Part shown: one piece after another, positions 1 through 64,000 of the stretch
How positions within the stretch are numbered: the stretch's first letter is position 1
Layout of the letters: each line of letters starts with the position of its first letter
From: a virus
Taxonomy: Duplodnaviria; Caudoviricetes
Direction: 5' to 3' (one strand)
Length of the DNA stretch: 64,000 nucleotides
Virus record (IMG/VR): IMGVR_UViG_3300028886_000042
Notes under the pieces: model-generated
What the model saw: the letters and a program-made list of their open reading frames with translations, nothing else
What the model was told of the DNA's origin: nothing
The model's database searches: none
Program-made: the position numbers and the translations under genes

Positions 1-19
1 AAACACCGACAATCAGAGA

Positions 20-979
20 ATGCTTCCCGAAAAGACACCTGATTTCAGTTTTGACAGTATAAAGGACATGAACCTGCTGTCAAAGGAAATATACAAGAGA
101 AGAATGCTTAATGCACTTGTAACCGGTGCTGCAATGTACTATTCCGATAATATATCATATTATATAAGGGATTTGTTTGAAATAGATGATGAACTGCCTT
201 CACTGTATAAGAAAATAGTAAGATATAACGAAATCCTTATATATTTGGAAAAGGACACACTGAATAAGGAGGATAATGATAATATAACAGACGGTGGAAA
301 GGTTGACGTTGAAATAGGCTCTCTGCATGCAATGCCGGTAATAAAATCCGAAGGACTTATATTTCCCGTACTTCTGAATGAAACCATAAAAGGTGTTCTT
401 GAACTTGCCATATCACACGGTTTACCCGAAAAAAGGGAAAAGGCAGAATATGTGATAAAAAAATCCGATTTCAGACTTGCTGAACTGTGGGATATGAGAC
501 TCGGCTATGTATTGTGGGAGATAATAGCAGAACAGATTGAGGATATGGATGTCATTGAACCTAATTTTTTCCTCATGACGCTGTCAGAACTCCCGTGCGA
601 TAAGTTCAATGACTGCCTTGGGGAGATTTTCGGAAAGACGAAGAGGGGAAAGAGAATACTCGACAATATAATAAGGAAAATCATGTACGAGAAAGAACGT
701 GATGACTTTGATGACTTCATTGAAAGGGGTAAGGACGGACATCAGATTGAAGACGGATATTATACAAGCGAGGAACTTATAGCCGATTCTGACCTGCACG
801 AATCAAAAAAGCAGAAAAAGAAGAAGAAAGTCAGAAAAAATGACGAAGGTAAAACAGTTCCGGAATTCTGTGACAAATGCGGTGCAAAAGTAGGTGTCTA
901 TATACAGGGAGAACCGATTTTTAAATGCTCAAACAAGGAATGCGGAAAATATTTCGGAACAGTTCCTTTTCCGGATTAA
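20..979 (+). CDS. Hypothetical phage protein with C-terminal Zn ribbon, probably 5'-truncated by the window
   Basis: Frame is open upstream of the ATG at 20; C-terminal CDKC...CSNKEC follows an LHES site and a lysine tract. Confidence 0.6.
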   Translation: MLPEKTPDFSFDSIKDMNLLSKEIYKRRMLNALVTGAAMYYSDNISYYIRDLFEIDDELPSLYKKIVRYNEILIYLEKDTLNKEDNDNITDGGKVDVEIGSLHAMPVIKSEGLIFPVLLNETIKGVLELAISHGLPEKREKAEYVIKKSDFRLAELWDMRLGYVLWEIIAEQIEDMDVIEPNFFLMTLSELPCDKFNDCLGEIFGKTKRGKRILDNIIRKIMYEKERDDFDDFIERGKDGHQIEDGYYTSEELIADSDLHESKKQKKKKKVRKNDEGKTVPEFCDKCGAKVGVYIQGEPIFKCSNKECGKYFGTVPFPD

Positions 980-987
980 ACAACATA

Positions 988-1019
988 AGGCGGGCTGACT
1001 TAAGCCCGCTTCTTTGTTT
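988..1019 (+). terminator. Rho-independent terminator
   Basis: GCGGGCT/AGCCCGC stem followed by a T-rich tract. Confidence 0.7.
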
Positions 1020-1187
1020 ATATGGTGTTAAGTACACTTTTCCATTCACTTATAAATTTAGGCATAAAGAATTTCCGTGAAAATGCTTATTTTCTGTAAA
1101 TATACTTTTTTTACCGTCATTTGCAAAGAGTATTAACAGTTAATAATATACAGTTAACACCTTTTTAAGAAATTTTAATGCTTTTTA

Positions 1188-1219
1188 TTTGGTTATTAGT
1201 AATAAATGTGGTATATTTG
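1188..1219 (+). promoter_or_regulatory. Bacteroidota-type housekeeping sigma promoter
   Basis: TTTG (1188-1191), 20 nt spacer, TATATTTG (1212-1219); matches the Bacteroides -33/-7 consensus. Confidence 0.7.
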
Positions 1220-1266
1220 CAGTATTAAAAATATTTATAAATGAAAAATTTAATAAATTAAAAGAT

Positions 1267-3117
1267 ATGGGAGTAATTAAATGGACTTACGAAAAATGCT
1301 ATGAGGTAGCAAGAAAATACGAAACAAACAAAGATTTTAGGGATAATGAACCTTCTGCTTATTCAGCTGCTTTAAGGTGGGATTGGGTAAAAGAATTTAC
1401 ATGGTTTAAACAACTCTGTACACCTGTTAATTATTGGACTTATGAACGTACCTATGAAGAAGCAAAGAAATACAAGTGTAAAGTCGATTTTCAAAGGGGT
1501 ACAAGGGGTGCATATAAAGCTGCTTTAAGAAATAATTGGCTTAATGACTATACATGGATGAAAACGCCGGAATCACATAATAAGAAATGGTGTTATGAAA
1601 CGTGTATGGAAGCAGCAAAACAGTTTACTATTTATACGGATTTTGCAAATGCATATCCAAAGGCATTAGACGTTGCAAGAAAAAACGGATGGGTTGATGA
1701 ATATACATGGTTGGAACGTAAATCAAAACCAAGTGGCTACTGGACTTATGAGCATTGTTATGAGGAAGCTAAGAAGTATAAATCACGTGTTGAGTTTGAA
1801 AAAGAAAGTGGCTCTGCATATGGTGTTGCAGTTAAAAATGGTTGGTTGGATGATTATACTTGGATTCCGAAACGCAAAAGTCCTGAGTGTAAATGGACTA
1901 AAGAAAAGTGTTTTGAAGTTGCTAAACAATTTAAAACCAAACAAGATTTCAGATATAGTAGACATGATGCTTATATGGCCGCTGTCAGACGTGATTGGAT
2001 GAAGGAAATGGATTGGTTTGTTCCGAAGGCAATTGAGGAAATGGCATTATTTAAGAAGATGCATTGTGTTTATGTTTATAAGGATGATGAATTAAATGTT
2101 GCTTATATCGGTTTGACAATCAATCTACACACAAGACATTTGAGACATAAGAAATGCGGTAGTGTGTTCAAGTTTTTTACTGAGGTTGGTAAGGAAATAC
2201 CTGAGCCGATTGTTTTAAAGGATAACCTTACACCCGAAGAAAGTAGATATTATGAAGATTATTATCTTAAGGAATTTCAGGAGAAAGGTTATCAGACACT
2301 TAATAAAGGTTGTACCGGAATATATTGTGGCTCATTTGGCGGTGGAAGGGTAATTTATACAGAGGAAAAGGCAATGGAAATTGCAAAAAAGTATAAAACT
2401 ATTAAAGATTTTCGTGAAAATGAACAATCTTGTTATGCTAGGTCAAAACTAATGGGTTGGCTTAAAGATTATACATGGTTAAAACGTGCCCATAAAGTTT
2501 GGACATATGAAATGTTTAAAGAAATTTTAGACAAATATGATGACTATTGTGAATTTCGTAAAAATGAACCAGGAGCTTATGAAGCAGCAATTAGAAATGG
2601 ATGGATGGATAGATTAAAGCGATTAGATAAAAAGGCTATTAATTGGACAAAGGAAATGGTTGAGGAGTTGGCCAGAAATTACACAACTAATTGGGATTTT
2701 AGAAAGAATGAACCCCTTGCATATAGTGCTGCAATTAGGCACAAATGGATTAATGACTTTACATGGTTAGAGAAGAGACAGAAGGAATTTGGGTATTGGT
2801 CAAAAGAGCGTATTATGGAAATAGCCAAAAACTACGAATACGTAACAGATTTCAGAAAATATGAAAAAGAAGCATATAGCCAAGCGACTAAAAAGGGTTT
2901 AATGAAAGAACTGACATGGCTTAAGTATAAAACCATGCCAAGCGGAACTTGGACAAAAGAAAAAGTTTTTGAGAAATCACGTGAATTTACCACCATTAAC
3001 GAGTTTGCCAAAAAAGCAAACGGGGCTTATACAGCAGCCTGTAGAAAAGGTTGGATTTCTGAAATAACATGGTTAACCCGCATTAAACAACCGACAAATC
3101 AAAAACCAAAAAAATAA
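1267..3117 (+). CDS. GIY-YIG homing endonuclease-like protein with ten ~50-aa repeats
   Basis: Central VYVY...AYIGLT...R motif flanked by 5+5 W(T/S)xE..A..Y....F....AY..A...W repeats; ATG at 1267 preferred over the TTG at 1189 because it lies downstream of the promoter. Confidence 0.75.
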   Translation: MGVIKWTYEKCYEVARKYETNKDFRDNEPSAYSAALRWDWVKEFTWFKQLCTPVNYWTYERTYEEAKKYKCKVDFQRGTRGAYKAALRNNWLNDYTWMKTPESHNKKWCYETCMEAAKQFTIYTDFANAYPKALDVARKNGWVDEYTWLERKSKPSGYWTYEHCYEEAKKYKSRVEFEKESGSAYGVAVKNGWLDDYTWIPKRKSPECKWTKEKCFEVAKQFKTKQDFRYSRHDAYMAAVRRDWMKEMDWFVPKAIEEMALFKKMHCVYVYKDDELNVAYIGLTINLHTRHLRHKKCGSVFKFFTEVGKEIPEPIVLKDNLTPEESRYYEDYYLKEFQEKGYQTLNKGCTGIYCGSFGGGRVIYTEEKAMEIAKKYKTIKDFRENEQSCYARSKLMGWLKDYTWLKRAHKVWTYEMFKEILDKYDDYCEFRKNEPGAYEAAIRNGWMDRLKRLDKKAINWTKEMVEELARNYTTNWDFRKNEPLAYSAAIRHKWINDFTWLEKRQKEFGYWSKERIMEIAKNYEYVTDFRKYEKEAYSQATKKGLMKELTWLKYKTMPSGTWTKEKVFEKSREFTTINEFAKKANGAYTAACRKGWISEITWLTRIKQPTNQKPKK

Positions 3118-3135
3118 CTTTTTGGGTAACACTTG

Positions 3136-3187
3136 AAAAATAAGTACTATTTATGTTAATTTCATAATAATAGTACTTATTTTTTTG
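3136..3187 (+). terminator. Long AT-rich hairpin overlapping the terL upstream motif
   Basis: AAATAAGTACTATT...AATAGTACTTATTT inverted repeat plus T tract; contains TATTTAT at 3148-3154. Confidence 0.55.
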
Positions 3188-3188
3188 T

Positions 3189-5066
3189 ATGAGTAAACAG
3201 AGTGAATATCTAAAATGTTATAATGATAAAACGAGAATATACTTCATAGAGAATTATCTTTATACGTTCAACGCAATGGAACGTAGTGAAGTTCCGTTTA
3301 TCTTATTCCCAAGGCAAAAGGAATTCTTAAAAAGCTGTGCTGAAAATTCAAATACCGTTGCAGTAAAACATAGACAGAGTGGCGTATCAACAATATCAGC
3401 AGCATGGTCATGTGGTCAGTGTACATTTGCCAGTAAAAAATCACCTGAAATAATTTTGTGTATTGCAAATAAACTTGAGCAAGCAGTCGAATTAACTAAT
3501 AAAATTGTAAATTTCCTTGACCAAGTACCAAGATGGATGTGGGGTGGTGACTATTATTCACCTGACCCGGACAGTCCAAAGAATACAAAGTCGATTTATG
3601 TAAAACGAAATAAGAATTATATAGAATTATTTAATGGTTGTAAGATTTATGCACGTGCCTCAACACCGCACGCAGCAAGAGGAATTAGTGCAGTCTCTAT
3701 TTTGATAATCGACGAATGCGCGTACATTTTATCAGATGCCATGGCATCTTATACAGCAGCAGTTGCAGCACAAAGTACAGTTTCAAATCCTAAATGTCTG
3801 ATGGTCTCTACACCAAACGGTAAAGACCAGTTGTACTATAAAACATATAGTCAGGCAGTCAGGGGAGAAAACAATTTCCATGCAGTTGAATTCAAATGGT
3901 TTCAAGACCCCCGTTATAACAGAAATCTTAGATGGTACAAGAAGGATGAAAAAACCGGTGATATAAAATGGGATGAAGACCCTGTTATTGACAGAAAGGG
4001 TAATATAGAATACAATGAAGAGCGTTGGAGGAATCTTGAGAGGGACGGATGGACACCGACTTCTCCTTGGTTTGAAAACATGTGCAAGTCATTTAATAAT
4101 GACCAGCAGAAAATTGCACAGGAGTTGTTGGTTTCATTCCTCGGTTCTTCTGATAATGTTGTTGCACCTGAAGTAATAGAAATGCATCAGAAGCAGAATG
4201 TTATTCCCATTACACCTGACTGGCCACTAAGAGACCAGTTGATAAGTGATACTTGGATTTGGAAAGACCCGATTCCGGGGCATAGGTACATATGTTCAGT
4301 AGACCCTTCCAGTGGTTCCGGTACTGACTTTACTGCAATTGAGGTAATTGATGTTGATGCAGTAGATGAAAACGGTACACCGTTCTTTGAACAGGTACTT
4401 GAGTATAACGGTAAAATAAACGGTGAGGAAGTCGGTGAGTTGGTAAACAGATATGGAAGGGTTTATAATAATGCATTAGCTGTTGTCGAAGCTTTGGGCG
4501 GTTACGGTGATGCAGTTGTATTAACCCTTATGAATCTTGGTTATCCTAATTTGTATTATGATGAAAGTACCCTTAAAAACTACACTTCAGCCATTACAGC
4601 ATCTAAATTCAATAAAAAGGCGGGTGAAGCATTACCGGGATTCAGAAGTAACGGATTAAGAATACAGATGATTTCAAATTTTGTTGAAATGCTTAAAAAT
4701 GATTCATTCAGGGTAAGGAGTATGAGGGTTATCAGTGAATTGGAAACATGGATATTCAAGAATGGCCGACCAGACCATCAGGATGGTATGTGTGATGACC
4801 TGCTTACCTGTCTCGCAATGGGCTTGTTCGTTGCTGTATTCTATATGCTAAGAAATGAAAGAAAAAAAGCAAAGGATTCTCAGATTGTCAAGTCATGGTA
4901 TGTGAATAATGCTAATAATTCGGATTTCCGTTCATCAAAACTTGAAAACAGGATGATTATATCTTCCCCAAGGAAAATGCCTTTTTACAGTAATTCGCAG
5001 ATTGAGAAAAGGGAAAGGGCGAGATTCAATGCCATGCTTCTTTTAGGCGGTTTTAAGAGACATTAA
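3189..5066 (+). CDS. terL: Terminase large subunit (T4 gp17-like)
   Basis: LFPRQ, Walker A KHRQSGVST, Walker B ILIIDECA, STPNG coupling motif, RNase H-like nuclease motifs SVDPS..G.D and DDL. Confidence 0.93.
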   Translation: MSKQSEYLKCYNDKTRIYFIENYLYTFNAMERSEVPFILFPRQKEFLKSCAENSNTVAVKHRQSGVSTISAAWSCGQCTFASKKSPEIILCIANKLEQAVELTNKIVNFLDQVPRWMWGGDYYSPDPDSPKNTKSIYVKRNKNYIELFNGCKIYARASTPHAARGISAVSILIIDECAYILSDAMASYTAAVAAQSTVSNPKCLMVSTPNGKDQLYYKTYSQAVRGENNFHAVEFKWFQDPRYNRNLRWYKKDEKTGDIKWDEDPVIDRKGNIEYNEERWRNLERDGWTPTSPWFENMCKSFNNDQQKIAQELLVSFLGSSDNVVAPEVIEMHQKQNVIPITPDWPLRDQLISDTWIWKDPIPGHRYICSVDPSSGSGTDFTAIEVIDVDAVDENGTPFFEQVLEYNGKINGEEVGELVNRYGRVYNNALAVVEALGGYGDAVVLTLMNLGYPNLYYDESTLKNYTSAITASKFNKKAGEALPGFRSNGLRIQMISNFVEMLKNDSFRVRSMRVISELETWIFKNGRPDHQDGMCDDLLTCLAMGLFVAVFYMLRNERKKAKDSQIVKSWYVNNANNSDFRSSKLENRMIISSPRKMPFYSNSQIEKRERARFNAMLLLGGFKRH

Positions 5067-5076
5067 CAGTTTTTAT

Positions 5077-5107
5077 TTTGTAAATTGCCTGAAAAGGAGT
5101 ATCTTTG
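5077..5107 (+). promoter_or_regulatory. Bacteroidota-type promoter
   Basis: TTTG-N19-TATCTTTG. Confidence 0.65.
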
Positions 5108-5214
5108 CAGTCAGACATATAAAGAGAATTAAAGGAACAGTGTAATATTGTTGCGAGAAAATTCTGATACTTAGGAATTAACTGTTATATTTATAATTAA
5201 ACTTTTAAAAAACG

Positions 5215-6381
5215 ATGAAGAAATTTTTATTTTTGTTTATAATGCTGATTTCACTGGTATCTTGCGGTGGAAGTTATGTCGAGCCTGTTAACGTAAGGGA
5301 GAACCTTCCTTCAACGGATGTATTTGTACAAGGCAGCCTGTTGGGTGACTTTGAGACAAGAAGTCACGGATATGGTGATGCATGGCCGAAGGTAAATGCT
5401 GAGGAAGGTTGGGAAGCCGCAAGGTTTTCAATCAGAATTGACGGTAAGATACCCGGTGTGATAAATCAGCCTTCAAATAAATACTGGGGCGGTTTCTCAG
5501 GGCCTAATCTCGGTAAGGTTACTATTGACTATCCTTACGGCCATTACGATGACAGGGGCTTTGACTACTATAAGGTTGACAAGGCAACGGGTGAGAATAC
5601 AGGTATGTTCCGTTATGTATTCGATTCAGATGGAATTGTTACGGAATCCGCTATAATTGAGAAACCTGATATGCGTGAAGTCCTTACACTTCTTAGGGAT
5701 AACAGTACTAATGCAAAGGAGAGGGCTATGTTGGATGAGGTATTATCTTCTTCTGAGCCACTTAAGATTATATGGTATGTTGTAAAGGAAGTCGGTATGA
5801 AGAACGGATGGCACGTTAACGGTGTACTTACACATGATACCGTTAAAAGTGTTGTAGATATACCGGGTATAAATGAAGAAATTGAAAAGGATGTCAAGGA
5901 ATATCAGTTTGAGGAGAGTGACAATGACCCTACAAAGGTAAAGGATAACATTGAGGTTGACATACACTTGCAGGAGCATAAGGACTGGAATGAAATAAAA
6001 ACTTCAATTCATATCAGGGAATATGCCGGTTCCATTAAGGTTAACATACCTTTGGATTATGAATACATTGTAGAACAGGATGATTTCGATATCAGGGTTT
6101 ATTCCTATTATTACAAACAGTATGAGGTAATTCCCGTAATTGAACATAACGATAAGGGTATAACAATAACCATAAACGGAATTGATGAGGAATTCATTAA
6201 TACACTTAAGGCAAAGTACGGTGACGGACTTACTGTAGAGGTACACAGTTACTGTACTGTAATTGACGAGGCATGGACTGACATAAAGAGGTCTACAGTA
6301 GTAACGGAATATGATGCTAATGTGGAAGGACAGATAACATCGGCATATAAACCGGAAGAAATTGTGATTATAGGAAATTGA
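5215..6381 (+). CDS. Putative lipoprotein
   Basis: MKK, hydrophobic stretch, then lipobox LVSC. Confidence 0.75.
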   Translation: MKKFLFLFIMLISLVSCGGSYVEPVNVRENLPSTDVFVQGSLLGDFETRSHGYGDAWPKVNAEEGWEAARFSIRIDGKIPGVINQPSNKYWGGFSGPNLGKVTIDYPYGHYDDRGFDYYKVDKATGENTGMFRYVFDSDGIVTESAIIEKPDMREVLTLLRDNSTNAKERAMLDEVLSSSEPLKIIWYVVKEVGMKNGWHVNGVLTHDTVKSVVDIPGINEEIEKDVKEYQFEESDNDPTKVKDNIEVDIHLQEHKDWNEIKTSIHIREYAGSIKVNIPLDYEYIVEQDDFDIRVYSYYYKQYEVIPVIEHNDKGITITINGIDEEFINTLKAKYGDGLTVEVHSYCTVIDEAWTDIKRSTVVTEYDANVEGQITSAYKPEEIVIIGN

Positions 6382-6391
6382 CGGTATAGAC

Positions 6392-6433
6392 ATCCCATCG
6401 GTACATATTCAATATGCTGATGGGATTTTTTTT
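6392..6433 (+). terminator. Rho-independent terminator
   Basis: ATCCCATC...GATGGGAT stem plus T tract. Confidence 0.7.
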
Positions 6434-6442
6434 GTTTTTATG

Positions 6443-6530
6443 CAACTATTTATTATTAAATACAAATAAGAATAGAATATGAAGAATAGAATAAGAATAA
6501 CAGAGAGTGACCTTCATAGAATTGTGAAAG
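6443..6530 (+). repeat. Cassette 5' repeat, copy 1 (upstream motif plus leader)
   Basis: Near-identical to 7194-7281. Confidence 0.85.
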
Positions 6531-7087
6531 AGTCTGTGAAAAGAGTATTGAGGGAATCAGCACATAGAACTATTGACAAAAAACAACGTCTAACTGAGGA
6601 TATTTATGTTGGAAATGGTGGTGGGTATTATGGTGGTTCTGCCATCTTTACAGTTAGAATGGAAGGTGATATGCCGACAAGTTATGAATTTAGTCCAAAA
6701 GGATGGGACTTTGATACAAAATCACAATTAGAGGCTGCTGCTGTATGTGCTTCTGCAAATAAGGGATTTCTTGAACAAATGAAAAACTCAGAATTGACAC
6801 AATTACCGGTTGTTCCGACTACCGAAGATGATAAGGCAAATGCACTATATTGGCTAACCGGTGGCAATGCTGAATGGAATCACGGATATTGGGCAGAAGG
6901 CGGTGTTCATTGGGGGGAAGCAGAGGAAATATTATTAAATGACACTGATATAATGGGACTATTGGATGATGCAATCTCTAATTCAAGCAATTTTTATGAA
7001 TTAGTCATAAATCTTAAAAGAGGTGAGTATATGCAGTATGCAGCAGATGTCATCCCAACTAACGACTATGATGAGGATGAGTATTAA
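6479..7087 (+). CDS. Leader-tagged hypothetical protein (candidate internal head protein)
   Basis: N-terminus MKNRIRITESDLHRIVKESVKRVLRES. Confidence 0.7.
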   Translation: MKNRIRITESDLHRIVKESVKRVLRESAHRTIDKKQRLTEDIYVGNGGGYYGGSAIFTVRMEGDMPTSYEFSPKGWDFDTKSQLEAAAVCASANKGFLEQMKNSELTQLPVVPTTEDDKANALYWLTGGNAEWNHGYWAEGGVHWGEAEEILLNDTDIMGLLDDAISNSSNFYELVINLKRGEYMQYAADVIPTNDYDEDEY

Positions 7088-7112
7088 ACCGCAATTAAAC
7101 CAACTCTAATCT

Positions 7113-7156
7113 CAGACCATTTGTGTACTAAGCCGATAGACTTTAAAAACATATAT
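7113..7156. repeat. 44-nt 3' element, copy 1
   Basis: CAGACCATTT-N14-TAGACTTTAAAAACATATAT, also at 7589-7632. Confidence 0.85.
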
Positions 7157-7190
7157 GAGCGAATCCATCCGGTTCGCTTGTTTTTTTTTT
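7157..7190 (+). terminator. Rho-independent terminator
   Basis: GAGCGAAT/GTTCGCTT stem plus T tract. Confidence 0.7.
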
Positions 7191-7193
7191 ATT

Positions 7194-7281
7194 CAACTAT
7201 TTATTATTAAATACAATAAGAATATAATAATGAAGAATAGAATAAGATTAACAGAATCAGACCTTCACAGAATTGTGAAAG
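7194..7281 (+). repeat. Cassette 5' repeat, copy 2
   Basis: Near-identical to 6443-6530. Confidence 0.85.
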
Positions 7282-7577
7282 AATCAGTAAATATGATATT
7301 ATCTGAAGCCAATAACCATTTAATATCAGTTGGAGGCATAGAAGACACTCCATTTACACGTAATAACAATAAAGGCTCTAATAGCATTAGAATAAATGGT
7401 GTGTTTAATACAACCAATTATAGCAATAACCCATCACGTGCGGCTATTGAGATGATGCAAGACAAATTACCATTTGATGAATTTATCGATTATTGCGAAC
7501 AACGCGGAATTAACCCATATGATTATATTGATACTAATGATTTTGAGGTAGAACAATGGATAGAAGATTACATATAG
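7230..7577 (+). CDS. Leader-tagged hypothetical protein
   Basis: Start corrected to ATG 7230: MKNRIRLTESDLHRIVKESVNMILSEA. Confidence 0.7.
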   Translation: MKNRIRLTESDLHRIVKESVNMILSEANNHLISVGGIEDTPFTRNNNKGSNSIRINGVFNTTNYSNNPSRAAIEMMQDKLPFDEFIDYCEQRGINPYDYIDTNDFEVEQWIEDYI

Positions 7578-7588
7578 GTTTAATTGAG

Positions 7589-7632
7589 CAGACCATTTAC
7601 GAACAAGTCCAGTAGACTTTAAAAACATATAT
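7589..7632. repeat. 44-nt 3' element, copy 2
   Basis: Same flanks and spacing as 7113-7156. Confidence 0.85.
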
Positions 7633-7636
7633 ATTT

Positions 7637-7667
7637 AATACACCCGTTTCCGAGTGTATTTTTTTTT
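7637..7667 (+). terminator. Rho-independent terminator
   Basis: AATACAC...GTGTATT stem plus T tract. Confidence 0.65.
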
Positions 7668-7721
7668 GTTGACAATGATTCATTTATTCCCTATATTTAT
7701 TATAAATAGGATAGAACTACA

Positions 7722-9764
7722 ATGCCAACAAAACCAACAATATTTCAGAGGCTTACTAATATACTTTCAAACAGTAATAATATACAGGGTGCTGTTAAAA
7801 AGGTAAATTCCTACGGTATAAACGATTCTGATATATTATTCCGTACTAATAACAAGGAAGAGTATGACAGTAAGTTAAAGGAACTCAGGCAGCAGCATTT
7901 GCTTGCTAAGCAGTGGAAGAAGGCGAACTATGACCTTACCAACAAGTCACTTGCCGGACTGAATGAAGTAAAGATGATGTACCGTGATGCAGACCTGATG
8001 GACTGTTTCCCTGAAATCGGTACTGCGCTTGATATAGTATCTGAGGAGGCATGTTTCGTGAAGGAGTTTATGGTTAACGTGACTTCCAAATCCGAACGTG
8101 TAAAATCAATTTTACAGGATTTGCTTGTAAACCGCTTGCAGATTAATATTATGCTTCCTATGGTATGCAGAAGTATGGCTAAGTACGGTAACACGTTCAT
8201 GCTTCTTGAGATAAATGAGGAAAACGGTGTTGTGAATTGGAGACAGTTACCGGTTTATGAGTTGGAGAGGTATGAAAACGGTATGGAAAATCCATATGCA
8301 AATGCTTATGTTAATCTGAATAATATAGACCTTAATCAGACGGATTCCACTAAATTTGTTTGGGTAGGTCAGACTGAATTCACGCCTTACAGAAACTGGC
8401 AGATAGCACATTTCAGACTGCTTTATGATTCGATATTCCTGCCATACGGTACGAGTTTTCTACAGAAGGCAAGAAGGCACTGGCGTATGTTGTCCATGAT
8501 GGAGGACATGATGCTTATATACAGAATGGAACGTTCAATTGAAAGACGTGTATTCAAGATAAACGTAGGTACGATTGATGATAAGGATGTTCCTGCTTAT
8601 GTTGAGGACATTGCAAACAACTTCAAACGTACACCTATTATAGACCCTCTGACAGGACAGTTGGACTTGAAGAAAAACATACTTAATGTATCTGAGGATT
8701 TCTTCATACCTGTACGTGATGATAATGCAAGCAACCCTATAGATACGTTGCAGGGAGCACAGAACATGACTGCGATGGATGACATAAAATTCATACAGAA
8801 TAAAGTATGTACAGCACTGAGAATACCCAAATCATATCTGAATTTCGAGGAAACCACCGGTGACGGTAAGAACCTTTCGTTACTTGACGTAAGATTCATG
8901 CGTACAGTAAACAGAATACAGCAGTCGTTGTTAATGGAACTGAATAAAATCTGTATCATACACCTTTATCTTTTAGGATTTGAAGATGAACTTACGAATT
9001 TCACTCTTACCATGAATAATCCTTCTTCACAGGCTGAAATGCTTGAGCTGGAAAACATGGCAAAGAAAATAACAACAGCAAAGGATGCTATTTCTGATGC
9101 CGGTAACGGAATACAGCTTATGTCATGGACGAGGGCATGTAAGCAGATTCTCGGTTGGTCTGATAAGGAAATTGAGGAAAACTTGCAGGAAATCAGACTT
9201 GAAAAGGCACTTGCGGCAGAGTTGGAGAAAACCGCACAGATTATCAAGCGTACTAATATATTCGATAAGGTTGACAATATATACGGCGAACCCGGTGCTG
9301 AATACTCGGAAGAGCCTGTAGGCGGTGAAGACGGTCAGGGCGGTATGGGCGGTGGAGCCGGCGGTATCGGTGGAGGTACTATAGGAGGCGGTGATTTCGA
9401 CTTCGGTGACGAAGGCGGTGACGAAATGGGTGCAGAAGGTGAAATGGGCATGGATGCAGCAGCCGATGAAATGACTCCTGAGCAGGGAGGAGCACCTGAA
9501 GCAGGAAACGAGCCTATACCTCCTATGGGAGAAGATTATCTCGGAAGGCTGTTCAAGAAGATGATTAACGAACAGCATGAGGTGCAGAAGGATATAGCGA
9601 GAAAGGGAAAGAAATACAGTGACAGACTGAAGGAGCGTAAGGAGAAATATGATATATCAAACCGTATAAACGAGAACGTACCGATATATCAGAAGAATTT
9701 CCTGATAAATGAGGATTTAAATTCGATGATTAAGCAGCTTGATGAAATTAACGCTAAGAAATAA
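7722..9764 (+). CDS. gp20: Portal vertex protein (T4 gp20-like)
   Basis: EDMMLIYRMERSIERRVFKINVG, EDFFIPVR, IDTLQGA and ALRIPKS motifs; Gly/acidic C-terminal tail. Confidence 0.93.
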   Translation: MPTKPTIFQRLTNILSNSNNIQGAVKKVNSYGINDSDILFRTNNKEEYDSKLKELRQQHLLAKQWKKANYDLTNKSLAGLNEVKMMYRDADLMDCFPEIGTALDIVSEEACFVKEFMVNVTSKSERVKSILQDLLVNRLQINIMLPMVCRSMAKYGNTFMLLEINEENGVVNWRQLPVYELERYENGMENPYANAYVNLNNIDLNQTDSTKFVWVGQTEFTPYRNWQIAHFRLLYDSIFLPYGTSFLQKARRHWRMLSMMEDMMLIYRMERSIERRVFKINVGTIDDKDVPAYVEDIANNFKRTPIIDPLTGQLDLKKNILNVSEDFFIPVRDDNASNPIDTLQGAQNMTAMDDIKFIQNKVCTALRIPKSYLNFEETTGDGKNLSLLDVRFMRTVNRIQQSLLMELNKICIIHLYLLGFEDELTNFTLTMNNPSSQAEMLELENMAKKITTAKDAISDAGNGIQLMSWTRACKQILGWSDKEIEENLQEIRLEKALAAELEKTAQIIKRTNIFDKVDNIYGEPGAEYSEEPVGGEDGQGGMGGGAGGIGGGTIGGGDFDFGDEGGDEMGAEGEMGMDAAADEMTPEQGGAPEAGNEPIPPMGEDYLGRLFKKMINEQHEVQKDIARKGKKYSDRLKERKEKYDISNRINENVPIYQKNFLINEDLNSMIKQLDEINAKK

Positions 9765-9793
9765 CATATTTATTATAAAATAATTTTTGTACG

Positions 9794-10984
9794 ATGAGTG
9801 AGTTTAACGATACATACCACAAGGCCGGTGTTCTTATGCAAAGTGCCTTGAAGAAATATGAGAAAGGTGATATTGAAGGGGGAAACAAGGACAGACAGAT
9901 GGCAAACGACATGTATGACCTTGCAGAAAAAGAAGTCGATTCGGAACAGGGCATGACAATGCTGTATGGGGAAAACCGTAACTTCGGTATCATATACAAA
10001 GTATTCGAGAGTAATGCACCGAAGCTTTTCAAGGAAAAGAACGGTAAGGTGAAACTCGGAAAAATACTGAATCTCATAAAGGAAAACAAGGTACTTAAAT
10101 CGGAATTCGACATTTACAAGTCTCTTGTCTATCCTGATTCAGTCTGTGATTCGGAAACTTATGTAAACGAGGCTGTTTCCGTCATACATCCGCTTAAAAA
10201 GGAAGATGTCGTAAGAAACAACGAGGAACTGATAAGGACATTCCGTAAACTCGGTTTGGATGAAATGGTTGAAATTTCAGACGATGACATGAAACTCATG
10301 GAATCAGTTGAGTTTGTCACATTAAACAGAAAGAACCTCAATAATGCCAACGAGTTTGCAAAGGCAAAGAAATGCCTGTCTGAGCATATAGATAAAAACT
10401 GCAAATACACTGAGGTAAACAGTAATTCAGTCGATGAGGTACTTAGGGAAGGTATTGACAGTGTTAATGAGAAATATGTATCAGACCTTACGGATGAAGA
10501 GAAGATGCTTGTAGAGAAACTTAACGGAATAACCTCAAAGGAAGCATATTTCGACATAGCAAAGAATGATACGATAAAGATACTGAATGAAAGGCTGAAT
10601 GAATGTGATGAGGAAAACTATACGGATTTGGAGAAGATAGTTGAAAACGTTGCCATGAAGACATATGATGAAGACAGGTTTATTTCAGACGCGGCAGAAT
10701 TCAGGGAAATAAAAGATACACTTACCGAATCTGAGAAAACAGATACCGATTCAGTTGAATCACTGTCAATAGAACTTGCAAGAAACTGTATAGGTGAAAG
10801 TACACGTAACAGAGACTGGATTATAAGTGAACTGTCATATATTACAGATGATGAGACAGATGCAAGTAAGATAGTGGAAGATATTGAAAGAATGGCTGAT
10901 AAATATAAACCGGAAAATATGGGTGGTATTATAAAAACAAACCTTAAAGCCGGTAAATATAAAGGTTGGTGGAAGAACATGTAA
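9794..10984 (+). CDS. Hypothetical head-module protein
   Basis: 396 aa between portal and protease; preceded by TATTTAT. Confidence 0.6.
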   Translation: MSEFNDTYHKAGVLMQSALKKYEKGDIEGGNKDRQMANDMYDLAEKEVDSEQGMTMLYGENRNFGIIYKVFESNAPKLFKEKNGKVKLGKILNLIKENKVLKSEFDIYKSLVYPDSVCDSETYVNEAVSVIHPLKKEDVVRNNEELIRTFRKLGLDEMVEISDDDMKLMESVEFVTLNRKNLNNANEFAKAKKCLSEHIDKNCKYTEVNSNSVDEVLREGIDSVNEKYVSDLTDEEKMLVEKLNGITSKEAYFDIAKNDTIKILNERLNECDEENYTDLEKIVENVAMKTYDEDRFISDAAEFREIKDTLTESEKTDTDSVESLSIELARNCIGESTRNRDWIISELSYITDDETDASKIVEDIERMADKYKPENMGGIIKTNLKAGKYKGWWKNM

Positions 10985-10996
10985 TTTTTTCTTATA

Positions 10997-11026
10997 AAAC
11001 ACTCCGTTATTCGGGGTGTTTTTTTT
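10997..11026. terminator. Bidirectional terminator
   Basis: AAAACACTCCG...CGGGGTGTTTT between convergent genes. Confidence 0.75.
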
Positions 11027-11067
11027 GTCTGAATGAGCCGTTAACGGGCAGTCATTGGTTTGGTGGC

Positions 11068-11934
11068 TCATTTTTCATTTGTTAATGGACTAAACAAAGT
11101 AAGAAATGTTATATCCTTTGGGTCAAACGTTTCCAATAATGCTTCTGCTGAATCAGAAATAGTCTTTCCACTTGTTACTGTATCATCAAGCACAAGTACT
11201 CGCTTTCCGTTAATGTCATTGGCTAATTCCAAATTACTTTTCACTTCATCAGAGATGTACATTGACTGAATTACGTATTGTCTATATTTTTCTTCAATAT
11301 ATTTGTATGAAAAAACCCCATCGTTTTTACGGTTCATTTTCATTATTGACCTTTCTATTTCTTTCTTACAATCCCTAAATTCTTCGTCTGTATTAGTCAT
11401 TTGGGCAATAAGGTCATCATCTATCATATAGTCAAGAACATAATTTGCATCATACTTTTTAAAGAAATCCTTTATTGCTTTCTCATGTGGAATAATTCTT
11501 TCAACTATACCAAAAATCCTATTATTAAGTTGATTATTAGATGGTGTTGTGATTATCACATCAAAATTCTCATTCAATTCTTTCGTGACAGCAACAAATC
11601 TGCGTAATAACGCCATTAAATCATAATGTTCATCTCTAAACCCCCAATCTTTATGTCCCTTTAAAGCCTTTATTAATGGGTTTGAATCATATCTGTCATT
11701 TGTCTTCTTTCTTGTGAATACAGAAATAACTTTATAGCCGTTGACATTATTGTAAATTGGATATGGATTCCAAGGGTCATTAGTATCAACATATTCTTGG
11801 TGATTAGGATTAAAGCCAACAGTATGCGGAATAGAATCAGTATCTATATCTATTCCTTCTATTACTTTCTGAACAGCCTCTTTTACAACTTCCTTCAGCT
11901 CATTTTCGGTTAGTCTTATCTGTTTCTTCCCCAT
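11068..11934 (-). CDS. Type I phosphoribosyltransferase-fold protein with N-terminal leader
   Basis: PRPP-binding loop VLVLDDTVTSGKT; N-terminus MGKKQIRLTENELKEVVKEAV. Confidence 0.75.
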   Translation of the reverse strand: MGKKQIRLTENELKEVVKEAVQKVIEGIDIDTDSIPHTVGFNPNHQEYVDTNDPWNPYPIYNNVNGYKVISVFTRKKTNDRYDSNPLIKALKGHKDWGFRDEHYDLMALLRRFVAVTKELNENFDVIITTPSNNQLNNRIFGIVERIIPHEKAIKDFFKKYDANYVLDYMIDDDLIAQMTNTDEEFRDCKKEIERSIMKMNRKNDGVFSYKYIEEKYRQYVIQSMYISDEVKSNLELANDINGKRVLVLDDTVTSGKTISDSAEALLETFDPKDITFLTLFSPLTNEK

Positions 11935-12238
11935 ATACAGTACAGTTTATCGTTCATAATTATCCAAACCACGTGCAAATATACTACTTTTTCATGTAAC
12001 AAATAAACTTCTAAAGTTATTTATTGTTAAATAACTGAATATTACAGTAAAGAAGAACATACTACAAGCAATTGAATGTCTTAAAAATGCTGTTGCTACC
12101 GATGCTCAACTCTACTAAAGAGCCATTAGCGAGCCATTAACAGAAAGTTCAACATACTGAAAATAAATCTGTTGACAATGTTAAACAGAATTATCATGAG
12201 CCTTTAACAATTAAAGGTTCATTTTTTTTTAGTATTTT

Positions 12239-12269
12239 TTTGGAATTTATTAATAAAATAGTATATTTG
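12239..12269 (+). promoter_or_regulatory. Bacteroidota-type promoter
   Basis: TTTG-N19-TATATTTG. Confidence 0.7.
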
Positions 12270-12289
12270 CAATATATTCTAAATTTTTA

Positions 12290-12718
12290 ATGATTAAGAG
12301 AACAGCAAAGGAGTATAGTATCAGTGATGAAACTACCGGTCTTAAGACAAAATACGGTGCTTTGGACAAGAAGAATCCGGAAGTGATTTATATAAAGTCA
12401 CGTGCTACGATAACACCGAAGGTAAGGAAAAGGGATTTTTCAGACAGTATATCCAAACTGAAAAAGGTATTTGAGGATAATGTGAAGAAGACAATGGCAC
12501 ATCTGACTGACTATGACAAACGTCATATATGTACGTTGGAAATAAGTGAGAACGGTATATCATACGGAAAGAAAAGCCGTGTAAGATATGATATATTCAT
12601 AAAACCAAAAACAGTGAAGCCACTTGAGGAATACAGGGATGAAATTCAGAAACTTTCACATATTTTCAATACAGACCTTAAAACACTTCTTAATGATAAT
12701 AATATAGATGTCCGGTAA
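12290..12718 (+). CDS. Hypothetical protein
   Basis: 142-aa ORF downstream of a promoter. Confidence 0.6.
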   Translation: MIKRTAKEYSISDETTGLKTKYGALDKKNPEVIYIKSRATITPKVRKRDFSDSISKLKKVFEDNVKKTMAHLTDYDKRHICTLEISENGISYGKKSRVRYDIFIKPKTVKPLEEYRDEIQKLSHIFNTDLKTLLNDNNIDVR

Positions 12719-12765
12719 TATATTTATACGGATATAGTCATATTTATTAAAAAAGATTTTTTTCA

Positions 12766-13959
12766 ATGAAAAAGATACAGAATAAGGAACAGCTTGTAGA
12801 AATTAAGAAGGGACAGACAGGTTACGGACTGCTTATAGAGAATGACGGTCATATCACAGGAAAACCGGATATGATAAATCAGATTAAGGAGGATATTGAC
12901 AATAACCATAAATTTGTCATACCTGATGACTTTATAGTGTCGGCAGTATTTCAGAAATACGGTATAAAAAACGCAAACGGAAGAATCTATCCTGAGGATG
13001 TACTGAGAAGGGAAGTACAGAAATATTTGGAGACGAGAGTTGCCATGCATAATGCAATCGGGGCCTTAGACCATCCATCTTGTCAACTTGCAGATACACA
13101 AATATTTACAGAAAAAGGTTGGAAATATATAAGTGATGTTGAAGTTGGTGAGAATATACTTACGGTTACAGAAGATAAGAAAATCGAAATTAAACCTGTT
13201 TTACGTAAGATAGATGAACCGTATAAAGGAAAACTCATCCATTTAAAGGGTAGATTTATTGATATTAAGGTAACACCTAATCATCGTTTTCCTGTATTAG
13301 ACCGTAACCAGAAATGGAAAGGATTTTATACTGCACAGGATATATTGGACGGTAATGTACCTGACCAAAATCATTCATATTTTTTCAAAGTCGGCGAATG
13401 GAAGGGTGAAGAAGATAGTGAATTTGTTGTTAATGCATTAACAGATGCTGAAGTTACTGAAGAGGACTATGAAGGACGTGTATATTGTGTTGAGGTTGAA
13501 AACCATACTTTTTACACAATGTGCAATGACGGACATTGTTTATGGTCAGGTAATTCATCGAGCTTATCCGGTCATGATGTAACACATAATATCTTGGATT
13601 TAAGGTGGGAAAAGAATACACTTGTAGGAGAAATGAAACTTCATCTGTCACCCGGTTATAAAAAATATGGTATTTGTTCAACAAGTGGTGATTTGGTTGC
13701 TAATATGATACTTGACGGCATTCTTATAGGTGTATCTTCGAGAGGTGTAGGAAGTGTTGAACAAAAGTTCGGAACTACCTTAGTATCAGACGATTATGAG
13801 TTAATTTGTTGGGACGTTGTTATCGAAAATTCAACACCGGGTGCTTATATTAAAACTAACCCTGAAGACTTAAAGCCTTTTATAGAAGGTGATTTATCTA
13901 AAAATGGTGAACTTTTAAACGAAAAAATCAAAAAATTAGGTAAGATTTTGAATCTTTAG
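12766..13959 (+). CDS. gp21: Prohead core protease (T4 gp21-like), intein-containing
   Basis: NANGRIYP, GALDHP, IGVSSRGVGS and WDVV..STPGA motifs. Confidence 0.92.
   Translation: MKKIQNKEQLVEIKKGQTGYGLLIENDGHITGKPDMINQIKEDIDNNHKFVIPDDFIVSAVFQKYGIKNANGRIYPEDVLRREVQKYLETRVAMHNAIGALDHPSCQLADTQIFTEKGWKYISDVEVGENILTVTEDKKIEIKPVLRKIDEPYKGKLIHLKGRFIDIKVTPNHRFPVLDRNQKWKGFYTAQDILDGNVPDQNHSYFFKVGEWKGEEDSEFVVNALTDAEVTEEDYEGRVYCVEVENHTFYTMCNDGHCLWSGNSSSLSGHDVTHNILDLRWEKNTLVGEMKLHLSPGYKKYGICSTSGDLVANMILDGILIGVSSRGVGSVEQKFGTTLVSDDYELICWDVVIENSTPGAYIKTNPEDLKPFIEGDLSKNGELLNEKIKKLGKILNL
13081..13554 (+). mobile_element. 158-aa mini-intein
   Basis: Starts CQLADTQIFTEKGW; block B VTPNH; block F VYCVEVENHTF; ends WSGN followed by Ser+1; no endonuclease motifs. 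Confidence 0.9.
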
Positions 13960-14015
13960 CATAATCCTATACTATTTATTGTAAATCTGCAACATATTTG
14001 CAGATAAAAAATAGT

Positions 14016-15221
14016 ATGTTTAAAGAAGATTATATTAAACGAGCACGGGAGATACATGGTGATAACTATGATTACAGTCAATTACCCGAAGAATTTAAAG
14101 GAACTGATAAAATCACAATTATTTGCAAAGAACACGGCCCGTTTGTTCAAATTGCAAGAAACCATATAAGTGTACAGCATTCAGGTTGTCCCATTTGCGG
14201 AAGAAAACGTGCAAATAGTAAATTAACAGATACTTTCGAAGAATTTGTTAAAAAGGCAAGAAAAGTACATGGTGAAAACTTTGAATATATTGAAAGTAGT
14301 TTCAAAAAAACCGGTTCTAAATTAAAGATAAAATGTAACAAATGTGGGAAAATATTCGAACAAACAGGTTCTATGCATTTATCCGGCAATGGGTGCTCAC
14401 ATTGCAATCCACCACATAAAAAGCGAACGACAGAAGATTTCGCTGCTGAACTTGCTATAACTCATCCAAATCTGGAACTGCTAAGTGAATATGTTAATAC
14501 AAATACACCTATTACTGTTAGATGTAAAATACATGACTATACTTATCAAACAACACCCCATCGTTTAAAACAGGGGGCAAATTGTCAAAAATGTTATGAT
14601 GATAGAAGAAGTGTAACTAATAGAAAACCTATTGAAAAAATACTTGAAGAAGTAGAAAAAATTCATGGGGATAAATATATTTTACCTTATATCAATACAG
14701 AGTACATAAACTCTAAGACAAAATTAACATGTAAATGCAAACACGGACATGAATTTAAAATTACTCTAAATAAACTGATAAACAGAGAACAGGGTTGTCC
14801 TATCTGTAATGAAAGTCATCTTGAGGAGAAAATCTCACTTTTAATCCCATCATTTGAGCGAAATAAGCATTATGACTGGCTTAAAAATCCAAAAACTAAT
14901 TGTATGTTAACATTAGATTCCTATGATGAAAAACTTAATGTAGCAATAGAATGTCAGGGAGACCAACATTTCAAACCGTATGAAATATGGGGTGGGGAAG
15001 TTTCATTTAAAAAGAACATTGAGCGTGACATTATTAAAAATAGGTTATGCAAAGAACATGGTACAAAATTAATTTATGTAATCCCTAAATCATACAAAAA
15101 TAAATTAAATGAAGAGAAATATAAGGGAATATATACTGACGATAATGTATTCTTTATTGAAGATATAGAAAAAGATTGCACAGATTTCATTAATATGATA
15201 TATGATTCTCAAAAAAAGTAA
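14016..15221 (+). CDS. Free-standing homing endonuclease-like protein (Zn-binding repeats plus Vsr-like/PD-(D/E)XK domain)
   Basis: Repeated HG..YDY..I.C..HG.F......H....GCP.C units; C-terminal LD.Y...NVAIECQGDQH; ATG at 14016. Confidence 0.72.
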   Translation: MFKEDYIKRAREIHGDNYDYSQLPEEFKGTDKITIICKEHGPFVQIARNHISVQHSGCPICGRKRANSKLTDTFEEFVKKARKVHGENFEYIESSFKKTGSKLKIKCNKCGKIFEQTGSMHLSGNGCSHCNPPHKKRTTEDFAAELAITHPNLELLSEYVNTNTPITVRCKIHDYTYQTTPHRLKQGANCQKCYDDRRSVTNRKPIEKILEEVEKIHGDKYILPYINTEYINSKTKLTCKCKHGHEFKITLNKLINREQGCPICNESHLEEKISLLIPSFERNKHYDWLKNPKTNCMLTLDSYDEKLNVAIECQGDQHFKPYEIWGGEVSFKKNIERDIIKNRLCKEHGTKLIYVIPKSYKNKLNEEKYKGIYTDDNVFFIEDIEKDCTDFINMIYDSQKK

Positions 15222-15261
15222 CTATATATCTACTACATAATGCAGTCCGAAATTTATCTAA

Positions 15262-16230
15262 ATGGCAAGAAAGGTGAAAATAACAGAGGAAGTTTATAAT
15301 GCGTATCTTAACGGTGGTAGTGTAAGAAAGTCAATAATTGACGAGGCTTTGCATTACCCTTATTTTTTGGATGACCTGAAAGCAGAGGCAGAATTCTGTA
15401 TTAATGAAGAAGTACATTCAATGATGAAAAACAATGAGGTTGAAAGAACATTCAATCCTGTTTTGAGGGCTAATCAATATTTCAAGAATATAACAGTAAC
15501 ACTTAAACTGTTATATAATGAGGATATAGACACTAATGAGAATTATCATGGCTCTGCTAATTCAGATGAAACTTTGGAAGATAATCTTCTGAAAAATGCA
15601 TTTCTTGATTTTACATTTCCGGTATCATATACAAAAGAGCTGAATACAGGAAAGATGGATATGGCAATAGGACATGAGATAGGTCATCTGTATGATGATT
15701 ACAGTGATTTACTACGTGGCGGTAAGGGTGTATTCAACAGAGAAAGTACACCGTCAAAGAAAACAATCCTTTTCAATAAAACAAGAATATCCCGTGACAA
15801 ACTCTTGAATGCAATAGGTTCAATAGCATACTTGTCCATATATACTGAAAGCAATTCATTTACAGCACAGATAAAGGATGAACTAAAGGGGCTAAAGGCA
15901 ACTCATGATAATATACAGGATAAGTTCAAGGAGACGGTATCTTATCAAAATCTAAGAAAAACAGAAGATGAGTTTAATGATATTATAGACAAGTATACTG
16001 AAATTGAATTATTTCATACAAACTCAAGAATACTTAATGATTATGGCAATACTGATATACCTAAAATGAACAAATATGATTTTAACGGGGAAAAATACAG
16101 AGTAATGCTTAAGAGGTGGGCTGACAGGGTTTTGAGGAAACTTGCAAATAGATACAGGGGTGTTGTTCAGTTATATAAAGATGAATTAACTGAAAGTTAT
16201 TATACCAATAATTGTTTCATTGTTTTCTAG
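15262..16230 (+). CDS. Putative zinc metalloprotease with leader-like N-terminus
   Basis: HEIGH motif; N-terminus RKVKITEE. Confidence 0.6.
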   Translation: MARKVKITEEVYNAYLNGGSVRKSIIDEALHYPYFLDDLKAEAEFCINEEVHSMMKNNEVERTFNPVLRANQYFKNITVTLKLLYNEDIDTNENYHGSANSDETLEDNLLKNAFLDFTFPVSYTKELNTGKMDMAIGHEIGHLYDDYSDLLRGGKGVFNRESTPSKKTILFNKTRISRDKLLNAIGSIAYLSIYTESNSFTAQIKDELKGLKATHDNIQDKFKETVSYQNLRKTEDEFNDIIDKYTEIELFHTNSRILNDYGNTDIPKMNKYDFNGEKYRVMLKRWADRVLRKLANRYRGVVQLYKDELTESYYTNNCFIVF

Positions 16231-16282
16231 ATAAACAGATATTTTATCAAAATTTTAAGTTTTTTTAACTAAAATATACCTC

Positions 16283-16309
16283 CGGGCCATGAAAATGACC
16301 CGTTTTTTT
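16283..16309 (+). terminator. Rho-independent terminator
   Basis: CGGG.CAT...ATG.CCCG stem plus T tract. Confidence 0.6.
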
Positions 16310-16367
16310 GTGTTTTTAAACAATTATATATATTTATATTTAAAATAATTGGATAAATTTAGTCATA

Positions 16368-17807
16368 ATGGCAAATAATATCAGAAGCGAATATATCAAG
16401 AATCTTGTTGAGGAAAGGGATAAGTTGACACAGAAGCTTGAAGATACTACGAAGAATACCCTACAGAACATCGTAGAGGAGAGTATCAACAAACAGCTGC
16501 GTAACATGATTTCAGAAGCCAACGACGATTTTGAAGAGGAAGAGGTGAAAACCGACACTGAGGAAATTACTGACGGTGACGTAGAAAATCCTGATGATAC
16601 TGATTCAGATACAGTTGATACGGACAGTGATACTGATACTGAAGACGTTGCAGGCGCGGAAGGCAGTGATGATACTGATGATGATACTGCAAGCGAGGAA
16701 ATGTGGGACGGACTTGAGGATTTCAAAGGTGAAGACGGTGAGTATGACCTGACTGGAATGGGTAAGGAAGACGTTATCAAAGTATTGAAGGTTATGAAAC
16801 CCGAAGACGGAGTGAGAGTTGTCAAGAACGGAAACGGTAGTGTTACCTTGACGGATGACGAAACTGAAAAGGAGTATATCATTGACATTGACGGTTCAAT
16901 CGAGTCTGAGGATGAATCCGGTACAGAAGATAACGACGAAGTTACATTTGAGCTTGAGACTGATGATATGACAGATGAATGCGGAATCAGAACCGGTAAT
17001 AAGGTTAATGAGGGTGAAGTAGACCTTGGATATACCACTGAATATCAGAAGGAGACTGCAATGACAACACCTGATAACCACGAACCTGCTGACAGTAAAG
17101 AAACATATTCCATGGATGCAGGTGTTCCAACCGGTACTGATAGACCTTGGGGTAAGAACAAGGGTGACGGTAAGCCTTTTACAGAAGGCAAGGTATGTCC
17201 TAATTGTGGAAAGGAAGATTGCACCTGTAACGAGGAAGAAATCAACGAAGTCCATACCTCAACCGAAAACAGTGCACAGGCAAGGGGTACTGCTATTACA
17301 AACTCCAACAGTAACAAACACCGTAAGTTTGCAAGAAATCAGCATGAGGAGGGCAAACAGGTAAGAGGTACCGGTGAAGGTTACTCAGAGGGTACTAATG
17401 AAAGCATTCAGATTATCAAGAAGAAGGCAAATTCAATCTTCAGGGAAAACAAGGAACTGAGAAGTATTGCAGAGGCAATAAAGAATAAACTTGAAGAGGC
17501 AATTGTCGTAAACAGCAGTCTTGGCAGCATTATCAAGCTTGTAACTGAAAACAGTACCACAATCGACGAGAAGAAGGATATAATCCGAAGATTTGACAAT
17601 GTTAAGACAATAAATGAGGGCAAGGCACTCTACAACACAATTGCAGAGGAACTTAAGAGAGCAAACAAGGTCAACAACACAAGTGAGAACAAACTTGACG
17701 GACAGCTGACGGAATCAAAGAAGACAAAACTTGTTGAAACCACAATGTACCAGTCAGCAGACCTGTCAGCAACACTGAGCCTGATGGAACGCCTTAACAA
17801 AATGTAA
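16368..17807 (+). CDS. Prohead scaffold/core protein (gp22-like position)
   Basis: Very acidic, coiled-coil C-terminus, many (I/L/V)xE sites, directly upstream of the MCP. Confidence 0.75.
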   Translation: MANNIRSEYIKNLVEERDKLTQKLEDTTKNTLQNIVEESINKQLRNMISEANDDFEEEEVKTDTEEITDGDVENPDDTDSDTVDTDSDTDTEDVAGAEGSDDTDDDTASEEMWDGLEDFKGEDGEYDLTGMGKEDVIKVLKVMKPEDGVRVVKNGNGSVTLTDDETEKEYIIDIDGSIESEDESGTEDNDEVTFELETDDMTDECGIRTGNKVNEGEVDLGYTTEYQKETAMTTPDNHEPADSKETYSMDAGVPTGTDRPWGKNKGDGKPFTEGKVCPNCGKEDCTCNEEEINEVHTSTENSAQARGTAITNSNSNKHRKFARNQHEEGKQVRGTGEGYSEGTNESIQIIKKKANSIFRENKELRSIAEAIKNKLEEAIVVNSSLGSIIKLVTENSTTIDEKKDIIRRFDNVKTINEGKALYNTIAEELKRANKVNNTSENKLDGQLTESKKTKLVETTMYQSADLSATLSLMERLNKM

Positions 17808-17862
17808 AGACTGATATTATATAATACAAATTAAATAAAAAATAAAGAAAGTATTAAAACAT

Positions 17863-19767
17863 ATGCGTGAATTACTTACAAGCGGTGCAGTAGGCTCAAT
17901 TGAACTTAATGCACAGAAGAAAATCAGACAGGATATCCAGGAAAGATGGCAGAAACTGGGACTTGTAAACGGTCTTGAAGGTCATATTATGGAAACTGTT
18001 GCAACACTTTATGAGAATCAGGCTAAGCACCTTATATATGAGGCTACAGCATCAGATAACTCCGGTTCATTCGAAACTGTTGTGTTCCCACTGATTCGCC
18101 GTGTATTCAGCAAGCTCCTTGCAAACGATATCGTTTCAGTACAGGCTATGAACCTTCCTATCGGTAAGCTGTTCTTCATCAAGCCCGTAACTTCTGAGCG
18201 TGACTGGAACTTTGCTTCCGATACACAGATTACAGACGGTGATACAGGTCGCCACCTAGGTCTTATGGGTTATAAGAGAACACAGAAGAACCGCCTCTAT
18301 GACGCTGACGGTAATCCTGAACCTTTCGATGCAAACGACGAGAGAACATGGAACTCAAAGAACCGTTACTATCTTCCTGACGAGGTTGTACAGCCTACAC
18401 AGACTGATGCTGATACCACAACTCCAGAAGTAACGAAGTACATGAAGAAGACTCTCTATGACCTCTTCTACAATGACTTCCTCTTCGATAATTCAAAGGG
18501 TAAGGTTACTATCAAGGTAGGCAGTGCTTCAGTTGTTACTATCCTTCCTAACGGTGACTATGAGGACGTTGACCCCGCTGACATTCCGGTTAGCCCACTT
18601 GACGGTTCTATCAGCTCACTTATGCTGAAGGTTGGCGGCTTTAGCCAGTTCAATGCAGGTCATCTGATTGGCCCTGACGGTAATGAAATGGACACTGAAT
18701 CATTCCTTGCTTCTCTGAAGGTTATCACTACAAAGGACTTCACTGATGACAGTGAGGACGGTAAGTATACCACATTCAAGAAGGGTGAATCAATCCAGTT
18801 CCGTGTTGTTACACAGAAGTATGCAACAGGTCTCGTAGACTATGCTCCTACATGTGACCCACAAGGACATATCTATATCGAACTCGACCTTACAAAGCCT
18901 TGCAAGAATCAGGGTACTACAATCAACGGTTATATCGGTCTGAACCCCGATACTACTATTGACCCTGCTACTGACTTCCAGGTTGCTTGGGCTGAGTATG
19001 ACTCTCTCGAACTCGAAACCGAGATGGGTGAGGTATCATTCCAGCTGACTTCAGTTACAGTTTCCGTTGAGGAAAGAAAACTCCGTGCAACATGGTCTCC
19101 TGAGTTGGCACAAGACGTGTCCGCATTCCATAACATTGACGCAGAGGCTGAGCTGACTGCTATCCTCTCTGAGCAGATTGCTGCTGAGATTGACCGTGAA
19201 ATTCTCCGTGATATCCGTAAGTCTGCTCCTTGGAAGGCTCGTTGGGACTACAACGGATGGCAGAGAATCGGTACTCCTTCAACTGTTTATACACAGAAGG
19301 ACTGGAATCAGACTCTTATGACTAAGATTAACATGATTTCAGCACAGATTCAGAAGTCAACACTCCGTGGCGGTGCAAGCTTCATTGTTGTATCTGCTGA
19401 GATTTCAGCTGTATTGAACGACCTTGAATACTTCCATGTAACAGATGCAAGTGCCGAGAGCGAACAGTACAACATGGGTATCGAGAAAATCGGTTCTTTG
19501 CAGGGACGTTATCAGGTTATTGTTGACCCATATGCACCTCACTGGTCATTGATTATGGGACACCACGGTACATCTTTGCTTGATACAGGTTATATCTATG
19601 CACCATATATTCCCATGGCTTTGACACCTGTAATGTACAACCCGTTCAACTTTGCGCCCGTAAAGGGGATATCCACAAGATATGCTAAGAAGTTAGTAAA
19701 CAACCGTTACTACGGTGCAATTCAATGCGACGGCTTGACCCATTGGTCGACAGACGAGTTGCGTTAA
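17863..19767 (+). CDS. gp23: Major capsid protein (T4 gp23-like)
   Basis: LIRRVFSKLLANDIVSVQAM, RKLRATWSPELAQD...DAEAELTAILSEQIAAEIDREI, YAPYIP, TRYA. Confidence 0.96.
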   Translation: MRELLTSGAVGSIELNAQKKIRQDIQERWQKLGLVNGLEGHIMETVATLYENQAKHLIYEATASDNSGSFETVVFPLIRRVFSKLLANDIVSVQAMNLPIGKLFFIKPVTSERDWNFASDTQITDGDTGRHLGLMGYKRTQKNRLYDADGNPEPFDANDERTWNSKNRYYLPDEVVQPTQTDADTTTPEVTKYMKKTLYDLFYNDFLFDNSKGKVTIKVGSASVVTILPNGDYEDVDPADIPVSPLDGSISSLMLKVGGFSQFNAGHLIGPDGNEMDTESFLASLKVITTKDFTDDSEDGKYTTFKKGESIQFRVVTQKYATGLVDYAPTCDPQGHIYIELDLTKPCKNQGTTINGYIGLNPDTTIDPATDFQVAWAEYDSLELETEMGEVSFQLTSVTVSVEERKLRATWSPELAQDVSAFHNIDAEAELTAILSEQIAAEIDREILRDIRKSAPWKARWDYNGWQRIGTPSTVYTQKDWNQTLMTKINMISAQIQKSTLRGGASFIVVSAEISAVLNDLEYFHVTDASAESEQYNMGIEKIGSLQGRYQVIVDPYAPHWSLIMGHHGTSLLDTGYIYAPYIPMALTPVMYNPFNFAPVKGISTRYAKKLVNNRYYGAIQCDGLTHWSTDELR

Positions 19768-19802
19768 TTTGCTGATAATCAGTTACTTACGATATTTTAT
19801 TA

Positions 19803-19838
19803 AAGAAAGGGTTAAGTTATTTAACCCTTTCTTTTTTG
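19803..19838 (+). terminator. Strong terminator after the MCP
   Basis: AAGAAAGGGTTAA/TTAACCCTTTCTT stem plus T tract. Confidence 0.8.
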
Positions 19839-19961
19839 TTCCTTATTAATAGTCAAGATATACCCTTTATAATCCGTTTAATTTACGACCCTCTTAAAGG
19901 TGTGACCTTGAAAATACCTATTTATTTTTGACATTTTTTTTGAAAAATCTAACTATTTATA

Positions 19962-19993
19962 TTTGGTTATATAAAAATAAAGCAGTATATTTG
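19962..19993 (+). promoter_or_regulatory. Bacteroidota-type promoter
   Basis: TTTG-N20-TATATTTG. Confidence 0.65.
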
Positions 19994-20020
19994 CAACGAA
20001 ATTAAAAGGTTTAATAAAAA

Positions 20021-21694
20021 ATGAGAAAAAAGGTAATTTTAGATGAAAGTACAATTTGTAGTGAATATTTGAATGAAAGGGTTGGTGTTGAGACGTTAGC
20101 CTTGAAATATCATACCGGTAAAAAAAAGATTAAGGAAATATTAGGTAAGAATGGAATAGGGATAAAGAAAAGGGGCAAACAGCCTCTTACGGGTAATTTT
20201 GTATTATCTGATTGGAAGATTGAGAAATATCCGAAAGTAGAAGGTAAGTTTTATGTTGCTGTTGATAGGAATGATGGTTTTACAACAACTGACTACAAGA
20301 ATAAGGCAGGTGTATTAACATCACATATTAAGGAGAAATATAGTATAGACATACCGACACTTTATGACAGACGTGTGTATTACATGAGAACCGGAAACTA
20401 TTGGTGGGAACAGTGGTTTGACATAATTCTAAAAGATAAAGTACAAACAAAAAAATGTCCTTATTGTAATTGGGAAACAAAGGATATTAATAATCTAAGT
20501 GGGGTATTTGAGGTACATCTTAACAAAAAGCACTGTATGACAAAGTTTGAATACCTTGAAGAACATCCTGAAGACAGGGATTATTTTGCATTGGTTTCCC
20601 CTATTTTAAACAGACAGATGGAAACAAACCCTGATAATTATGTTATTTGTAAAATTTGTGGTAAGAAAGTCAGTCATATAGGTGGAAATCATATAAAATC
20701 ACATAATATGACATTAGAAAACTATGTAAGTATTTATGGTGATAAGGATATTGTTTGTAAGAATTTCCACGATAGCATGTCTAAATTTGCAATTAAAGCA
20801 AATACTGAAATGACACCTGTTAAGAGTTCAAAAGATGAATTGGAAATAAAGAGATTTATAGAAAAACATGGTGTATTATGTAAGCCTGACAGGTCTATTT
20901 TAAATGGTAGGGAAATTGATATATTCATACCATCCATGAATATTGGTATTGAATATAACGGTAATAAGTGGCACACAGAATTTTTCGGTAAGAAAAACAG
21001 GTATTACCACATATCAAAAAAGAATGACTGCTTAAAGAAGGGTGTGAGGTTAATTCAGATATTTGAAGATGAGTATACTTTACATAAGGATATTGTTATG
21101 AGTAAGCTTTCGCATATTCTTGGGTTTGATGGTAATAAGCCTAAAATATATGGCCGTAAATGTGAAATTAGGACTGTGTTAAAAAGTGAGGCTGATATAT
21201 TCTTAGAGAAATATCATATACAAGGTACTACACATTTTACTGTATCATTGGGGGCTTATTATAATGCCATGCTAATTGGTGTGATGTGTTTTTGTGTATT
21301 ACCTGATAATAATTGGGAGCTTGTAAGGTTTGCCTCGGATTATCATTTCAGGTGTAGTGGAGTTGGCGGTAAGCTCTTTAAGTATTTTGTAAGCAATTAT
21401 GAATTTAATGAAATAAAGTCATTTGCTGACAGAAGGTGGACAATTAATGAAGAGGATAATTTATACACTAAACTTGGGTTTATAAATGATGGTGTAACCA
21501 AACCATCCTTTACCTATTATTTTCCTAAATTATATGGCTGTGAGAGAAAACACAAATTAACGTTAAAGAAGACAAAAATGCTTAAGGAGCATCCTGAGTT
21601 TGAAGGTATGACAGAAAAGGAAATGACTCAAGAATTAGGTTATGACCGTATTTGGGATTGTGGGTTAATCAGATATATTTATAGGAATTCATGA
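20021..21694 (+). CDS. Hef-like endonuclease (Zn fingers, Vsr-like nuclease, GNAT-like C-domain)
   Basis: EIDIFIPSMNIGIEYNGNKWH, IFEDE, ELVRFAS, SFADRRW, IWDCG. Confidence 0.7.
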   Translation: MRKKVILDESTICSEYLNERVGVETLALKYHTGKKKIKEILGKNGIGIKKRGKQPLTGNFVLSDWKIEKYPKVEGKFYVAVDRNDGFTTTDYKNKAGVLTSHIKEKYSIDIPTLYDRRVYYMRTGNYWWEQWFDIILKDKVQTKKCPYCNWETKDINNLSGVFEVHLNKKHCMTKFEYLEEHPEDRDYFALVSPILNRQMETNPDNYVICKICGKKVSHIGGNHIKSHNMTLENYVSIYGDKDIVCKNFHDSMSKFAIKANTEMTPVKSSKDELEIKRFIEKHGVLCKPDRSILNGREIDIFIPSMNIGIEYNGNKWHTEFFGKKNRYYHISKKNDCLKKGVRLIQIFEDEYTLHKDIVMSKLSHILGFDGNKPKIYGRKCEIRTVLKSEADIFLEKYHIQGTTHFTVSLGAYYNAMLIGVMCFCVLPDNNWELVRFASDYHFRCSGVGGKLFKYFVSNYEFNEIKSFADRRWTINEEDNLYTKLGFINDGVTKPSFTYYFPKLYGCERKHKLTLKKTKMLKEHPEFEGMTEKEMTQELGYDRIWDCGLIRYIYRNS

Positions 21695-23211
21695 AAACTG
21701 TTGAAGAGAGGAAGGATGATTTTATAAGGAGGGCAAAGGAAGTCCATAAGGGTGAAAACCTTGACTATTCGCAGGTTTTTTATGTCGATAACAGAACACC
21801 GGTAAAAATTATAGACAAAACTTTAGGCGAGTTTTGGCAGACTCCTTCTAATCATTTAAGGGGCAGCTCTCATCCTGACAGACGCGGAAGTAAGATATCA
21901 GAGTCAAAGAAGATGTCACAGGAGGAAGTGATTAGTAGGTTTATGGAGGTACATGCAGGTGAAAATCTTGACTATTCGCAGGTTGAGTATAATGGAATGC
22001 ATGTAAAGGTTAAGATAATATCCCACGAACTTCGTCCTGACGGTACTGAATACGGTGAATTCTGGCAGGAACCTGCCGTACACTTAAAAGGCTGTACGCA
22101 TCCTGATATATCAAGGGACAGACAGATTGAGAGACAGACTTCTAATACTGAGGAATTTATAAGAAAGGCGAAGTATATACATTCGACAAAAAACTATGAT
22201 TATTGCCGCGTTAATTATGTCAATAATAGGACTAAGGTTGAAATTATCTGTAATAAAATCGGTTCAAACGGTAAGCCTCACGGTATTTTCAGCATATCGC
22301 CTGATAATTTTCTAAGGGGTGAAGGCTGTCCTAAATGTGGAAATCATATATCAACAGGTGAGGATTATATTTATAATGAATTGTGTTCTTATTTTAATAA
22401 GGGTGAAATAATCAGGAATGACAGAAGTCTGTTAGACGGTTCAGAGTTGGATTTATACATACCGTCAAAGGGTGTTGCTATTGAGTTCAACGGATTACGC
22501 TGGCATTCGGAGAAATTCGGCAAGGATAAGTACTATCATTTGAAAAAGACACTGTTATGTAAGGAAAAAGGTATTACTTTGCTGCATATATTCGAGGATG
22601 AGTATATTTCAAGGAAGGAGATTGTACTGTCAAAGATTAGAAACATATTAGGATTAAACACAGGTTTGGAAAGGATAGGTGCGAGAAAATGTACCATAAA
22701 GGAAATTGACTATAAGAGTGCTTCTGTTTTTCTTGAAAATAACCATATTCAGGGAAAATGCAAAGCAAGTGTATATTTAGGCTTGTATCGTAATGAGAAA
22801 TTAGTAAGTGTAATGCTGTTTACCCATGAAAAGGGTGGTAAATGGATTTTGGTGCGTTTTGCTTCTGATATACATTATATAGTACAGGGTGCAGCTTCTA
22901 AGTTGTTTTCCTATTTCATAAGTAAGTATGAATTTACTGAAATAAGGACTTTTCTTGACAGACGGTTTGAGAATAACGCAGAGGATAATGTATATATAAA
23001 GTTAGGATTTGGGATTGACTCGTATTTGAAGCCTGATTATTATTACACAAACGGTCATGGTATAAGGAGGCACAAGTTCGGATTCAGGAAGAAGATATTA
23101 AGCAGAAAGTACGGTTTTCCGTTAACCATGACTGAATCTGAGATGGTAAGTCAGTTAGGATATTATAAAATATGGAATTGCGGTCTTATAGCCTACGTTT
23201 TTAACTGTTGA
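21691..23211 (+). CDS. Hef-like endonuclease paralog
   Basis: N-terminal H.GENLDYS repeats; ELDLYIPSKGVAIEFNGLRWH; IWNCG. Confidence 0.7.
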   Translation: MKTVEERKDDFIRRAKEVHKGENLDYSQVFYVDNRTPVKIIDKTLGEFWQTPSNHLRGSSHPDRRGSKISESKKMSQEEVISRFMEVHAGENLDYSQVEYNGMHVKVKIISHELRPDGTEYGEFWQEPAVHLKGCTHPDISRDRQIERQTSNTEEFIRKAKYIHSTKNYDYCRVNYVNNRTKVEIICNKIGSNGKPHGIFSISPDNFLRGEGCPKCGNHISTGEDYIYNELCSYFNKGEIIRNDRSLLDGSELDLYIPSKGVAIEFNGLRWHSEKFGKDKYYHLKKTLLCKEKGITLLHIFEDEYISRKEIVLSKIRNILGLNTGLERIGARKCTIKEIDYKSASVFLENNHIQGKCKASVYLGLYRNEKLVSVMLFTHEKGGKWILVRFASDIHYIVQGAASKLFSYFISKYEFTEIRTFLDRRFENNAEDNVYIKLGFGIDSYLKPDYYYTNGHGIRRHKFGFRKKILSRKYGFPLTMTESEMVSQLGYYKIWNCGLIAYVFNC

Positions 23212-23249
23212 GACATATTTATAATATATAGGTTTTTTTAGGAAAGAAG

Positions 23250-23927
23250 ATGTTCGGATTAGATAAAAACGAAGGGATAAATATTGTTGAAAACGTAATT
23301 GAACGCCTTGTAAAAGAGGGTATTATGGATATTGAAGATACTGATGATAATCATTTCATTAACGACAATAACAGTATAATACTGAGGCTTATTGATGATA
23401 TGTGTGAAGGCTTAGGTCAATATACCGGATGTGATATGGATGACTATGAGGCATTTGCTGAGTTCGGTGACCTGATTGTTGTTGTAAGTGTTGATGATGA
23501 CGGTTATATCTATGTAAGCCGTATAGACGGAAGTGTTACCGGTGGTAAGAATGCTTCTGCTGAAGTATGGAATGACGTATGTTCGTTTATAGGTAAGATT
23601 AACAGTTTTGGCAAGAAGTTGGATGAACTTCAGATTTCAGGCAGTAATCCTACTGTTGAGAGCGTTGTCAGGGAAAGTGAGGAAGAATTCAAGAATAATC
23701 AGAATTATACTCATTTTGCAGTCAATAAAGATACCGGTAAGATTGTTAACGGTTGGGATTATTCTGATTATGATTCGGATGAATTAAAGGCATTTAAGAA
23801 GGATTATTTCTTTGCCGACTTGATTGACTATGACTTAGACCCGAAACAGTATAAGATACTGTCTGATGCGACTTTAAGGAAACGTGGAATAGACCCAGAT
23901 GATAATTCAAACTGGGCACAGAACTGA
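23250..23927 (+). CDS. Hypothetical acidic protein
   Basis: TATTTAT upstream; internal VRES site. Confidence 0.6.
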   Translation: MFGLDKNEGINIVENVIERLVKEGIMDIEDTDDNHFINDNNSIILRLIDDMCEGLGQYTGCDMDDYEAFAEFGDLIVVVSVDDDGYIYVSRIDGSVTGGKNASAEVWNDVCSFIGKINSFGKKLDELQISGSNPTVESVVRESEEEFKNNQNYTHFAVNKDTGKIVNGWDYSDYDSDELKAFKKDYFFADLIDYDLDPKQYKILSDATLRKRGIDPDDNSNWAQN

Positions 23928-23935
23928 TAATACAT

Positions 23936-23967
23936 AAAATGCAGCCATTTCGGACTGCATTTTTTTT
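23936..23967. terminator. Bidirectional terminator
   Basis: AAAATGCAG...CTGCATTTT between convergent genes. Confidence 0.75.
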
Positions 23968-23968
23968 G

Positions 23969-25405
23969 CTACATAAAGTGTTCCTTTGCCTCGTTTATGA
24001 TGTCGAATTCGAGTATACCCCTATGGTATATTTCCTCCATATCATACTTTGCCTTTATGTCGATATAGTATCTTGAAGGTATCAGTTCGTTTGTATTTAT
24101 ATAGAAATAGTTTGAGTTGTACCCTCTTTCGACTTTTGAGTATCTGATTACCTCCACTTCATTTTCGCCCTGTTTTGTGTATAATCTGTATTCAAGGTTA
24201 TCCACTGCATACAGTTGGTCTGTAGTATAGGGTATTTTACAGTCAATTGACACTTTTCTTATATCACCTCTTTTGATACGTTCGAGATTATTGATACCAT
24301 ACAGGAACGGTTTGAACTTTTCAGTACCCTTTGTTTCAGAAGGTAAACCGAATGAATAATAACCGTCCGATGACTTTGTTACAAAATAAAGTTCCACATC
24401 TTTAATATGCTGTCCCTTGTACTTTATGTTGCTCCATGTGTCATAGTACATGGTATCAGTTTCATATTCCGATGAATTCATTCTGATATTCACGTAGTAA
24501 ACACCCTTTGTTGCTTGTTTTACGGCCATTTCAGAGCCGTTTATCTCACAGGTGGGCAGTTCATCCAAGTTAACGTTTTCGCCGCCTACTGAGGCGTAGA
24601 AATAGAGTTTATTATCCTTATCAAGGAAGAAGTCACCTCTGTCATCATCAATTGTTTCATTATAAGTTGTTTCTATATAGGGTTCGTAGAATGAATTTGT
24701 ATGCTGTGTAAAGAATCCTACATACTGTGTCATAAGAGTGTGCGTAAGTTCATACTGAGGTGAGTATGCTATTCCTATTCCGTAATTGCATAATTCGCCG
24801 GCGATGAATTTGTTGAAAATTTCGGTAATGTCAAGTTCTATAGGTTCGTTTCCGTAGTCGAAATGCTGATACCCTATTATGACTTTTGACAGGTTACCTT
24901 CCTTTGATGTGAACAAGTCCAGTTCCTTTGAGAGTCTGTCTGTTGAGTATATACCATCCTCATCCCATTTGCAGTAGTTTTTAAACTGATACCAGCTGCT
25001 TCCGTCGGTTGACACTGAACGGTGGTCTCTGTCATATAGGTCTAAAACGAAATCAAATCCTCTTCCGTTATCCCAGTCGTTCGGTATGAGGAAGAATATA
25101 AGGTCGAATGACATGGCGCGTTTCTTATGCTCATGATATTCACTGTCAAGCATCGGACAGTTTATGTTCCTGTCGTTCACGGATGCCGCGTTTGTCATGT
25201 GCAGCACATGTTTGAGTTTCGTTATGTCGGGATATACCTTATCCTCAACCATTTTCCTTACCTTATTATGGTCAAAGTATATCATACCCCTCGTAAGAGC
25301 CTTGCCATAGTCAAGTTCAAGTATAGGGTTAAGGCTTGTGTTGGCATAGTTATCCTTTATTATAGTATTGCATTTTGAAAGAAATGTCTTAGTATTAATA
25401 GCCAT
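23969..25405 (-). CDS. Putative virion structural protein
   Basis: Aromatic, beta-rich 478 aa; TATTTAT upstream; adjacent to a baseplate-like gene. Confidence 0.5.
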   Translation of the reverse strand: MAINTKTFLSKCNTIIKDNYANTSLNPILELDYGKALTRGMIYFDHNKVRKMVEDKVYPDITKLKHVLHMTNAASVNDRNINCPMLDSEYHEHKKRAMSFDLIFFLIPNDWDNGRGFDFVLDLYDRDHRSVSTDGSSWYQFKNYCKWDEDGIYSTDRLSKELDLFTSKEGNLSKVIIGYQHFDYGNEPIELDITEIFNKFIAGELCNYGIGIAYSPQYELTHTLMTQYVGFFTQHTNSFYEPYIETTYNETIDDDRGDFFLDKDNKLYFYASVGGENVNLDELPTCEINGSEMAVKQATKGVYYVNIRMNSSEYETDTMYYDTWSNIKYKGQHIKDVELYFVTKSSDGYYSFGLPSETKGTEKFKPFLYGINNLERIKRGDIRKVSIDCKIPYTTDQLYAVDNLEYRLYTKQGENEVEVIRYSKVERGYNSNYFYINTNELIPSRYYIDIKAKYDMEEIYHRGILEFDIINEAKEHFM

Positions 25406-25435
25406 TGTTAAAAAACGTTATGTTAATAAATATTA

Positions 25436-26317
25436 TCAGTTAATCCTAATTGAGTCGGACAGCATTTCATCCAGATGTGATTTTGTCGTAAGTCTCTCCA
25501 AGTCAGGTTGTTTAAGTTTGGGTTTATCCATTGCAAACGGATGTGTATGGTTCAGGAAAATCCTGATGAAATCCTTTAGGAATGCTATGAGTTCGTCACC
25601 GTAAGGCAGCTGATGCGCTTTTTGGAAAATGTTTGCCATTTCCTCGTCGGTAATCAGTTTTTCAGGGTCTGAAAGTTCAAAATGTGTCTTTGAGTCATGT
25701 GAAAGGAGGTTTATTCTGTCACCTACAACATTTACGACACTTGAGAAGTCATTGTTTTTAGCGTCCTTCATTTTACCGTATTTCATCTGTACGTATGAAG
25801 GGTCTTCCTTGTTGAACTTGAGGCAGTTGTCAGTAAAGGCATATGAATTTACCTTATGTCCGCATCTTATCCTTAGTTCTGAATCTTTTAGTATTATGTC
25901 CGAGTTTCCACGTCCTTCAATTGCGATATCTTCCCTGTCAGGAAGTGTACCTCTGTTGTCAGGGTCTAAACTTGGTGCAGTCAGCGGTGCGGATATTATA
26001 TTTCCGTTCAAAAGACTTTGTGCCGAGTAGTCATATGCATCAAAGTTCATTTTCTGTGGTTGTGAAATAACAGGGCCTATGAAAAATCTGTTGCCGTTTG
26101 TAGCACCGGTATTCTGAAGTATTATAAGTACCATTTCACCCACTTTCGGGTTTACGTGCATGAATTTCGGCAGCAGCGGAAAAGCGTATGGCAAATCGTT
26201 TATACTTACAGTGTTATCATCATAGTAAGGGATTCTTACCTTTATTCTCAATCCGTCGCTATTATCGGTAACATATAGTACCGGGCACATATATATCAGA
26301 GTTTTTTCCTGTTCCAT
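25436..26317 (-). CDS. Baseplate hub/spike-like protein (gp5/Vgr OB-fold)
   Basis: RIKVRIP...PLLP....PKVGEMVLI N-terminus; HTHP near the C-terminus; ATG at 26317. Confidence 0.65.
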   Translation of the reverse strand: MEQEKTLIYMCPVLYVTDNSDGLRIKVRIPYYDDNTVSINDLPYAFPLLPKFMHVNPKVGEMVLIILQNTGATNGNRFFIGPVISQPQKMNFDAYDYSAQSLLNGNIISAPLTAPSLDPDNRGTLPDREDIAIEGRGNSDIILKDSELRIRCGHKVNSYAFTDNCLKFNKEDPSYVQMKYGKMKDAKNNDFSSVVNVVGDRINLLSHDSKTHFELSDPEKLITDEEMANIFQKAHQLPYGDELIAFLKDFIRIFLNHTHPFAMDKPKLKQPDLERLTTKSHLDEMLSDSIRIN

Positions 26318-26493
26318 CAAATTTCAAAACCACGTTTGTTCATTATTTCAGTTACCTTTGCATAAGTATCCTGTGCCGACAGCATTATCTGGTAGGCATT
26401 TGAGATAATCTGCTTCTGTTTTTCAAACTCAATTTCAAGTTCCGTCTTAACGGTCTTGAGTTCTTCATTTGTCATAAGTTCTATGTTTTCCAT
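26317..26493 (-). CDS. 58-aa coiled-coil protein absent from the ORF track
   Basis: MENIELMTNEELKTVKTELE...KRGFEI*; its TGA overlaps the next ATG (TGATG). Confidence 0.7.
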   Translation of the reverse strand: MENIELMTNEELKTVKTELEIEFEKQKQIISNAYQIMLSAQDTYAKVTEIMNKRGFEI

Positions 26494-26514
26494 AATCAGT
26501 TCTTTGTATATATG

Positions 26515-26910
26515 TTAATGAAGTATTCCTAAAACTTTGGAGAAACTTGTGTTTATCGAGTGTACGACAACGGGGCCCGCTGCATTTGAGCCTGTACCTA
26601 CCGACATAACATTACCGGGTTCTAATGCACATGAAACCCTTGCATTGTTTTTCAGTTCGTTAACCATTTCCTCGCATATTATTCTTACGAAACCGTTTAT
26701 CTTGTTAGGTGAACCGTCTGGATTTACACCGGTTTCTATTCCTGCTTCGGGAAGCCTTCTTATGATTGCACTTGTCAGTGCCATTGCAGACAAACCGGGT
26801 CTTCGGTAGAGTTCACATATAAGCAGTAATGGCGGTATTACCGGAAATGGAGGTCTGATTTTATCGAAGGCTTTTTCTATCTGCTGTGATATTATACTAA
26901 TCCAACTCAT
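26515..26910 (-). CDS. Hypothetical protein
   Basis: 131 aa in the minus-strand operon. Confidence 0.6.
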   Translation of the reverse strand: MSWISIISQQIEKAFDKIRPPFPVIPPLLLICELYRRPGLSAMALTSAIIRRLPEAGIETGVNPDGSPNKINGFVRIICEEMVNELKNNARVSCALEPGNVMSVGTGSNAAGPVVVHSINTSFSKVLGILH

Positions 26911-26953
26911 TTTCTTTTTGAAATTAATTAATTAATATAGATTAATTTTTTTG

Positions 26954-29023
26954 TCAGCATTCCTCTTGCGGTGCTGATTCTTCGTCATATATGTCTGCAT
27001 AGTCAACATTATCGACATTGAAATCAAGGTCATTGTCATTTCCTCCGAATGTTATACATGAATACAGTCTCCTTATGAGGTCTGCATAGTATATTGCCTG
27101 TTCTGCCGTAAGTTTTATGGCAACCCTTGAAGAGAGGTCTGCAAGTATTTTCGTAAGTTCGTTTAAAAGGTATTCTATAATCTTGTCCCTGATAAGCCTT
27201 ATGATACCTACGAGCATTTCCTTCTGTTTTTCTATGAGTTCGTCAAGTGTTGCAGTACTTTCACGTCCTAATATCTTGAGGTTAATGGCAAAAAGCAGAT
27301 AGACCTTCGGTGATAGTATTGACATTGTTATCACATATGCCAGATTGTTAATGATGTTTTCTATGAAATTTATCTGTGCACCGAAATTCCAACCGCTGTT
27401 GTCAGTATAGTTAACGTCTGATATCTGTTTGCTAAGTTCAATCAGGCTACCCTCGATTACGGACTGTATATTTTCCTTTGATGCAGCATCATTTATGCTG
27501 TTGAGCGTTTCAAGTACCGATTCTTTGTCTATGGTAACACCGGTTGGGTTGTTTACATTCATAGCATACAGTTTTTCCCTTGTGAGTTCTGACTTTTTCA
27601 GCATATCGTCATAGTCCTCATTAGAGAAGGTGAAGAAACAGTCGTTTATTACAACATCATCATTCTCGATTACACCCTTTACCATTTTCTGTGTCTCATA
27701 CTTTACTATGAGTTGTTCATACGAGAGATTGAGGTCAATTGAGATGAATCCTGTAAGTGCATCAAGCAGTTGTGTTGTAACGGTTTTCGAGTCAAACAGT
27801 TTCAATGACATTACATAGTCGGTATTGAATTCTATCAGTGTATGGTTATAGTAATAGTTCTGATAGTATTTCCGGTAATTGTCAGGTGAGTCAAGGTTCT
27901 TTAGTTCTTTGTTAAGTTCGTTTGCCTTTGTTTTCTTTTCACGTTCTTTTTCGGCTATCTTACCGTTAATACCCTTATTCTCTTCTGTTCCGTCACCGTT
28001 AAGACGTTTGTTTAAACCCTCGATTTCGCTGCTTATTCTGTCATATTCATCATGATAATAGTCTTCGTCAATCTTTTGTACTGAGAATTCATTATTAAGT
28101 GTTTCAATATCGTAATAGTCGGCGAAAATTTCATCCTTTACGGATTCTTTTTCTTCATTCAGTGTCTTGAGGTCTACATCTATTCTGTCAATTTCATTTT
28201 CAAGCCGGTCTATTTTAGTGTCATTGTCCTGTGTATTCCCCAAGAATACCTGAAGACAGTTATGATGCGGTATTTGGAGCATTGAATAATGTGTTACTAT
28301 TCCCTGTTCCGTGCTGTCATAGGATAATCCGTTACCTTCACAGTTTCTTAGTCCGTTAGGCCTTTCGCTATAGCTTAATGTTATTATACCGGCTTTTTTA
28401 GTACATTTCTCATCTTCCTGTGTCGGAACAGGTCCCGGTTCTTTTTGAAGAAGGATGTAGTCGTTTTCATCCTTTTCAAATGCAGAGTCGGAAAAAGTGT
28501 TCTTGAAATTGACTCCGTACCATACTCTTCTTCTTGCGGATTTGTTTTTGACATACCATAGGAATGCATTGAAATCAGCAGCCTGAACAAGTTGGTTAAT
28601 CTGTTTCATTCCACGGCAACCGAAATACATATACCCACCTTCATCCGACAACGGACAGTAGCTTAGGAGCGACATTACATCAACAGTACGCAAATCAAAC
28701 ACAACACCGTTCATTAGCAGTTCTTTACTGATGAACGGATTAAGTGAGCATGTAAGGAGGTTTTTGATATTTGTAAGGAGTTGTGCCTTGATTGCGAGTT
28801 CAAGAGGTGGCAACCCTAAAGCAATGAATCTTGAAATAATCCTAATTAGTATATCATAGCCTACGGTGGATTTGAACAAATCCATAAGGAACGGGAACGG
28901 ATTTGCTGAAATACCGGCTGACAGGTTTGTATTCGTGTCATCCAACTCAGGGAAATTATTCAGAGTTGTAAGTGCGCCGTTTATTATTGCAAGTGATTCC
29001 TTTTTAGTTTTTTCGAAATTCAT
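26954..29023 (-). CDS. Hypothetical protein with central coiled coil
   Basis: 689-aa ORF. Confidence 0.6.
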   Translation of the reverse strand: MNFEKTKKESLAIINGALTTLNNFPELDDTNTNLSAGISANPFPFLMDLFKSTVGYDILIRIISRFIALGLPPLELAIKAQLLTNIKNLLTCSLNPFISKELLMNGVVFDLRTVDVMSLLSYCPLSDEGGYMYFGCRGMKQINQLVQAADFNAFLWYVKNKSARRRVWYGVNFKNTFSDSAFEKDENDYILLQKEPGPVPTQEDEKCTKKAGIITLSYSERPNGLRNCEGNGLSYDSTEQGIVTHYSMLQIPHHNCLQVFLGNTQDNDTKIDRLENEIDRIDVDLKTLNEEKESVKDEIFADYYDIETLNNEFSVQKIDEDYYHDEYDRISSEIEGLNKRLNGDGTEENKGINGKIAEKEREKKTKANELNKELKNLDSPDNYRKYYQNYYYNHTLIEFNTDYVMSLKLFDSKTVTTQLLDALTGFISIDLNLSYEQLIVKYETQKMVKGVIENDDVVINDCFFTFSNEDYDDMLKKSELTREKLYAMNVNNPTGVTIDKESVLETLNSINDAASKENIQSVIEGSLIELSKQISDVNYTDNSGWNFGAQINFIENIINNLAYVITMSILSPKVYLLFAINLKILGRESTATLDELIEKQKEMLVGIIRLIRDKIIEYLLNELTKILADLSSRVAIKLTAEQAIYYADLIRRLYSCITFGGNDNDLDFNVDNVDYADIYDEESAPQEEC

Positions 29024-29039
29024 GCCTTTTTAGTTGAAA

Positions 29040-29450
29040 TCAGTTAAGTTTGTATTCTATTTTTTCCTCCTGTACAGGTTGTTCTTCTACCGTATTATTG
29101 TTAATTACGTCAATCAGTTTGCTCCAGTCACCGACAGCGTCGCTTTCCTCGAATGTCTTCTTGATATTTCCGTTGAACTTAAGTACTTCAGTCATAAGCT
29201 TTGCGATTTCAAGTTTTCTTCCAATAGCCTTGTCCTTGTTGGTAATGAAATCATTCATAGCCTTTGCGTACTTTGTTTTTGCGTCCACGATTTCTTCATT
29301 CAGATTAATTGAATTAGACAGTTTATTCATTTCATTCTGAATTGTTTCAACATTCCGGCATGACTCGTTATAGAGTTCCTGTAACAGTTCCTCTATTTTT
29401 TCAGCTGAATTCAGTTTCAGTTTGTATTTCTTCAAGGGTTTTATTACCAT
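29040..29450 (-). CDS. Hypothetical helical protein
   Basis: 136-aa ORF in operon. Confidence 0.6.
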   Translation of the reverse strand: MVIKPLKKYKLKLNSAEKIEELLQELYNESCRNVETIQNEMNKLSNSINLNEEIVDAKTKYAKAMNDFITNKDKAIGRKLEIAKLMTEVLKFNGNIKKTFEESDAVGDWSKLIDVINNNTVEEQPVQEEKIEYKLN

Positions 29451-29482
29451 TTGTATTGCAGTATAATATGTTATTATTATAA

Positions 29483-30265
29483 TTATTCGTCAATGAGGTT
29501 TTGCTTTTCCTCAAAGTACATACCTTTGTATTTTTTCATGGCTTCCCTTACTTCCTTAGTACTGAGATTCGTATATTCCTTTACGAAGTATATAAATGCG
29601 GTTTTGTTGAATTTACGGTCATTTGACAGATTCGAGAAAATAAGTTCCCAGTTCATCAGAATCTCCAACAGTGCATAACCGACCTTTTTTTCCTTTTCGG
29701 TAAGTTTCTCATTGCTTTCAGGACTTAGCATATTCTGTATTTTCTCTATATTCCTGTTAATGAGTTCGTTGTTGAATGAAATCGTGGCTTTTTCATTGTC
29801 ATAGTCACTTCTGTCATTCTTGTTTCCGTCGAACATCGTTTCATAGGACAGTACGGTATCACGTTTTTTCATATCCGTTGACCTCTTCAGCAGCAGATAT
29901 CTCTTGCATACGGTTCCACAGTATGAATATGCCTTATACCCCTTACTGAAGTCAAATTTATCGACCTTTGTTATCAGGTAGGACATGGTATCGTTGAATG
30001 TATCTGAAAAATCCTCAGAAGGCGTGAACAGTCCGTATCTTCTCATAATCGACTCAATCATCTTAGTGAAGGCCGGATATAGTATTTTACTGAATATCCG
30101 GTCTTTGTATAGTTGGTCGTTACTTTCTATGTATTCCCTGAATGCCTTTTCCTCGTTTTCATAGAAATATCCTGTTCTTTTTTCCGGATTAGGCTTTCTC
30201 CCTCTTTTCTTCGGTTTCTTTTCTTCCTCTACATTATTTGTTTCGTTTTTGACAACATCGCACAT
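29483..30265 (-). CDS. Phage sigma factor (gp55-like, region 2)
   Basis: DTMSYLITKVDKFDFSKGYKAYSYCGTVCKRYLL resembles sigma region 2.2-2.4 (FDP.K...F.Y). Confidence 0.7.
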   Translation of the reverse strand: MCDVVKNETNNVEEEKKPKKRGRKPNPEKRTGYFYENEEKAFREYIESNDQLYKDRIFSKILYPAFTKMIESIMRRYGLFTPSEDFSDTFNDTMSYLITKVDKFDFSKGYKAYSYCGTVCKRYLLLKRSTDMKKRDTVLSYETMFDGNKNDRSDYDNEKATISFNNELINRNIEKIQNMLSPESNEKLTEKEKKVGYALLEILMNWELIFSNLSNDRKFNKTAFIYFVKEYTNLSTKEVREAMKKYKGMYFEEKQNLIDE

Positions 30266-30290
30266 TAGTCTAACAAAGAACGCAAAAAAA

Positions 30291-31118
30291 TTATTTCAAC
30301 TCTTCTTCTTTTACTGTTATGATATCCTTCTTTCTGTCTGTATCATAACTGTATTCACGCAGTGCAAGTTCAAACCATTTGGTAACTTCCTCATCCGACA
30401 GTGTATTGTTGTACGTGTCAATCAGACTTCCCTTACGTGCTATATTGTGTACATAGCCTTCTTTTGGCACAACCATGCATTTCAGTCCCTTGTTAGTCAT
30501 TCTCAATAGGAGTTCATAGTTGAATGAAACCTTGATTGAAGGCTTGTATTTTCCGACTGAAATGAAATCCTTTCTGTTGAAGATACTTCCGGTAAGATTA
30601 AACAGTGAACAGTTTTCAATACGCTTGAAATTGATTATGCCTACCTCATCCGTATCGTCTGCATTCTCAGTAATGAATGCGTTTGACAGTGCGAATTCAT
30701 TTCCGAACTGCCACTTTTCATTGTTGGAATGTACGGCATTTATGGGGAGGAAAATACTGATACTCTCATTACCGTAGTAATAGTCATTTGCGATTCTGAA
30801 CCATTTAGGACGGTACACATCATCAAATTCCAGAATTGAGAAGAAATCAGATTCAATATTATCGACTGCATAGTTAATCATAGAACAGAAATCACTCTCT
30901 CCGTCATTGTAAATTACCCGTATGTCCTCAAAAATGTCCTGTATGTCGCTTTTTTCAATATCTTCCCTGATATTTTCCGTTGCGACAATTGTTACCGGCA
31001 GATTTCCGTCCTTATATTCGTTTCTGCACAGTTCAACACTTTTAAGTGCATTCTTAAGAAGTTCCGAGACGGTTTCGTTATATTCATGTACAGGTATTAT
31101 AATTGTAACTTCCTTCAT
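30291..31118 (-). CDS. Glycosyltransferase, GT-A fold (GT2-like)
   Basis: VTIIIPVH N-terminus; FSILEFDD acidic motif. Confidence 0.75.
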   Translation of the reverse strand: MKEVTIIIPVHEYNETVSELLKNALKSVELCRNEYKDGNLPVTIVATENIREDIEKSDIQDIFEDIRVIYNDGESDFCSMINYAVDNIESDFFSILEFDDVYRPKWFRIANDYYYGNESISIFLPINAVHSNNEKWQFGNEFALSNAFITENADDTDEVGIINFKRIENCSLFNLTGSIFNRKDFISVGKYKPSIKVSFNYELLLRMTNKGLKCMVVPKEGYVHNIARKGSLIDTYNNTLSDEEVTKWFELALREYSYDTDRKKDIITVKEEELK

Positions 31119-32290
31119 TATCCAACGTCGTTTTTATCTTTATTTTCTTTTAATGATTCGAATTCGTCAATTCTGTTCTGGAATATTCCCATGATAAAGT
31201 TAGATACATTATCATTCCATTTCTTCGTGTTATAGTATTTCACGGTATTTTCCATTTCCTTGTAGATTTCTTCAGGAACCTCATCTTCAATCCATGTGTT
31301 TACAATTGAAGCTATCATGTCGGGAATCTTGTTTATCTCATCAACCCAAAGTCCGTTGTTTTTAAGTTCGCCATTTTCGTCTGTCATCCATTCGGGTATT
31401 AATTCCGGAATTTTTCCGATTACGATATCGCCGCATTTCATGGATTCCAAAGCATTCAGACCAAATGACGAATCGTTGTCAACCCATACTGTAATCGAGC
31501 CTTCCTGTAGCATTTCAGCATATTTTTCCCTTGGGAAGTTGACAAGGAACCTGAACGGTACAAAACTGAACAGAGGATATTTCCAGTAGAACATCTTAAC
31601 GATGTGTTCAGCATCCTCCTTTGTTTTAGTAACCATGTTGACAATAAGTTTCTTTGCCTTTAGCGGTTTTCTGAAATAGTCCGGTATTGCAGGGGGCAGA
31701 ACATATGTATTAGCATACTTGAATACTGACTTGACGAGGTCTGACTGTTTCTGTGAAGTTGTTATTGCATCTGTGATGCCGTATGAAGCCCACTGGTCAC
31801 CGAATGGAATGAATTCGGTTATATGTCTGAAATTCTCTACTATCACATATCTCTTACACGGTATTCTCTTTGAGTATGTTTCCCTCATAAGTCCGGCAAA
31901 TGCTTCCGGTATAAATAGGAAGTCTGAGGGTGAAACCTGCCATGTTCCGTTCGATATATTAAGGTGCTTCAGATTACCGTACTTTTCTCCGAGCCATTCG
32001 GACACGCCGATAAACAATCTTCTGTCATCAATCGGCTGTTCTTTCCTCTTTAATTCATCAAGTTCCTTTTTGGTATATTCATTCTCCAACTGATAAAGCA
32101 TACATACTTTATAGTCAAGCTGCTGTAATGTATATGCAAGCTGATAGATATATGCCATTTTAGCATTAGGTACGTTTCTTGCATCCGCAACGAAGAAATA
32201 AAGGACTGAATCCTTATTCCTTACACTGCTGATTGCATTGTCTATACGTTCTAAAATCGTCTGTTCCTTTGTCTTGTCCATGATTTTCAA
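31118..32290 (-). CDS. Glycosyltransferase, GT-B fold-like
   Basis: DFLFIPE; SSFGLNALESMKCG resembles the E-x-F-G...E-A-M motif. Confidence 0.65.
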   Translation of the reverse strand: MKIMDKTKEQTILERIDNAISSVRNKDSVLYFFVADARNVPNAKMAYIYQLAYTLQQLDYKVCMLYQLENEYTKKELDELKRKEQPIDDRRLFIGVSEWLGEKYGNLKHLNISNGTWQVSPSDFLFIPEAFAGLMRETYSKRIPCKRYVIVENFRHITEFIPFGDQWASYGITDAITTSQKQSDLVKSVFKYANTYVLPPAIPDYFRKPLKAKKLIVNMVTKTKEDAEHIVKMFYWKYPLFSFVPFRFLVNFPREKYAEMLQEGSITVWVDNDSSFGLNALESMKCGDIVIGKIPELIPEWMTDENGELKNNGLWVDEINKIPDMIASIVNTWIEDEVPEEIYKEMENTVKYYNTKKWNDNVSNFIMGIFQNRIDEFESLKENKDKNDVG

Positions 32291-32650
32291 TTATAAACTT
32301 ATAGTTCTGTCCTTTTCTTCCAAAATACCTTCCTTTACCAGTGAATCAAAAATGATTCTGTTACCGATAGGCATTTCATGTACGTTTTTTATGATTTTAC
32401 CTGAAGGTGTCATATATGTTGTCAGTACATTGTTAAGCATTCCGTTTAAGAAATCGTAACGCATGGTACACATATGTTCGTTCAAATCCAGTTTGTTCTC
32501 TACGACTTCCTTGTTAACCATTGTCAGTTCGCCGCTTTCCAACGGTTGCCAAATTTCGGTTATTGTGGTTTCACTGTTTTTTTCCTTTTCGGTAACCTTT
32601 GTCACTGTTTCAAAAAACTTGTCAAAATTGATAACGTATTCTTTACCCAT
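32291..32650 (-). CDS. Hypothetical protein
   Basis: ORF in operon. Confidence 0.6.
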   Translation of the reverse strand: MGKEYVINFDKFFETVTKVTEKEKNSETTITEIWQPLESGELTMVNKEVVENKLDLNEHMCTMRYDFLNGMLNNVLTTYMTPSGKIIKNVHEMPIGNRIIFDSLVKEGILEEKDRTISL

Positions 32651-32656
32651 ATTTTT

Positions 32657-33259
32657 TTAATTCCTGTTTAAAATGTTTATGACAGTCTCATCCTTATCAT
32701 CAATAACTTCCTTTAATGACTTGAATGTATATTCTGCTTCAACGTCCTTGTTGTAAGGTGCTTCTATTTTTATTACAGTCTTACCTTCCGGTACATTTTC
32801 GATTAAATTAGGATTTGCTGTAATAAGAATATCACATCTGTCCCATATTGTTGCCGAGTCAAGAGGAAAATATACCTCGCGTACCGATGAACTTATCTTT
32901 GACAGAAATGAATGCGTTGACTGTATTGACTTACCTGTTTCGAACGGGCTTACAAGCATGATTTCAGGTACTTTTTCCTTGTCAAGGTTCATAAGTGTCT
33001 TCTGTGTCCAGTCGTTGAACTTATACGGGAGCATTCTGTCCATAGGCTCTGCCCTTCCGTACAGTTCAAATGCATAGTCCACATAGCGGAACAATTTGTA
33101 CGCATATACGTCCTTGAATGGGAAAACTTCAGACAAATCAAATGAGGTTATATCTTCATAACTGATTTCAAATGTTTCGTCAATACCACGGATATAGTAG
33201 TTCATGAATTGCCTTGTAAAATCACGCAGTACATCATTTATGTCAATCGCTATTTTCAT
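32657..33259 (-). CDS. HAD-family 5'(3')-deoxyribonucleotidase-like protein
   Basis: KIAIDINDVLRD (DxDxVL variant); C-terminal APYN. Confidence 0.65.
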   Translation of the reverse strand: MKIAIDINDVLRDFTRQFMNYYIRGIDETFEISYEDITSFDLSEVFPFKDVYAYKLFRYVDYAFELYGRAEPMDRMLPYKFNDWTQKTLMNLDKEKVPEIMLVSPFETGKSIQSTHSFLSKISSSVREVYFPLDSATIWDRCDILITANPNLIENVPEGKTVIKIEAPYNKDVEAEYTFKSLKEVIDDKDETVINILNRN

Positions 33260-33262
33260 TCT

Positions 33263-33736
33263 TTAATCATTAAACGCCTTTATTTCCTCTCCCTTTGAAT
33301 TGACATACACGATTCTTGGGTACGCATATTCAAGGTTGCATTTGAAACCGCATTCACATTCATGCTTTGAAATTTTCTCAAAAGTAAACGGGTTGAATAC
33401 GGTAGGTGCTTTACTTACAAGTTCGCGTCCGCATTTAGGACAGTATGCATGTTTGATACCTACTTTGATATCTTCGTCAAGAACAGTCGTAAGTTCTTTT
33501 TCACTAATCTTCACATATTCATCGTGGAACTTCTTATAGATGTTCTCCATATCATAAGGACTGTCATTTATGTTCCTTACTTCTTCCATTACGTCCTCCA
33601 TATTAACAGGTTCGATATTAAAGCCTTCCGGTAAATCCTCACTGATTCCGTTTATGTCGAAATTACTGTTCTCTTTTTTTCTGTCCTCTTCAAGCTGCTT
33701 CTTGTAATCCTCTAAAATTTTAGATGTATTTCCCAT
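33263..33736 (-). CDS. Zn-ribbon protein
   Basis: CPKCG...CECG. Confidence 0.6.
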   Translation of the reverse strand: MGNTSKILEDYKKQLEEDRKKENSNFDINGISEDLPEGFNIEPVNMEDVMEEVRNINDSPYDMENIYKKFHDEYVKISEKELTTVLDEDIKVGIKHAYCPKCGRELVSKAPTVFNPFTFEKISKHECECGFKCNLEYAYPRIVYVNSKGEEIKAFND

Positions 33737-33765
33737 TTTCTGTTTCTGTATTTTTTTATTATTTT

Positions 33766-34173
33766 TTATTTCTGATAGTCAAGTATGTTGAAATATCTGA
33801 ACCCCTGAAATCCCTTCATCGGTATTTCTTTGTCAATATAGTGAAAAGGCCCGCTTCTTTCAATGAATTTGCCCTTATAATCCTTGCCTGTTGTAGTACA
33901 TTTGAATTCCTTTTCCGAAAACCCTATTATTTTCATCCACCCCTTTACGAATCCTTTGTGTACTATATAGCATTTGTCACCTCTGTTTATTCCCTTCGGG
34001 AAGTTATAGACCTTGAAATTCATCACTTCATCATAGTTTTTGACCTTATCAAGTTCTTTTTCATATTCTTCCCATGATATGTTTGACGGTAGGGTTACTA
34101 TAATCGACCTGTTATTTTTCTCAATATCCTCTAACAGCCGTTTGATATTTAATATGTTAGTGTTTTTGCACAT
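33766..34173 (-). CDS. PUA/ASCH/EVE-like protein
   Basis: GDKCYIV...G and IPMKGFQGFRYF resemble ASCH/EVE termini. Confidence 0.45.
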   Translation of the reverse strand: MCKNTNILNIKRLLEDIEKNNRSIIVTLPSNISWEEYEKELDKVKNYDEVMNFKVYNFPKGINRGDKCYIVHKGFVKGWMKIIGFSEKEFKCTTTGKDYKGKFIERSGPFHYIDKEIPMKGFQGFRYFNILDYQK

Positions 34174-34213
34174 ATATAATGAATATATAGGAAATAATTG
34201 TTATTTTCAATAT

Positions 34214-34723
34214 TTATCTGAACTTGTATTGTTTTCTCTCACCGTTTTCATCATGGAAACTCAGATGGAAACTCTTAGGCTTAAGTACGACAAGCGGAGA
34301 CAGCATTTCCTTTGTATATTTGTCACCTAAGCCCTTCTTTAGGTAAGCGATTGTTACGTGCGGATTATAGTCCTTGTATTCACTGTATGTCGGAAACTTA
34401 GACTTAATCAGTCTGTTTGTATCGGACAGAACAATCGAGTTTGCATCGCATTTCAGAACGTCGAAATTTTCATTATTAGTGAATAAGGAAACATTTGTAA
34501 GCATAAGGACATACTTGTCGATAGGCTGTAACAGTTTCTTCAGTTCTTCAACATCCACGTAATTATCAAGGCATGGTACTAACGTCACATGTGTTTCGTA
34601 TTCAATACCGTAGTCTGCATTATCCTCAGTGTAAAGTTCTTCTGAAGGTAATATATTCTGTATGTCATGAATAAGCTCCGGTGTATCATAGTCAATCATC
34701 AGAAATGCATATTTGTCTTCCAT
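34214..34723 (-). CDS. 2H phosphoesterase (Acb1/T4 57B-like)
   Basis: Two HxT motifs: THVTL and YNPHVTIAY. Confidence 0.8.
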   Translation of the reverse strand: MEDKYAFLMIDYDTPELIHDIQNILPSEELYTEDNADYGIEYETHVTLVPCLDNYVDVEELKKLLQPIDKYVLMLTNVSLFTNNENFDVLKCDANSIVLSDTNRLIKSKFPTYSEYKDYNPHVTIAYLKKGLGDKYTKEMLSPLVVLKPKSFHLSFHDENGERKQYKFR

Positions 34724-34732
34724 TTAAAAATC

Positions 34733-35923
34733 CTATTTTAGTGAATTAATATTATTATTTAGATATTTCTGCAAGCATTCCTTACAGAGTTTTTTTCCGA
34801 ATGTCTGTTCTGCTATCTGCAAGTCATAGAATGACAGTACATCATTACCGTCGTTTGTAATTTCCTCGTCTATTTCACGGGCCGGTCTTAATGTTTCCTC
34901 ATTCATGGATTCCGTATCATATTCAAACGTTCTTCCGCATTCGGCACATATGAATGTTTCGTGTCTGTTTCCTCCGTCATATGCATCAAGCACAACTTCC
35001 TTCTTCTCCTTGTTGCGATATTTCTCATCCATTGACTTAGAGTAGTATTCTTCTGTAAGGTCAACACCGTTTACGTATGCATGGGCCTTGAATTTAAGCA
35101 CATAATGACCGTCATATTCGACAATACCCTTATAGAATATCTTATCAAATCTGAATTCAATCATATCTTCAAGTCTGTATGCGTGTGAAGTCGTAAACAT
35201 AACCCTCTTTAATGACAGTACATCACTCTGTGTATTTCCATTGAAAATTTTTTCAACTTCATTGACAAAGTAGATTGATTTCATATTCTGTTCCTTCGGG
35301 TATTTGCTGACGTAGAAATCGAGAATCATGTTGTCGTTATCATCTAATTTCTTGACAACGAGCCTTGTTGTGAAATTCTCCAACTTGAAACGTGGAGTGA
35401 AATCACGTTCTACCTTAATCGTATAATCGTCAACCGAACTGAAGTCACCTACGTCAATGCATATATTTCCCTGTTTATCCTTGAGTTCAACCGTATCGAA
35501 GTCAACATCCTTGATACCGTCATATACGTTTTTTATGCAAGGATTGTTCGGCTGTATTGTGATAACCGGTAAATCCTCACTGTTCTCGTATTTTACGAAA
35601 TTACTGTCCTGACGTTCGAATCTTCCGTAAGGTGTTTCATACTTAAGTGCCTTTACAGGCGAAAAATACTCATACTGTTTCGATTCTCTGTCAACCTTAT
35701 ATGTACGGTATCTTAACTCTTCGACCTGCTGTGTCACTTCACCCTTCAGTAAGTCCTTTGAAACCCTGTTCTCGTTTACTTCCTGCTGTATTTCAGTCCC
35801 TATACTGTTGTCAATACCGACTTGGGTGAAAACTGTGTCGTTGGTCTGTTTCATGCCGTAAAACAAACCGTACCAGTATGATTGTACTGTCTGAATGATT
35901 TTTCTAAATAGACTCATCTTCAA
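34733..35923 (-). CDS. Hypothetical protein with C-terminal Zn finger
   Basis: CAECG...CKEC. Confidence 0.6.
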   Translation of the reverse strand: MKMSLFRKIIQTVQSYWYGLFYGMKQTNDTVFTQVGIDNSIGTEIQQEVNENRVSKDLLKGEVTQQVEELRYRTYKVDRESKQYEYFSPVKALKYETPYGRFERQDSNFVKYENSEDLPVITIQPNNPCIKNVYDGIKDVDFDTVELKDKQGNICIDVGDFSSVDDYTIKVERDFTPRFKLENFTTRLVVKKLDDNDNMILDFYVSKYPKEQNMKSIYFVNEVEKIFNGNTQSDVLSLKRVMFTTSHAYRLEDMIEFRFDKIFYKGIVEYDGHYVLKFKAHAYVNGVDLTEEYYSKSMDEKYRNKEKKEVVLDAYDGGNRHETFICAECGRTFEYDTESMNEETLRPAREIDEEITNDGNDVLSFYDLQIAEQTFGKKLCKECLQKYLNNNINSLK

Positions 35924-36110
35924 AAAAACTTGAAATTCTGTTATTAATCTCCGAATAAATCATATTTCTTAGTGTTAATGACTTATCATAGTTTTCCCTT
36001 ATTCTCTTGTCAGTAGGATTCATGCTCCTTTTAATATTAAGGTAATCCAAATTCTTCTCACATAGTCTGAGATGCGTATAAAGTTCGTCAATAGTAAGTT
36101 TTTCCAACAT
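35904..36110 (-). CDS. Small hypothetical protein
   Basis: 68 aa, overlaps the next start. Confidence 0.5.
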   Translation of the reverse strand: MLEKLTIDELYTHLRLCEKNLDYLNIKRSMNPTDKRIRENYDKSLTLRNMIYSEINNRISSFFEDESI

Positions 36111-36247
36111 TTTTTTCCTTTAAACCTATATATAGTTTAATATAGGCGGTAAATATTATAAAATAAACAAAAAACACGGATATTCACTAAAAAAAGCAAA
36201 CATCCGTGTCGGAATTATATAAACAACAAAGAAAAACCTGTTCTCTG

Positions 36248-37261
36248 TCAATCCTGATTGAACTGATTTGAAGCATTTGCACTTAGTACATTCACTTCAA
36301 CTTCCCCTATGAAATCCTTTATATCCCTTTTATTGCAATATGACATAAGAGATGATAGATAATTTATGAATTTTTCAGTAAAGGTTTCGATTGTACCTTC
36401 ACATCTGTTATATATCACCTTACCTTCAGGTGAACCGGTCTTACCGAGCATTTTCATACCCTTTTCGGATGCCATACCGTAATATTCCTTGAATTTTGTT
36501 TCCTTCAAATGACCTGTTTCCTTATCAGCAGCCATCTTTGTTACCACTTCGGCGGCACTGTCCTCCAAACGGTTCAATACACTTCCTAACATTACATAGT
36601 CAGCACCTAAAGCAAGTGATTTGAACATTCTTCTGAAACTTGATATACCACCGTCTGCAACAATCTTTGTTTTATACCCTCTGTCCTTCTTTATCTGATA
36701 GCATTCGTCAATAAGTGAAGCCAACGGGTATAGAAGCCCCAGATATGTAGCTGTATTACATGCAGCACCTGAACCTACACTGCATCTTACATAGTCAACA
36801 CCTATTTCACAGAATTTTTCGAATGTTTTAGGATTTGCAATGTTACCAACCATAAGTTTCAGTGAGTCACCGTACATTTTCTTAGCCTCTGATGATATGT
36901 TGTAAAGTTTCATCATATTACCGTTGGCGATATCTATAAGTGCATATATTGTTTCACTCTTGAATTTTTCGGTTATAAAGTATTTTTCAAATTCAGAAAG
37001 TGAAAACGCACACCATTTTCCCTTACATTCCTCTAATCTGAATTTTATATCTTCAGTACGCGGCAGAATTGCGTTAATTCCGTGTTGTTCATATTTGGAA
37101 AATGTATCTTTATTTACAACACACGGCATCGGAGCAGTGAAAATCGGCAATTTATTTCCATCATAATAAGGATTACATTCACTTCTATGCTCAATTTCGG
37201 ATAAAACAGCCGGCATTATGGCAATATCCTTTAGGCTGTATAGTGTTTTATTTACAATCAT
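36248..37261 (-). CDS. guaC: GMP reductase / IMP dehydrogenase family protein (no CBS domains)
   Basis: IDIANG, VGNIA, SVGSGAACNT catalytic loop, IVADGGI, ALGADYVMLG, YYGMAS. Confidence 0.85.
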   Translation of the reverse strand: MIVNKTLYSLKDIAIMPAVLSEIEHRSECNPYYDGNKLPIFTAPMPCVVNKDTFSKYEQHGINAILPRTEDIKFRLEECKGKWCAFSLSEFEKYFITEKFKSETIYALIDIANGNMMKLYNISSEAKKMYGDSLKLMVGNIANPKTFEKFCEIGVDYVRCSVGSGAACNTATYLGLLYPLASLIDECYQIKKDRGYKTKIVADGGISSFRRMFKSLALGADYVMLGSVLNRLEDSAAEVVTKMAADKETGHLKETKFKEYYGMASEKGMKMLGKTGSPEGKVIYNRCEGTIETFTEKFINYLSSLMSYCNKRDIKDFIGEVEVNVLSANASNQFNQD

Positions 37262-37872
37262 TCCTCAATTTCTTCTTTTTTAATAGATTTTTTGTATTTT
37301 TCCTTCATTTCAATTGCTACGAAATGATTTGCCATTCTGACAAGTGAAGCAAGCGGCGTTATGAAATAGTTTGCTTTGTCATCATCTGCTTTGTCTATAA
37401 TCCTTATGGCCTCATATTCCTCTTCTGATAATGAAATTCCGTATTTCTGACAAAGATAAAGTGACCTTTCGCCTAATTTCATTGAAGTTTTCAGTTCATC
37501 ATTGAATTCGTACAGGATTCCCTTGTTGATTTTCCACGTTTCCCTTGTATCTACGAATAATTCAGCCTTTGAAATATGCTGTAATAGCAGAACTCTCATC
37601 AGCATGTCATTATTAACCCTCATATGTGAGAATTTACCCGTATCACTGTATACTATTTCATTTATACTGTACGCAATCGTACATAAATGGTTAAGTACAA
37701 CATCGATTAACGACCCCTGATAGGCAGAACCGCATTCGGCTGTCATTGAAAAACTTGCATTCATCAGTTTTTCACCTAAATCGTTAATCATTTCTTCTGA
37801 ATAACAGTTGTATTTCTTTAACTTGTTACAGAAGGTTACGTAATTAAGTTTGATTTTTTCAATTGTAAGCAT
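37258..37872 (-). CDS. HD-like hypothetical protein
   Basis: AYQGSL..., LLQHISK, GERSLY...EEYEAI pattern resembles degenerate phage HD hydrolases. Confidence 0.5.
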   Translation of the reverse strand: MLTIEKIKLNYVTFCNKLKKYNCYSEEMINDLGEKLMNASFSMTAECGSAYQGSLIDVVLNHLCTIAYSINEIVYSDTGKFSHMRVNNDMLMRVLLLQHISKAELFVDTRETWKINKGILYEFNDELKTSMKLGERSLYLCQKYGISLSEEEYEAIRIIDKADDDKANYFITPLASLVRMANHFVAIEMKEKYKKSIKKEEIEE

Positions 37873-37900
37873 ATTTTTGCATTTTATAGGTTTTTCAATG

Positions 37901-37931
37901 CAAATATACGTGCTTATACGGGTTTTTCAAA
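37901..37931 (-). promoter_or_regulatory. Bacteroidota-type promoter
   Basis: Reverse complement reads TTTG-N19-TATATTTG. Confidence 0.7.
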
Positions 37932-37979
37932 ATAAAAAAAGTGGAAAATTCTGTTTTTCCACTGTTTATTCTTCATTTT

Positions 37980-38657
37980 TCAGCTTTTTTTCTTGTTTTT
38001 CCCCTTGTAAACCATCTGACACTCGAAAACATTGTTGTCTGAGTCCAAAAAGAGGAATTTGTCACTCATTTTCATCGCCGTAAGCATGTTTCCGTTCATT
38101 CTTGACATGTTTCTGTTCATGGATTCGTTAAGTTCGTTCCTTATCTCGTCCTTTACAGACCTTACGGCTTCCTCAACGATAGTCCTTATAAGGGAATAGT
38201 CGATATTTACACTCGCATTCCGGTTAATTTCATTAATAAGTGCCTTTTTAGCCTCTTTTTCCTTATCCATTTCATCCAACTGGTTTATTATGTCAGTACT
38301 TTTGGAGACACTTCCCATTGTGGTTGCAAGTTTTTGTGTAAATGCATCCATTTTCGGGTCTACAGTTGTTGAAATCAGCGGATTTGCGGCAATTGACTCC
38401 TTTATGACGCTAGGAAGCTTTGAATTACGTATATTTTCCTGTGAAATTCCGTTTTTCAGCATTTCCATTTCTTCTTTTGCATCATATGGCCTGTTACCGG
38501 AACCGTCGTCAACAATTTTCCGTCCGAAAACCTTTTCAGTAAGGTCATCCACATTTCCTACGAATGTACTTACATTCTGTGCCGGTATTCTTCTGTTACT
38601 TACACTTATATCGGATGACATACTCTTCGCTGTATTAAGTTTACTTTTTAAATCCAT
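37980..38657 (-). CDS. Hypothetical protein
   Basis: Contains IKES, LINE and LNES sites. Confidence 0.6.
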   Translation of the reverse strand: MDLKSKLNTAKSMSSDISVSNRRIPAQNVSTFVGNVDDLTEKVFGRKIVDDGSGNRPYDAKEEMEMLKNGISQENIRNSKLPSVIKESIAANPLISTTVDPKMDAFTQKLATTMGSVSKSTDIINQLDEMDKEKEAKKALINEINRNASVNIDYSLIRTIVEEAVRSVKDEIRNELNESMNRNMSRMNGNMLTAMKMSDKFLFLDSDNNVFECQMVYKGKNKKKS

Positions 38658-38706
38658 GAATTTCTATACTTGTATATTTTGAAAATACTGTTTTCAGAAA
38701 ACTAAA

Positions 38707-39576
38707 TCAAGTGTTTTCCTCTTCTTCTTCAGTGTTTTTTAACCTGTCCTCTAATTCTTTCTTCGTTATCGGGTTTGACGTGTCACCTAATCTGTCTCTA
38801 AGGTTGTCAAGTTCCCTGTTTAAAGAGTCCTTTCTGTTCAGATAACGTGAATCAGATGATTTTTCCCATCGTCTGTCTGCACGATTCATTCTGTCTGTTT
38901 CTGACTTGTTCAGTCTGTCAATATCCTGTTTTGCAGTACTTGTATTGAATACATTGTCAACTGTCTGCTCTTTCTCCGCACTCTTCTTTAATTTCGGGCC
39001 GGTTTCTGAAGGCTGTTTGTTATAATCTGTAAATCCGTTCTTCGTTTTTATGTCAGACAGTCTGATAGGATTAATTACCTGCTGTTTCAGTCTCTCCATT
39101 TTCTTTTCAGAATCGGTTTTGAAAACGTCATCCTTTAACTTAGGATTAGTATTCATTACCATATTGTTCTTGTCAATAGTGTTTTTGTTTCCGAACTTTG
39201 CGATTTTATACACAATTCCCATAGTTTCGTCACCGTCTGGGTTGAAATCACCCAAACCTTTATAGATATCAGAAGCAGGTTCACTGAATGTCTGATTTGT
39301 CTCTTTCCAGTAACTTATGCGGTCAAGTCTGAAGAATTTCCATGACGGAACCTTTGACCTTGTATCACCATACGGTTGGAATGCACGTATTACAGGATTA
39401 CCGGCCTTCGTAACACCATAGGCATACACCTCAATGATACGGGCACCGGTAGCAATATCTTCACCATAGGAATGATAGTTTATGATTATCCTCTTATGGT
39501 TGTCAATTGCATCATCTATCTCACTTACCGAAACAGATTCATTGAGTAATATGTTTTCCAAAAGTTCTGTAAGCAT
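38707..39576 (-). CDS. WYL-like domain protein
   Basis: IIINY...RIIEVYAYG...IRAF...WKFFRLDRI. Confidence 0.7.
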   Translation of the reverse strand: MLTELLENILLNESVSVSEIDDAIDNHKRIIINYHSYGEDIATGARIIEVYAYGVTKAGNPVIRAFQPYGDTRSKVPSWKFFRLDRISYWKETNQTFSEPASDIYKGLGDFNPDGDETMGIVYKIAKFGNKNTIDKNNMVMNTNPKLKDDVFKTDSEKKMERLKQQVINPIRLSDIKTKNGFTDYNKQPSETGPKLKKSAEKEQTVDNVFNTSTAKQDIDRLNKSETDRMNRADRRWEKSSDSRYLNRKDSLNRELDNLRDRLGDTSNPITKKELEDRLKNTEEEEENT

Positions 39577-39588
39577 TTATATCCGGAA

Positions 39589-39618
39589 TAGCCCGTAGAT
39601 TTTTTTATCTACGGGTTA
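39589..39618 (-). terminator. Hairpin
   Basis: TAGCCCGTAGAT/ATCTACGGGTTA inverted repeat. Confidence 0.6.
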
Positions 39619-39645
39619 TGAAATAATTGTGTGTGTTTTTATCAG

Positions 39646-40005
39646 TTAGGGTACTCTGTACTGACCTTCCCTTACATTAAGACTTGTGTCAACAAGATTT
39701 TCTGAATACATACGTGTAGGCTTATAGAGACTTCTTACCATTGCAAGGGTTCTTGTCTCATTGTCAACGTCTGTACCTGCCTCACTTTCAGGATTTGTAT
39801 CGAAGTTAGAATAATTGAATACACCTAATGCACCGGTGCAATTTGGTAACCAGTGTGTATGCCCACCACCGGTTCCACGGCCTAATTTTCCGCCTGCACG
39901 TGCATCTTCATGAGTCTCGTTATACTCATTATCCCTCTGATAGTCATTTCTGATTATTTCCTCATGTCTCTCTTCTCTTGAGACGCTTTCCAAACATGAT
40001 ACCAT
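39646..40005 (-). CDS. Hypothetical protein
   Basis: TATTTAT upstream on the minus strand. Confidence 0.6.
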   Translation of the reverse strand: MVSCLESVSREERHEEIIRNDYQRDNEYNETHEDARAGGKLGRGTGGGHTHWLPNCTGALGVFNYSNFDTNPESEAGTDVDNETRTLAMVRSLYKPTRMYSENLVDTSLNVREGQYRVP

Positions 40006-40042
40006 ATTTTAATTAAAATTAGTTCTTATTTTGATATAAATA

Positions 40043-41134
40043 TCACTTAATACCGATTCTGGCCTTAAAATCCTTAATACATTCATCTTCGTTATACGAA
40101 ATATTCGAAACTGCCTTGTCTATTTCCTCTTCGGGTATGTTTTGTGTCCTAAGAAAATCCTTATCTTCTTCTGACTGTGAAAATGCCGAATTTGTTTTTC
40201 TGTTTACTGCGTTTCCGTGTATGGGTATATAGCCTCTTAACTTTTTACCGTCCCAGTAAACAAAGAAAAGAACAGGAGATTCCCAATCTCCTCCGGCATA
40301 TCCGATTATATATGATATTCCGTTTGTTTTTCTTATATCTCCTATAGATTCGCAGTTTTCGAAATCAAATTTAACCTTTTCGAGGTCATTGTGAAGTTCT
40401 GATAACTCAGGGGTTTCTTCGTATGGACTGCAAAACCTGTTTACGAAATTCCGAATGTTAAATTTACGGTCATCATCCCCAGTTGTATTACGGTTCCATA
40501 TATCAGACAGTTTTTCTTCAAACTCCTTCGGTGTTATCTTAGCTGCTGTACGTCCCTTCTTTGCAAGTTCAACATCCATATTAACTTCGTATCTTTTGTT
40601 CTCCCCGATAATCTGTCTGTACAGAGATTCGGTTATGCGTATCACCTTTCCTTTTCTTTCCTTGTTCTCGAACCGAACCGTATCATTGTTGCTTATCTTG
40701 TCTGATACATTCTTTGTCTGTATTTTTGCTATTGTCGGCTTGTCTTTTCTTATCTGTCTCTGTTTTTCGTGCGGTCTGATATAGGCATTCTTCATTCCTG
40801 CATCCTTCTTTGCCTTTTTGAAACCTTCTATTGCCGAAGTAGCTGTATTAAGGGTATTATTGACCCAGTTCATCATAGGTTCACCACCGTTCAGTGTATA
40901 TTCATCTGAATATTGTGTACCTTTATAGTTATCGAAGAAATTCTTGATACGTTTCATTTCGTTGTAAGAAATTGAATCCATTTCAAGAATGTTATTAAGG
41001 CGTTTATATCCTTCTACACTCTTGTCACCGGTATATGAGTTCAATATGCCGGTAAGATAACTCCTTATACCTTTCGGTATGACGAATTTCCTGTTTAACA
41101 GTTCCCTGTTTCCTTCAAATAAGAAATGTATCAT
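40043..41134 (-). CDS. Two-domain hypothetical protein with internal leader-like motif
   Basis: Internal KVIRITESLYRQIIGE. Confidence 0.6.
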   Translation of the reverse strand: MIHFLFEGNRELLNRKFVIPKGIRSYLTGILNSYTGDKSVEGYKRLNNILEMDSISYNEMKRIKNFFDNYKGTQYSDEYTLNGGEPMMNWVNNTLNTATSAIEGFKKAKKDAGMKNAYIRPHEKQRQIRKDKPTIAKIQTKNVSDKISNNDTVRFENKERKGKVIRITESLYRQIIGENKRYEVNMDVELAKKGRTAAKITPKEFEEKLSDIWNRNTTGDDDRKFNIRNFVNRFCSPYEETPELSELHNDLEKVKFDFENCESIGDIRKTNGISYIIGYAGGDWESPVLFFVYWDGKKLRGYIPIHGNAVNRKTNSAFSQSEEDKDFLRTQNIPEEEIDKAVSNISYNEDECIKDFKARIGIK

Positions 41135-41148
41135 AATTTTTTTGACAG

Positions 41149-41664
41149 TTATTTTCTGATATTGTTTATTTTAAGTTTCAGTTCCTTTAACCACGAATAT
41201 GGGAGTGAGGAAAAATCAAAACTCTCAATCAGTTTGTTAAGTACGATTGCCTGCTGTTTCGGATGAAGAGGTTTCATCGAATCTATCAGTATGTTAGCCT
41301 TGTTCTGTACGCCTTGAGGTATTTTTACGAGGTTATCATCTGTATTTCCGTTACTTAAAGTGTCAAGTTCCTTATTGTTGTAATAATCATCGACATTATC
41401 GTTATTCGTGTCGTTTTCCTTCAACGTATGCGGTCTGAGTGCAAAACCGGCATATCTGTTATATGCCTGTGATGACAGTTTATCGGCAAAACTGTCTGTT
41501 GTTTCAGGTTCTCCGTCCTCTTCATCATCCAACTTTCCGTTTACTGATATTTCCGACTGTCCGTTATACTGCTTGAAATCGCCGTTTCCGAGGTAATCGA
41601 ACGTATCACCAGCAGCTTCTTTTATCTGTTGTTCCGTTAACCTTATAATTCGCATCTTTTTCAT
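41149..41664 (-). CDS. Leader-tagged hypothetical protein
   Basis: Start corrected to ATG 41664: MKKMRIIRLTEQQIKEA. Confidence 0.62.
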   Translation of the reverse strand: MKKMRIIRLTEQQIKEAAGDTFDYLGNGDFKQYNGQSEISVNGKLDDEEDGEPETTDSFADKLSSQAYNRYAGFALRPHTLKENDTNNDNVDDYYNNKELDTLSNGNTDDNLVKIPQGVQNKANILIDSMKPLHPKQQAIVLNKLIESFDFSSLPYSWLKELKLKINNIRK

Positions 41665-41686
41665 TATAAAAACACAAAAAAATAGC

Positions 41687-41703
41687 CTATTTATTATAAA
41701 TAG
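41687..41703. promoter_or_regulatory. Palindromic divergent candidate late promoter
   Basis: CTATTTATTATAAATAG places TATTTAT in front of both divergent genes. Confidence 0.55.
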
Positions 41704-41716
41704 TGCATATTCGGTA

Positions 41717-43693
41717 ATGGGTAACATTTTAAACCATAATAGACTTGTATTTGATTTCAGACTTGATAAAAGTGAATACTTGGATTTTTATCTGAGTTGT
41801 CCTTCCTTCGGTTCTAATGTTTCAAAAGAAGGACTGTATGACGGTTGTCTAATATCATACATAGATACAACCGACCCTGACTGTATATGGTTTGACAGCC
41901 TTTACAGTAAGAAGGAGTATGTATGGGATGAATCAGTGAACGACGGTCTGTGTCTGAGCAATATAGGTTATACCGGGGTTGATAACGGACTTATACACTA
42001 TCTGAAGGACAGAACAGGTAATGAGGAATTCCTGAGATTATTCAAGGAAAGCGAATATAAGGTTGAAAAGGGTGATTTCCGTCTTATATTAAATAAGGTA
42101 TATGGAAACAATCAGATTTTCAGTTATGACAATGATATGGTTGAGGAAAACGGCAGGATTGTCTCTAAACTTAACGGAGGTTTCTGGCAAGGTTTCTTCA
42201 GAACTGATGACAGTTATAGGGTTTTACCGAGAAATATAGGTAACGGCCTTACTTTTGAGGTGGTATTGAAGAAGCATGACTTTGAAAAGGACAATGAATA
42301 CAGACTTAATGACCGTCATTCCGATAACAAGGGTATTTTCCTTTATTTGGGTACAAGGGCTGAGAACAAATGGTGGAAGGAGTATATTCTTGAACATCAG
42401 CCGAGGAAGATAGAAAACGGTTTCATCACAAGCGGCTATGTTAAAAGTGAATATACCGAAGAGGACAGCCTTAATGATGACTATATAAAGCCATATAAGG
42501 ACTTATATGCAGCGGAAGAGTACTTTGCAGACGGTTATCTTACGGATGAATGTGATGAAAACTGCTGCTGTGAGGACGGTAAGGGAAAGGTAAGCGGATA
42601 TTCATATGATTCCTCAATGCCGGTATTCACTTATCCCGAAGCACTGAATACATACGAGGATAATTCGGTATGGTTCGACAGGGACGGTCATTTATGGATT
42701 GAAAGTGAACTTAAAAGTACCGGTAAACTTAACGGAGGTTCGCATAGCAGAAAATCAAAGTGCAACTGTGACCATTATTTCCCTGATGACTATATAACAA
42801 AGGACTATTATGAGAATTCATGTGACTGTAGTATATATTTCAAGGATGACTATCTTAAACCGGAGGTTAGGATTGACGAGAACGAGGAACTTGTAATGAA
42901 GGACGGTTACAGTATAAGGCAGGTGAATATAAGGGAGTACAGAAGTGACAATAAATTCCTTTTGTTTGACCGTACATGTGACGGATTCACTACAGATACG
43001 TGGGTTGAGGGCAGTGAGGCAGTAATAACAGAGGTACTTACACCTAAGATAAAGAACTATTTTCTCCTTTTCGACAGAACCTGTAACGGATATACGACTG
43101 AGACAATCGGCAGTCTTATAGATGAGGAATCAAGGAAATATGATATTCTGAATGATTTATACCGTAATGCCATAGCATTTCAGATAGATGACGAGGGAAG
43201 ATTAGGGTACAAATACCTTGTAAGGGACTGTGAAAAGGAGCGCGGTTATGAAATACTGAACGAATGGACTTTGCCGGGTACTGTAAAGGAGGACAAATGG
43301 ACTACTGTTACCGTGAAACTGATACCGGTAGGACGGAAATATGATGAGTGTACGGAAAATACGTCTGCTTCGGACAAAATGAAGATACTGTTCTATGTAA
43401 ACGGTAAACTCAGAATGGTTTCAAAGGAGATTCCGACACTTAACTTCAGAAAACTTAATGATATGTACAGCAAGCAGGAAGGAGTACCGTTCAATATAAG
43501 TCTTGGAGGCGGTACACAAGGGTTGGCTGATGTGATTTACCTTAACTACAGAAAATTGCCGGAATATGAGCTTCCGCTTGAAAAAGAGTTTGCAGGAACC
43601 TTTGTAGGATATGTCAGGGCACTCCGTATATATAATTGTGATATAACATTTTCAGAAATATCAGAAAATGCGGTTTTTGACAGCGATTTCTAG
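41717..43693 (+). CDS. Putative virion protein, LamG/concanavalin-like C-terminus
   Basis: W..V.V...FYVNGKL, ISLGG...FVGYVRALRIYN. Confidence 0.55.
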   Translation: MGNILNHNRLVFDFRLDKSEYLDFYLSCPSFGSNVSKEGLYDGCLISYIDTTDPDCIWFDSLYSKKEYVWDESVNDGLCLSNIGYTGVDNGLIHYLKDRTGNEEFLRLFKESEYKVEKGDFRLILNKVYGNNQIFSYDNDMVEENGRIVSKLNGGFWQGFFRTDDSYRVLPRNIGNGLTFEVVLKKHDFEKDNEYRLNDRHSDNKGIFLYLGTRAENKWWKEYILEHQPRKIENGFITSGYVKSEYTEEDSLNDDYIKPYKDLYAAEEYFADGYLTDECDENCCCEDGKGKVSGYSYDSSMPVFTYPEALNTYEDNSVWFDRDGHLWIESELKSTGKLNGGSHSRKSKCNCDHYFPDDYITKDYYENSCDCSIYFKDDYLKPEVRIDENEELVMKDGYSIRQVNIREYRSDNKFLLFDRTCDGFTTDTWVEGSEAVITEVLTPKIKNYFLLFDRTCNGYTTETIGSLIDEESRKYDILNDLYRNAIAFQIDDEGRLGYKYLVRDCEKERGYEILNEWTLPGTVKEDKWTTVTVKLIPVGRKYDECTENTSASDKMKILFYVNGKLRMVSKEIPTLNFRKLNDMYSKQEGVPFNISLGGGTQGLADVIYLNYRKLPEYELPLEKEFAGTFVGYVRALRIYNCDITFSEISENAVFDSDF

Positions 43694-43734
43694 GAACGAT
43701 ACCATATTTATAATTAAATAAACTATTACTTACA

Positions 43735-45936
43735 ATGAATAACAAGGGAATAACATATTTTAGACTGAATTCGCCATACGAAGGTGATATCACGAAGAAT
43801 TGTGCCTTGGACGGATATGAAGTTGATAACAATTTCTTTACTCTTGAAGGTAGGGACATAAAATGTGTCTACGTTGAGAACGATGAAATTAAAATCGAGC
43901 TTATTAACGGACAGGTAATTAAATCCGGTAATGTATTCGGTAATTTTGCAAAGGACTTGACCTTTGACTTCGATTCCGAGAACGGTATTCTTTACGTTAA
44001 GCAGAACGGTCAGGTACAGAAAATTGAAGGTTTTGTGACGGAATACGGAGTTAACGGAGGCGTAGCAACTGACAGTACACTTGAGGGTAAGGGAAAACCT
44101 TCTTCTCCATTATCTGTTTCACCTGTTTACAGACCGGGAATGTACACTCCTGTTAAGAAGATTATAGACCTTACACAGGATGATTGCGGATGTAACTGTT
44201 CGGAGTGTTCAAGCCATACTGACGAATGCCTTCCTAACCCTAAGCATCTTTTGCCGGGAGACCGTTTCCTCGTACACGTCGAGAACAGTGACTACGGACT
44301 GCTTTACAACTATGAAGGTATAAAGAAGATTGCATGTGACCTTATCGGTACTAATTCTCCATGGAGAATACCTACAAAGGATGACTGGGATGATATGCTG
44401 AATGCAGTTGAACCTTGCGAGGCTGACAGAAACCATACAAGTGCCGCTTCTAACACATGGCTTGGAAGATTTGCCGGTAAATTCCTGAAGAGTAAGCACC
44501 TGTGGCGCAGTGAGGGTTGTATTAACAATGACAATGCAAATACATGCTTTGACTATTCTGATGAAGATACATGTGATGCAAGTGATTGCGGAAGAAGCGA
44601 GGGTGAATGCAATCCTACACATTGCGGTGAATACCATCACTGTCACAGACACAGAAAATGCGACCATCGCGGCATAGACAAGTACGGTTTCGGTATTACA
44701 CCTGCCGGTTATGCAGATGACGGAATGCTTTACGGCTATTTCGGTGAGCGCGGAATGTTCTGGACTGCTACCGTATCAAGAAGCGGTGCAAGCAGCTATG
44801 CAAAGAGATTCGACTATAACAAGTCAAATGTATATCAGGATATAGTTCCGGGCACAATTTACCTTTCACTGAGACTTGTAAAGGACTATGACGGTAACAA
44901 CTACTATCAGAGGGAGAAAATCCTTACAGACACATATCCTACAGTACTTATGCCGTCTGTTAAGACCGGCAGCAAGGTATGGACGAGTGTTAACATTGCA
45001 CTTACCAACCGCTGTTATCACGGTATCGTACCTAATGACGGTCAGGGAGTGACAATGATGAAGAAGTATTTCATCTATGAATGGGACGGTCAGAAATTCC
45101 TTACAAACGAACTTAAGGAAGGTGAAGTGGTTGCAGTTTTCGATGCACCTAATAACAGATACTGCACGGCATATCAGCTTATAAACGGTGAACTGATTGA
45201 TTTGGAACTCAGAATCGTAAATAATGTACTTTATATTATAAAGCCGAGACTTGACCACATTGAGGAACTTATCATTGCAGAGGAAAACAGGGCCAAGGAA
45301 GCTGAACAGGCACTTGGTGACAGAATTACCGAGGAAACCGAGGCAAGAACCGCTGCTGACGATACTCTCAGGAATGCAATTGAGGTAGAGGCCGCTGCAA
45401 GGGCTGCTAAGGATGCCGAACATGACGAGAAAATTGCCGAACTTGAAGAAAAGCAGGGTGATGTCGATGAGAAGATAGCAGAACTTGAAGAAAAACTTGT
45501 CCGTGAAGAAGCAGCAAGAATCGAAGGTGATGAAGCACTTGATACGAAGATTGAAACCGAGAAGGCTGACAGAATTGCAGCTGATGAGGAACTTAATACC
45601 AAGATTGAGACTGAGACAGCGGAGAGAATAGCAAAGGATGAGGAACTTGTAGAGAAGATTAATCAGGAAACTGCTGACAGAATTGCCGCTGACGAGGCAC
45701 TTGGTAACAGAATTACCGAGGAAGCAGAGGCACGAATTGCCGGTGATGAGGCTCTGAGAACTGCAATCGAGGAAGAGGCTGCTGCAAGAGAGGAAAAAGA
45801 TACCGAGATAGAAGGTAAGCTGCTCACTGAGGAAGGAACCGAATTTGATAAGACAAACGGTAAACTGACTCTGAAGAGTGCAGACGGTACTAATGACATA
45901 ACAGTACAGTTCAGTTTCAATTTCGGAGAATTCTAA
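43735..45936 (+). CDS. Fibre protein with FISUMP-like (C-lectin fold) domain and coiled-coil repeats
   Basis: WRIPTKDDW, YGFGITPAGY, FWTAT, SLRLVKD; E..AR.A.D..L repeats. Confidence 0.7.
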   Translation: MNNKGITYFRLNSPYEGDITKNCALDGYEVDNNFFTLEGRDIKCVYVENDEIKIELINGQVIKSGNVFGNFAKDLTFDFDSENGILYVKQNGQVQKIEGFVTEYGVNGGVATDSTLEGKGKPSSPLSVSPVYRPGMYTPVKKIIDLTQDDCGCNCSECSSHTDECLPNPKHLLPGDRFLVHVENSDYGLLYNYEGIKKIACDLIGTNSPWRIPTKDDWDDMLNAVEPCEADRNHTSAASNTWLGRFAGKFLKSKHLWRSEGCINNDNANTCFDYSDEDTCDASDCGRSEGECNPTHCGEYHHCHRHRKCDHRGIDKYGFGITPAGYADDGMLYGYFGERGMFWTATVSRSGASSYAKRFDYNKSNVYQDIVPGTIYLSLRLVKDYDGNNYYQREKILTDTYPTVLMPSVKTGSKVWTSVNIALTNRCYHGIVPNDGQGVTMMKKYFIYEWDGQKFLTNELKEGEVVAVFDAPNNRYCTAYQLINGELIDLELRIVNNVLYIIKPRLDHIEELIIAEENRAKEAEQALGDRITEETEARTAADDTLRNAIEVEAAARAAKDAEHDEKIAELEEKQGDVDEKIAELEEKLVREEAARIEGDEALDTKIETEKADRIAADEELNTKIETETAERIAKDEELVEKINQETADRIAADEALGNRITEEAEARIAGDEALRTAIEEEAAAREEKDTEIEGKLLTEEGTEFDKTNGKLTLKSADGTNDITVQFSFNFGEF

Positions 45937-45982
45937 TTAGAAAATAAAGTAAAGAAATAAAGATTTATCAACAATTCTTACA

Positions 45983-48900
45983 ATGAATAACGAATATAGA
46001 TTGCAATTATTGAATCACGGTGAGATTTTCCCTACCAGAGAGGAGGCCGTAGAGTACATAGAGGACAATTTTAAAGGTGTCGCTCTATGGGCTGAACCCG
46101 GTCTTGCTTTCTACGGTACGGAGAGAGAGCCTAAGATGATTCTTGCATTCGGTGCCAGTAAAACAGCCACAAGGCCACGTGTCTGCTACATCGATGATGC
46201 GGAATTAAGAGAAATGATTGCAGCCATTCAGGAACAGGTTGACATTCATACCGGTCAAATTGAAGAGGCTGCTGAGAGAATCCTTAATATTGTCAGTGCT
46301 GTCGGTCTTACCCTTGATGAAAACAGAATAAAAGACCAGATTCACTATGAACCAGACCCAAGTGACGAACTTATCGGACGTGCAACAAGCGTTGCCGAGG
46401 CCATAGCCATTATCTCCACATTCGTACAGGAAAAAATAAAGGATTTGGAATTTGACGTAGTTGACAGCCGTTCAATTGACCTTAATATCAATAAGACAGA
46501 GGATAAGACATTGCTTACCGGTGAAGTTAGGATTTCAACTGAAGGACAGGATGACGAACTTGACTTCAACAATAATATTGTCGGTATCAAGCCTGACGGT
46601 ATCTTTGCTGCATGTAACATGGAATACGACCCGTTAGGAAACCGCCTTATTTTCACTACATCCGGTGTTAAGAACGGACGTTTCGTAACAGATGCGAACG
46701 TAAAGATTATCGAACTTGGTGAACATACGAAGTATCATGCAGACAACGAAGGTCATACCGTTGAAATGATTGTCGATAACGAGCGCGGTACACTGTCAGC
46801 AGATGTTAAGATTGCTTCTGATGAGACGAATATTCTTCAGAATCATGACGGAAGACTTCTGGTTGACGGTAAGGCTAAGAATATCAAGTACAAGGGTACT
46901 ACTGTTGCTGCTGCACTCAATACTATCAATGAGGAAATTGACAGAATCAAGGATGAAATCAGAATCCTTATGGTTGAGGACTTCATTCAGGGTGATGAGA
47001 GTGATACTATCCTTACAAAGGCAATAAAGAATCCTAACGGAGGCTATACCGTAACTGCTGACGTACGACTCAGTTCAGATGAGTCAATTCAGGTTGCAAA
47101 CGGCGGTATCAAGGCTAATGTCGATATTAATGTGGATTCAACCAACAACAAACTTATACTGAGTGTAGGTAACAATACAAAGGAAGTACAGCTTCCCGGT
47201 ATCAGTATAGTTGACAACATCTACTATGATGCCGTTAACAAGTGTATCGTTATTACATGGAAGGACGGAACACAGAAAACCGTTATCCCTGTAGGCGATA
47301 TGCTTAATACATGGATTGTCGATAACAATCCTCAGAGTCCTGTCGTGCTTACAAAGACAGAACCTGAAGTTGCCGGTGACCCTGAGAAACTGTCAGCAGA
47401 CATCAAGCTTGCCTCAACAGATAATCTTATCGCAAAGGACGCATACGGACAACTCTTCGTAAGCCGTAGTGCAATTGACAACAAGATTGCTGAGGAAGCA
47501 ACGGCAAGGGAGGCTGCTGACGCACAGATTAGAAGTGCAGTAGAGGCAGAGGAAAACGCCAGACGTGAGGCTGACGAGGTTCTTGACAATAAGATTGACA
47601 CCACAAAGGATGCAATCTACGCAAGAATCGATGCTGATGAAGAAAGGATTAATGAAGCCTATGCAAATGCAGAAGAGGCAAAGGCACAGGTTGAGCTTAC
47701 AAATGCAAATCTCAATGCGGAGATAAGCCGTGCTACAACAGCAGAAGGTGTAAATGCAGATGCCATTGCAGCAGAGACTTCAAGAGCAACGGCTGCTGAA
47801 AATGCAATTGACTCAAGACTTAGTGTAACTGAATCGGGTCTGGCTGCTGAAAAGACTACAAGAAGTACAGCAGATGCAGTACATGACGAGCAGATTTCGA
47901 ATTTGCAGAATGCACTTGCCGCAGCAGAGGCTTCACACCGTGAGGACGTTGAAAGACTGTCTGCCGGTATAAGGACTAATACAGAGTCAATTGCCGTAAT
48001 TAACGGTAGTGAAACTGTATCAGGCTCAATGAGGGAACTTGTAAAGGGTGCTAAGGATGAACTTAATCAGACAATCAGTAATGAAGTTACACGTGCTACT
48101 GCTGCTGAACAGAGAGTTGAACTTCTGTTGCAGAACGAGGAACTGAGAGCAACACAGGCCGAAGCTGCTGCCGTAACAACGGCAAATGCCTATACAGACC
48201 ATGCAGTTGCTGACAGTAAGCATATGTCGGATGACTATACGGATGCTGCAAAGGCCGAGGCTATTGCAACTTCAAAGGCTTATACCGACTCTAAGGTTGC
48301 CGAAGCAGGCGAGGCTTCAACTTCCTATACCGATACAAAGGTAAATGAAGAGAAGAACCGTGCCGTTGCTGCTGAAACCGCTAATGCAAATGCCATTGTT
48401 GCCTTGCAGGAGAAGGATATTCAGATTGAGGGCGAACTTGCCGATAAGGTAAGTGAGGTTAAGATTGTGAAGAACTCGCAGAGTGATTTGCAGTATATAT
48501 TGAAAGTTGACGGTCAGGACGCAGGTGAAATCAATATTCCTAAAGACCAGTTCTTAGTTGAAGTACTGTATAATTCAGTAAGCAAGGAACTGACATTCGT
48601 GTTCGAGACTCAGACAGGACGTGAGACAACTACTATCAGTATCGCCGACTTGATTGACACATACCTTGCCGGTAACGGTATCGTACTTAACGGTAACGTA
48701 TTCAGTGTAAAGGTAAATCCTGCAAGTGAATTCCTGTCAGTCGATGCAGACGGTATCAAGGTAACCGGTATTAATGCTGCACTTGCTACTAAGGCAGATG
48801 CTTCAAATGTATACACAAAGGCTGAGGCAGACGGAAAGTTCCTTACCGAACATCAGGATATTTCACACCTTGCTACAAAGGTTGAACTTGAGGCTGAGAC

Positions 48901-51900
48901 AACACGTGCCACTGCTGCCGAACAGTTTAATACAAGCCGTATAGTTTCTTTGGAGGGTGAAATCGTACATAAGGTTGAACACGTAGAGATTGTCAAGAAC
49001 TCGCAGAGTGACTTGCAGTACATACTTAAGGTTGACGGTCAGGATGCAGGTGAAATCAACATTCCTAAAGACCAGTTCCTTGAGAGTGTAACCTACAACG
49101 AACAGACAAAGACACTTGAATTCATATTCATAACAACAGACGGAAGACCTTCAATCGTAAGGATTAATATTTCCGACCTGGTTGACGTTTATACTGCCGG
49201 TAATGGTCTGAACCTTAACGGTAATGTATTCAGTGTAGCTATCGACCCTTCAAGTGACGAGTATATTACACTTACTCCTTACGGAATCAAGATTAGCGGT
49301 ATCAAGGCTGCAATCGACAATAAGGCTAATGCTGCTGACGTATATACAAAGACTGAGGCAGATAACAAATTCCTTACTGAACATCAGGATATTTCCTATC
49401 TCGCAACAAAGGAACAGGTAAATACTGAGGTTGCACGTCTGGATGCTAAGGATGCTGAACTTACTGCCGAGGTTAACAGAAAGGTTGAAACCGTAGAGGT
49501 TGAGAAGAATCCCGGTAATGAACTTCAGTACTTCATTATAGTTGACGGTACGAGGGTAGGTACTATCGATATTCCAAAAGACCAGTTCTTAAAGGAAGTA
49601 AGATATGATTCTGCATCAAAGACTCTTATCTTTACATTCGAGACTACTGAAGGAACAAAGATTGTCAATGTACCTATCGGTGATTTGGTTAACACATATA
49701 CAGCCGGTAACGGTCTGAAACTTGTGGATAATCAGTTCTCAGTTAAGATTAATCCTGCAAGTGAGTTTATCACTGCTGACGAGGACGGTATAAAGGTTAC
49801 AGGTATAAGTGCTGCACTTGCAAACAAGGCAAATGTGGGTGATTCCTATACCAAGGCTGAGTCTGATGCTAAGTATATTACGGAACATCAAGACCTTACA
49901 CCTCTTACAGACAGAATTACCGCAAACGAGAACGCCATTACGGTTATTAACGGTAACGAGGCACAGGAAGGCTCAATCAAGAAGTCGCTTGCAGACGCAA
50001 AGGCTTATGCTGATGCACTCGTAACAGCTGAAAAGGCTGAGAGACAGTCAGTTGACGCTACAAAGGCTAATGTAGGTGATTCATATACAAAGGCTGAGTC
50101 TGATTCTAAGTATCTGACAAGTGCTTCAATCGAGAACCTTGCAACAAAGGCTGAACTTGCAGCTGAGACTACACGTGCAACTGCTGCCGAGGAAGCAAAT
50201 GCTGCTGAAATCGTTAACCTTAAGAACAAGGATATTCAGATTGAAAACGAACTTGCTGAGAAGGTTGAGGACGTTAAGATTGTCAAGGGTGATACCGACT
50301 TTGTATACAGACTGTTCGTTGATAATGTTGAAAAGGGTGTTATCAATATTCCCGAAGACCAGTTCTTGAAGAACGTAAGCTATAATCCTGTAACAAGAAT
50401 ACTTACATTCGTGTTCGAGACTTCAGCAGGTGAAAGAGTCGTAGATATCGATATGTCAACCCTTGTTGACACCTATACTGCCGGTAACGGTCTGCAACTT
50501 GATGCGAATAATCAGTTCTCAGTCAAGATTAACGAGGATTCCGAGTCATACATTACCGTAACTGCCGAGGGTATCAAGATTTCAGGTATTGACGCTGCAC
50601 TTGCAAGCAAGGCTAATGTTGGTGTTTCCTATACCAAGGCTGAGTCTGATGCTAAGTATCTGACCGGTACTGATATTGAGGGTCTCGCTACAAAGGCTGA
50701 AGTAACTGCACTTGACAATAAGGTTGAGGGCTATAATACCGAACTGAATACCAAGGTAAATGCTAATACGGATGCCATTACAACCCTTAACGGAAATGCA
50801 CTTGTAGAAGGTTCAGTTGACTATAAGGTTAAGGCTGCTAAGGATGCACTTGAAGCTGAAATCGCTGTAAAGGCTAATGCAGCTGACGTATATACGAAGA
50901 CTGAAATCGATAATAAGGGCTTCCTTACCGATGCTGATATCGAGGGACTTGCTACAAAGGCTGAGGTAACTACCGAGGTTGCACGTCTGGATGCTAAGGA
51001 TGTAGAACTTACTACCGAGGTCAACAAGAAGGTTGAAACCGTACAGGTTGTAAAGAGTACCGGTAGTGACTTGTCATACGATATCAGAGTTGACGGTCAA
51101 TCAGTAGGTACAATTGACATTCCAAAAGACCAGTTCTTGAAGAGTGTAACCTATGATGCCGGTAATAAGGAAATTGTATTCGTATTCGAGACCTCAGAAG
51201 GTGACAAGACCGTAAGGGTAAGCGTTGCTGACTTGGTTGATACATATACAGCCGGTAACGGTCTGCAACTTGACGAAAACAACAAGTTCTCAGTGAAGAT
51301 TAACGAGGATTCCGAGTCATACATTACCGTAACTGCCGAGGGTATCAAGGTTTCAGGTATCGACGCTGCACTCGCTGCAAAGGCCAACGCTGCCGATGTA
51401 TATACAAAGGCTCAGGCAGATGACAAGTTCCTGACAAATGCAGATATTGATAATCTTGCTACAAAGGCTGAACTGAATACTGTAAGCGAGGCTACAACGG
51501 CAAATACTAATGCCATCGCAGTGATTAACGGTAATGAATCTCAGGAAGGTTCAATCAAGAAGTCGCTTTCAGATGCAAAGGCTTATACGGATAACAGTGT
51601 TTCTGCTGAGACTGCACGTGCTACTGCTGCTGAAACCGCAAATGCAAATGCCATTGCAGTGATTAACGGTAACGAGGCACAGGAAGGCTCTATCAAGAAG
51701 GCTTTGAAGGATGCCAAGGACTATACTGACAACAGTATTGCCGGTGTAAGAAGCGACTATGATACTCAGATTGCAGGTATTAACGATGCATTGAACACCA
51801 AGGCTAACAAGAGCGAGGTTTATACTATTGCAGAAATCGATGCAAAGGGTTATCTGACAAGTACCGATATAGCAGGTCTGGCAACAAAGGAAGAGGTAAG

Positions 51901-53029
51901 TACTGAGACAACACGCGCAACTCAGGCTGAATCCAACTTACAGTCAGCAATAAACACTGCAAATGTGAATATCGCAACGAATACTTCGGATATCGCTTCA
52001 CTTAATGCAGAGGTTGCAAGTCAGAATCTGATTGCAGACGAGACTAATTCAGTCAAACTGGTTAAGAGCAAGGACGCAAGCGGTACTGAACTCATGGCTG
52101 ATGTCAAGCTCGATACTTCCGCTACCAACATTATCAGGGTAACCGGTAACGGTCTGATAGCAGACGTTGAAATGACTTACAGCCAGTCTACGAACAAGAT
52201 TACGTTCAGTAACGGCGTAACTATTCAGGAATTTGAACTTGCCGGTGCTTCACTGCTTGAAAACGGCTACTATGATTCAGTTTCAAAGCAGATAGTACTT
52301 GTAACAAGATTAGCTGACGGAACCATAAGGGAAATCAGAATCGACGCTGCTGCACTTATCCATACACTGAAGGTTGACAACGGTACTAACAATCCTATCA
52401 AGCTCAGTAAGACAATCGACCCTGAAGGTGTTGACGTACTCAGTGCAAGACTTGACATCTCAACTGAGAGCCATAACCTTATCCTTAACAATAACGGTAC
52501 GCTCTATGCTTCAAATGAGGCTAAGAATATGACCGGTCTGTGGGAAGGCGAAGAAAAGTCATTGCAGTGGATTGTAAGTCAGATTGAAGGTGCTTCCGGT
52601 GAAATAGAGGATATCGTACATGACGTTGAGACTCTTCAGAGTGACATGACTCAGGTAAAGAGTGATGTAAGTTCATTACAGACAGAACTTACGACTGTAT
52701 CTGCAAGGGTTACTCAGAATACTATCGACATTGCAACCAACCGTGGTTCAATCGAGACTCTGACAACTCAGGTAAGTGACCTTAACGGACGTGTAACCAA
52801 CCTTACAAATGAGGTTAACGACCTTGAGGAAACCGTAAGCAGCTATGAGACCCGTGTTACAAGCCTTGAAACTGACATGACTCAGGTCAAGAGTAACGTA
52901 TCTAAACTTCTGACAGATGTTGACAGAATAGATACCCAACTTGGTGACATAAGCGGTCAGCATACAGTTGCAGAGAGACTTGAAGTTCTTGAGCGTGAGG
53001 TTTATAACGGTGACTACGGTACATATTGA
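45983..53029 (+). CDS. Giant repetitive fibre protein (2348 aa)
   Basis: Five IP(K/E)DQFL...YxAGNG modules, YTKAE and E..RATAAE repeats, C-terminal heptads. Confidence 0.75.
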   Translation: MNNEYRLQLLNHGEIFPTREEAVEYIEDNFKGVALWAEPGLAFYGTEREPKMILAFGASKTATRPRVCYIDDAELREMIAAIQEQVDIHTGQIEEAAERILNIVSAVGLTLDENRIKDQIHYEPDPSDELIGRATSVAEAIAIISTFVQEKIKDLEFDVVDSRSIDLNINKTEDKTLLTGEVRISTEGQDDELDFNNNIVGIKPDGIFAACNMEYDPLGNRLIFTTSGVKNGRFVTDANVKIIELGEHTKYHADNEGHTVEMIVDNERGTLSADVKIASDETNILQNHDGRLLVDGKAKNIKYKGTTVAAALNTINEEIDRIKDEIRILMVEDFIQGDESDTILTKAIKNPNGGYTVTADVRLSSDESIQVANGGIKANVDINVDSTNNKLILSVGNNTKEVQLPGISIVDNIYYDAVNKCIVITWKDGTQKTVIPVGDMLNTWIVDNNPQSPVVLTKTEPEVAGDPEKLSADIKLASTDNLIAKDAYGQLFVSRSAIDNKIAEEATAREAADAQIRSAVEAEENARREADEVLDNKIDTTKDAIYARIDADEERINEAYANAEEAKAQVELTNANLNAEISRATTAEGVNADAIAAETSRATAAENAIDSRLSVTESGLAAEKTTRSTADAVHDEQISNLQNALAAAEASHREDVERLSAGIRTNTESIAVINGSETVSGSMRELVKGAKDELNQTISNEVTRATAAEQRVELLLQNEELRATQAEAAAVTTANAYTDHAVADSKHMSDDYTDAAKAEAIATSKAYTDSKVAEAGEASTSYTDTKVNEEKNRAVAAETANANAIVALQEKDIQIEGELADKVSEVKIVKNSQSDLQYILKVDGQDAGEINIPKDQFLVEVLYNSVSKELTFVFETQTGRETTTISIADLIDTYLAGNGIVLNGNVFSVKVNPASEFLSVDADGIKVTGINAALATKADASNVYTKAEADGKFLTEHQDISHLATKVELEAETTRATAAEQFNTSRIVSLEGEIVHKVEHVEIVKNSQSDLQYILKVDGQDAGEINIPKDQFLESVTYNEQTKTLEFIFITTDGRPSIVRINISDLVDVYTAGNGLNLNGNVFSVAIDPSSDEYITLTPYGIKISGIKAAIDNKANAADVYTKTEADNKFLTEHQDISYLATKEQVNTEVARLDAKDAELTAEVNRKVETVEVEKNPGNELQYFIIVDGTRVGTIDIPKDQFLKEVRYDSASKTLIFTFETTEGTKIVNVPIGDLVNTYTAGNGLKLVDNQFSVKINPASEFITADEDGIKVTGISAALANKANVGDSYTKAESDAKYITEHQDLTPLTDRITANENAITVINGNEAQEGSIKKSLADAKAYADALVTAEKAERQSVDATKANVGDSYTKAESDSKYLTSASIENLATKAELAAETTRATAAEEANAAEIVNLKNKDIQIENELAEKVEDVKIVKGDTDFVYRLFVDNVEKGVINIPEDQFLKNVSYNPVTRILTFVFETSAGERVVDIDMSTLVDTYTAGNGLQLDANNQFSVKINEDSESYITVTAEGIKISGIDAALASKANVGVSYTKAESDAKYLTGTDIEGLATKAEVTALDNKVEGYNTELNTKVNANTDAITTLNGNALVEGSVDYKVKAAKDALEAEIAVKANAADVYTKTEIDNKGFLTDADIEGLATKAEVTTEVARLDAKDVELTTEVNKKVETVQVVKSTGSDLSYDIRVDGQSVGTIDIPKDQFLKSVTYDAGNKEIVFVFETSEGDKTVRVSVADLVDTYTAGNGLQLDENNKFSVKINEDSESYITVTAEGIKVSGIDAALAAKANAADVYTKAQADDKFLTNADIDNLATKAELNTVSEATTANTNAIAVINGNESQEGSIKKSLSDAKAYTDNSVSAETARATAAETANANAIAVINGNEAQEGSIKKALKDAKDYTDNSIAGVRSDYDTQIAGINDALNTKANKSEVYTIAEIDAKGYLTSTDIAGLATKEEVSTETTRATQAESNLQSAINTANVNIATNTSDIASLNAEVASQNLIADETNSVKLVKSKDASGTELMADVKLDTSATNIIRVTGNGLIADVEMTYSQSTNKITFSNGVTIQEFELAGASLLENGYYDSVSKQIVLVTRLADGTIREIRIDAAALIHTLKVDNGTNNPIKLSKTIDPEGVDVLSARLDISTESHNLILNNNGTLYASNEAKNMTGLWEGEEKSLQWIVSQIEGASGEIEDIVHDVETLQSDMTQVKSDVSSLQTELTTVSARVTQNTIDIATNRGSIETLTTQVSDLNGRVTNLTNEVNDLEETVSSYETRVTSLETDMTQVKSNVSKLLTDVDRIDTQLGDISGQHTVAERLEVLEREVYNGDYGTY

Positions 53030-53046
53030 TAAAATTGTTAAAAAAA

Positions 53047-53076
53047 TGTCGGGGAAGGTTGACTTTTCCCCGATAT
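53047..53076 (+). terminator. Hairpin terminator
   Basis: TGTCGGGGAAG/TTTCCCCGATA stem. Confidence 0.6.
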
Positions 53077-53134
53077 TTAAAATATTTATAAAGGAAAAGA
53101 AAAAGAGAAATAAAAAATTAATATATATTCGATA

Positions 53135-54901
53135 ATGGCTAATAAAACATTACAATTTTTAAGAAACTCAACTATTTTTACTTCACGTACTGCTGCGTTG
53201 ACAGGTTTGGAGAATCAGTTGAAGGCTGCAACCGCAAAGGATGGTGAACCTATTCTTGCTATTTATACCGACGGCAAAGGTGGAACAGAGCATACTTTGC
53301 TTGGTATTAAAGGTAAGACAAGTTATGAAATCTTCGATAATGAAGGTTCTGCTGCTAAGGCTGTGACCAGCGTACAGTATGATGGTGATAATAATAAGAT
53401 TACCTATACAAAGGATGGAACTGCAACTGATGTTGTAACAACAGCCGCACTGTTGACCGATATGGATTTGAATGTTACTAATATCGGTGAAACGGGTAAG
53501 GTAATTACTGTTGTTGGTGAAACAAATGGTAAAGTAACTGCAACAGCAACTAATTTTACAGATGTAATTCTTGGTGGTTATTCCAAAACAGCAGATACCG
53601 GTGCAATTGATGCAACTGATACTCTTGAAAAGGCTTTGAGCAAGTTGGAGAACACTGTTGCAACAAACGCTATTGTTTCTGACGATAGTTCTATCACAGT
53701 TGCTCCTTCTCAAAATAAAGGTACAAGTGTTGTAGTTAATGTTGACGGTACTACAATCGTTAAGGCTAATGGTGGTGCTTTGAAGGCTGATTTGAAGATT
53801 TTGAAGGAAACAACCGGTTTAGCAACTAATGTAAAGGAACAGTATAAACTGGTTTATGGCAATAGTACTACCGCTATTGGTGATATAGTTACGATTTACA
53901 AGGACAGTGCACTCGTTAATATTGAATTAGGTCATGTTGATGATACACTTAAAAGCGAAGACCCTACAACACATGAATCTGCTTCAAGTACCATTGTTTC
54001 AGGTAGTGGTGATACTGCTCTCGTATATGTAATGCAGTTGGCTAATGGTAATTATAAGTTGGCTGCTGTAAATGTTCAGTCTTTCTTAGAGGAGACTGAA
54101 TTTAGTGACGGTTTACAAGTAAATAATCACGTTGTTTCTGTTAAGCTTGATGCAAGTGGTGATGATACAGGTGCCGGTAAATTCTTGACTGTTGGAAGTG
54201 ACGGTTTGAAACTTGATGGTGTATCTGATGCTATCAATACTGCTAAGAGTGAAGTAATTGGTGAAAGTACTGATGTTTCAACTGATAACACTATTTATGG
54301 TGCTAAGGCTTATGCTGACGCTGCTATTGCTGATTTGGATGCAACTGTTAGTCAGACTGCCGGTGCTGATGGTTTGGCATTGTCAGTAACTGAGGCAGAT
54401 GGTGTTATAACTGGTATCAGTGGTTCTATTGCCGCTAATATTTATGATGCCTACGGTGCTGCTTCCACTGCTAAGAGTGAAGTAATTGGTACAAGTGGTG
54501 ATGCTTCCACTGCTAATACCATCTACGGTGCTAAGGCTTATGCTGATGCTGCTGTTGTTGCTTTGGATGCTGAAAAAACTTCCACAGACGGTACTAATGT
54601 ACAAGTTAAGGTAACTGAGGTTGATGGTAAAATTACTGCTGTAAATATTACTACTGACAACACAGTTAACAGTACCAATGTAAATACTGCTATCACTACT
54701 GCTATTGAAGCTTTGGATGCTACTGATACTGCTGTTACTAACCAATTCGTAACTGCTGTTAGTGAAGCAAACGGTGTGATTTCTGTAACACGCGCTCAAC
54801 CCGCTGCTGGTGATGTAAGTTTTAGTAATACACATTTTGATGCTACTACTGTTGATGCTGCTCTTGCTGAACTTGCAGTATTTGACGCAGGTGTATATTG
54901 A
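53135..54901 (+). CDS. Fibre protein
   Basis: Ala/Thr-rich; duplicated TAKSEVIG...NTIYGAKAYADAA. Confidence 0.7.
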   Translation: MANKTLQFLRNSTIFTSRTAALTGLENQLKAATAKDGEPILAIYTDGKGGTEHTLLGIKGKTSYEIFDNEGSAAKAVTSVQYDGDNNKITYTKDGTATDVVTTAALLTDMDLNVTNIGETGKVITVVGETNGKVTATATNFTDVILGGYSKTADTGAIDATDTLEKALSKLENTVATNAIVSDDSSITVAPSQNKGTSVVVNVDGTTIVKANGGALKADLKILKETTGLATNVKEQYKLVYGNSTTAIGDIVTIYKDSALVNIELGHVDDTLKSEDPTTHESASSTIVSGSGDTALVYVMQLANGNYKLAAVNVQSFLEETEFSDGLQVNNHVVSVKLDASGDDTGAGKFLTVGSDGLKLDGVSDAINTAKSEVIGESTDVSTDNTIYGAKAYADAAIADLDATVSQTAGADGLALSVTEADGVITGISGSIAANIYDAYGAASTAKSEVIGTSGDASTANTIYGAKAYADAAVVALDAEKTSTDGTNVQVKVTEVDGKITAVNITTDNTVNSTNVNTAITTAIEALDATDTAVTNQFVTAVSEANGVISVTRAQPAAGDVSFSNTHFDATTVDAALAELAVFDAGVY

Positions 54902-54923
54902 TGAAACAAAAACTCTATATAAA

Positions 54924-54951
54924 TTAAGTCTCTGTTATTGCAGAGACTTAA
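54924..54951. terminator. Hairpin at a convergent junction
   Basis: TTAAGTCTCTG/CAGAGACTTAA. Confidence 0.55.
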
Positions 54952-56317
54952 TTTTTTTTAACAGTTTATTTTTTGAAGAAAATAGGTTGTCATGATACAT
55001 TTCCTTTAATTTTTCATTAGTATCAATGTATTTTTTTATATCTTTCACATCAGAATAATATAATAAAGTTAAACCCCTTTCTTTTGATTCTTTGTATTTT
55101 ATATAATCTTTATTAATTCTTTCATCAAAATTTTCTTTAAATTTTTTGCACTCTTTAAAGTGTTGTAGCCCTTGACATTCAATTAATATATTTAGTTTTG
55201 GTATATAAAAATCAAATGGCATATGATGTTTATATTTTATTCCTTCAATTACAGCTTGTCTTGTAAATTCAATATTATTTTCCTTTAAAAGTATATTTAT
55301 TTCACGTTCACCATGACTTTCATTACAATATGGGCAACCCTGACCCTGTAAATGACTGTTTGCTAATTGTTTAAATTCTCCATGTTTAGGGCATATTATT
55401 ATAACACTTCCATTATTGCGTGTATAAATAGTTTTAGAATAGTCATATTTATTATCATGTATTTTTGAAGCACGTTCTATAAATTCTTCTGTTGTTAAAG
55501 GTTTATTTCTAGCACAAGAAGGACAGCCAATACCACGTAAATGGTGTACCGGATTTTGTAAAAAAGAACCATGTTCCGGACATATTATTTCCACATTTTC
55601 ATCACTATTTTTACCAATTTTTGTTTTGGTATAATCATATTTACCATTATGAACTTTTGTTGCGCGTTTTATAAATTCTTCTGTTGTTAAAGGTTTATTT
55701 TTAGCACAAGAAGGACAGCCATGCCCACGCAAAATATTATTTGGTGTTGCATAAAATGAACCATGTTCCGGACATATAACTTCAACCTTTTGCACACAGC
55801 CAGTATAAATGGATTTTGAAAAATCATATTTGTCACCCCATTTATCTTTAGCTTTTTTTATGAAGTCCTCAGTCTTTAATTTTATTTTCTCTTCATCGGT
55901 TATTTTTCCATATTCACGTCCCCGTTTACCAGTAAACGGCATACCGTCAGGTGAATCAATATGTATAAATGGTTTTTGCCAAAAAATACCTTCGGGATTA
56001 TCATCTGTAATAAGTTCTTTGCATTTTATACAAACCTTTGTTCTTCTACCTTTAAAAACAACTTCTGAATAATCAAATTTATCACCGTGTTTTTCCTTTG
56101 CTGCTTTAATAAAATCTTCAGTTGACCAATTTCTTCTTCCTACACATCTAGGACAACCGTCACCTCTAAGATGTACTGAAATTTGTTGTTTAAATTCACC
56201 ATGTTTAGGACAAATAATACTTACTTTGTTAGCACAACTCGTTTCTTCAAAATAAGGGTATTCATATTTATCACCATGTTTTTCCCTTGCACGTTTTACA
56301 AAATCTTCATGTTTCAT
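54935..56317 (-). CDS. Homing endonuclease-like protein (Zn-binding repeats plus Vsr-like domain)
   Basis: About five H..K(Y/F)DY..IICP.HG.F.Q....HL.G.GCP.C repeats; FDFYIPKLNILIECQGLQH. Confidence 0.72.
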   Translation of the reverse strand: MKHEDFVKRAREKHGDKYEYPYFEETSCANKVSIICPKHGEFKQQISVHLRGDGCPRCVGRRNWSTEDFIKAAKEKHGDKFDYSEVVFKGRRTKVCIKCKELITDDNPEGIFWQKPFIHIDSPDGMPFTGKRGREYGKITDEEKIKLKTEDFIKKAKDKWGDKYDFSKSIYTGCVQKVEVICPEHGSFYATPNNILRGHGCPSCAKNKPLTTEEFIKRATKVHNGKYDYTKTKIGKNSDENVEIICPEHGSFLQNPVHHLRGIGCPSCARNKPLTTEEFIERASKIHDNKYDYSKTIYTRNNGSVIIICPKHGEFKQLANSHLQGQGCPYCNESHGEREINILLKENNIEFTRQAVIEGIKYKHHMPFDFYIPKLNILIECQGLQHFKECKKFKENFDERINKDYIKYKESKERGLTLLYYSDVKDIKKYIDTNEKLKEMYHDNLFSSKNKLLKKIKSLQ

Positions 56318-56430
56318 TTTCTTTTGATTTCATATATTTATTTATATATAAATATCATTAGAAAATAAAAAATGACTGTGGTATGTATTATTTTTTTAAT
56401 GAAAATCAATAAGTTATACACTTAAATAAT

Positions 56431-56470
56431 TAATTCCTGAGTAATTAGAAAATAACTACTCAGGAATTTT
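56431..56470 (-). terminator. Terminator after the polymerase C-part
   Basis: AATTCCTGAGTA/TACTCAGGAATT stem. Confidence 0.65.
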
Positions 56471-56471
56471 T

Positions 56472-58064
56472 TTATCCTTCCTCTGCTGTTTCTTCTTCTT
56501 TTGTTACAAATTCGTGGTCTATAATATCGAATATATTACCCAGTACTATATTATATTTTCTTGAAATGAAATTATTAGAGTTAACATCTTCGTCAACGAT
56601 TGCGAGTATTCTGTCAGGTATAACACCTTCCTCAATAAATTCATCTACTTCATCTCTTGTAAGTGAGTCGATTGCATTATTATACAGTGACAGTTCCAGT
56701 TGTATTTCTTCCTTTTCAAGTTGTTTCATACGTTCCTTATAGTCAGCAACTATTTCATCCCAATTCATACCTATTTCATTTATGTATGGAGGTGTTTTAT
56801 TAACTGATAACCAGAATTTTATTTCCTTATCCTCCATTGTCATAAGCTGTTCATATGTATCTTGGTCTGTAGGGTTATACGGCTCTCCTGATACAAGTTC
56901 GCATTCATTATCAGTAAACTGTTTTCTGTCCTTCGGATTGTTTATAAGGATATTAGACACCTCTTTTCCCTTTTCGTTTATCCTTGTCCTTATATCCCTT
57001 GAAAAGCATACAAGAAGCGGTTTAATCTTCTTATTGAACATTTCCACGTACTTTTCAACATTATATTCAAAGGTATCGTCACAGAAATGGTCATCATCAT
57101 CCTCTACAATATCATTTGACAGTAATATACAGTTGAAAATAAGTGTATCTTTGTCATGGAATGAACTACCGTAGTGTGATTTACCGAAATCATATTTACT
57201 AATCCATTTTCCGTCCTTTTTCTTCATTTCATCAGGACGTTCCTTTTTGGCTTTTGTATAGAGTTTTTCCAACTCCTTTGTTACTTTAACCTCTTCACCC
57301 GACTTATCCGTTATATAGTAGTCAGTTACACGCTTAACGTCTGAATCCCCCTTCTTTTTACCTGTGTTTATATAATATATACTGTCACCCATATTGACAT
57401 TAAGGCCGTGCTTTATGGCAAGTTCATACCAAGCCTGTCTTGCCTTCTTTGAACCGGCTGCTGTAAGTTCATTACAACTGTTTTTGTATGTATCTATTGA
57501 GGTTTTAATCTTGCCTACGGTTGCTATTTCCTTTAATGGTATCTGAAGGTTGTATATCTTTTCAATATAGTCATAGTAGGCTTCAAGGAATTCCTTACCC
57601 TTTCCTTCAAGCAGAAGTACACATTTTTCATTTAGGAATTTCTCAATGTATAACGGTATTTTTTTTGATTTAATGGAATTACCTACAAATTTAAGACTAC
57701 CGTCAGGAAAAAGGTCAAGATAGTTCTTACGTGACAAGTTTAATGAAGAATCTATATACTCATCTATATCCAACCCCATGTGATTAGAGCCTCCTTCGTA
57801 TTCGACACCAAGATATAAATCCTCGAATTCTGCTACATCGGCTTCTGTTTTTGTATATTTTTTACCTTCTACTGTATGTTCACCCTTTCCGTTACTGATG
57901 TAAGGATGTTCATCTGTATATCTGTATTTATCAGGTAATTCGAAGTTAAACCCATCTGTATTGCTAATAACATTTAATCCGTTGGCATTGATAATAGTAG
58001 AGTCAAGTGAAATATCATAGACATAATCACTGTAATCTTTTTCTAATAATTTGGATTCCATCAT
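56472..58064 (-). CDS. polB: DNA polymerase B, C-terminal part fused to split intein C-fragment
   Basis: 35-aa IntC ending VYDISL...VISN, then TDGF (second half of motif C), RKNY, and thumb region GDSIYYI. Confidence 0.88.
   Translation of the reverse strand: MMESKLLEKDYSDYVYDISLDSTIINANGLNVISNTDGFNFELPDKYRYTDEHPYISNGKGEHTVEGKKYTKTEADVAEFEDLYLGVEYEGGSNHMGLDIDEYIDSSLNLSRKNYLDLFPDGSLKFVGNSIKSKKIPLYIEKFLNEKCVLLLEGKGKEFLEAYYDYIEKIYNLQIPLKEIATVGKIKTSIDTYKNSCNELTAAGSKKARQAWYELAIKHGLNVNMGDSIYYINTGKKKGDSDVKRVTDYYITDKSGEEVKVTKELEKLYTKAKKERPDEMKKKDGKWISKYDFGKSHYGSSFHDKDTLIFNCILLSNDIVEDDDDHFCDDTFEYNVEKYVEMFNKKIKPLLVCFSRDIRTRINEKGKEVSNILINNPKDRKQFTDNECELVSGEPYNPTDQDTYEQLMTMEDKEIKFWLSVNKTPPYINEIGMNWDEIVADYKERMKQLEKEEIQLELSLYNNAIDSLTRDEVDEFIEEGVIPDRILAIVDEDVNSNNFISRKYNIVLGNIFDIIDHEFVTKEEETAEEG
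57960..58064 (-). mobile_element. Split intein C-fragment (35 aa)
   Basis: Block F YVYDISL; terminal Asn; Thr+1. Confidence 0.85.
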
Positions 58065-58077
58065 TTATATTTTTTGG

Positions 58078-58109
58078 CAAACTTATTACTTTTATTTCAC
58101 TTTACCAAA
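58078..58109 (-). promoter_or_regulatory. Bacteroidota-type promoter for the polymerase C-part
   Basis: Reverse complement reads TTTG-N20-TAAGTTTG, 14 nt upstream of the ATG. Confidence 0.6.
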
Positions 58110-58118
58110 TTATAATTG

Positions 58119-60002
58119 TTAATTTTTATTAAACCATTTGTAAACTGCCGTACCACAATCATAAATTCTATACCATTTTTGTAATTTACAAAATTCACTT
58201 TCACTCATATCTTCCGGACATCCATATTTTTTTACAAGTATACTTTTGCGGTAGTTGAATCTGTTTTTCCTCATATCACCAATGACATAGAAATAATTTG
58301 GTGGTGAAAAATGTGAAAATTCAAAACCTAAATTATCATACAGATTACCTTTAGACCATCTTCTATCAGCATATGAAACAACACTATTTGGTTTGTATTT
58401 ATCAACAAAATATTTGAATAGTTTAGAAGCACCTCCTATGACAGTTGTATTCAATATATTACAGAACCTTAACAATTCATACTCCATTTTACCGTTGCCG
58501 ATAAAATGCCTTGATTTACCGAATGTCATTAATGATACTAATTCTTCATTATAGTACAGGCCTAACTTTATCTGACTTGGACACCATCCTTGTATATGGT
58601 TATTTTCCAAAAAAACAGTACATTCCTTTGTTGATACTTCTTTTATTATACATTTTCTGGCATATATTCTTTTTTCGGTTTTACCGAGAATGTTGGAAAT
58701 TATGGATTTCCATATATTCTTTTTGTATATCCATTCATCCTCAAATACATGAATTAATCTAACACCACTTTTCTCGCATTCAGTCGTTTTCCATAGATGA
58801 TAATCCTTTTCCCTATTATTTTCATTATGCCAGAATACACCGTCAAATTCAAAGGCAATCTTTAAAGAAGGTATGTAAATATCAAGTTCTTTTCCTTCAA
58901 GTATTTTTCTGTCGTTATTATAAGCATCCTCAAAACCAAGTGTTCTTATAAAATTACATATTTCCTTTTCTTTTAAAGAAGAATTACAGTTGTGATAAGG
59001 ACAACCATGCCCCCTCAAAAATGAATTAGCCTCAATAGTAAACGTTCTTCCACATTCATTACATCTGACTTCAATTTTTTTATTTGAAGATACATATTCA
59101 CTTAGTATAGTGTATTTACCTTCTCCATATACTGAATCGATTTCCTTTTTAAATTCTTCTGTTGTTTTTGTTTTTTCTTTAGATATTATCCTTTTATTAC
59201 ATTCAGGACACGGGTCGCCATTTAAAAAACCGTTGAAAAATCTGTTGTAAGGTCTTTTGAACTCATATCCGCAATTTTTACATTTACAAGACATGGTTTT
59301 CATTGTGCCGTCATATAGGGAATAGTCAACTGTTATTGACGGATATACTTCTTCCATCCTTTTCTTAACATCATCTACTTGTAAACGACGTTTCTTTCCT
59401 GCTTTTCTGTTTGCACATATTTTACATGAACATTTCCCATTTAATATACGACTGATTTTCTTGTATTCTTTATTTCCACATTCTTTACATATTGTCAATA
59501 CTTTGTCATCTTTTATGTTTTTTTTACCTTCGAAGTATTCGATATAAAAACCATTTATTTTCTCCGATAATTCATTATATGTTATTGTTTCTTTAGGTGT
59601 TTCCTTGCACCAGCAGCCACCTGTTTTTGAAGTAATAAAATCACAGGCAATCTTTGTAAAAACATTACCACATAAATTGCACCTAACAGTTATCTTACTG
59701 TGACTGTTTTCATATTCTGTTTCAATATAAGGAAATGTGTATCTATCACCGAATCTTTCTTTAGCCTTTTCTGTAAAATGTTCCCAATTATTTTTAGAAT
59801 ACATCGCTGCATATTTTTTACCACATACAGGACATCCTTGACCGTTTAAATGGTTTTTAGGGGTTTGTTGAAACCTGTAGCCACATTTATTATGTGTCAT
59901 GAACATCTTTTTCTTAGTATTTACATAAGAATCCGGTTCATATGTGTATTCATTACCATGAACTTCAATTGCCTTATTCTTAAACCATTCGTAATTATGC
60001 AT
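58119..60002 (-). CDS. Hef-like free-standing endonuclease between the polymerase halves
   Basis: Multiple CxxC repeats; ELDIYIPSLKIAFEFDGVFWH; ELLRFC; SYADRRW; IYDCG. Confidence 0.75.
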   Translation of the reverse strand: MHNYEWFKNKAIEVHGNEYTYEPDSYVNTKKKMFMTHNKCGYRFQQTPKNHLNGQGCPVCGKKYAAMYSKNNWEHFTEKAKERFGDRYTFPYIETEYENSHSKITVRCNLCGNVFTKIACDFITSKTGGCWCKETPKETITYNELSEKINGFYIEYFEGKKNIKDDKVLTICKECGNKEYKKISRILNGKCSCKICANRKAGKKRRLQVDDVKKRMEEVYPSITVDYSLYDGTMKTMSCKCKNCGYEFKRPYNRFFNGFLNGDPCPECNKRIISKEKTKTTEEFKKEIDSVYGEGKYTILSEYVSSNKKIEVRCNECGRTFTIEANSFLRGHGCPYHNCNSSLKEKEICNFIRTLGFEDAYNNDRKILEGKELDIYIPSLKIAFEFDGVFWHNENNREKDYHLWKTTECEKSGVRLIHVFEDEWIYKKNIWKSIISNILGKTEKRIYARKCIIKEVSTKECTVFLENNHIQGWCPSQIKLGLYYNEELVSLMTFGKSRHFIGNGKMEYELLRFCNILNTTVIGGASKLFKYFVDKYKPNSVVSYADRRWSKGNLYDNLGFEFSHFSPPNYFYVIGDMRKNRFNYRKSILVKKYGCPEDMSESEFCKLQKWYRIYDCGTAVYKWFNKN

Positions 60003-60058
60003 ATTTAATTTGTGTTATATAAATAAATATATACCATTACCAATTTATTCATCAATAG

Positions 60059-60634
60059 TTAGTCTTTTTTTATAAAAAAGGGTATCTTTTCATGTATTGT
60101 ATACTTGATATTAACGCATTTCTTAATAAACTCTATTCTTGCTATGTCAGTTTTTGTTTTCATGTTCCATCCTTTACTTAGGTTATCTATGAAATTTTTC
60201 TTGTTTTCGATATTTGCATTCAGAAGCCAAAGCCATGTGTCCTTAATATTGTCATTTTCAGTCAATGTATTAAAGGAAGAATATATATCACCTTCATAAT
60301 ACTCTAACTTTGTATCTGAATTAATTTCAGACGGTTTTATCTTTTCCTTATCAGAATTAAACAGACTGTGGTCTTCGGTTACATCTACAAACATGTTATT
60401 TTCCTTATCACTGACTCTGTATATGGGCTTTGTTGTCTTATGCCGGTAAATATACTGAGGCTCAACCCATCCGCTTCTGCAAAGTACCTTGAATTTCTTC
60501 TTTGAATAGTCATATTCACGTCCTAATGCGTCAATCTGTATGTCTTTTTCACTTATTAACTCTGAAATAGGCTTTATGTCAATTAATCCGCTGTCCTCAT
60601 ATCTGATAAATAAAGGCGTGTCAGAAGTAAATGA
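60059..60634 (-). mobile_element. Split intein N-fragment (191 aa)
   Basis: Block A SFTSDTPLFIR; block B VDVTEDHSLF; no terminal Asn block. Confidence 0.85.
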
Positions 60635-62605
60635 GTCACCTACAACAGGTGTATAGTTGTAATCTGAACCTAAACCGTTTGTAGTTCCTAATTCAGTGAA
60701 GAATTTTATCATCAGACGGAGTGCCTGCCTACCGATACATGTTGTATTTTCAGCAGCATCAATATCTGAGAACGGAAATATTTCACCACTACCGTAACTT
60801 CCGAAAAATCCGTTGCAAATAACCTTTGTACAACCTTGTATATTATCAAAGAAAACATATTCAGCAATTGCAGTTTCCTTTTCAGCTAAAAGATTATCCG
60901 TATTTTCATTTAAACTCTTTTTTTCTTCTATTTCCTTTGTTAGTTTTTCTTTTCTGATTTCAGCTTCTTTTTTCTTGGATTTATAATATTGACGCTGTTT
61001 TAAAAGATATTCAAGCAGATATAACATTATATCCATCAAATCTACCGGTGTTTTTATACCAAAGGTTAAAATACAACTGGGATAAAGTGAAGAGAAATCA
61101 CCTTTGAACTGTTTCTTTATCTTACCCGTTTTTAAAAGTCTGCTGATTCCACCACAGAATTTCCTTCGTTGTATCAGTTCCGGTATTGCCAAATCATGCT
61201 GATAACTCCAAGCAAGCATGATATATTTCCAAACGGCAGCAGTTCCCATTGTACATACCTTATCGTATGATACGGGTAGTAATTTACATACAAAATAATT
61301 CGTAACGTTATATTTGTATTCTACCTTATCACTCTCCCAAAGGTCATCAAGAAGGTATCTTTGGACGATATATCTGCCGGTAGTATATTCATATATACTG
61401 TTATCTGAATTGTCCTTTAGAAAATGCTTGTCATTTTCATAATAGTCAGTATATTTAAGTGAACCGTCCTCTAATGTTTTGGACAGTTTTTTATTGTCAA
61501 CCTTAAACCATTCTCCGTTCAGATTATTGAATGCATATGTTTCAGTCAAATCCTCCCAAACGGTATTGATTTTCTTACCCGGTACATATACACGGTTTTC
61601 CTTGTTGATTTTGGAGTATTTTGTGATGTATTTAAGGTTCGCGGACTTTATATTACTGTTAATGGCCATCGCACGTCTTACTGCAAATAGTGAATCCGTA
61701 AGATGCGTACCCCACATAACGGTAGGATAGAAATACTCCATTTCACCTCCAAGTTTCAGAACCTGTTGTTTTTTCTTCTTGAATACACCTTTTCTGAAGT
61801 ATTCCATTGAGAACTCACCCATATTGAGGCCCATAAGTCTAAGTCTTGTTTCAATGAAATTCCAGTCAAAGTTTTCGGTATTATGTCCTGTGATTACATC
61901 AGACTGTAATTCCTTTATTGTTTCGAAAAATTCACGTATTGCATTGAACTCGTTCTTCCGTTTTTCCTCACCTTCACCGTCAACCGTTATGATTTTCTCA
62001 AAACCCTTGTTGGTTCTTATACCTATCTGACTGATTGCGTCCTTCTCAGGGTCAAGTCCTTCGGTTTCCAAGTCCCATTCCATTCTGAGCAGGTCATCGT
62101 AGTCATCATACCCCTTGAAAAGCCTCCTGCCTGTCTGAATCATGTACTGTTCAACAGGAGAAATACATATGTATTCCTTTAATCCGTAATTACTGTCACG
62201 TTCTTTAGGATATATAGGTCTACCGGCTTTTTTGAAGAAATCCATGAACTTTGAATATGTCATGGGAACCTTTGCATAGAACAGCAGTTTATATCCGTTC
62301 TTCATACGTTCAGGTTCAGTACCATCATCACGTGTAGTCCTTAACCCCTTTACGCCTATATTGTATTCTGACAGTTTAATCCTTATCAGTTTTCTGTCAC
62401 CTCCGAAAAGTTTTTGGGCTGTTGTCTCCTTTGTCCACAGAAACGGATAGAAATTCTCCCTTTTAATCATTTTCCTACCCTCTTCGTTCCTGTATATGAT
62501 ACTTACCTTGTTGTCATCATATCCGCATTCTATCTTAATGATATGCTCCATAGGGTCAGTACCGTTAAGGAATGACTCGATTTCTTCCTTTGTTACCTTT
62601 GGCAT
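60059..62605 (-). CDS. polB: DNA polymerase B, N-terminal part fused to split intein N-fragment
   Basis: ExoI DLETEG, ExoII HNTENFD, motif A DFSSLYPS, motif B KVICNGFFG; motif C breaks after VVGD. Confidence 0.9.
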   Translation of the reverse strand: MPKVTKEEIESFLNGTDPMEHIIKIECGYDDNKVSIIYRNEEGRKMIKRENFYPFLWTKETTAQKLFGGDRKLIRIKLSEYNIGVKGLRTTRDDGTEPERMKNGYKLLFYAKVPMTYSKFMDFFKKAGRPIYPKERDSNYGLKEYICISPVEQYMIQTGRRLFKGYDDYDDLLRMEWDLETEGLDPEKDAISQIGIRTNKGFEKIITVDGEGEEKRKNEFNAIREFFETIKELQSDVITGHNTENFDWNFIETRLRLMGLNMGEFSMEYFRKGVFKKKKQQVLKLGGEMEYFYPTVMWGTHLTDSLFAVRRAMAINSNIKSANLKYITKYSKINKENRVYVPGKKINTVWEDLTETYAFNNLNGEWFKVDNKKLSKTLEDGSLKYTDYYENDKHFLKDNSDNSIYEYTTGRYIVQRYLLDDLWESDKVEYKYNVTNYFVCKLLPVSYDKVCTMGTAAVWKYIMLAWSYQHDLAIPELIQRRKFCGGISRLLKTGKIKKQFKGDFSSLYPSCILTFGIKTPVDLMDIMLYLLEYLLKQRQYYKSKKKEAEIRKEKLTKEIEEKKSLNENTDNLLAEKETAIAEYVFFDNIQGCTKVICNGFFGSYGSGEIFPFSDIDAAENTTCIGRQALRLMIKFFTELGTTNGLGSDYNYTPVVGDSFTSDTPLFIRYEDSGLIDIKPISELISEKDIQIDALGREYDYSKKKFKVLCRSGWVEPQYIYRHKTTKPIYRVSDKENNMFVDVTEDHSLFNSDKEKIKPSEINSDTKLEYYEGDIYSSFNTLTENDNIKDTWLWLLNANIENKKNFIDNLSKGWNMKTKTDIARIEFIKKCVNIKYTIHEKIPFFIKKD

Positions 62606-62690
62606 CTTTTTTCAGTAAAAATAAATTAATATTATATAAAATCCACTTAAAGCCGACATCTTAAAACGGGCATCATGGATATACTTTCTG

Positions 62691-62721
62691 CAAATATACT
62701 GTAAATAACGTTAAAAACAAA
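62691..62721 (-). promoter_or_regulatory. Bacteroidota-type promoter for the polymerase N-part
   Basis: Reverse complement reads TTTG-N19-TATATTTG. Confidence 0.7.
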
Positions 62722-62796
62722 AATATAACTGTTTTAACAAATGTTAAAATATTTTTGTCTGAAACCGTATATTTATTGTATATATAAGTTTTTAGA

Positions 62797-63201
62797 ATGA
62801 TGAAACAGAGGTATAAATTAACGGAAAGCGAACTTCATAACCTTATAGCAGAATCAGTAAAGGAAGTATTGGCTGAGAGTGCTGAAATGGATGAAGGTTG
62901 GCTTGGAGATAAGTGGAATCAGGCAAAAAGTGCTGCGAGAACAGCTTTCAATGCTGAAGGCGGTGTCGGTAACAGATTATCACAGGCAAAGAAAAACTGG
63001 AATACACAGGGTGACTTGAATAATCTTACTTCCCTTCGCACTCAACTTGAACAGTTGCTTGATGCCAGACAGATTAGCCCCGATACTACGGTAGGTCAGC
63101 TTGTAGGCGGCAAATACAACAACAACCGATTCGGTACTATGTCAGGTATGGTAGCAAACCGTAGAGGACAGATTCAGCGTCGCGGCGGTGTTGCTTATTA
63201 A
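62797..63201 (+). CDS. Leader-tagged hypothetical protein
   Basis: MMKQRYKLTESELHNLIAESVKEVLAES; TATTTAT at 62770. Confidence 0.7.
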   Translation: MMKQRYKLTESELHNLIAESVKEVLAESAEMDEGWLGDKWNQAKSAARTAFNAEGGVGNRLSQAKKNWNTQGDLNNLTSLRTQLEQLLDARQISPDTTVGQLVGGKYNNNRFGTMSGMVANRRGQIQRRGGVAY

Positions 63202-63221
63202 TAGCTTTTTTGCTATAAAAA

Positions 63222-63253
63222 AACAGCAGACTTGATATACAGGTCTGCTTTTT
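63222..63253. terminator. Bidirectional terminator
   Basis: AGCAGACTTG/CAGGTCTGCT stem. Confidence 0.7.
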
Positions 63254-63263
63254 ATATTTATTT

Positions 63264-63725
63264 TCACCGGTTGAATATCCATGAAACTATTTTCAGAAAT
63301 AAGCCGTCTTTCGGCTTGTCTACAATCATTTCGAGGTTATTATATACCTTTATATTCATACCATAGGTTTTGTTGAGGCGTTTCATGTGTTTTCTGAAAT
63401 GTCTGCCATGCCCTAAAAATCCGTCGAAATGTATTCCTTCAACGGTTGTAACATACATATGTATCATTTCATGAACCATAACATCCCTCAGTGTTTCATC
63501 CGTCCATCTTACATTTCTCGAAATACCGATACGACTTTCCGACTTACCGTTTTTCTTTTCCTCGAAATCATATTTTCCATATGTATCTCCTGCAATTAAC
63601 CAGTAGAATTTGCATTTTCCCAACTCACCGTTGAAATACATCTTGTTGTATCTGTCAAACAGTTCATAAAGTATTTCCCTGTCAGTTTCCTTGCCGTTAA
63701 GGAGTAATTTGTACTTATTTGCCAT
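63264..63725 (-). CDS. SprT-like zinc metalloprotease
   Basis: YN..YF.G.L, HEMIH, HGRHF; ATG 63725 lies downstream of TAACTTTG (63747-63754). Confidence 0.8.
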   Translation of the reverse strand: MANKYKLLLNGKETDREILYELFDRYNKMYFNGELGKCKFYWLIAGDTYGKYDFEEKKNGKSESRIGISRNVRWTDETLRDVMVHEMIHMYVTTVEGIHFDGFLGHGRHFRKHMKRLNKTYGMNIKVYNNLEMIVDKPKDGLFLKIVSWIFNR

Positions 63726-63797
63726 AAATTTTTCAGAAATATGTGACAAAGTTAATACATTTGTCTATAATATTGAAATTATTTCAGTTAAAAAATG

Positions 63798-64000
63798 TTA
63801 ATCATGTACTAAGATGCAGTTGTATTTTTCGGTTAATTCTAAAATCCTGTCAATGTAATCTTCTGAGTATTGTGTTGTATATAACCCTTCATTTAAATGG
63901 AGCTGCTTTGTGACTAATTTCTTTATATTTTCTAAACGTCGTTGATAATCTTTTAATGTGTAATTAGTCACTTTAACAATGGCATTCCATCCTTTTTTTG
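63798..64000 (-). CDS. 3' end of a gene entering from beyond the window
   Basis: Open frame ...GWNAIVKVTNY...NCILVHD*. Confidence 0.55.
   Translation of the reverse strand, partial: KKGWNAIVKVTNYTLKDYQRRLENIKKLVTKQLHLNEGLYTTQYSEDYIDRILELTEKYNCILVHD

Follow-up and report, generated by a model that had tools for sequence, protein, structure and literature searches.

What is the role of a short N-terminal peptide that opens several genes of one phage when the rest of each gene product is unrelated to the others? The question is raised by a 64-kb stretch of DNA (the window) from an uncultured T4-like jumbo phage of rumen Prevotella. In this window a leader of 26 residues, with a consensus close to M-K-K-x-I-R-L-T-E-S-D-L-H-R-I-V-K-E-S-V-x-R-I-L-x-E, opens the genes at 6479, 7230, 62797 and, on the minus strand, 11934. 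A preliminary description of this DNA listed seven copies and proposed that the leader loads diverse proteins into the prohead. We suggest, with a probability of roughly 60%, that the leader is a T4-type capsid-targeting address tag removable by protease, longer and far more conserved than that of T4 and carried by many more genes.

To define the copies in the window, a leader profile trained on 111 leaders from outside the window only was run on the six-frame translation. It matched at 7230 (58 bits, E 3e-17), at 6479 (55 bits, E 3e-16), at 62800 in the gene starting at 62797 (37.7 bits, E 8e-11) and at 11928 minus in the gene starting at 11934 (29.7 bits, E 3e-8), and all four copies are N-terminal in their ORFs. 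The first tagged gene (6479..7087, plus strand, 202 aa) has its leader in residues 1-26 (nt 6479-6556), and a flexible spacer separates the leader from a second L-T-E at residues 38-40 (nt 6590-6598). The second (7230..7577, plus, 115 aa) truly starts at the ATG at 7230, not at 7155, and its leader (nt 7230-7307) ends in I-L-S-E. The leader of the third (62797..63201, plus, 134 aa) occupies nt 62797-62877 and ends in L-A-E. An acidic protein of 171 aa (41149..41664, minus) carries half a leader, the N-terminal part MKKMRIIRLTEQQIKE, and only profile positions 2-12 were aligned (11.6 bits, E 0.012). The profile scan, which had been put forward as a check, thus returned four full matches and one partial match among the seven copies listed previously, and the other two were rejected: the internal VIRITES in 40043..41134 (minus) reached only 5.7 bits (E 0.77), and the KVKITEE protein at 15262..16230 (plus) had no profile match at all. 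The latter is a 322-aa protein with a HEIGH zincin motif and a weak Peptidase_M13 match (E 0.02). The assertion that the sequences behind the leaders are mutually unrelated was borne out, since BLASTP gave no pair with E <0.2. Even in the tandem cassettes of the first and second genes, where the 5' 103 nt covering promoter and leader are 89% identical, the cargo is unrelated.

Beyond the window, the leader is carried by 8,814 protein clusters (50% identity), with 10-31 matches in each of five complete T4-like jumbo phage genomes of 335-413 kb. It is a very large family not described before, on thousands of mutually unrelated proteins from a single clade of T4-like jumbo phages. We found no description in the literature searched, no Pfam family matches the leader region, no PHROG (v4) matched more than 2 of 112 leaders, and a tblastn search of 50,697 GenBank phage records found nothing, that is, no cultured phage with the tag. 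In 116 unique tagged ORFs, which fall into 89 cargo clusters, columns as far as the final Glu hold 2-4 bits of information each, and the residue after it 0.66 bits. The last conserved positions hold E in 106 of the 116 and L or I two residues earlier in 112, so that the leader does end in a gp21-type motif as first described. Selection acts on the leader peptide, because codons at the conserved residues vary freely and the amino acids do not: all six codons are used in the conserved Leu columns, and both TCN and AGY at the conserved Ser. The central part is a basic amphipathic helix, S-D-L-H-R-I-V-K-E-S-V-x-R-I-L, preceded by L-T-E and followed by L/I-x-E. The tag is located at the N-terminus, internally or at the extreme C-terminus (verified in phage DNA, table 11); many proteins have 2-4 copies, and half-leaders are found on their own. 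The two-site bracket, the internal and C-terminal tags and a link to IS1595 elements, which is seen in host genomes as well, were not in the preliminary description.

The window encodes both a gp21-family protease and a T4-type head. The prohead protease (Peptidase_S77; 12766..13959, plus; PF03420, E 1e-15; phrog_207) is interrupted by an intein-like insert (Intein_splicing, E 2e-6, under the Pfam cut-off), and the major capsid protein of the T4 gp23 family (17863..19767, plus; PF07068, E 8e-70) has a large insert. In T4, gp21 cleaves after L/I-X-E; the cuts in Alt fall at ITE-6 and LTE-619 (PMC9026906, PMC5694885). Asp at the cut position blocks processing in T4. The capsid protein of the window has a conserved I-x-E at residues 42-44 (nt 17986-17994), the site of T4 gp23 maturation; alignment to mature T4 gp23 places the mature start near residue 45, and the site is kept in two relatives. 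Its L/I-x-E sites lie at residues 27, 44, 51 and 60, and the remaining 570 residues hold only one. Between the protease and capsid genes is a scaffold-like acidic protein of 479 aa (16368..17807, plus; syntenic in five relatives), in which a helical N-terminal part terminates with I-S-E ahead of an acidic run. A candidate prohead-core protein of 396 aa (9794..10984, plus), which follows the portal gene and is syntenic in relatives, has 14 L/I-x-E sites. The capsid N-terminus had an observed/expected ratio of L/I-x-E of 2.64, the scaffold one of 1.74 and the core-like family one of 2.47, compared to 0.74 in the mature capsid protein. Because of this excess and the conserved capsid site, the S77 protease has probably kept the cleavage specificity of gp21, and we propose it as the enzyme that would cut the tag. 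Peptidase_S77 was found in 5/5 complete leader-bearing genomes of 335-413 kb, in 3/5 further large contigs and in 4/10 fragments judged 24-48% complete, the last figure matching chance expectation for fragments; no complete phage was found that had the leader but not S77.

If the tagged proteins meet such a protease, the cargo itself may bear the marks of it. Cargo is mostly small and acidic, with sizes of 40-600 aa, and the term 'effectors' used for it is a guess, because 115 of the 116 tagged proteins have no Pfam domain. The observed/expected ratio of L/I-x-E in cargo was 0.85 (bootstrap 0.74-0.96; 303 segments) and 0.96 in the set of 116, compared to 1.37 (1.28-1.47) in untagged neighbours. 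The control motifs were not depleted in cargo relative to neighbours (L/I-x-D, 1.28 vs 1.14; L/I-x-K, 1.20 vs 1.22; reversed E-x-L/I, 1.22 vs 1.20). We regard the depletion as indirect support for exposure of the cargo to a gp21-type protease. It could partly be due to a different structural class of the cargo, but the Asp, Lys and reversed-motif controls argue against this. In the family of the gene at 6479, all 13 homologues with a full or degenerate leader have L-x-E just ahead of the core, and five leaderless homologues begin at the core, directly past the L-T-E junction. The tag is therefore portable, as had been claimed: it precedes unrelated cargo, and one cargo family has both tagged and untagged members.

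The neighbourhood of the tagged genes also points to the head. In the window and in five relatives alike they are found within the module of terL, portal, protease, scaffold and capsid genes. A promoter-like motif, TATTTAT, sits about 30-45 nt upstream of the genes at 6479 (6447..6453, plus), 7230 (7198-7204, plus), 62797 (62770-62776, plus) and 41664 minus (41702-41696, minus), as well as ahead of the terL, portal, protease and scaffold genes. ATATTTAT has 28 occurrences vs 9.5 expected, and 0 of 100 shuffles reached 28. In related loci TATTTAT precedes 60/116 tagged genes vs 120/399 neighbours (Fisher p 2e-5), and tagged genes are depleted for the host-type promoter. That the motif marks late genes is an assumption of ours. 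Its reported presence on most of the listed genes held for these four, but not for the gene at 11934 minus, which is preceded by a host-type TAnnTTTG element at 11983. This gene (11068..11934, minus) encodes a 288-aa protein with a phosphoribosyltransferase domain (PF00156, E 1e-7), and its leader (nt 11934-11857, minus) is degenerate and ends in V-I-E. All 84 of 84 homologues have an N-terminal helix of the type IIKESIxxVLE immediately ahead of a conserved GIDID; the helix is also seen in 550-kb contigs and one bacterium, and one bacterial chromosome holds a copy whose cargo region is 86% identical. Because of this family-wide helix, the promoter and the chromosomal copy, it is doubtful that the protein belongs to the tag system.

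We assume that during head assembly the helix would bind a conserved partner in the scaffolding core, by which the protein would be enclosed in the prohead. The S77 protease would then cut past the flanking Glu residues and free the cargo, in the same manner for an N-terminal, an internal (polyprotein) or a C-terminal tag. The small cargo would remain inside the head alongside the DNA and then probably enter the host at infection, a delivery that we infer by analogy with T4. The internal proteins of T4 are diverse, and the capsid-targeting sequence is the sole part that they share (PMC3012670). Like that sequence on IPI, IPII and IPIII and the Alt propeptides, which gp21 removes, the leader is a short N-terminal peptide on unrelated, fast-evolving small proteins and ends in L/I-x-E. 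There are further likenesses in the gp21-family protease with gp23/gp20-type head genes, in tags at either end of a protein, as for Alt (ITE-6, LTE-619), and in the tolerance of Asp where Glu is avoided. However, the leader has 26 residues vs 10, with a defined helix between two sites, and no sequence similarity is established, the T4 peptide of 10 residues being too short for meaningful comparison. There are 10-31 matches per genome here vs about 4 genes in T4, polyproteins are frequent, the cargo is mostly acidic and that of T4 basic, and the present tag is associated with an IS element and has copies in host genomes. The jumbo phages phiKZ, 201phi2-1 and SPN3US also load dozens of head proteins with propeptides trimmed after Glu, and the paralogues gp53 and gp54 of SPN3US have identical N-termini. 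In these phages, however, the protease is of family S80 and the motif is S/A-x-E, with another residue two before the cut; the propeptides are long and not one universal tag, and those cases rest on mass spectrometry. The defence-countering Dar proteins of phage P1 enter the head via N-terminal targeting regions and are delivered with the DNA, but they are few, load in a hierarchical order and have no common cleavable tag. Encapsulin cargo-loading peptides are short and portable and take diverse cargo into an HK97-fold shell, but they are usually C-terminal, not removed by protease and non-viral.

Several findings count against loading into the head. Single leader copies occur in genomes of Prevotella and Segatella, three of them from isolates, and these genomes have no S77; the matches per genome and the 8,814 clusters far exceed any documented capsid-cargo repertoire; the phosphoribosyltransferase has its host-type promoter and family-wide helix; and the leader has no significant similarity to the N-terminus of the scaffold (profile, 8.2 bits, E 0.13; hhalign, E 0.015, probability 3%). 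It is possible, though rather unlikely, that the leader is a docking or address helix for a partner outside the prohead, such as a host hub protein, a chaperone, an export route or a RiPP-type phage enzyme, and that the cargo acts in the cytoplasm. A near-identical helix across thousands of proteins requires a common partner without saying which, the host chromosomes have copies without any phage protease, and the leaderless homologues show that cargo can work untagged. Prochlorosin-type precursors show a like arrangement: many genes per genome open with one conserved leader, the cores behind it are hypervariable and unrelated in sequence, and multi-core precursors exist. Their cores, however, are short peptides with a dedicated enzyme and a cut at GG/GA, whereas the cargo here, at about 100-600 aa, exceeds typical RiPP cores (40-600 aa over the full range), and at least one cargo protein is folded. 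Among the window ORFs scanned with Pfam and PHROG, no known modification enzyme came up. Moreover, docking to such a partner does not predict the L/I-x-E end and bracket of the tag, the specific avoidance of L/I-x-E in cargo, the restriction to S77-encoding T4-like phages or the location among head genes.

The leader could also be a generic structural or oligomerisation helix of coiled-coil type, shared by descent in Prevotella phages, with no role in targeting or cleavage. We consider this unlikely. The amphipathic heptad-like pattern, the half-leaders found alone and the phosphoribosyltransferase family, in which the helix is joined directly to the conserved core, fit such a helix. Self-association would, however, allow drift in each family, and the sequence is almost invariant across the 89 unrelated cargo clusters. 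In the AlphaFold model of the gene 6479 product (mean pLDDT 82), a helix at residues 9-32 is detached from a compact alpha/beta core, which starts at residue 42 and gave no fold match among solved structures; the low-confidence linker between them (residues 30-41) appears floppy, and the helix has no contact-dependent packing on the core. That helix-free homologues begin exactly at the core also speaks against a structural helix, and the L/I-x-E bracket and the depletion in cargo would be left unexplained.

Far less probable is that the 5' end is conserved as DNA, as a recombination handle for mobile cassettes with the leader on one side, an IS1595 end on the other and a functionless peptide. 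The tandem cassettes share a common 3' element besides their 103 nt, and full copies of the IS1595 transposase abut tagged genes at no fewer than 17 of 28 bacterial loci and at 13 of 79 viral loci (relics being counted for this idea as well). Such transposases adjoin the Prevotella chromosomal copies, and full copies are also found in two phage genomes (G001 and G002); the transposase of one locus, L086, matches PF12762 (DDE_Tnp_IS1595, E 9e-43) with an N-terminal zinc ribbon (PF12760, E 6e-9). The window holds only relics of 14-21 codons, individually not significant. One, the last 21 codons of an IS1595-family transposase (7090..7152, minus; tblastn 52% over 21 aa, E 0.36 alone), lies tail to tail with the first tagged gene, in the same position and orientation as full copies elsewhere; a second transposase end (7587..7628, minus; 64% over 14 aa, E 2.3 alone) comes after the second tagged gene. 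Two Prevotella strains have the IS and the leader in common but different cargo. Nevertheless, the free variation of codons at fixed amino acids argues strongly against a handle as the sole explanation, and most tagged genes have no adjacent IS. Cargo may well be shuffled with the help of recombination, though this cannot account for everything. Least probable of all is the first half of a ribbon-helix-helix DNA-binding or antitoxin-like domain: the strand-then-helix order (IRLT, then ESDLHRIV...) resembles CopG/RelB N-termini and one protein gave weak, sub-threshold matches to PF25734 (E 0.058) and phrog_847 (E 0.0016), but conservation stops at residue 26 of the roughly 45 that a RelB-like strand-helix-helix would span, so that the second helix is missing, any PHROG matches only 1-2 of 112 leaders, and several copies occur within one protein.

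For a head-loading, protease-removable tag, the IS1595 link explains how copies arrived in host genomes, not what role they have there. The association suggests that IS1595 carries single tagged copies into Prevotella chromosomes, and the element may, in combination with the constant leader, allow exchange of cargo cassettes.

The short leader that precedes otherwise unrelated proteins in this phage is a real and highly non-random feature, and it is much larger than could be seen in a first reading of the sequence. A profile built from 111 leaders, all of them from other contigs, was scanned against the six frames of the window. It recovered four strong copies, at 7230 (58 bits, E 3e-17), 6479 (55 bits, E 3e-16), 62800 (37.7 bits, E 8e-11) and 11928 on the minus strand (29.7 bits, E 3e-8), and a partial match over the first 11 positions only at 41655 minus (11.6 bits, E 0.012). 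The preliminary description had listed seven copies; these five stand, but KVKITEE at 15262 gave no match in the scan and the internal VIRITES at 40648 minus (ORF 40043-41134) was not significant (5.7 bits, E 0.77). Every accepted copy is the start of an ORF, and sequence comparison bore out the claim that the cargo parts of these genes are unrelated to one another. The 322-aa protein at 15262-16230, between the protease and scaffold genes, carries a HEIGH zinc-protease motif, and its start, M-A-R-K-V-K-I-T-E, could be a short T4-like tag but is indistinguishable from a chance match.

Scanning of IMG/VR yielded more than 238 loci, and when 1.84 billion cluster representatives were searched with a profile, the result was 8,814 clusters at E <=0.001 and 1,843 at 1e-10. 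With the leader region (first 40 residues) as query, a word-based search identified 45 metagenome proteins with near-identical leaders and unrelated continuations, none of which had a Pfam domain. Among 116 unique tagged ORFs, each column carried 2-4 bits through the whole leader, M-K-K-x-I-R-L-T-E-S-D-L-H-R-I-V-K-E-S-V-x-R-I-L-x-E, and the information content dropped from 3.69 to 0.66 bits directly past the last Glu. The T-E of L-T-E was imposed by our search patterns, so the invariance of those two columns, and of no others, is partly by construction. Codons at the conserved positions vary among many synonyms, and serine is drawn from both of its codon boxes, so the constraint lies on the peptide and not on the DNA. 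The 114 cargo parts fell into 89 BLAST clusters with a median length of 106 residues; 71% were net acidic, and they were low in Leu, Ile and Val. An informative Pfam domain was found in one of the 116 tagged proteins, the phosphoribosyltransferase of the window, and two more matched zinc-ribbon profiles only (E ~2e-4). Pfam and PHROGs gave no consistent family for the leader, and no match was found among GenBank phages. The motif was not found by full-text literature search, nor is an N-terminal leader mentioned in a published account of T4-like gut jumbo phages.

That the tag is portable, as first suggested, was upheld both by the same leader on unrelated cargo and by the cargo family of gene 6479, which has tagged and leaderless members. 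This family comprises 18 members, five with a full leader, eight with a degenerate leader and five without. L-(T/V/A)-E lies directly before the conserved core in all 13 leader-bearing members, and the leaderless ones start two or three residues ahead of the core. In four members the core is followed by a half-leader and one more module. The AlphaFold model of the gene 6479 protein (mean pLDDT 82) places the leader in a free helix (residues 9-32). A linker modelled with low confidence separates it from a compact core that begins at residue 42, just past the L-T-E at 38-40. Despite this good model, no solved structural relative of the cargo was found; one uncharacterised marine phage protein matches it at E 1e-3. 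The helix is flanked on its two sides by L-T-E and L/I-x-E, and given these sites the tag is predicted to be excisable wherever it is located. Two proteins from phage DNA (table 11) carry it elsewhere than at the start: one of 667 aa has a leader at the N-terminus and another three residues from the C-terminus, and one of 649 aa has two internal copies. Among the best cluster representatives, 146 proteins were checked by motif pattern, and 33 of them had two or three copies.

The window belongs to a contig of 208,875 bp from an uncultured, distantly T4-like phage and contains a head-gene module. Profile searches annotated a large terminase (3189-5066), a portal (7722-9764), a prohead protease of the T4 gp21 family (12766-13959; Peptidase_S77, E 1e-15), an acidic scaffold-like protein (16368-17807), a gp23-family capsid protein (17863-19767) and several homing endonucleases. 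The closest cultured capsid genes, from a Microcystis phage, Flavobacterium phages and Rhodothermus phage RM378, are about 40% identical. The order terL, portal, a 300-760 aa protein, a 142-150 aa protein, protease, scaffold and capsid is syntenic in relatives; tagged genes are scattered within this module, and in two genomes they immediately adjoin the protease gene. Several other features of the region were recorded. An intein-like insert interrupts the protease gene (Intein_splicing at residues 118-250, under the Pfam cut-off), and protease frames of relatives range from 231 to 609 aa. The 634-aa capsid protein matches gp23 in two pieces separated by about 270 unmatched residues (~110-380), possibly an insertion domain or else an intein. 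Three HNH/homing-endonuclease genes (13998-15221, 20021-21694 and 21691-23211) are inserted in and beside the module. Between terL and the tagged genes, ORF 5215-6381 encodes a 388-aa protein that begins with a lipoprotein-type signal, a hydrophobic stretch ending L-V-S-C, and that had no family match; ORF 45983-53029 encodes 2,348 aa, with a coiled-coil C-terminus as its only family match.

The T4 gp21 protease cuts after L/I-X-E, fragments the core proteins and removes propeptides; the capsid-targeting sequence of T4 IPIII is its first 10 residues, and the cuts in Alt fall at ITE-6 and LTE-619 (PMC9026906, PMC5694885, PMC3012670). Peptidase_S77 was present in all five complete IMG/VR genomes of 335-413 kb, each with 10-31 leader matches, and in three of five further large contigs. 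The two large contigs lacking it do not serve as counter-examples, one being 75% complete with no capsid gene and the other having a capsid-gene fragment only. It was found in four of ten contigs of 90-136 kb, as expected for fragments of such genomes; these contigs were judged 24-48% complete. Alignment to mature T4 gp23 indicated that the capsid protein of the window should begin near residue 45, and I-M-E occupies residues 42-44; two relatives have I-K-E at this place. The observed/expected ratio of L/I-x-E was 2.64 in the capsid N-terminus, 1.74 in the scaffold and 2.47 in the post-portal protein family, compared to 0.74 in the mature capsid protein, a distribution which is that of T4. We do not claim that the leader is a copy of the scaffold N-terminus, since the similarity was weak (profile E 0.13, hhalign probability 3%). 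The most likely mechanism, to which we give a probability of about 0.6, is a T4-style capsid-targeting tag. The conserved helix would dock in the prohead core, the gp21-family protease would excise it at the flanking Glu sites, and the cargo would then be present in virions and be injected.

After the junction site and the bracketing of the helix, a third line of indirect evidence came from observed/expected ratios against shuffles of each sequence, for which the reference was the untagged proteins of <=300 aa encoded beside the tagged genes. L/I-x-E had a ratio of 0.85 in 303 cargo segments (bootstrap 0.74-0.96) against 1.37 in the neighbours (1.28-1.47); in the set of 116 the values were 0.96 and 1.37. 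The corresponding values for cargo and neighbours were 1.28 and 1.14 for L/I-x-D, 1.20 and 1.22 for L/I-x-K, 1.33 and 1.07 for L/I-x-Q, and 1.22 and 1.20 for the reversed E-x-L/I. Because the reversed-motif and Asp controls were not depleted, a simple composition or segregation artefact is excluded. An Asp at the cut position blocks processing in T4, and the two controls also fit this behavior. The main rival to the capsid-targeting tag is that the leader is recognised by a conserved partner outside the head. We consider this unlikely; the avoidance of L/I-x-E in cargo is predicted neither by it nor by any other rival explanation.

Two promoter-like classes occur in intergenic regions of the window (e.g. 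11983, 12270 and 37900), TATTTAT before head genes and most tagged genes, and GTATATTTGCA, of the Bacteroidota -7 type, before the phosphoribosyltransferase, the endonuclease and other genes. TATTTAT lies about 25-45 nt upstream of terL, the portal, protease and scaffold genes and others, and the host-type TAnnTTTG of Bacteroidota precedes other window genes. The early impression that most tagged genes carry TATTTAT held for four of the five accepted copies, with a host-type element instead at 11934 minus. In related loci, TATTTAT was found within 60 nt upstream of 60/116 tagged genes vs 120/399 neighbours (p 2e-5), and the host-type element before 8/116 vs 65/399 (p 0.01). From its position before head genes, TATTTAT is a putative late promoter. 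All 84 homologues of the phosphoribosyltransferase (11068-11934 minus), found on contigs of up to 550 kb, have an N-terminal half-leader-type helix joined directly to the conserved core, and one homologue lies in the chromosome of Pseudoprevotella muciniphila, with a cargo region 86% identical at the protein level to that of the window. Owing to the family-wide helix, the chromosomal homologue and the host-type promoter, this protein is an uncertain member of the cargo. The 86% identity and the promoter point to a recent exchange with a bacterium, which is a clue to host range.

When prokaryotes were scanned with one genome for each species, 28 leader loci turned up in rumen Prevotella, Segatella and relatives, including the isolates Prevotella sp. 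MA2016, Prevotella sp. tf2-5 and Segatella bryantii DSM 11371. Five of the genomes with these loci were searched (the three isolates and two MAGs); they had one or two leader copies each, and the S77 protease was not found in these five. At least 17 of the 28 loci have a full or decayed IS1595-family transposase (PF12762 and PF12760) tail-to-tail after the tagged gene, and several others end at a contig end exactly where the transposase would lie. Tagged gene and transposase are arranged likewise in 13 of 79 viral loci and in G001, a complete phage genome; loci with a transposase or relic so placed include the window, L086, L090, L087, L092, L097, L066, L027 and L002. In the window, the last 21 and 14 transposase codons are readable on the minus strand (7152-7090 and 7628-7587), right after the tandem tagged genes; their E-values (0.36 and 2.3) are weak alone, but position and orientation are as at other loci. 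Two strains have a common insertion sequence (93% nt) and 96-bp leader (90%) with different cargo. The insertion sequence accounts for the arrival of tagged genes in host chromosomes and perhaps for the swapping of cargo between constant flanks. A conserved short element about 0.9-1.3 kb upstream may be the other end of a ~2.8-kb transposon.

Many IS-linked copies have the leader internally, after a domain of 130-235 aa. This domain (motif R-x-S-N-H) precedes the leader and a variable tail at L086:4392-5420, L097:4506-5357 and L066:2308-3423, and proteins P0021, P0025, P0038, P0041 and P0128 belong to the same family. It had no match in Atlas; the fold prediction from a poor model (pLDDT 54) was weak, with McrC as the best structural match (Z 6.1) and several restriction-endonuclease-like folds below it (Z 6 or less). 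It is conceivable, at long odds, that the tag system is an IS1595-mobilised cassette pool that the jumbo phages share with their Prevotella hosts and that crosses between them. Copies encoded by the host (N-terminal domain, leader and variable tail) would then not be dead passengers but exploit the phage address label. They could be loaded into infecting phage heads or cut inside them, whether as a countermeasure of the host, through sabotage or a protease tripwire, or as the element's way to travel. The IS1595 link and the host copies raise the new question of how cargo passes between phage and host.

If the leader is a capsid-targeting tag, the motif-avoidance statistic would offer a generally applicable means of finding capsid cargo that is exposed to a protease in uncultured phages, and the tag itself, a well-defined 26-residue label that is cut out, would be a candidate for packing foreign proteins into large phage heads. 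It would also mark, by sequence alone, thousands of proteins carried in the capsid by jumbo phages of a major rumen and gut group; these candidate factors for first-minute takeover and anti-defence would form a large catalogue that is so far unexplored.

Follow-up and report, generated by a model that had tools for sequence, protein, structure and literature searches.

We analyzed the family B DNA polymerase (polB) locus of an uncultured tailed phage of roughly 209 kb, contained in a 64,000-nucleotide stretch of DNA (the window). Three genes occur there on the minus strand, as do all features described below, just where the original prediction had placed them: an N-gene (60059..62605), a free-standing endonuclease gene (58119..60002) and a C-gene (56472..58064). 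Several TAA stops lie between the endonuclease gene and each of its neighbors, so the three genes do not form one read-through ORF.

The N-gene encodes 848 aa, namely polymerase residues 1-657 followed by a 191-aa N-intein (IntN). The polymerase part, or N-extein (60635..62605), comprises the exonuclease domain, motif A (DFSSLYPS), the motif B region and half of motif C (..VVGD). It matches Pfam DNA_pol_B_exo1 (E 5.6e-11) and the DNA polymerase family phrog_262 (E 3e-51), and shares 43-68% identity with the N parts at 31 related loci. Its last residues, YTPVVGD (651-657), are followed directly by SFTSDTPLFI, which is intein block A beginning with Ser1 (codon 60632..60634), and further on by VTEDH of block B. 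IntN consists of a splicing core (IntN 1-118; 60281..60634), whose catalytic residues do not vary in alignments A1 and A4, and a tail (IntN 119-191; 60062..60280). The core includes the NX motif Arg64-His65 (His codon 60440..60442) and Thr86-Glu-Asp-His89 of block B.

The C-gene encodes 530 aa and opens with a 35-aa C-intein (IntC; 57960..58064), in which we found YVYDISL, containing block F (VYDIS), and NGLNVISN (block G) with the terminal Asn35 (codon 57960..57962). The intein blocks at the end of one gene and the short F/G fragment at the start of the other are thus both present as predicted. The remainder, or C-extein (residues 36-530; 56472..57959), begins at Thr+1 with TDGF, the second half of motif C, and continues through the palm and thumb; its identity to the C parts in related polB genes ranges from 38% to 74%. 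Joining the exteins gives 657+495 = 1152 aa with motif C whole again. Immediately past the C-gene stop, a terminator-like hairpin with a 16-bp stem (56432..56468) was detected, and none was found between the three genes, in a consensus scan whose site count was not above that of shuffled sequences. A second free-standing endonuclease paralogue of 460 aa (54935..56317) lies directly downstream of polB. It matches phrog_559 (E 2e-71) and, above their cut-offs, Pfam DUF4379 and DUF723.

Alleles of the motif C site in related phages

Next, we compared the locus with its relatives, of which 15 are intein-less, two carry a one-piece LAGLIDADG intein at this site (L002 and L010) and 13 are split. In all 15 intein-less loci the sequence P[IV]V[GM]D/TDG[FIV]N (the slash marks the junction) is unbroken and in frame, in ORFs of about 1060-1150 codons. 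The predicted splice site coincides exactly with this GD/TDG join, inside motif C. The comparison with continuous polB genes thus supports the predicted join at VGD/TDG.

Because the contig is of metagenomic origin, we considered whether the split gene might be decaying into a pseudogene, or result from faulty assembly, in a phage that uses another polymerase. However, the split layout recurs with both ORFs intact in 13 of 31 related viral contigs from different samples, which argues against chance or misassembly, and two contigs from several sources encode identical proteins. The dN/dS of the exteins is 0.04-0.18. In addition, in two relatives rated complete by CheckV (351 and 388 kb) the only PolB match is the split polB itself, and neither a further PolB nor a PolA was found in them, although the phage of the window itself, covered here in part, may conceivably encode a second polymerase. 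We therefore regard this explanation as very improbable.

The one-piece intein of L002 (355 aa) is of the LAGLIDADG type and occupies the same site. It matches Pfam LAGLIDADG_3 above the cut-off (36 bits) and PI-PkoII (2cw7; E 0.003), and its match to Pfam Intein_splicing (E 1.1e-5, 25.7 bits) falls below the 35.8-bit cut-off. The tails of the split N-inteins align by hhalign with the endonuclease domain of the L002 and L010 inteins (probability 94.7%, E 5.7e-8), although Pfam LAGLIDADG models gave no match to the window's own tail. A MAFFT alignment with the one-piece inteins showed that the catalytic acidic residue is gone, and the tail has low conservation and a higher dN/dS. Judging from these alignments, the tail derives from the second half of a LAGLIDADG endonuclease domain and has since degenerated.

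Joining of the halves at the RNA level, by an endonuclease-bearing group I intron or by trans-splicing, would make the intein motifs coincidental. Vsr-like endonucleases do also inhabit group I introns (PMC2677866, PMC3239194), and in Aeromonas phage Aes508 the polB gene is annotated as holding such an intron at another position. Yet a search of 54000..64000 against Rfam gave no match, to group I introns or to any other family, at E up to 1, and the sequences that flank the endonuclease gene are protein-coding, conserved as protein and homologous to one-piece inteins. Such RNA-level joining seems extremely unlikely.

Splicing residues and predicted fold of the intein

Among nine split alleles, whose exteins are 45-70% identical, Ser1, Arg-His of the NX motif, TEDHS, VYDIS, the terminal Asn and TDGF are all invariant, as are Asp5, Thr6 and Pro7 of block A. 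In IntC (alignment A2) the invariant residues are V15, Y16, D17, I18, S19, D21, N26, A27, G29, N31 and N35, and Thr+1 (T36 of the C-gene) is invariant alongside D17 and N35. The NX motif of IntN reads Y-I-Y-R64-H65. Its His is invariant in 13 sequences and is preceded by Arg or Lys in 14, and block B keeps its Thr, Asp, His and Ser in all of 13 sequences, among them Aes508, Tenacibaculum phage PTm1 and Salicola SCTP-2. Identity between alleles is 59-78% for the splicing core and 47-70% for the exteins, so that conservation of the core equals or exceeds that of the polymerase.

The penultimate residue of block G is not the usual His: it is Ser in eight of the nine split alleles and Cys in one. 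Elsewhere it is His (the L002 one-piece intein, Aes508 and PTm1), Lys (SCTP-2) or Ala (L010). The penultimate His aids Asn cyclisation in many inteins, and it is common, but not universal, among active ones. Two non-catalytic cysteines occur in IntN, one of them the invariant Cys of VLCRSGW, and none occurs in IntC. From its residues, then, the intein appears to be cysteine-independent in its chemistry, though it is not cysteine-free. Ser1 with Ser or Thr at +1 has been reported as the signature of cysteine-independent PolB inteins, a group that includes Aes123 PolB1, CP21 PolB1, LCGC14 PolB2, PolB16 OarG and Neq Pol (PMC10189870, PMC12707363), and the NX motif, a His after Arg or Lys upstream of block B, typifies Ser1 inteins (PMC10189870). 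The combination of Ser1, penultimate Ser and Thr+1 had been called atypical; this applies to the penultimate Ser, whereas Ser1 with Thr or Ser at +1 is usual for the group.

We also searched for similarity to known inteins. Pfam intein families did not match the window's own fragments, and phmmer with IntN alone retrieved no solved intein. A profile of the split N-inteins (A1, built without the Aes sequence) did match the solved Aes123 PolB1 split intein (9hth; E 8.5e-4), its best solved-structure match. IntN modelled alone, from a nine-row alignment, reached a pLDDT of 69. Its leading Foldseek matches were inteins (Mja TFIIB, E 2e-3, probability 1.00; PolB16, Aes123 and NeqN), and NeqN was the best match in VIA (Z 5.7, rmsd 4.0 over 83 residues). 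In both fold searches the best scores were modest. The predicted IntN+IntC complex scored 0.89, as against 0.17 for the best of three controls; this passes a mark that 58 of 80 solved complexes attained, as did 2 of 110 mismatched pairs. Contact agreement between runs was at least 87% and partner pLDDT at least 74. Since split-intein complexes have already been solved, the pass may mirror likeness to known structures rather than provide independent evidence. Within these limits, the structure predictions support a Hint fold.

Taken together, comparative, profile, fold and complex-prediction evidence supports the original prediction that polB is broken in motif C by a naturally split intein with an endonuclease gene between its halves. 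Given that the split lies inside motif C, the enzyme probably needs protein trans-splicing.

It could also be speculated that the halves splice no more and serve as a non-covalent dimerisation clamp for two polymerase chains. The loss of the penultimate His (SN) and the extra fossil domain on IntN would fit this, and NrdA of phage Aeh1 is a fragmented enzyme assembled through interaction domains derived from mobile elements (PMC3045599). However, a clamp needs none of the residues of the splicing chemistry (Ser1, the NX His, the block B Thr and His, the block F Asp, the terminal Asn and Thr+1), which are all invariant, and the break lies between the two catalytic aspartates of motif C, the position that could least accommodate a free chain end. 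Moreover, one-piece relatives without the penultimate His persist (SCTP-2, KN; L010, AQ), and these must splice because the polymerase could not work otherwise. The clamp therefore seems unlikely. Functional trans-splicing of the two halves, as suggested by their residues, the models and the analogy with known systems, appears highly probable.

Relation to known split polymerases and fractured genes

The split polB arrangement, with the break in this motif, is found in the GenBank annotation of Aes508 and PTm1, and it has been described in Pseudomonas phage MIJ3 (PMC6892783), among others. For the split intein of Aes123 PolB1, trans-splicing was demonstrated in vitro (PMC11923092). The locus is thus a further example of a class that has known and experimentally studied members in other phages.

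Aes123/Aes508 PolB1, from T4-like phages of Aeromonas salmonicida (JN377894; 9hth; PMC11923092), is also a phage polB broken in motif C, and in Aes508 the gene order is as here, with an N-intein gene, a gene with a VSR-endonuclease domain and a C-intein gene on one strand. It shares Ser1, the NX motif (Lys-His there) and T-x-D-H-S of block B. However, the insertion site of Aes508 and PTm1 is DTD/S, and GD/TDG lies two residues upstream of it; this is why the Aes +1 residue is Ser and not Thr. Furthermore, Aes block G ends in HN instead of SN, its IntN has 120 aa without an endonuclease remnant as against 191 aa here, its endonuclease shows no significant similarity to ours in pairwise BLAST, and the Aes gene is broken a second time, by a GIY-YIG gene.

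The polB genes of the jumbo phages Pseudomonas MIJ3/PA5oct and Salicola SCTP-2 also carry a Ser1 intein (PMC6892783). The SCTP-2 mini-intein occupies the identical site (GD/S...KN/TDS), has YRH and TEDHS and likewise lacks the penultimate His, and BLASTP across the junction gives 34% identity to the window (E 1e-8), but it is in one piece with no endonuclease. In MIJ3, as at our locus, an endonuclease gene separates the halves; this endonuclease is described as HNH, and block G of the MIJ3 intein as ending in HN followed by S (PMC6892783). The LAGLIDADG remnant of our N-intein is present in neither.

More generally, the locus has the layout that defines fractured genes (gp41-1, NrdJ-1, IMPDH-1 and others), mainly of phages, in the cited account of Dassa et al. 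2009 (PMC2677866): split-intein halves on two adjacent genes with a free-standing, often Vsr-like, endonuclease between them. Their gene-breaking model, as outlined there, predicts the stages found among the relatives here. In the same parts of that report, the inteins have Cys1 and N-parts of 88-105 aa, unlike Ser1 and 191 aa here, family B polymerase is not among the host genes named, and the set holds few complete loci and no single-lineage series of empty, one-piece and split alleles. Neq Pol of Nanoarchaeum equitans (5oxz), whose NeqN was the best VIA match, resembles our intein as a naturally split, cysteine-independent intein of a family B polymerase, but comes from a thermophilic archaeon, where its halves are encoded far apart and without an intervening endonuclease gene (PMC2677866, PMC10189870).

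As for the suggestion that this may be a new orthogonal split-intein pair, the polB arrangement is already known, and orthogonality to known pairs is plausible at about 25% identity between our intein and the Aes intein. New here are the GD/TDG site two residues upstream of that of PolB1, the penultimate Ser and the half LAGLIDADG fossil in the N-intein.

The endonuclease and the proposed breaking of the gene

The 627-aa endonuclease has treble-clef zinc-finger repeats, a nuclease core at about residues 340-430 and a GNAT-like C-terminal domain, and matches phrog_559 (E 1e-152) and the 'homing endonuclease' family phrog_3339 (E 3e-116). Its profile (A3) matches the catalytic domain of I-Bth0305I (3r3p) over about 90 residues (E 7e-6, 28 bits), and its match to Pfam Vsr (E 0.004, 17.4 bits) is below the 27-bit cut-off. 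These matches assign it to the Vsr-like/EDxHD family, represented by I-Bth0305I (PMC3239194), with a PD-(D/E)xK nuclease core and predicted homing activity. I-Bth0305I is intron-encoded, whereas the enzyme here is free-standing, and only the latter has the roughly 330 aa of zinc-finger repeats upstream and the GNAT-like domain downstream. The dN/dS against the homologue in L001 is about 0.09. We also found a replaced cassette whose borders coincide exactly with IntN and the 3' end of the endonuclease gene, an indirect hint that the enzyme may cleave alleles without the element in a site-specific way.

Based on these results, we propose that a class 1 cysteine-independent intein (Ser1 ... Ser-Asn/Thr+1), located between the two catalytic aspartates of motif C, was interrupted by a free-standing Vsr-like/EDxHD homing endonuclease gene at the position where endonucleases are usually inserted. 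The two products, of 848 aa and 530 aa, would pair via the 191-aa N-intein and the 35-aa C-intein into a Hint fold and splice in trans through oxyester intermediates: the NX His and the block B Thr and His would assist Ser1, Thr+1 would attack and the terminal Asn would cyclise, leaving a 1152-aa polymerase with motif C intact. The endonuclease may be a selfish passenger that spreads the IntN-endonuclease cassette among related phages, and the IntN tail would be the fossil of the LAGLIDADG endonuclease borne by the ancestral one-piece intein.

N-parts of natural split inteins range from 88 to 120 aa in the cited parts of PMC2677866 and PMC11923092. The 73-aa tail is thus unusual and could hinder assembly. 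In the complex model, its invariant Lys818 and Ala822 contact Ala27 and Asn28 of IntC, beside the invariant Asn26-Ala27. We tentatively raise the possibility, suggested by this model, of a mesophilic cysteine-independent split intein with an unusual residue set (Ser1, NX His, Ser-Asn and Thr+1) and a LAGLIDADG fossil helix in its IntC interface. If this speculation is true, the pair would be structurally distinct and probably orthogonal to known ones. If the gene-breaking reading is true, this phage lineage would keep every stage of the process, namely empty, one-piece, split with endonuclease and split after endonuclease loss, and also a further stage in which the halves have been pushed 4.6-5.6 kb apart.

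Structure of the polymerase locus and its relatives

The three open reading frames of the locus all lie on the minus strand, exactly where the original prediction had placed them. The N-gene (60059..62605; 848 aa) encodes the N-terminal part of a family B DNA polymerase, and its product matches Pfam DNA_pol_B_exo1 (E = 5.6e-11) and phrog_262 (E = 3e-51). This polymerase part ends with ..YTPVVGD (residue 657) and is followed by SFTSDTPLFI, with VTEDH occurring 85 residues further on. The C-gene (56472..58064; 530 aa) opens with an intein part of 35 residues, which contains VYDIS and NGLNVISN, and continues with TDGF. Between the halves lies a 627-aa endonuclease gene (58119..60002) with TAA stops on either side. 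The anatomy and the intein-like motifs at the break proved to be as described. The window is tailed-phage DNA that carries genes for the portal protein and the major head protein, on a contig of about 209 kb.

Since the endonuclease gene is in frame with the C-gene, a single read-through or recoded open reading frame was considered; this was ruled out because at least five in-frame TAA stops separate the two genes. An Rfam scan of 54000..64000 detected no intron and gave two chance-level matches only. A hairpin with a 16-bp stem and a T-rich tract was found directly 3' of the polB C-gene stop (56432-56468, minus strand), and no comparable site occurs between the three genes. This is consistent with a single transcript of the N-half, the endonuclease and the C-half. 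However, a promoter and terminator scan gave no more sites than were found in shuffled sequences, and co-transcription of the three genes is therefore a conjecture.

When viral contigs were scanned with the N-gene product, 31 related loci were identified, many of them on contigs of 100-390 kb, and we sorted these loci into allele states by tblastn and ORF tracing. In 15 of these loci polB carries no intein and runs uninterrupted through the predicted junction, reading ..P[IV]V[GM]D/TDG[FIV]N.. exactly at this point (here and below, the slash marks the splice site). Thus, the 1152-aa product predicted from joining the two halves (657+495 residues) corresponds to real contiguous enzymes. A split intein is present in 13 loci and a one-piece intein at the predicted junction in two (L002, 355 aa; L010, 349 aa), and one locus is truncated by the contig end. 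The L002 intein begins with Ser, ends with HN/T, and matches Pfam LAGLIDADG_3 (36.1 bits; cut-off, 22.5), Intein_splicing (E = 1.1e-5) and, by phmmer, PI-PkoII (2cw7; E = 0.003); it is a classical LAGLIDADG intein. In L010 (9834-10880), the one-piece intein of this site is also of the LAGLIDADG type; it ends with Ala-Gln, not His-Asn, and may be Gln-cyclising or decaying. A mini-intein of 163 aa occupies the same position in the cultured Salicola phage SCTP-2 (GD/SVTHDT...YRH...TEDHS...VYDV...KN/TDS). The lineage is without a close deposited relative: neither Megablast of the locus nor tblastn with the full C-gene product or its residues 1-120 gave a match in the phage database, and the best match of the N-extein there shows 22% identity, in Salinibacter phages.

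Conservation and predicted fold of the split intein

Among nine aligned split alleles, whose exteins share only 45-70% identity, Ser1, the Asp, Thr and Pro of block A, the Arg-His pair at positions 64-65 and TEDHS of block B are invariant in the N-intein (IntN), as are VYDIS with the block F Asp, the terminal Asn and TDGF at the C-intein (IntC) side. It has been reported that the Arg-His pair (NX motif) is specific to, and required by, Ser1 inteins (PMC10189870). The splicing core (IntN 1-118) shows 59-78% identity between alleles, which is at least equal to the conservation of the exteins, and the IntN tail only 18-54%. Given that dS is saturated for most allele pairs, dN/dS is informative only for close pairs. 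The split intein of the window is very probably functional in trans-splicing, and the junction peptide of the spliced product would read ..TPVVGDTDGFNFELPDK... The reading of polB as a gene broken by a split intein with an endonuclease gene in between is supported.

Pfam detected no intein family on the window's own fragments, and phmmer of IntN against the PDB gave chance matches only. A profile of the split N-inteins alone (alignment A1) found 9hth, the solved Aes123 PolB1 split intein, as its sole significant PDB match (E = 8.5e-4). A second alignment (A4) also matched 9hth (E = 1e-25), but this result is circular because A4 includes the Aes508 sequence; it was not used, and A1 was taken in its place.

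Structure prediction pointed in the same direction. The AlphaFold model of IntN alone has a pLDDT of 69, and its best Foldseek matches are inteins, namely the Mja TFIIB mini-intein (2e-3), PolB16 OarG, Aes123 PolB1 and NeqN; VIA-align of the model with NeqN gave a Z of 5.7 and an rmsd of 4.0 over 83 residues. These fold-search scores are modest. The predicted IntN+IntC complex scored 0.89 as against 0.17 for the best of three controls, a value that indicates likeness and is no proof of binding, because solved structures include many split-intein complexes. Of 80 solved complexes, 58 reach the mark used for this score, as do 2 of 110 mismatched pairs. Contact agreement between runs was at least 87%, and the partner pLDDT at least 74.

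With its 191 aa, IntN far exceeds the known natural N-fragments, which have 88-120 aa (PMC2677866; PMC11923092). In an hhalign comparison, the tails matched the endonuclease domain found in both one-piece inteins (probability, 94.7%; E = 5.7e-8). Alignment places the tail on the second LAGLIDADG half, through an ..ILN..K..K.F[IL]D.. stretch and a ..K..[IV]A.....[FL].. helix; the first half has been lost, as has the catalytic acidic residue. In the complex model, tail residues 166-174 (chain as submitted) contact C-intein residues 27-28, and the contacting residues include an invariant Lys and Ala. The model suggests that a fossil LAGLIDADG helix may have been retained because it forms part of the interface.

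Two relatives are rated as complete (351 and 388 kb); in both, the sole PolB-exonuclease match is the split polB, and no PolA was found. If these genomes are used as a proxy for the window's own, it is reasonable to infer that replication requires trans-splicing.

The endonuclease and movement of the element

The 627-aa endonuclease matches PHROG 559 (E = 1e-152) and 3339 (E = 3e-116), and comparison with the L001 homologue gave a dN/dS of about 0.09. A profile built from eight homologues matched the catalytic domain of I-Bth0305I (3r3p; E = 7e-6), which represents a Vsr-like family described as first predicted in fractured genes (PMC2677866; PMC3239194). Pairwise BLAST showed no significant similarity to the VSR-domain genes of Aes508 and PTm1, so that the tie to this family comes from the profile search only. 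Treble-clef zinc-finger repeats (Pfam DUF4379/DUF723) make up the N-terminal half, and the last 170 residues resemble GNAT acetyltransferases (profile match to glyphosate N-acetyltransferase 2bsw, E = 0.002); this domain, at residues of about 450-565, has a weak Pfam Mom match, is conserved in the homologues, and is an unusual domain to find next to a homing nuclease. Two paralogues occur directly downstream of the polB C-gene (54935..56317, minus strand) and directly after the major head protein gene at 17863-19767 (20021..21694, plus strand), bringing this homing endonuclease family to three copies in 64 kb.

Comparison of L001 and L003 DNA showed 89-98% identity across both extein regions and IntC. 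Identity drops to 40-72% from the first IntN codons to the last endonuclease codons and then recovers. Since this drop is confined to IntN and the endonuclease gene, these two are the exchanged unit, and the moving piece does not include IntC. The polB gene is itself an island of 89-98% identity, with unalignable flanks on both sides. The L002 exteins are almost the same as those of L001 and L003 (tree branch lengths of 0.01 or less), and L002 carries the one-piece LAGLIDADG intein instead. These three loci (about 8000-14100 each) therefore have near-identical exteins and three different elements at one site; two of these are diverged IntN-endonuclease cassettes, and the third is an intact one-piece LAGLIDADG intein.

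Split, one-piece and empty states are interleaved in the N-extein tree, and its well-supported branches force at least five changes of split state. Several split alleles represent later stages. In L022, on a contig rated by CheckV as a complete 351-kb phage genome, the endonuclease gene has been lost (10517-10682); the halves are 164 nt apart, and of the endonuclease only a 38-aa C-terminal remnant is left. The L004 halves are 5.6 kb apart, and the gap holds two or three endonuclease genes and an IS605 OrfB/TnpB-like gene (13205-14515, minus strand; Pfam OrfB_IS605, E = 5e-17; Cas12f1-like TNB, E = 3e-9). In L012 (10511-15140), and also in L013-L015, the halves are 4.6 kb apart, and the gap contains four opposite-strand ORFs (627, 392, 287 and 116 aa) that showed no Pfam match and no similarity to the endonuclease.

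Relation to known split inteins

The layout is that of the 'fractured gene' of Dassa et al. (2009), and for polB it is already known in several phages. GenBank annotation of Aeromonas phage Aes508/Aes123 polB gives an N-intein, a VSR-domain gene and a C-intein, as in the window, and Tenacibaculum phage PTm1 polB is annotated likewise; the Aes123 PolB1 intein occurs split in nature and has been characterised (PMC11923092). Pseudomonas phage MIJ3 has a split polB intein with an HNH gene between the halves (PMC6892783), and further polB cases are CP21 PolB1, LCGC14 PolB2 and GOM-OPS-1 PolB2 (PMC12707363) and PolB16 OarG from a sheep gut metagenome (PMC10189870). The window's locus is a new, diverged member of this known, experimentally validated class. 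The Aes and PTm1 inteins lie at DTD/S, two residues downstream of the window's site, and both end with HN/S. In contrast, the window's intein shares its site with SCTP-2 and has Thr+1, a penultimate Ser and a LAGLIDADG remnant, and its endonuclease differs in the zinc-finger/GNAT architecture.

Split inteins that occur naturally and dispense with cysteine are rare, and there is demand for them in protein ligation under oxidising conditions. Almost all of the few that have been characterised come from phage or archaeal polB (PMC10189870, PMC12707363). The present finding is of value for the new candidate cysteine-independent split inteins that it provides, and as a clean series from nature of how inteins and genes become split. 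The family adds about ten diverged natural pairs, and their Thr+1, lack of a penultimate His and long N-fragment make them reasonable candidates for orthogonal tools. With regard to evolution, the related contigs illustrate the gene-breaking model of 2009 in a natural series of unusual completeness. For phage biology, the locus is another case in which the sole replicative polymerase detected seems to rely on protein splicing.
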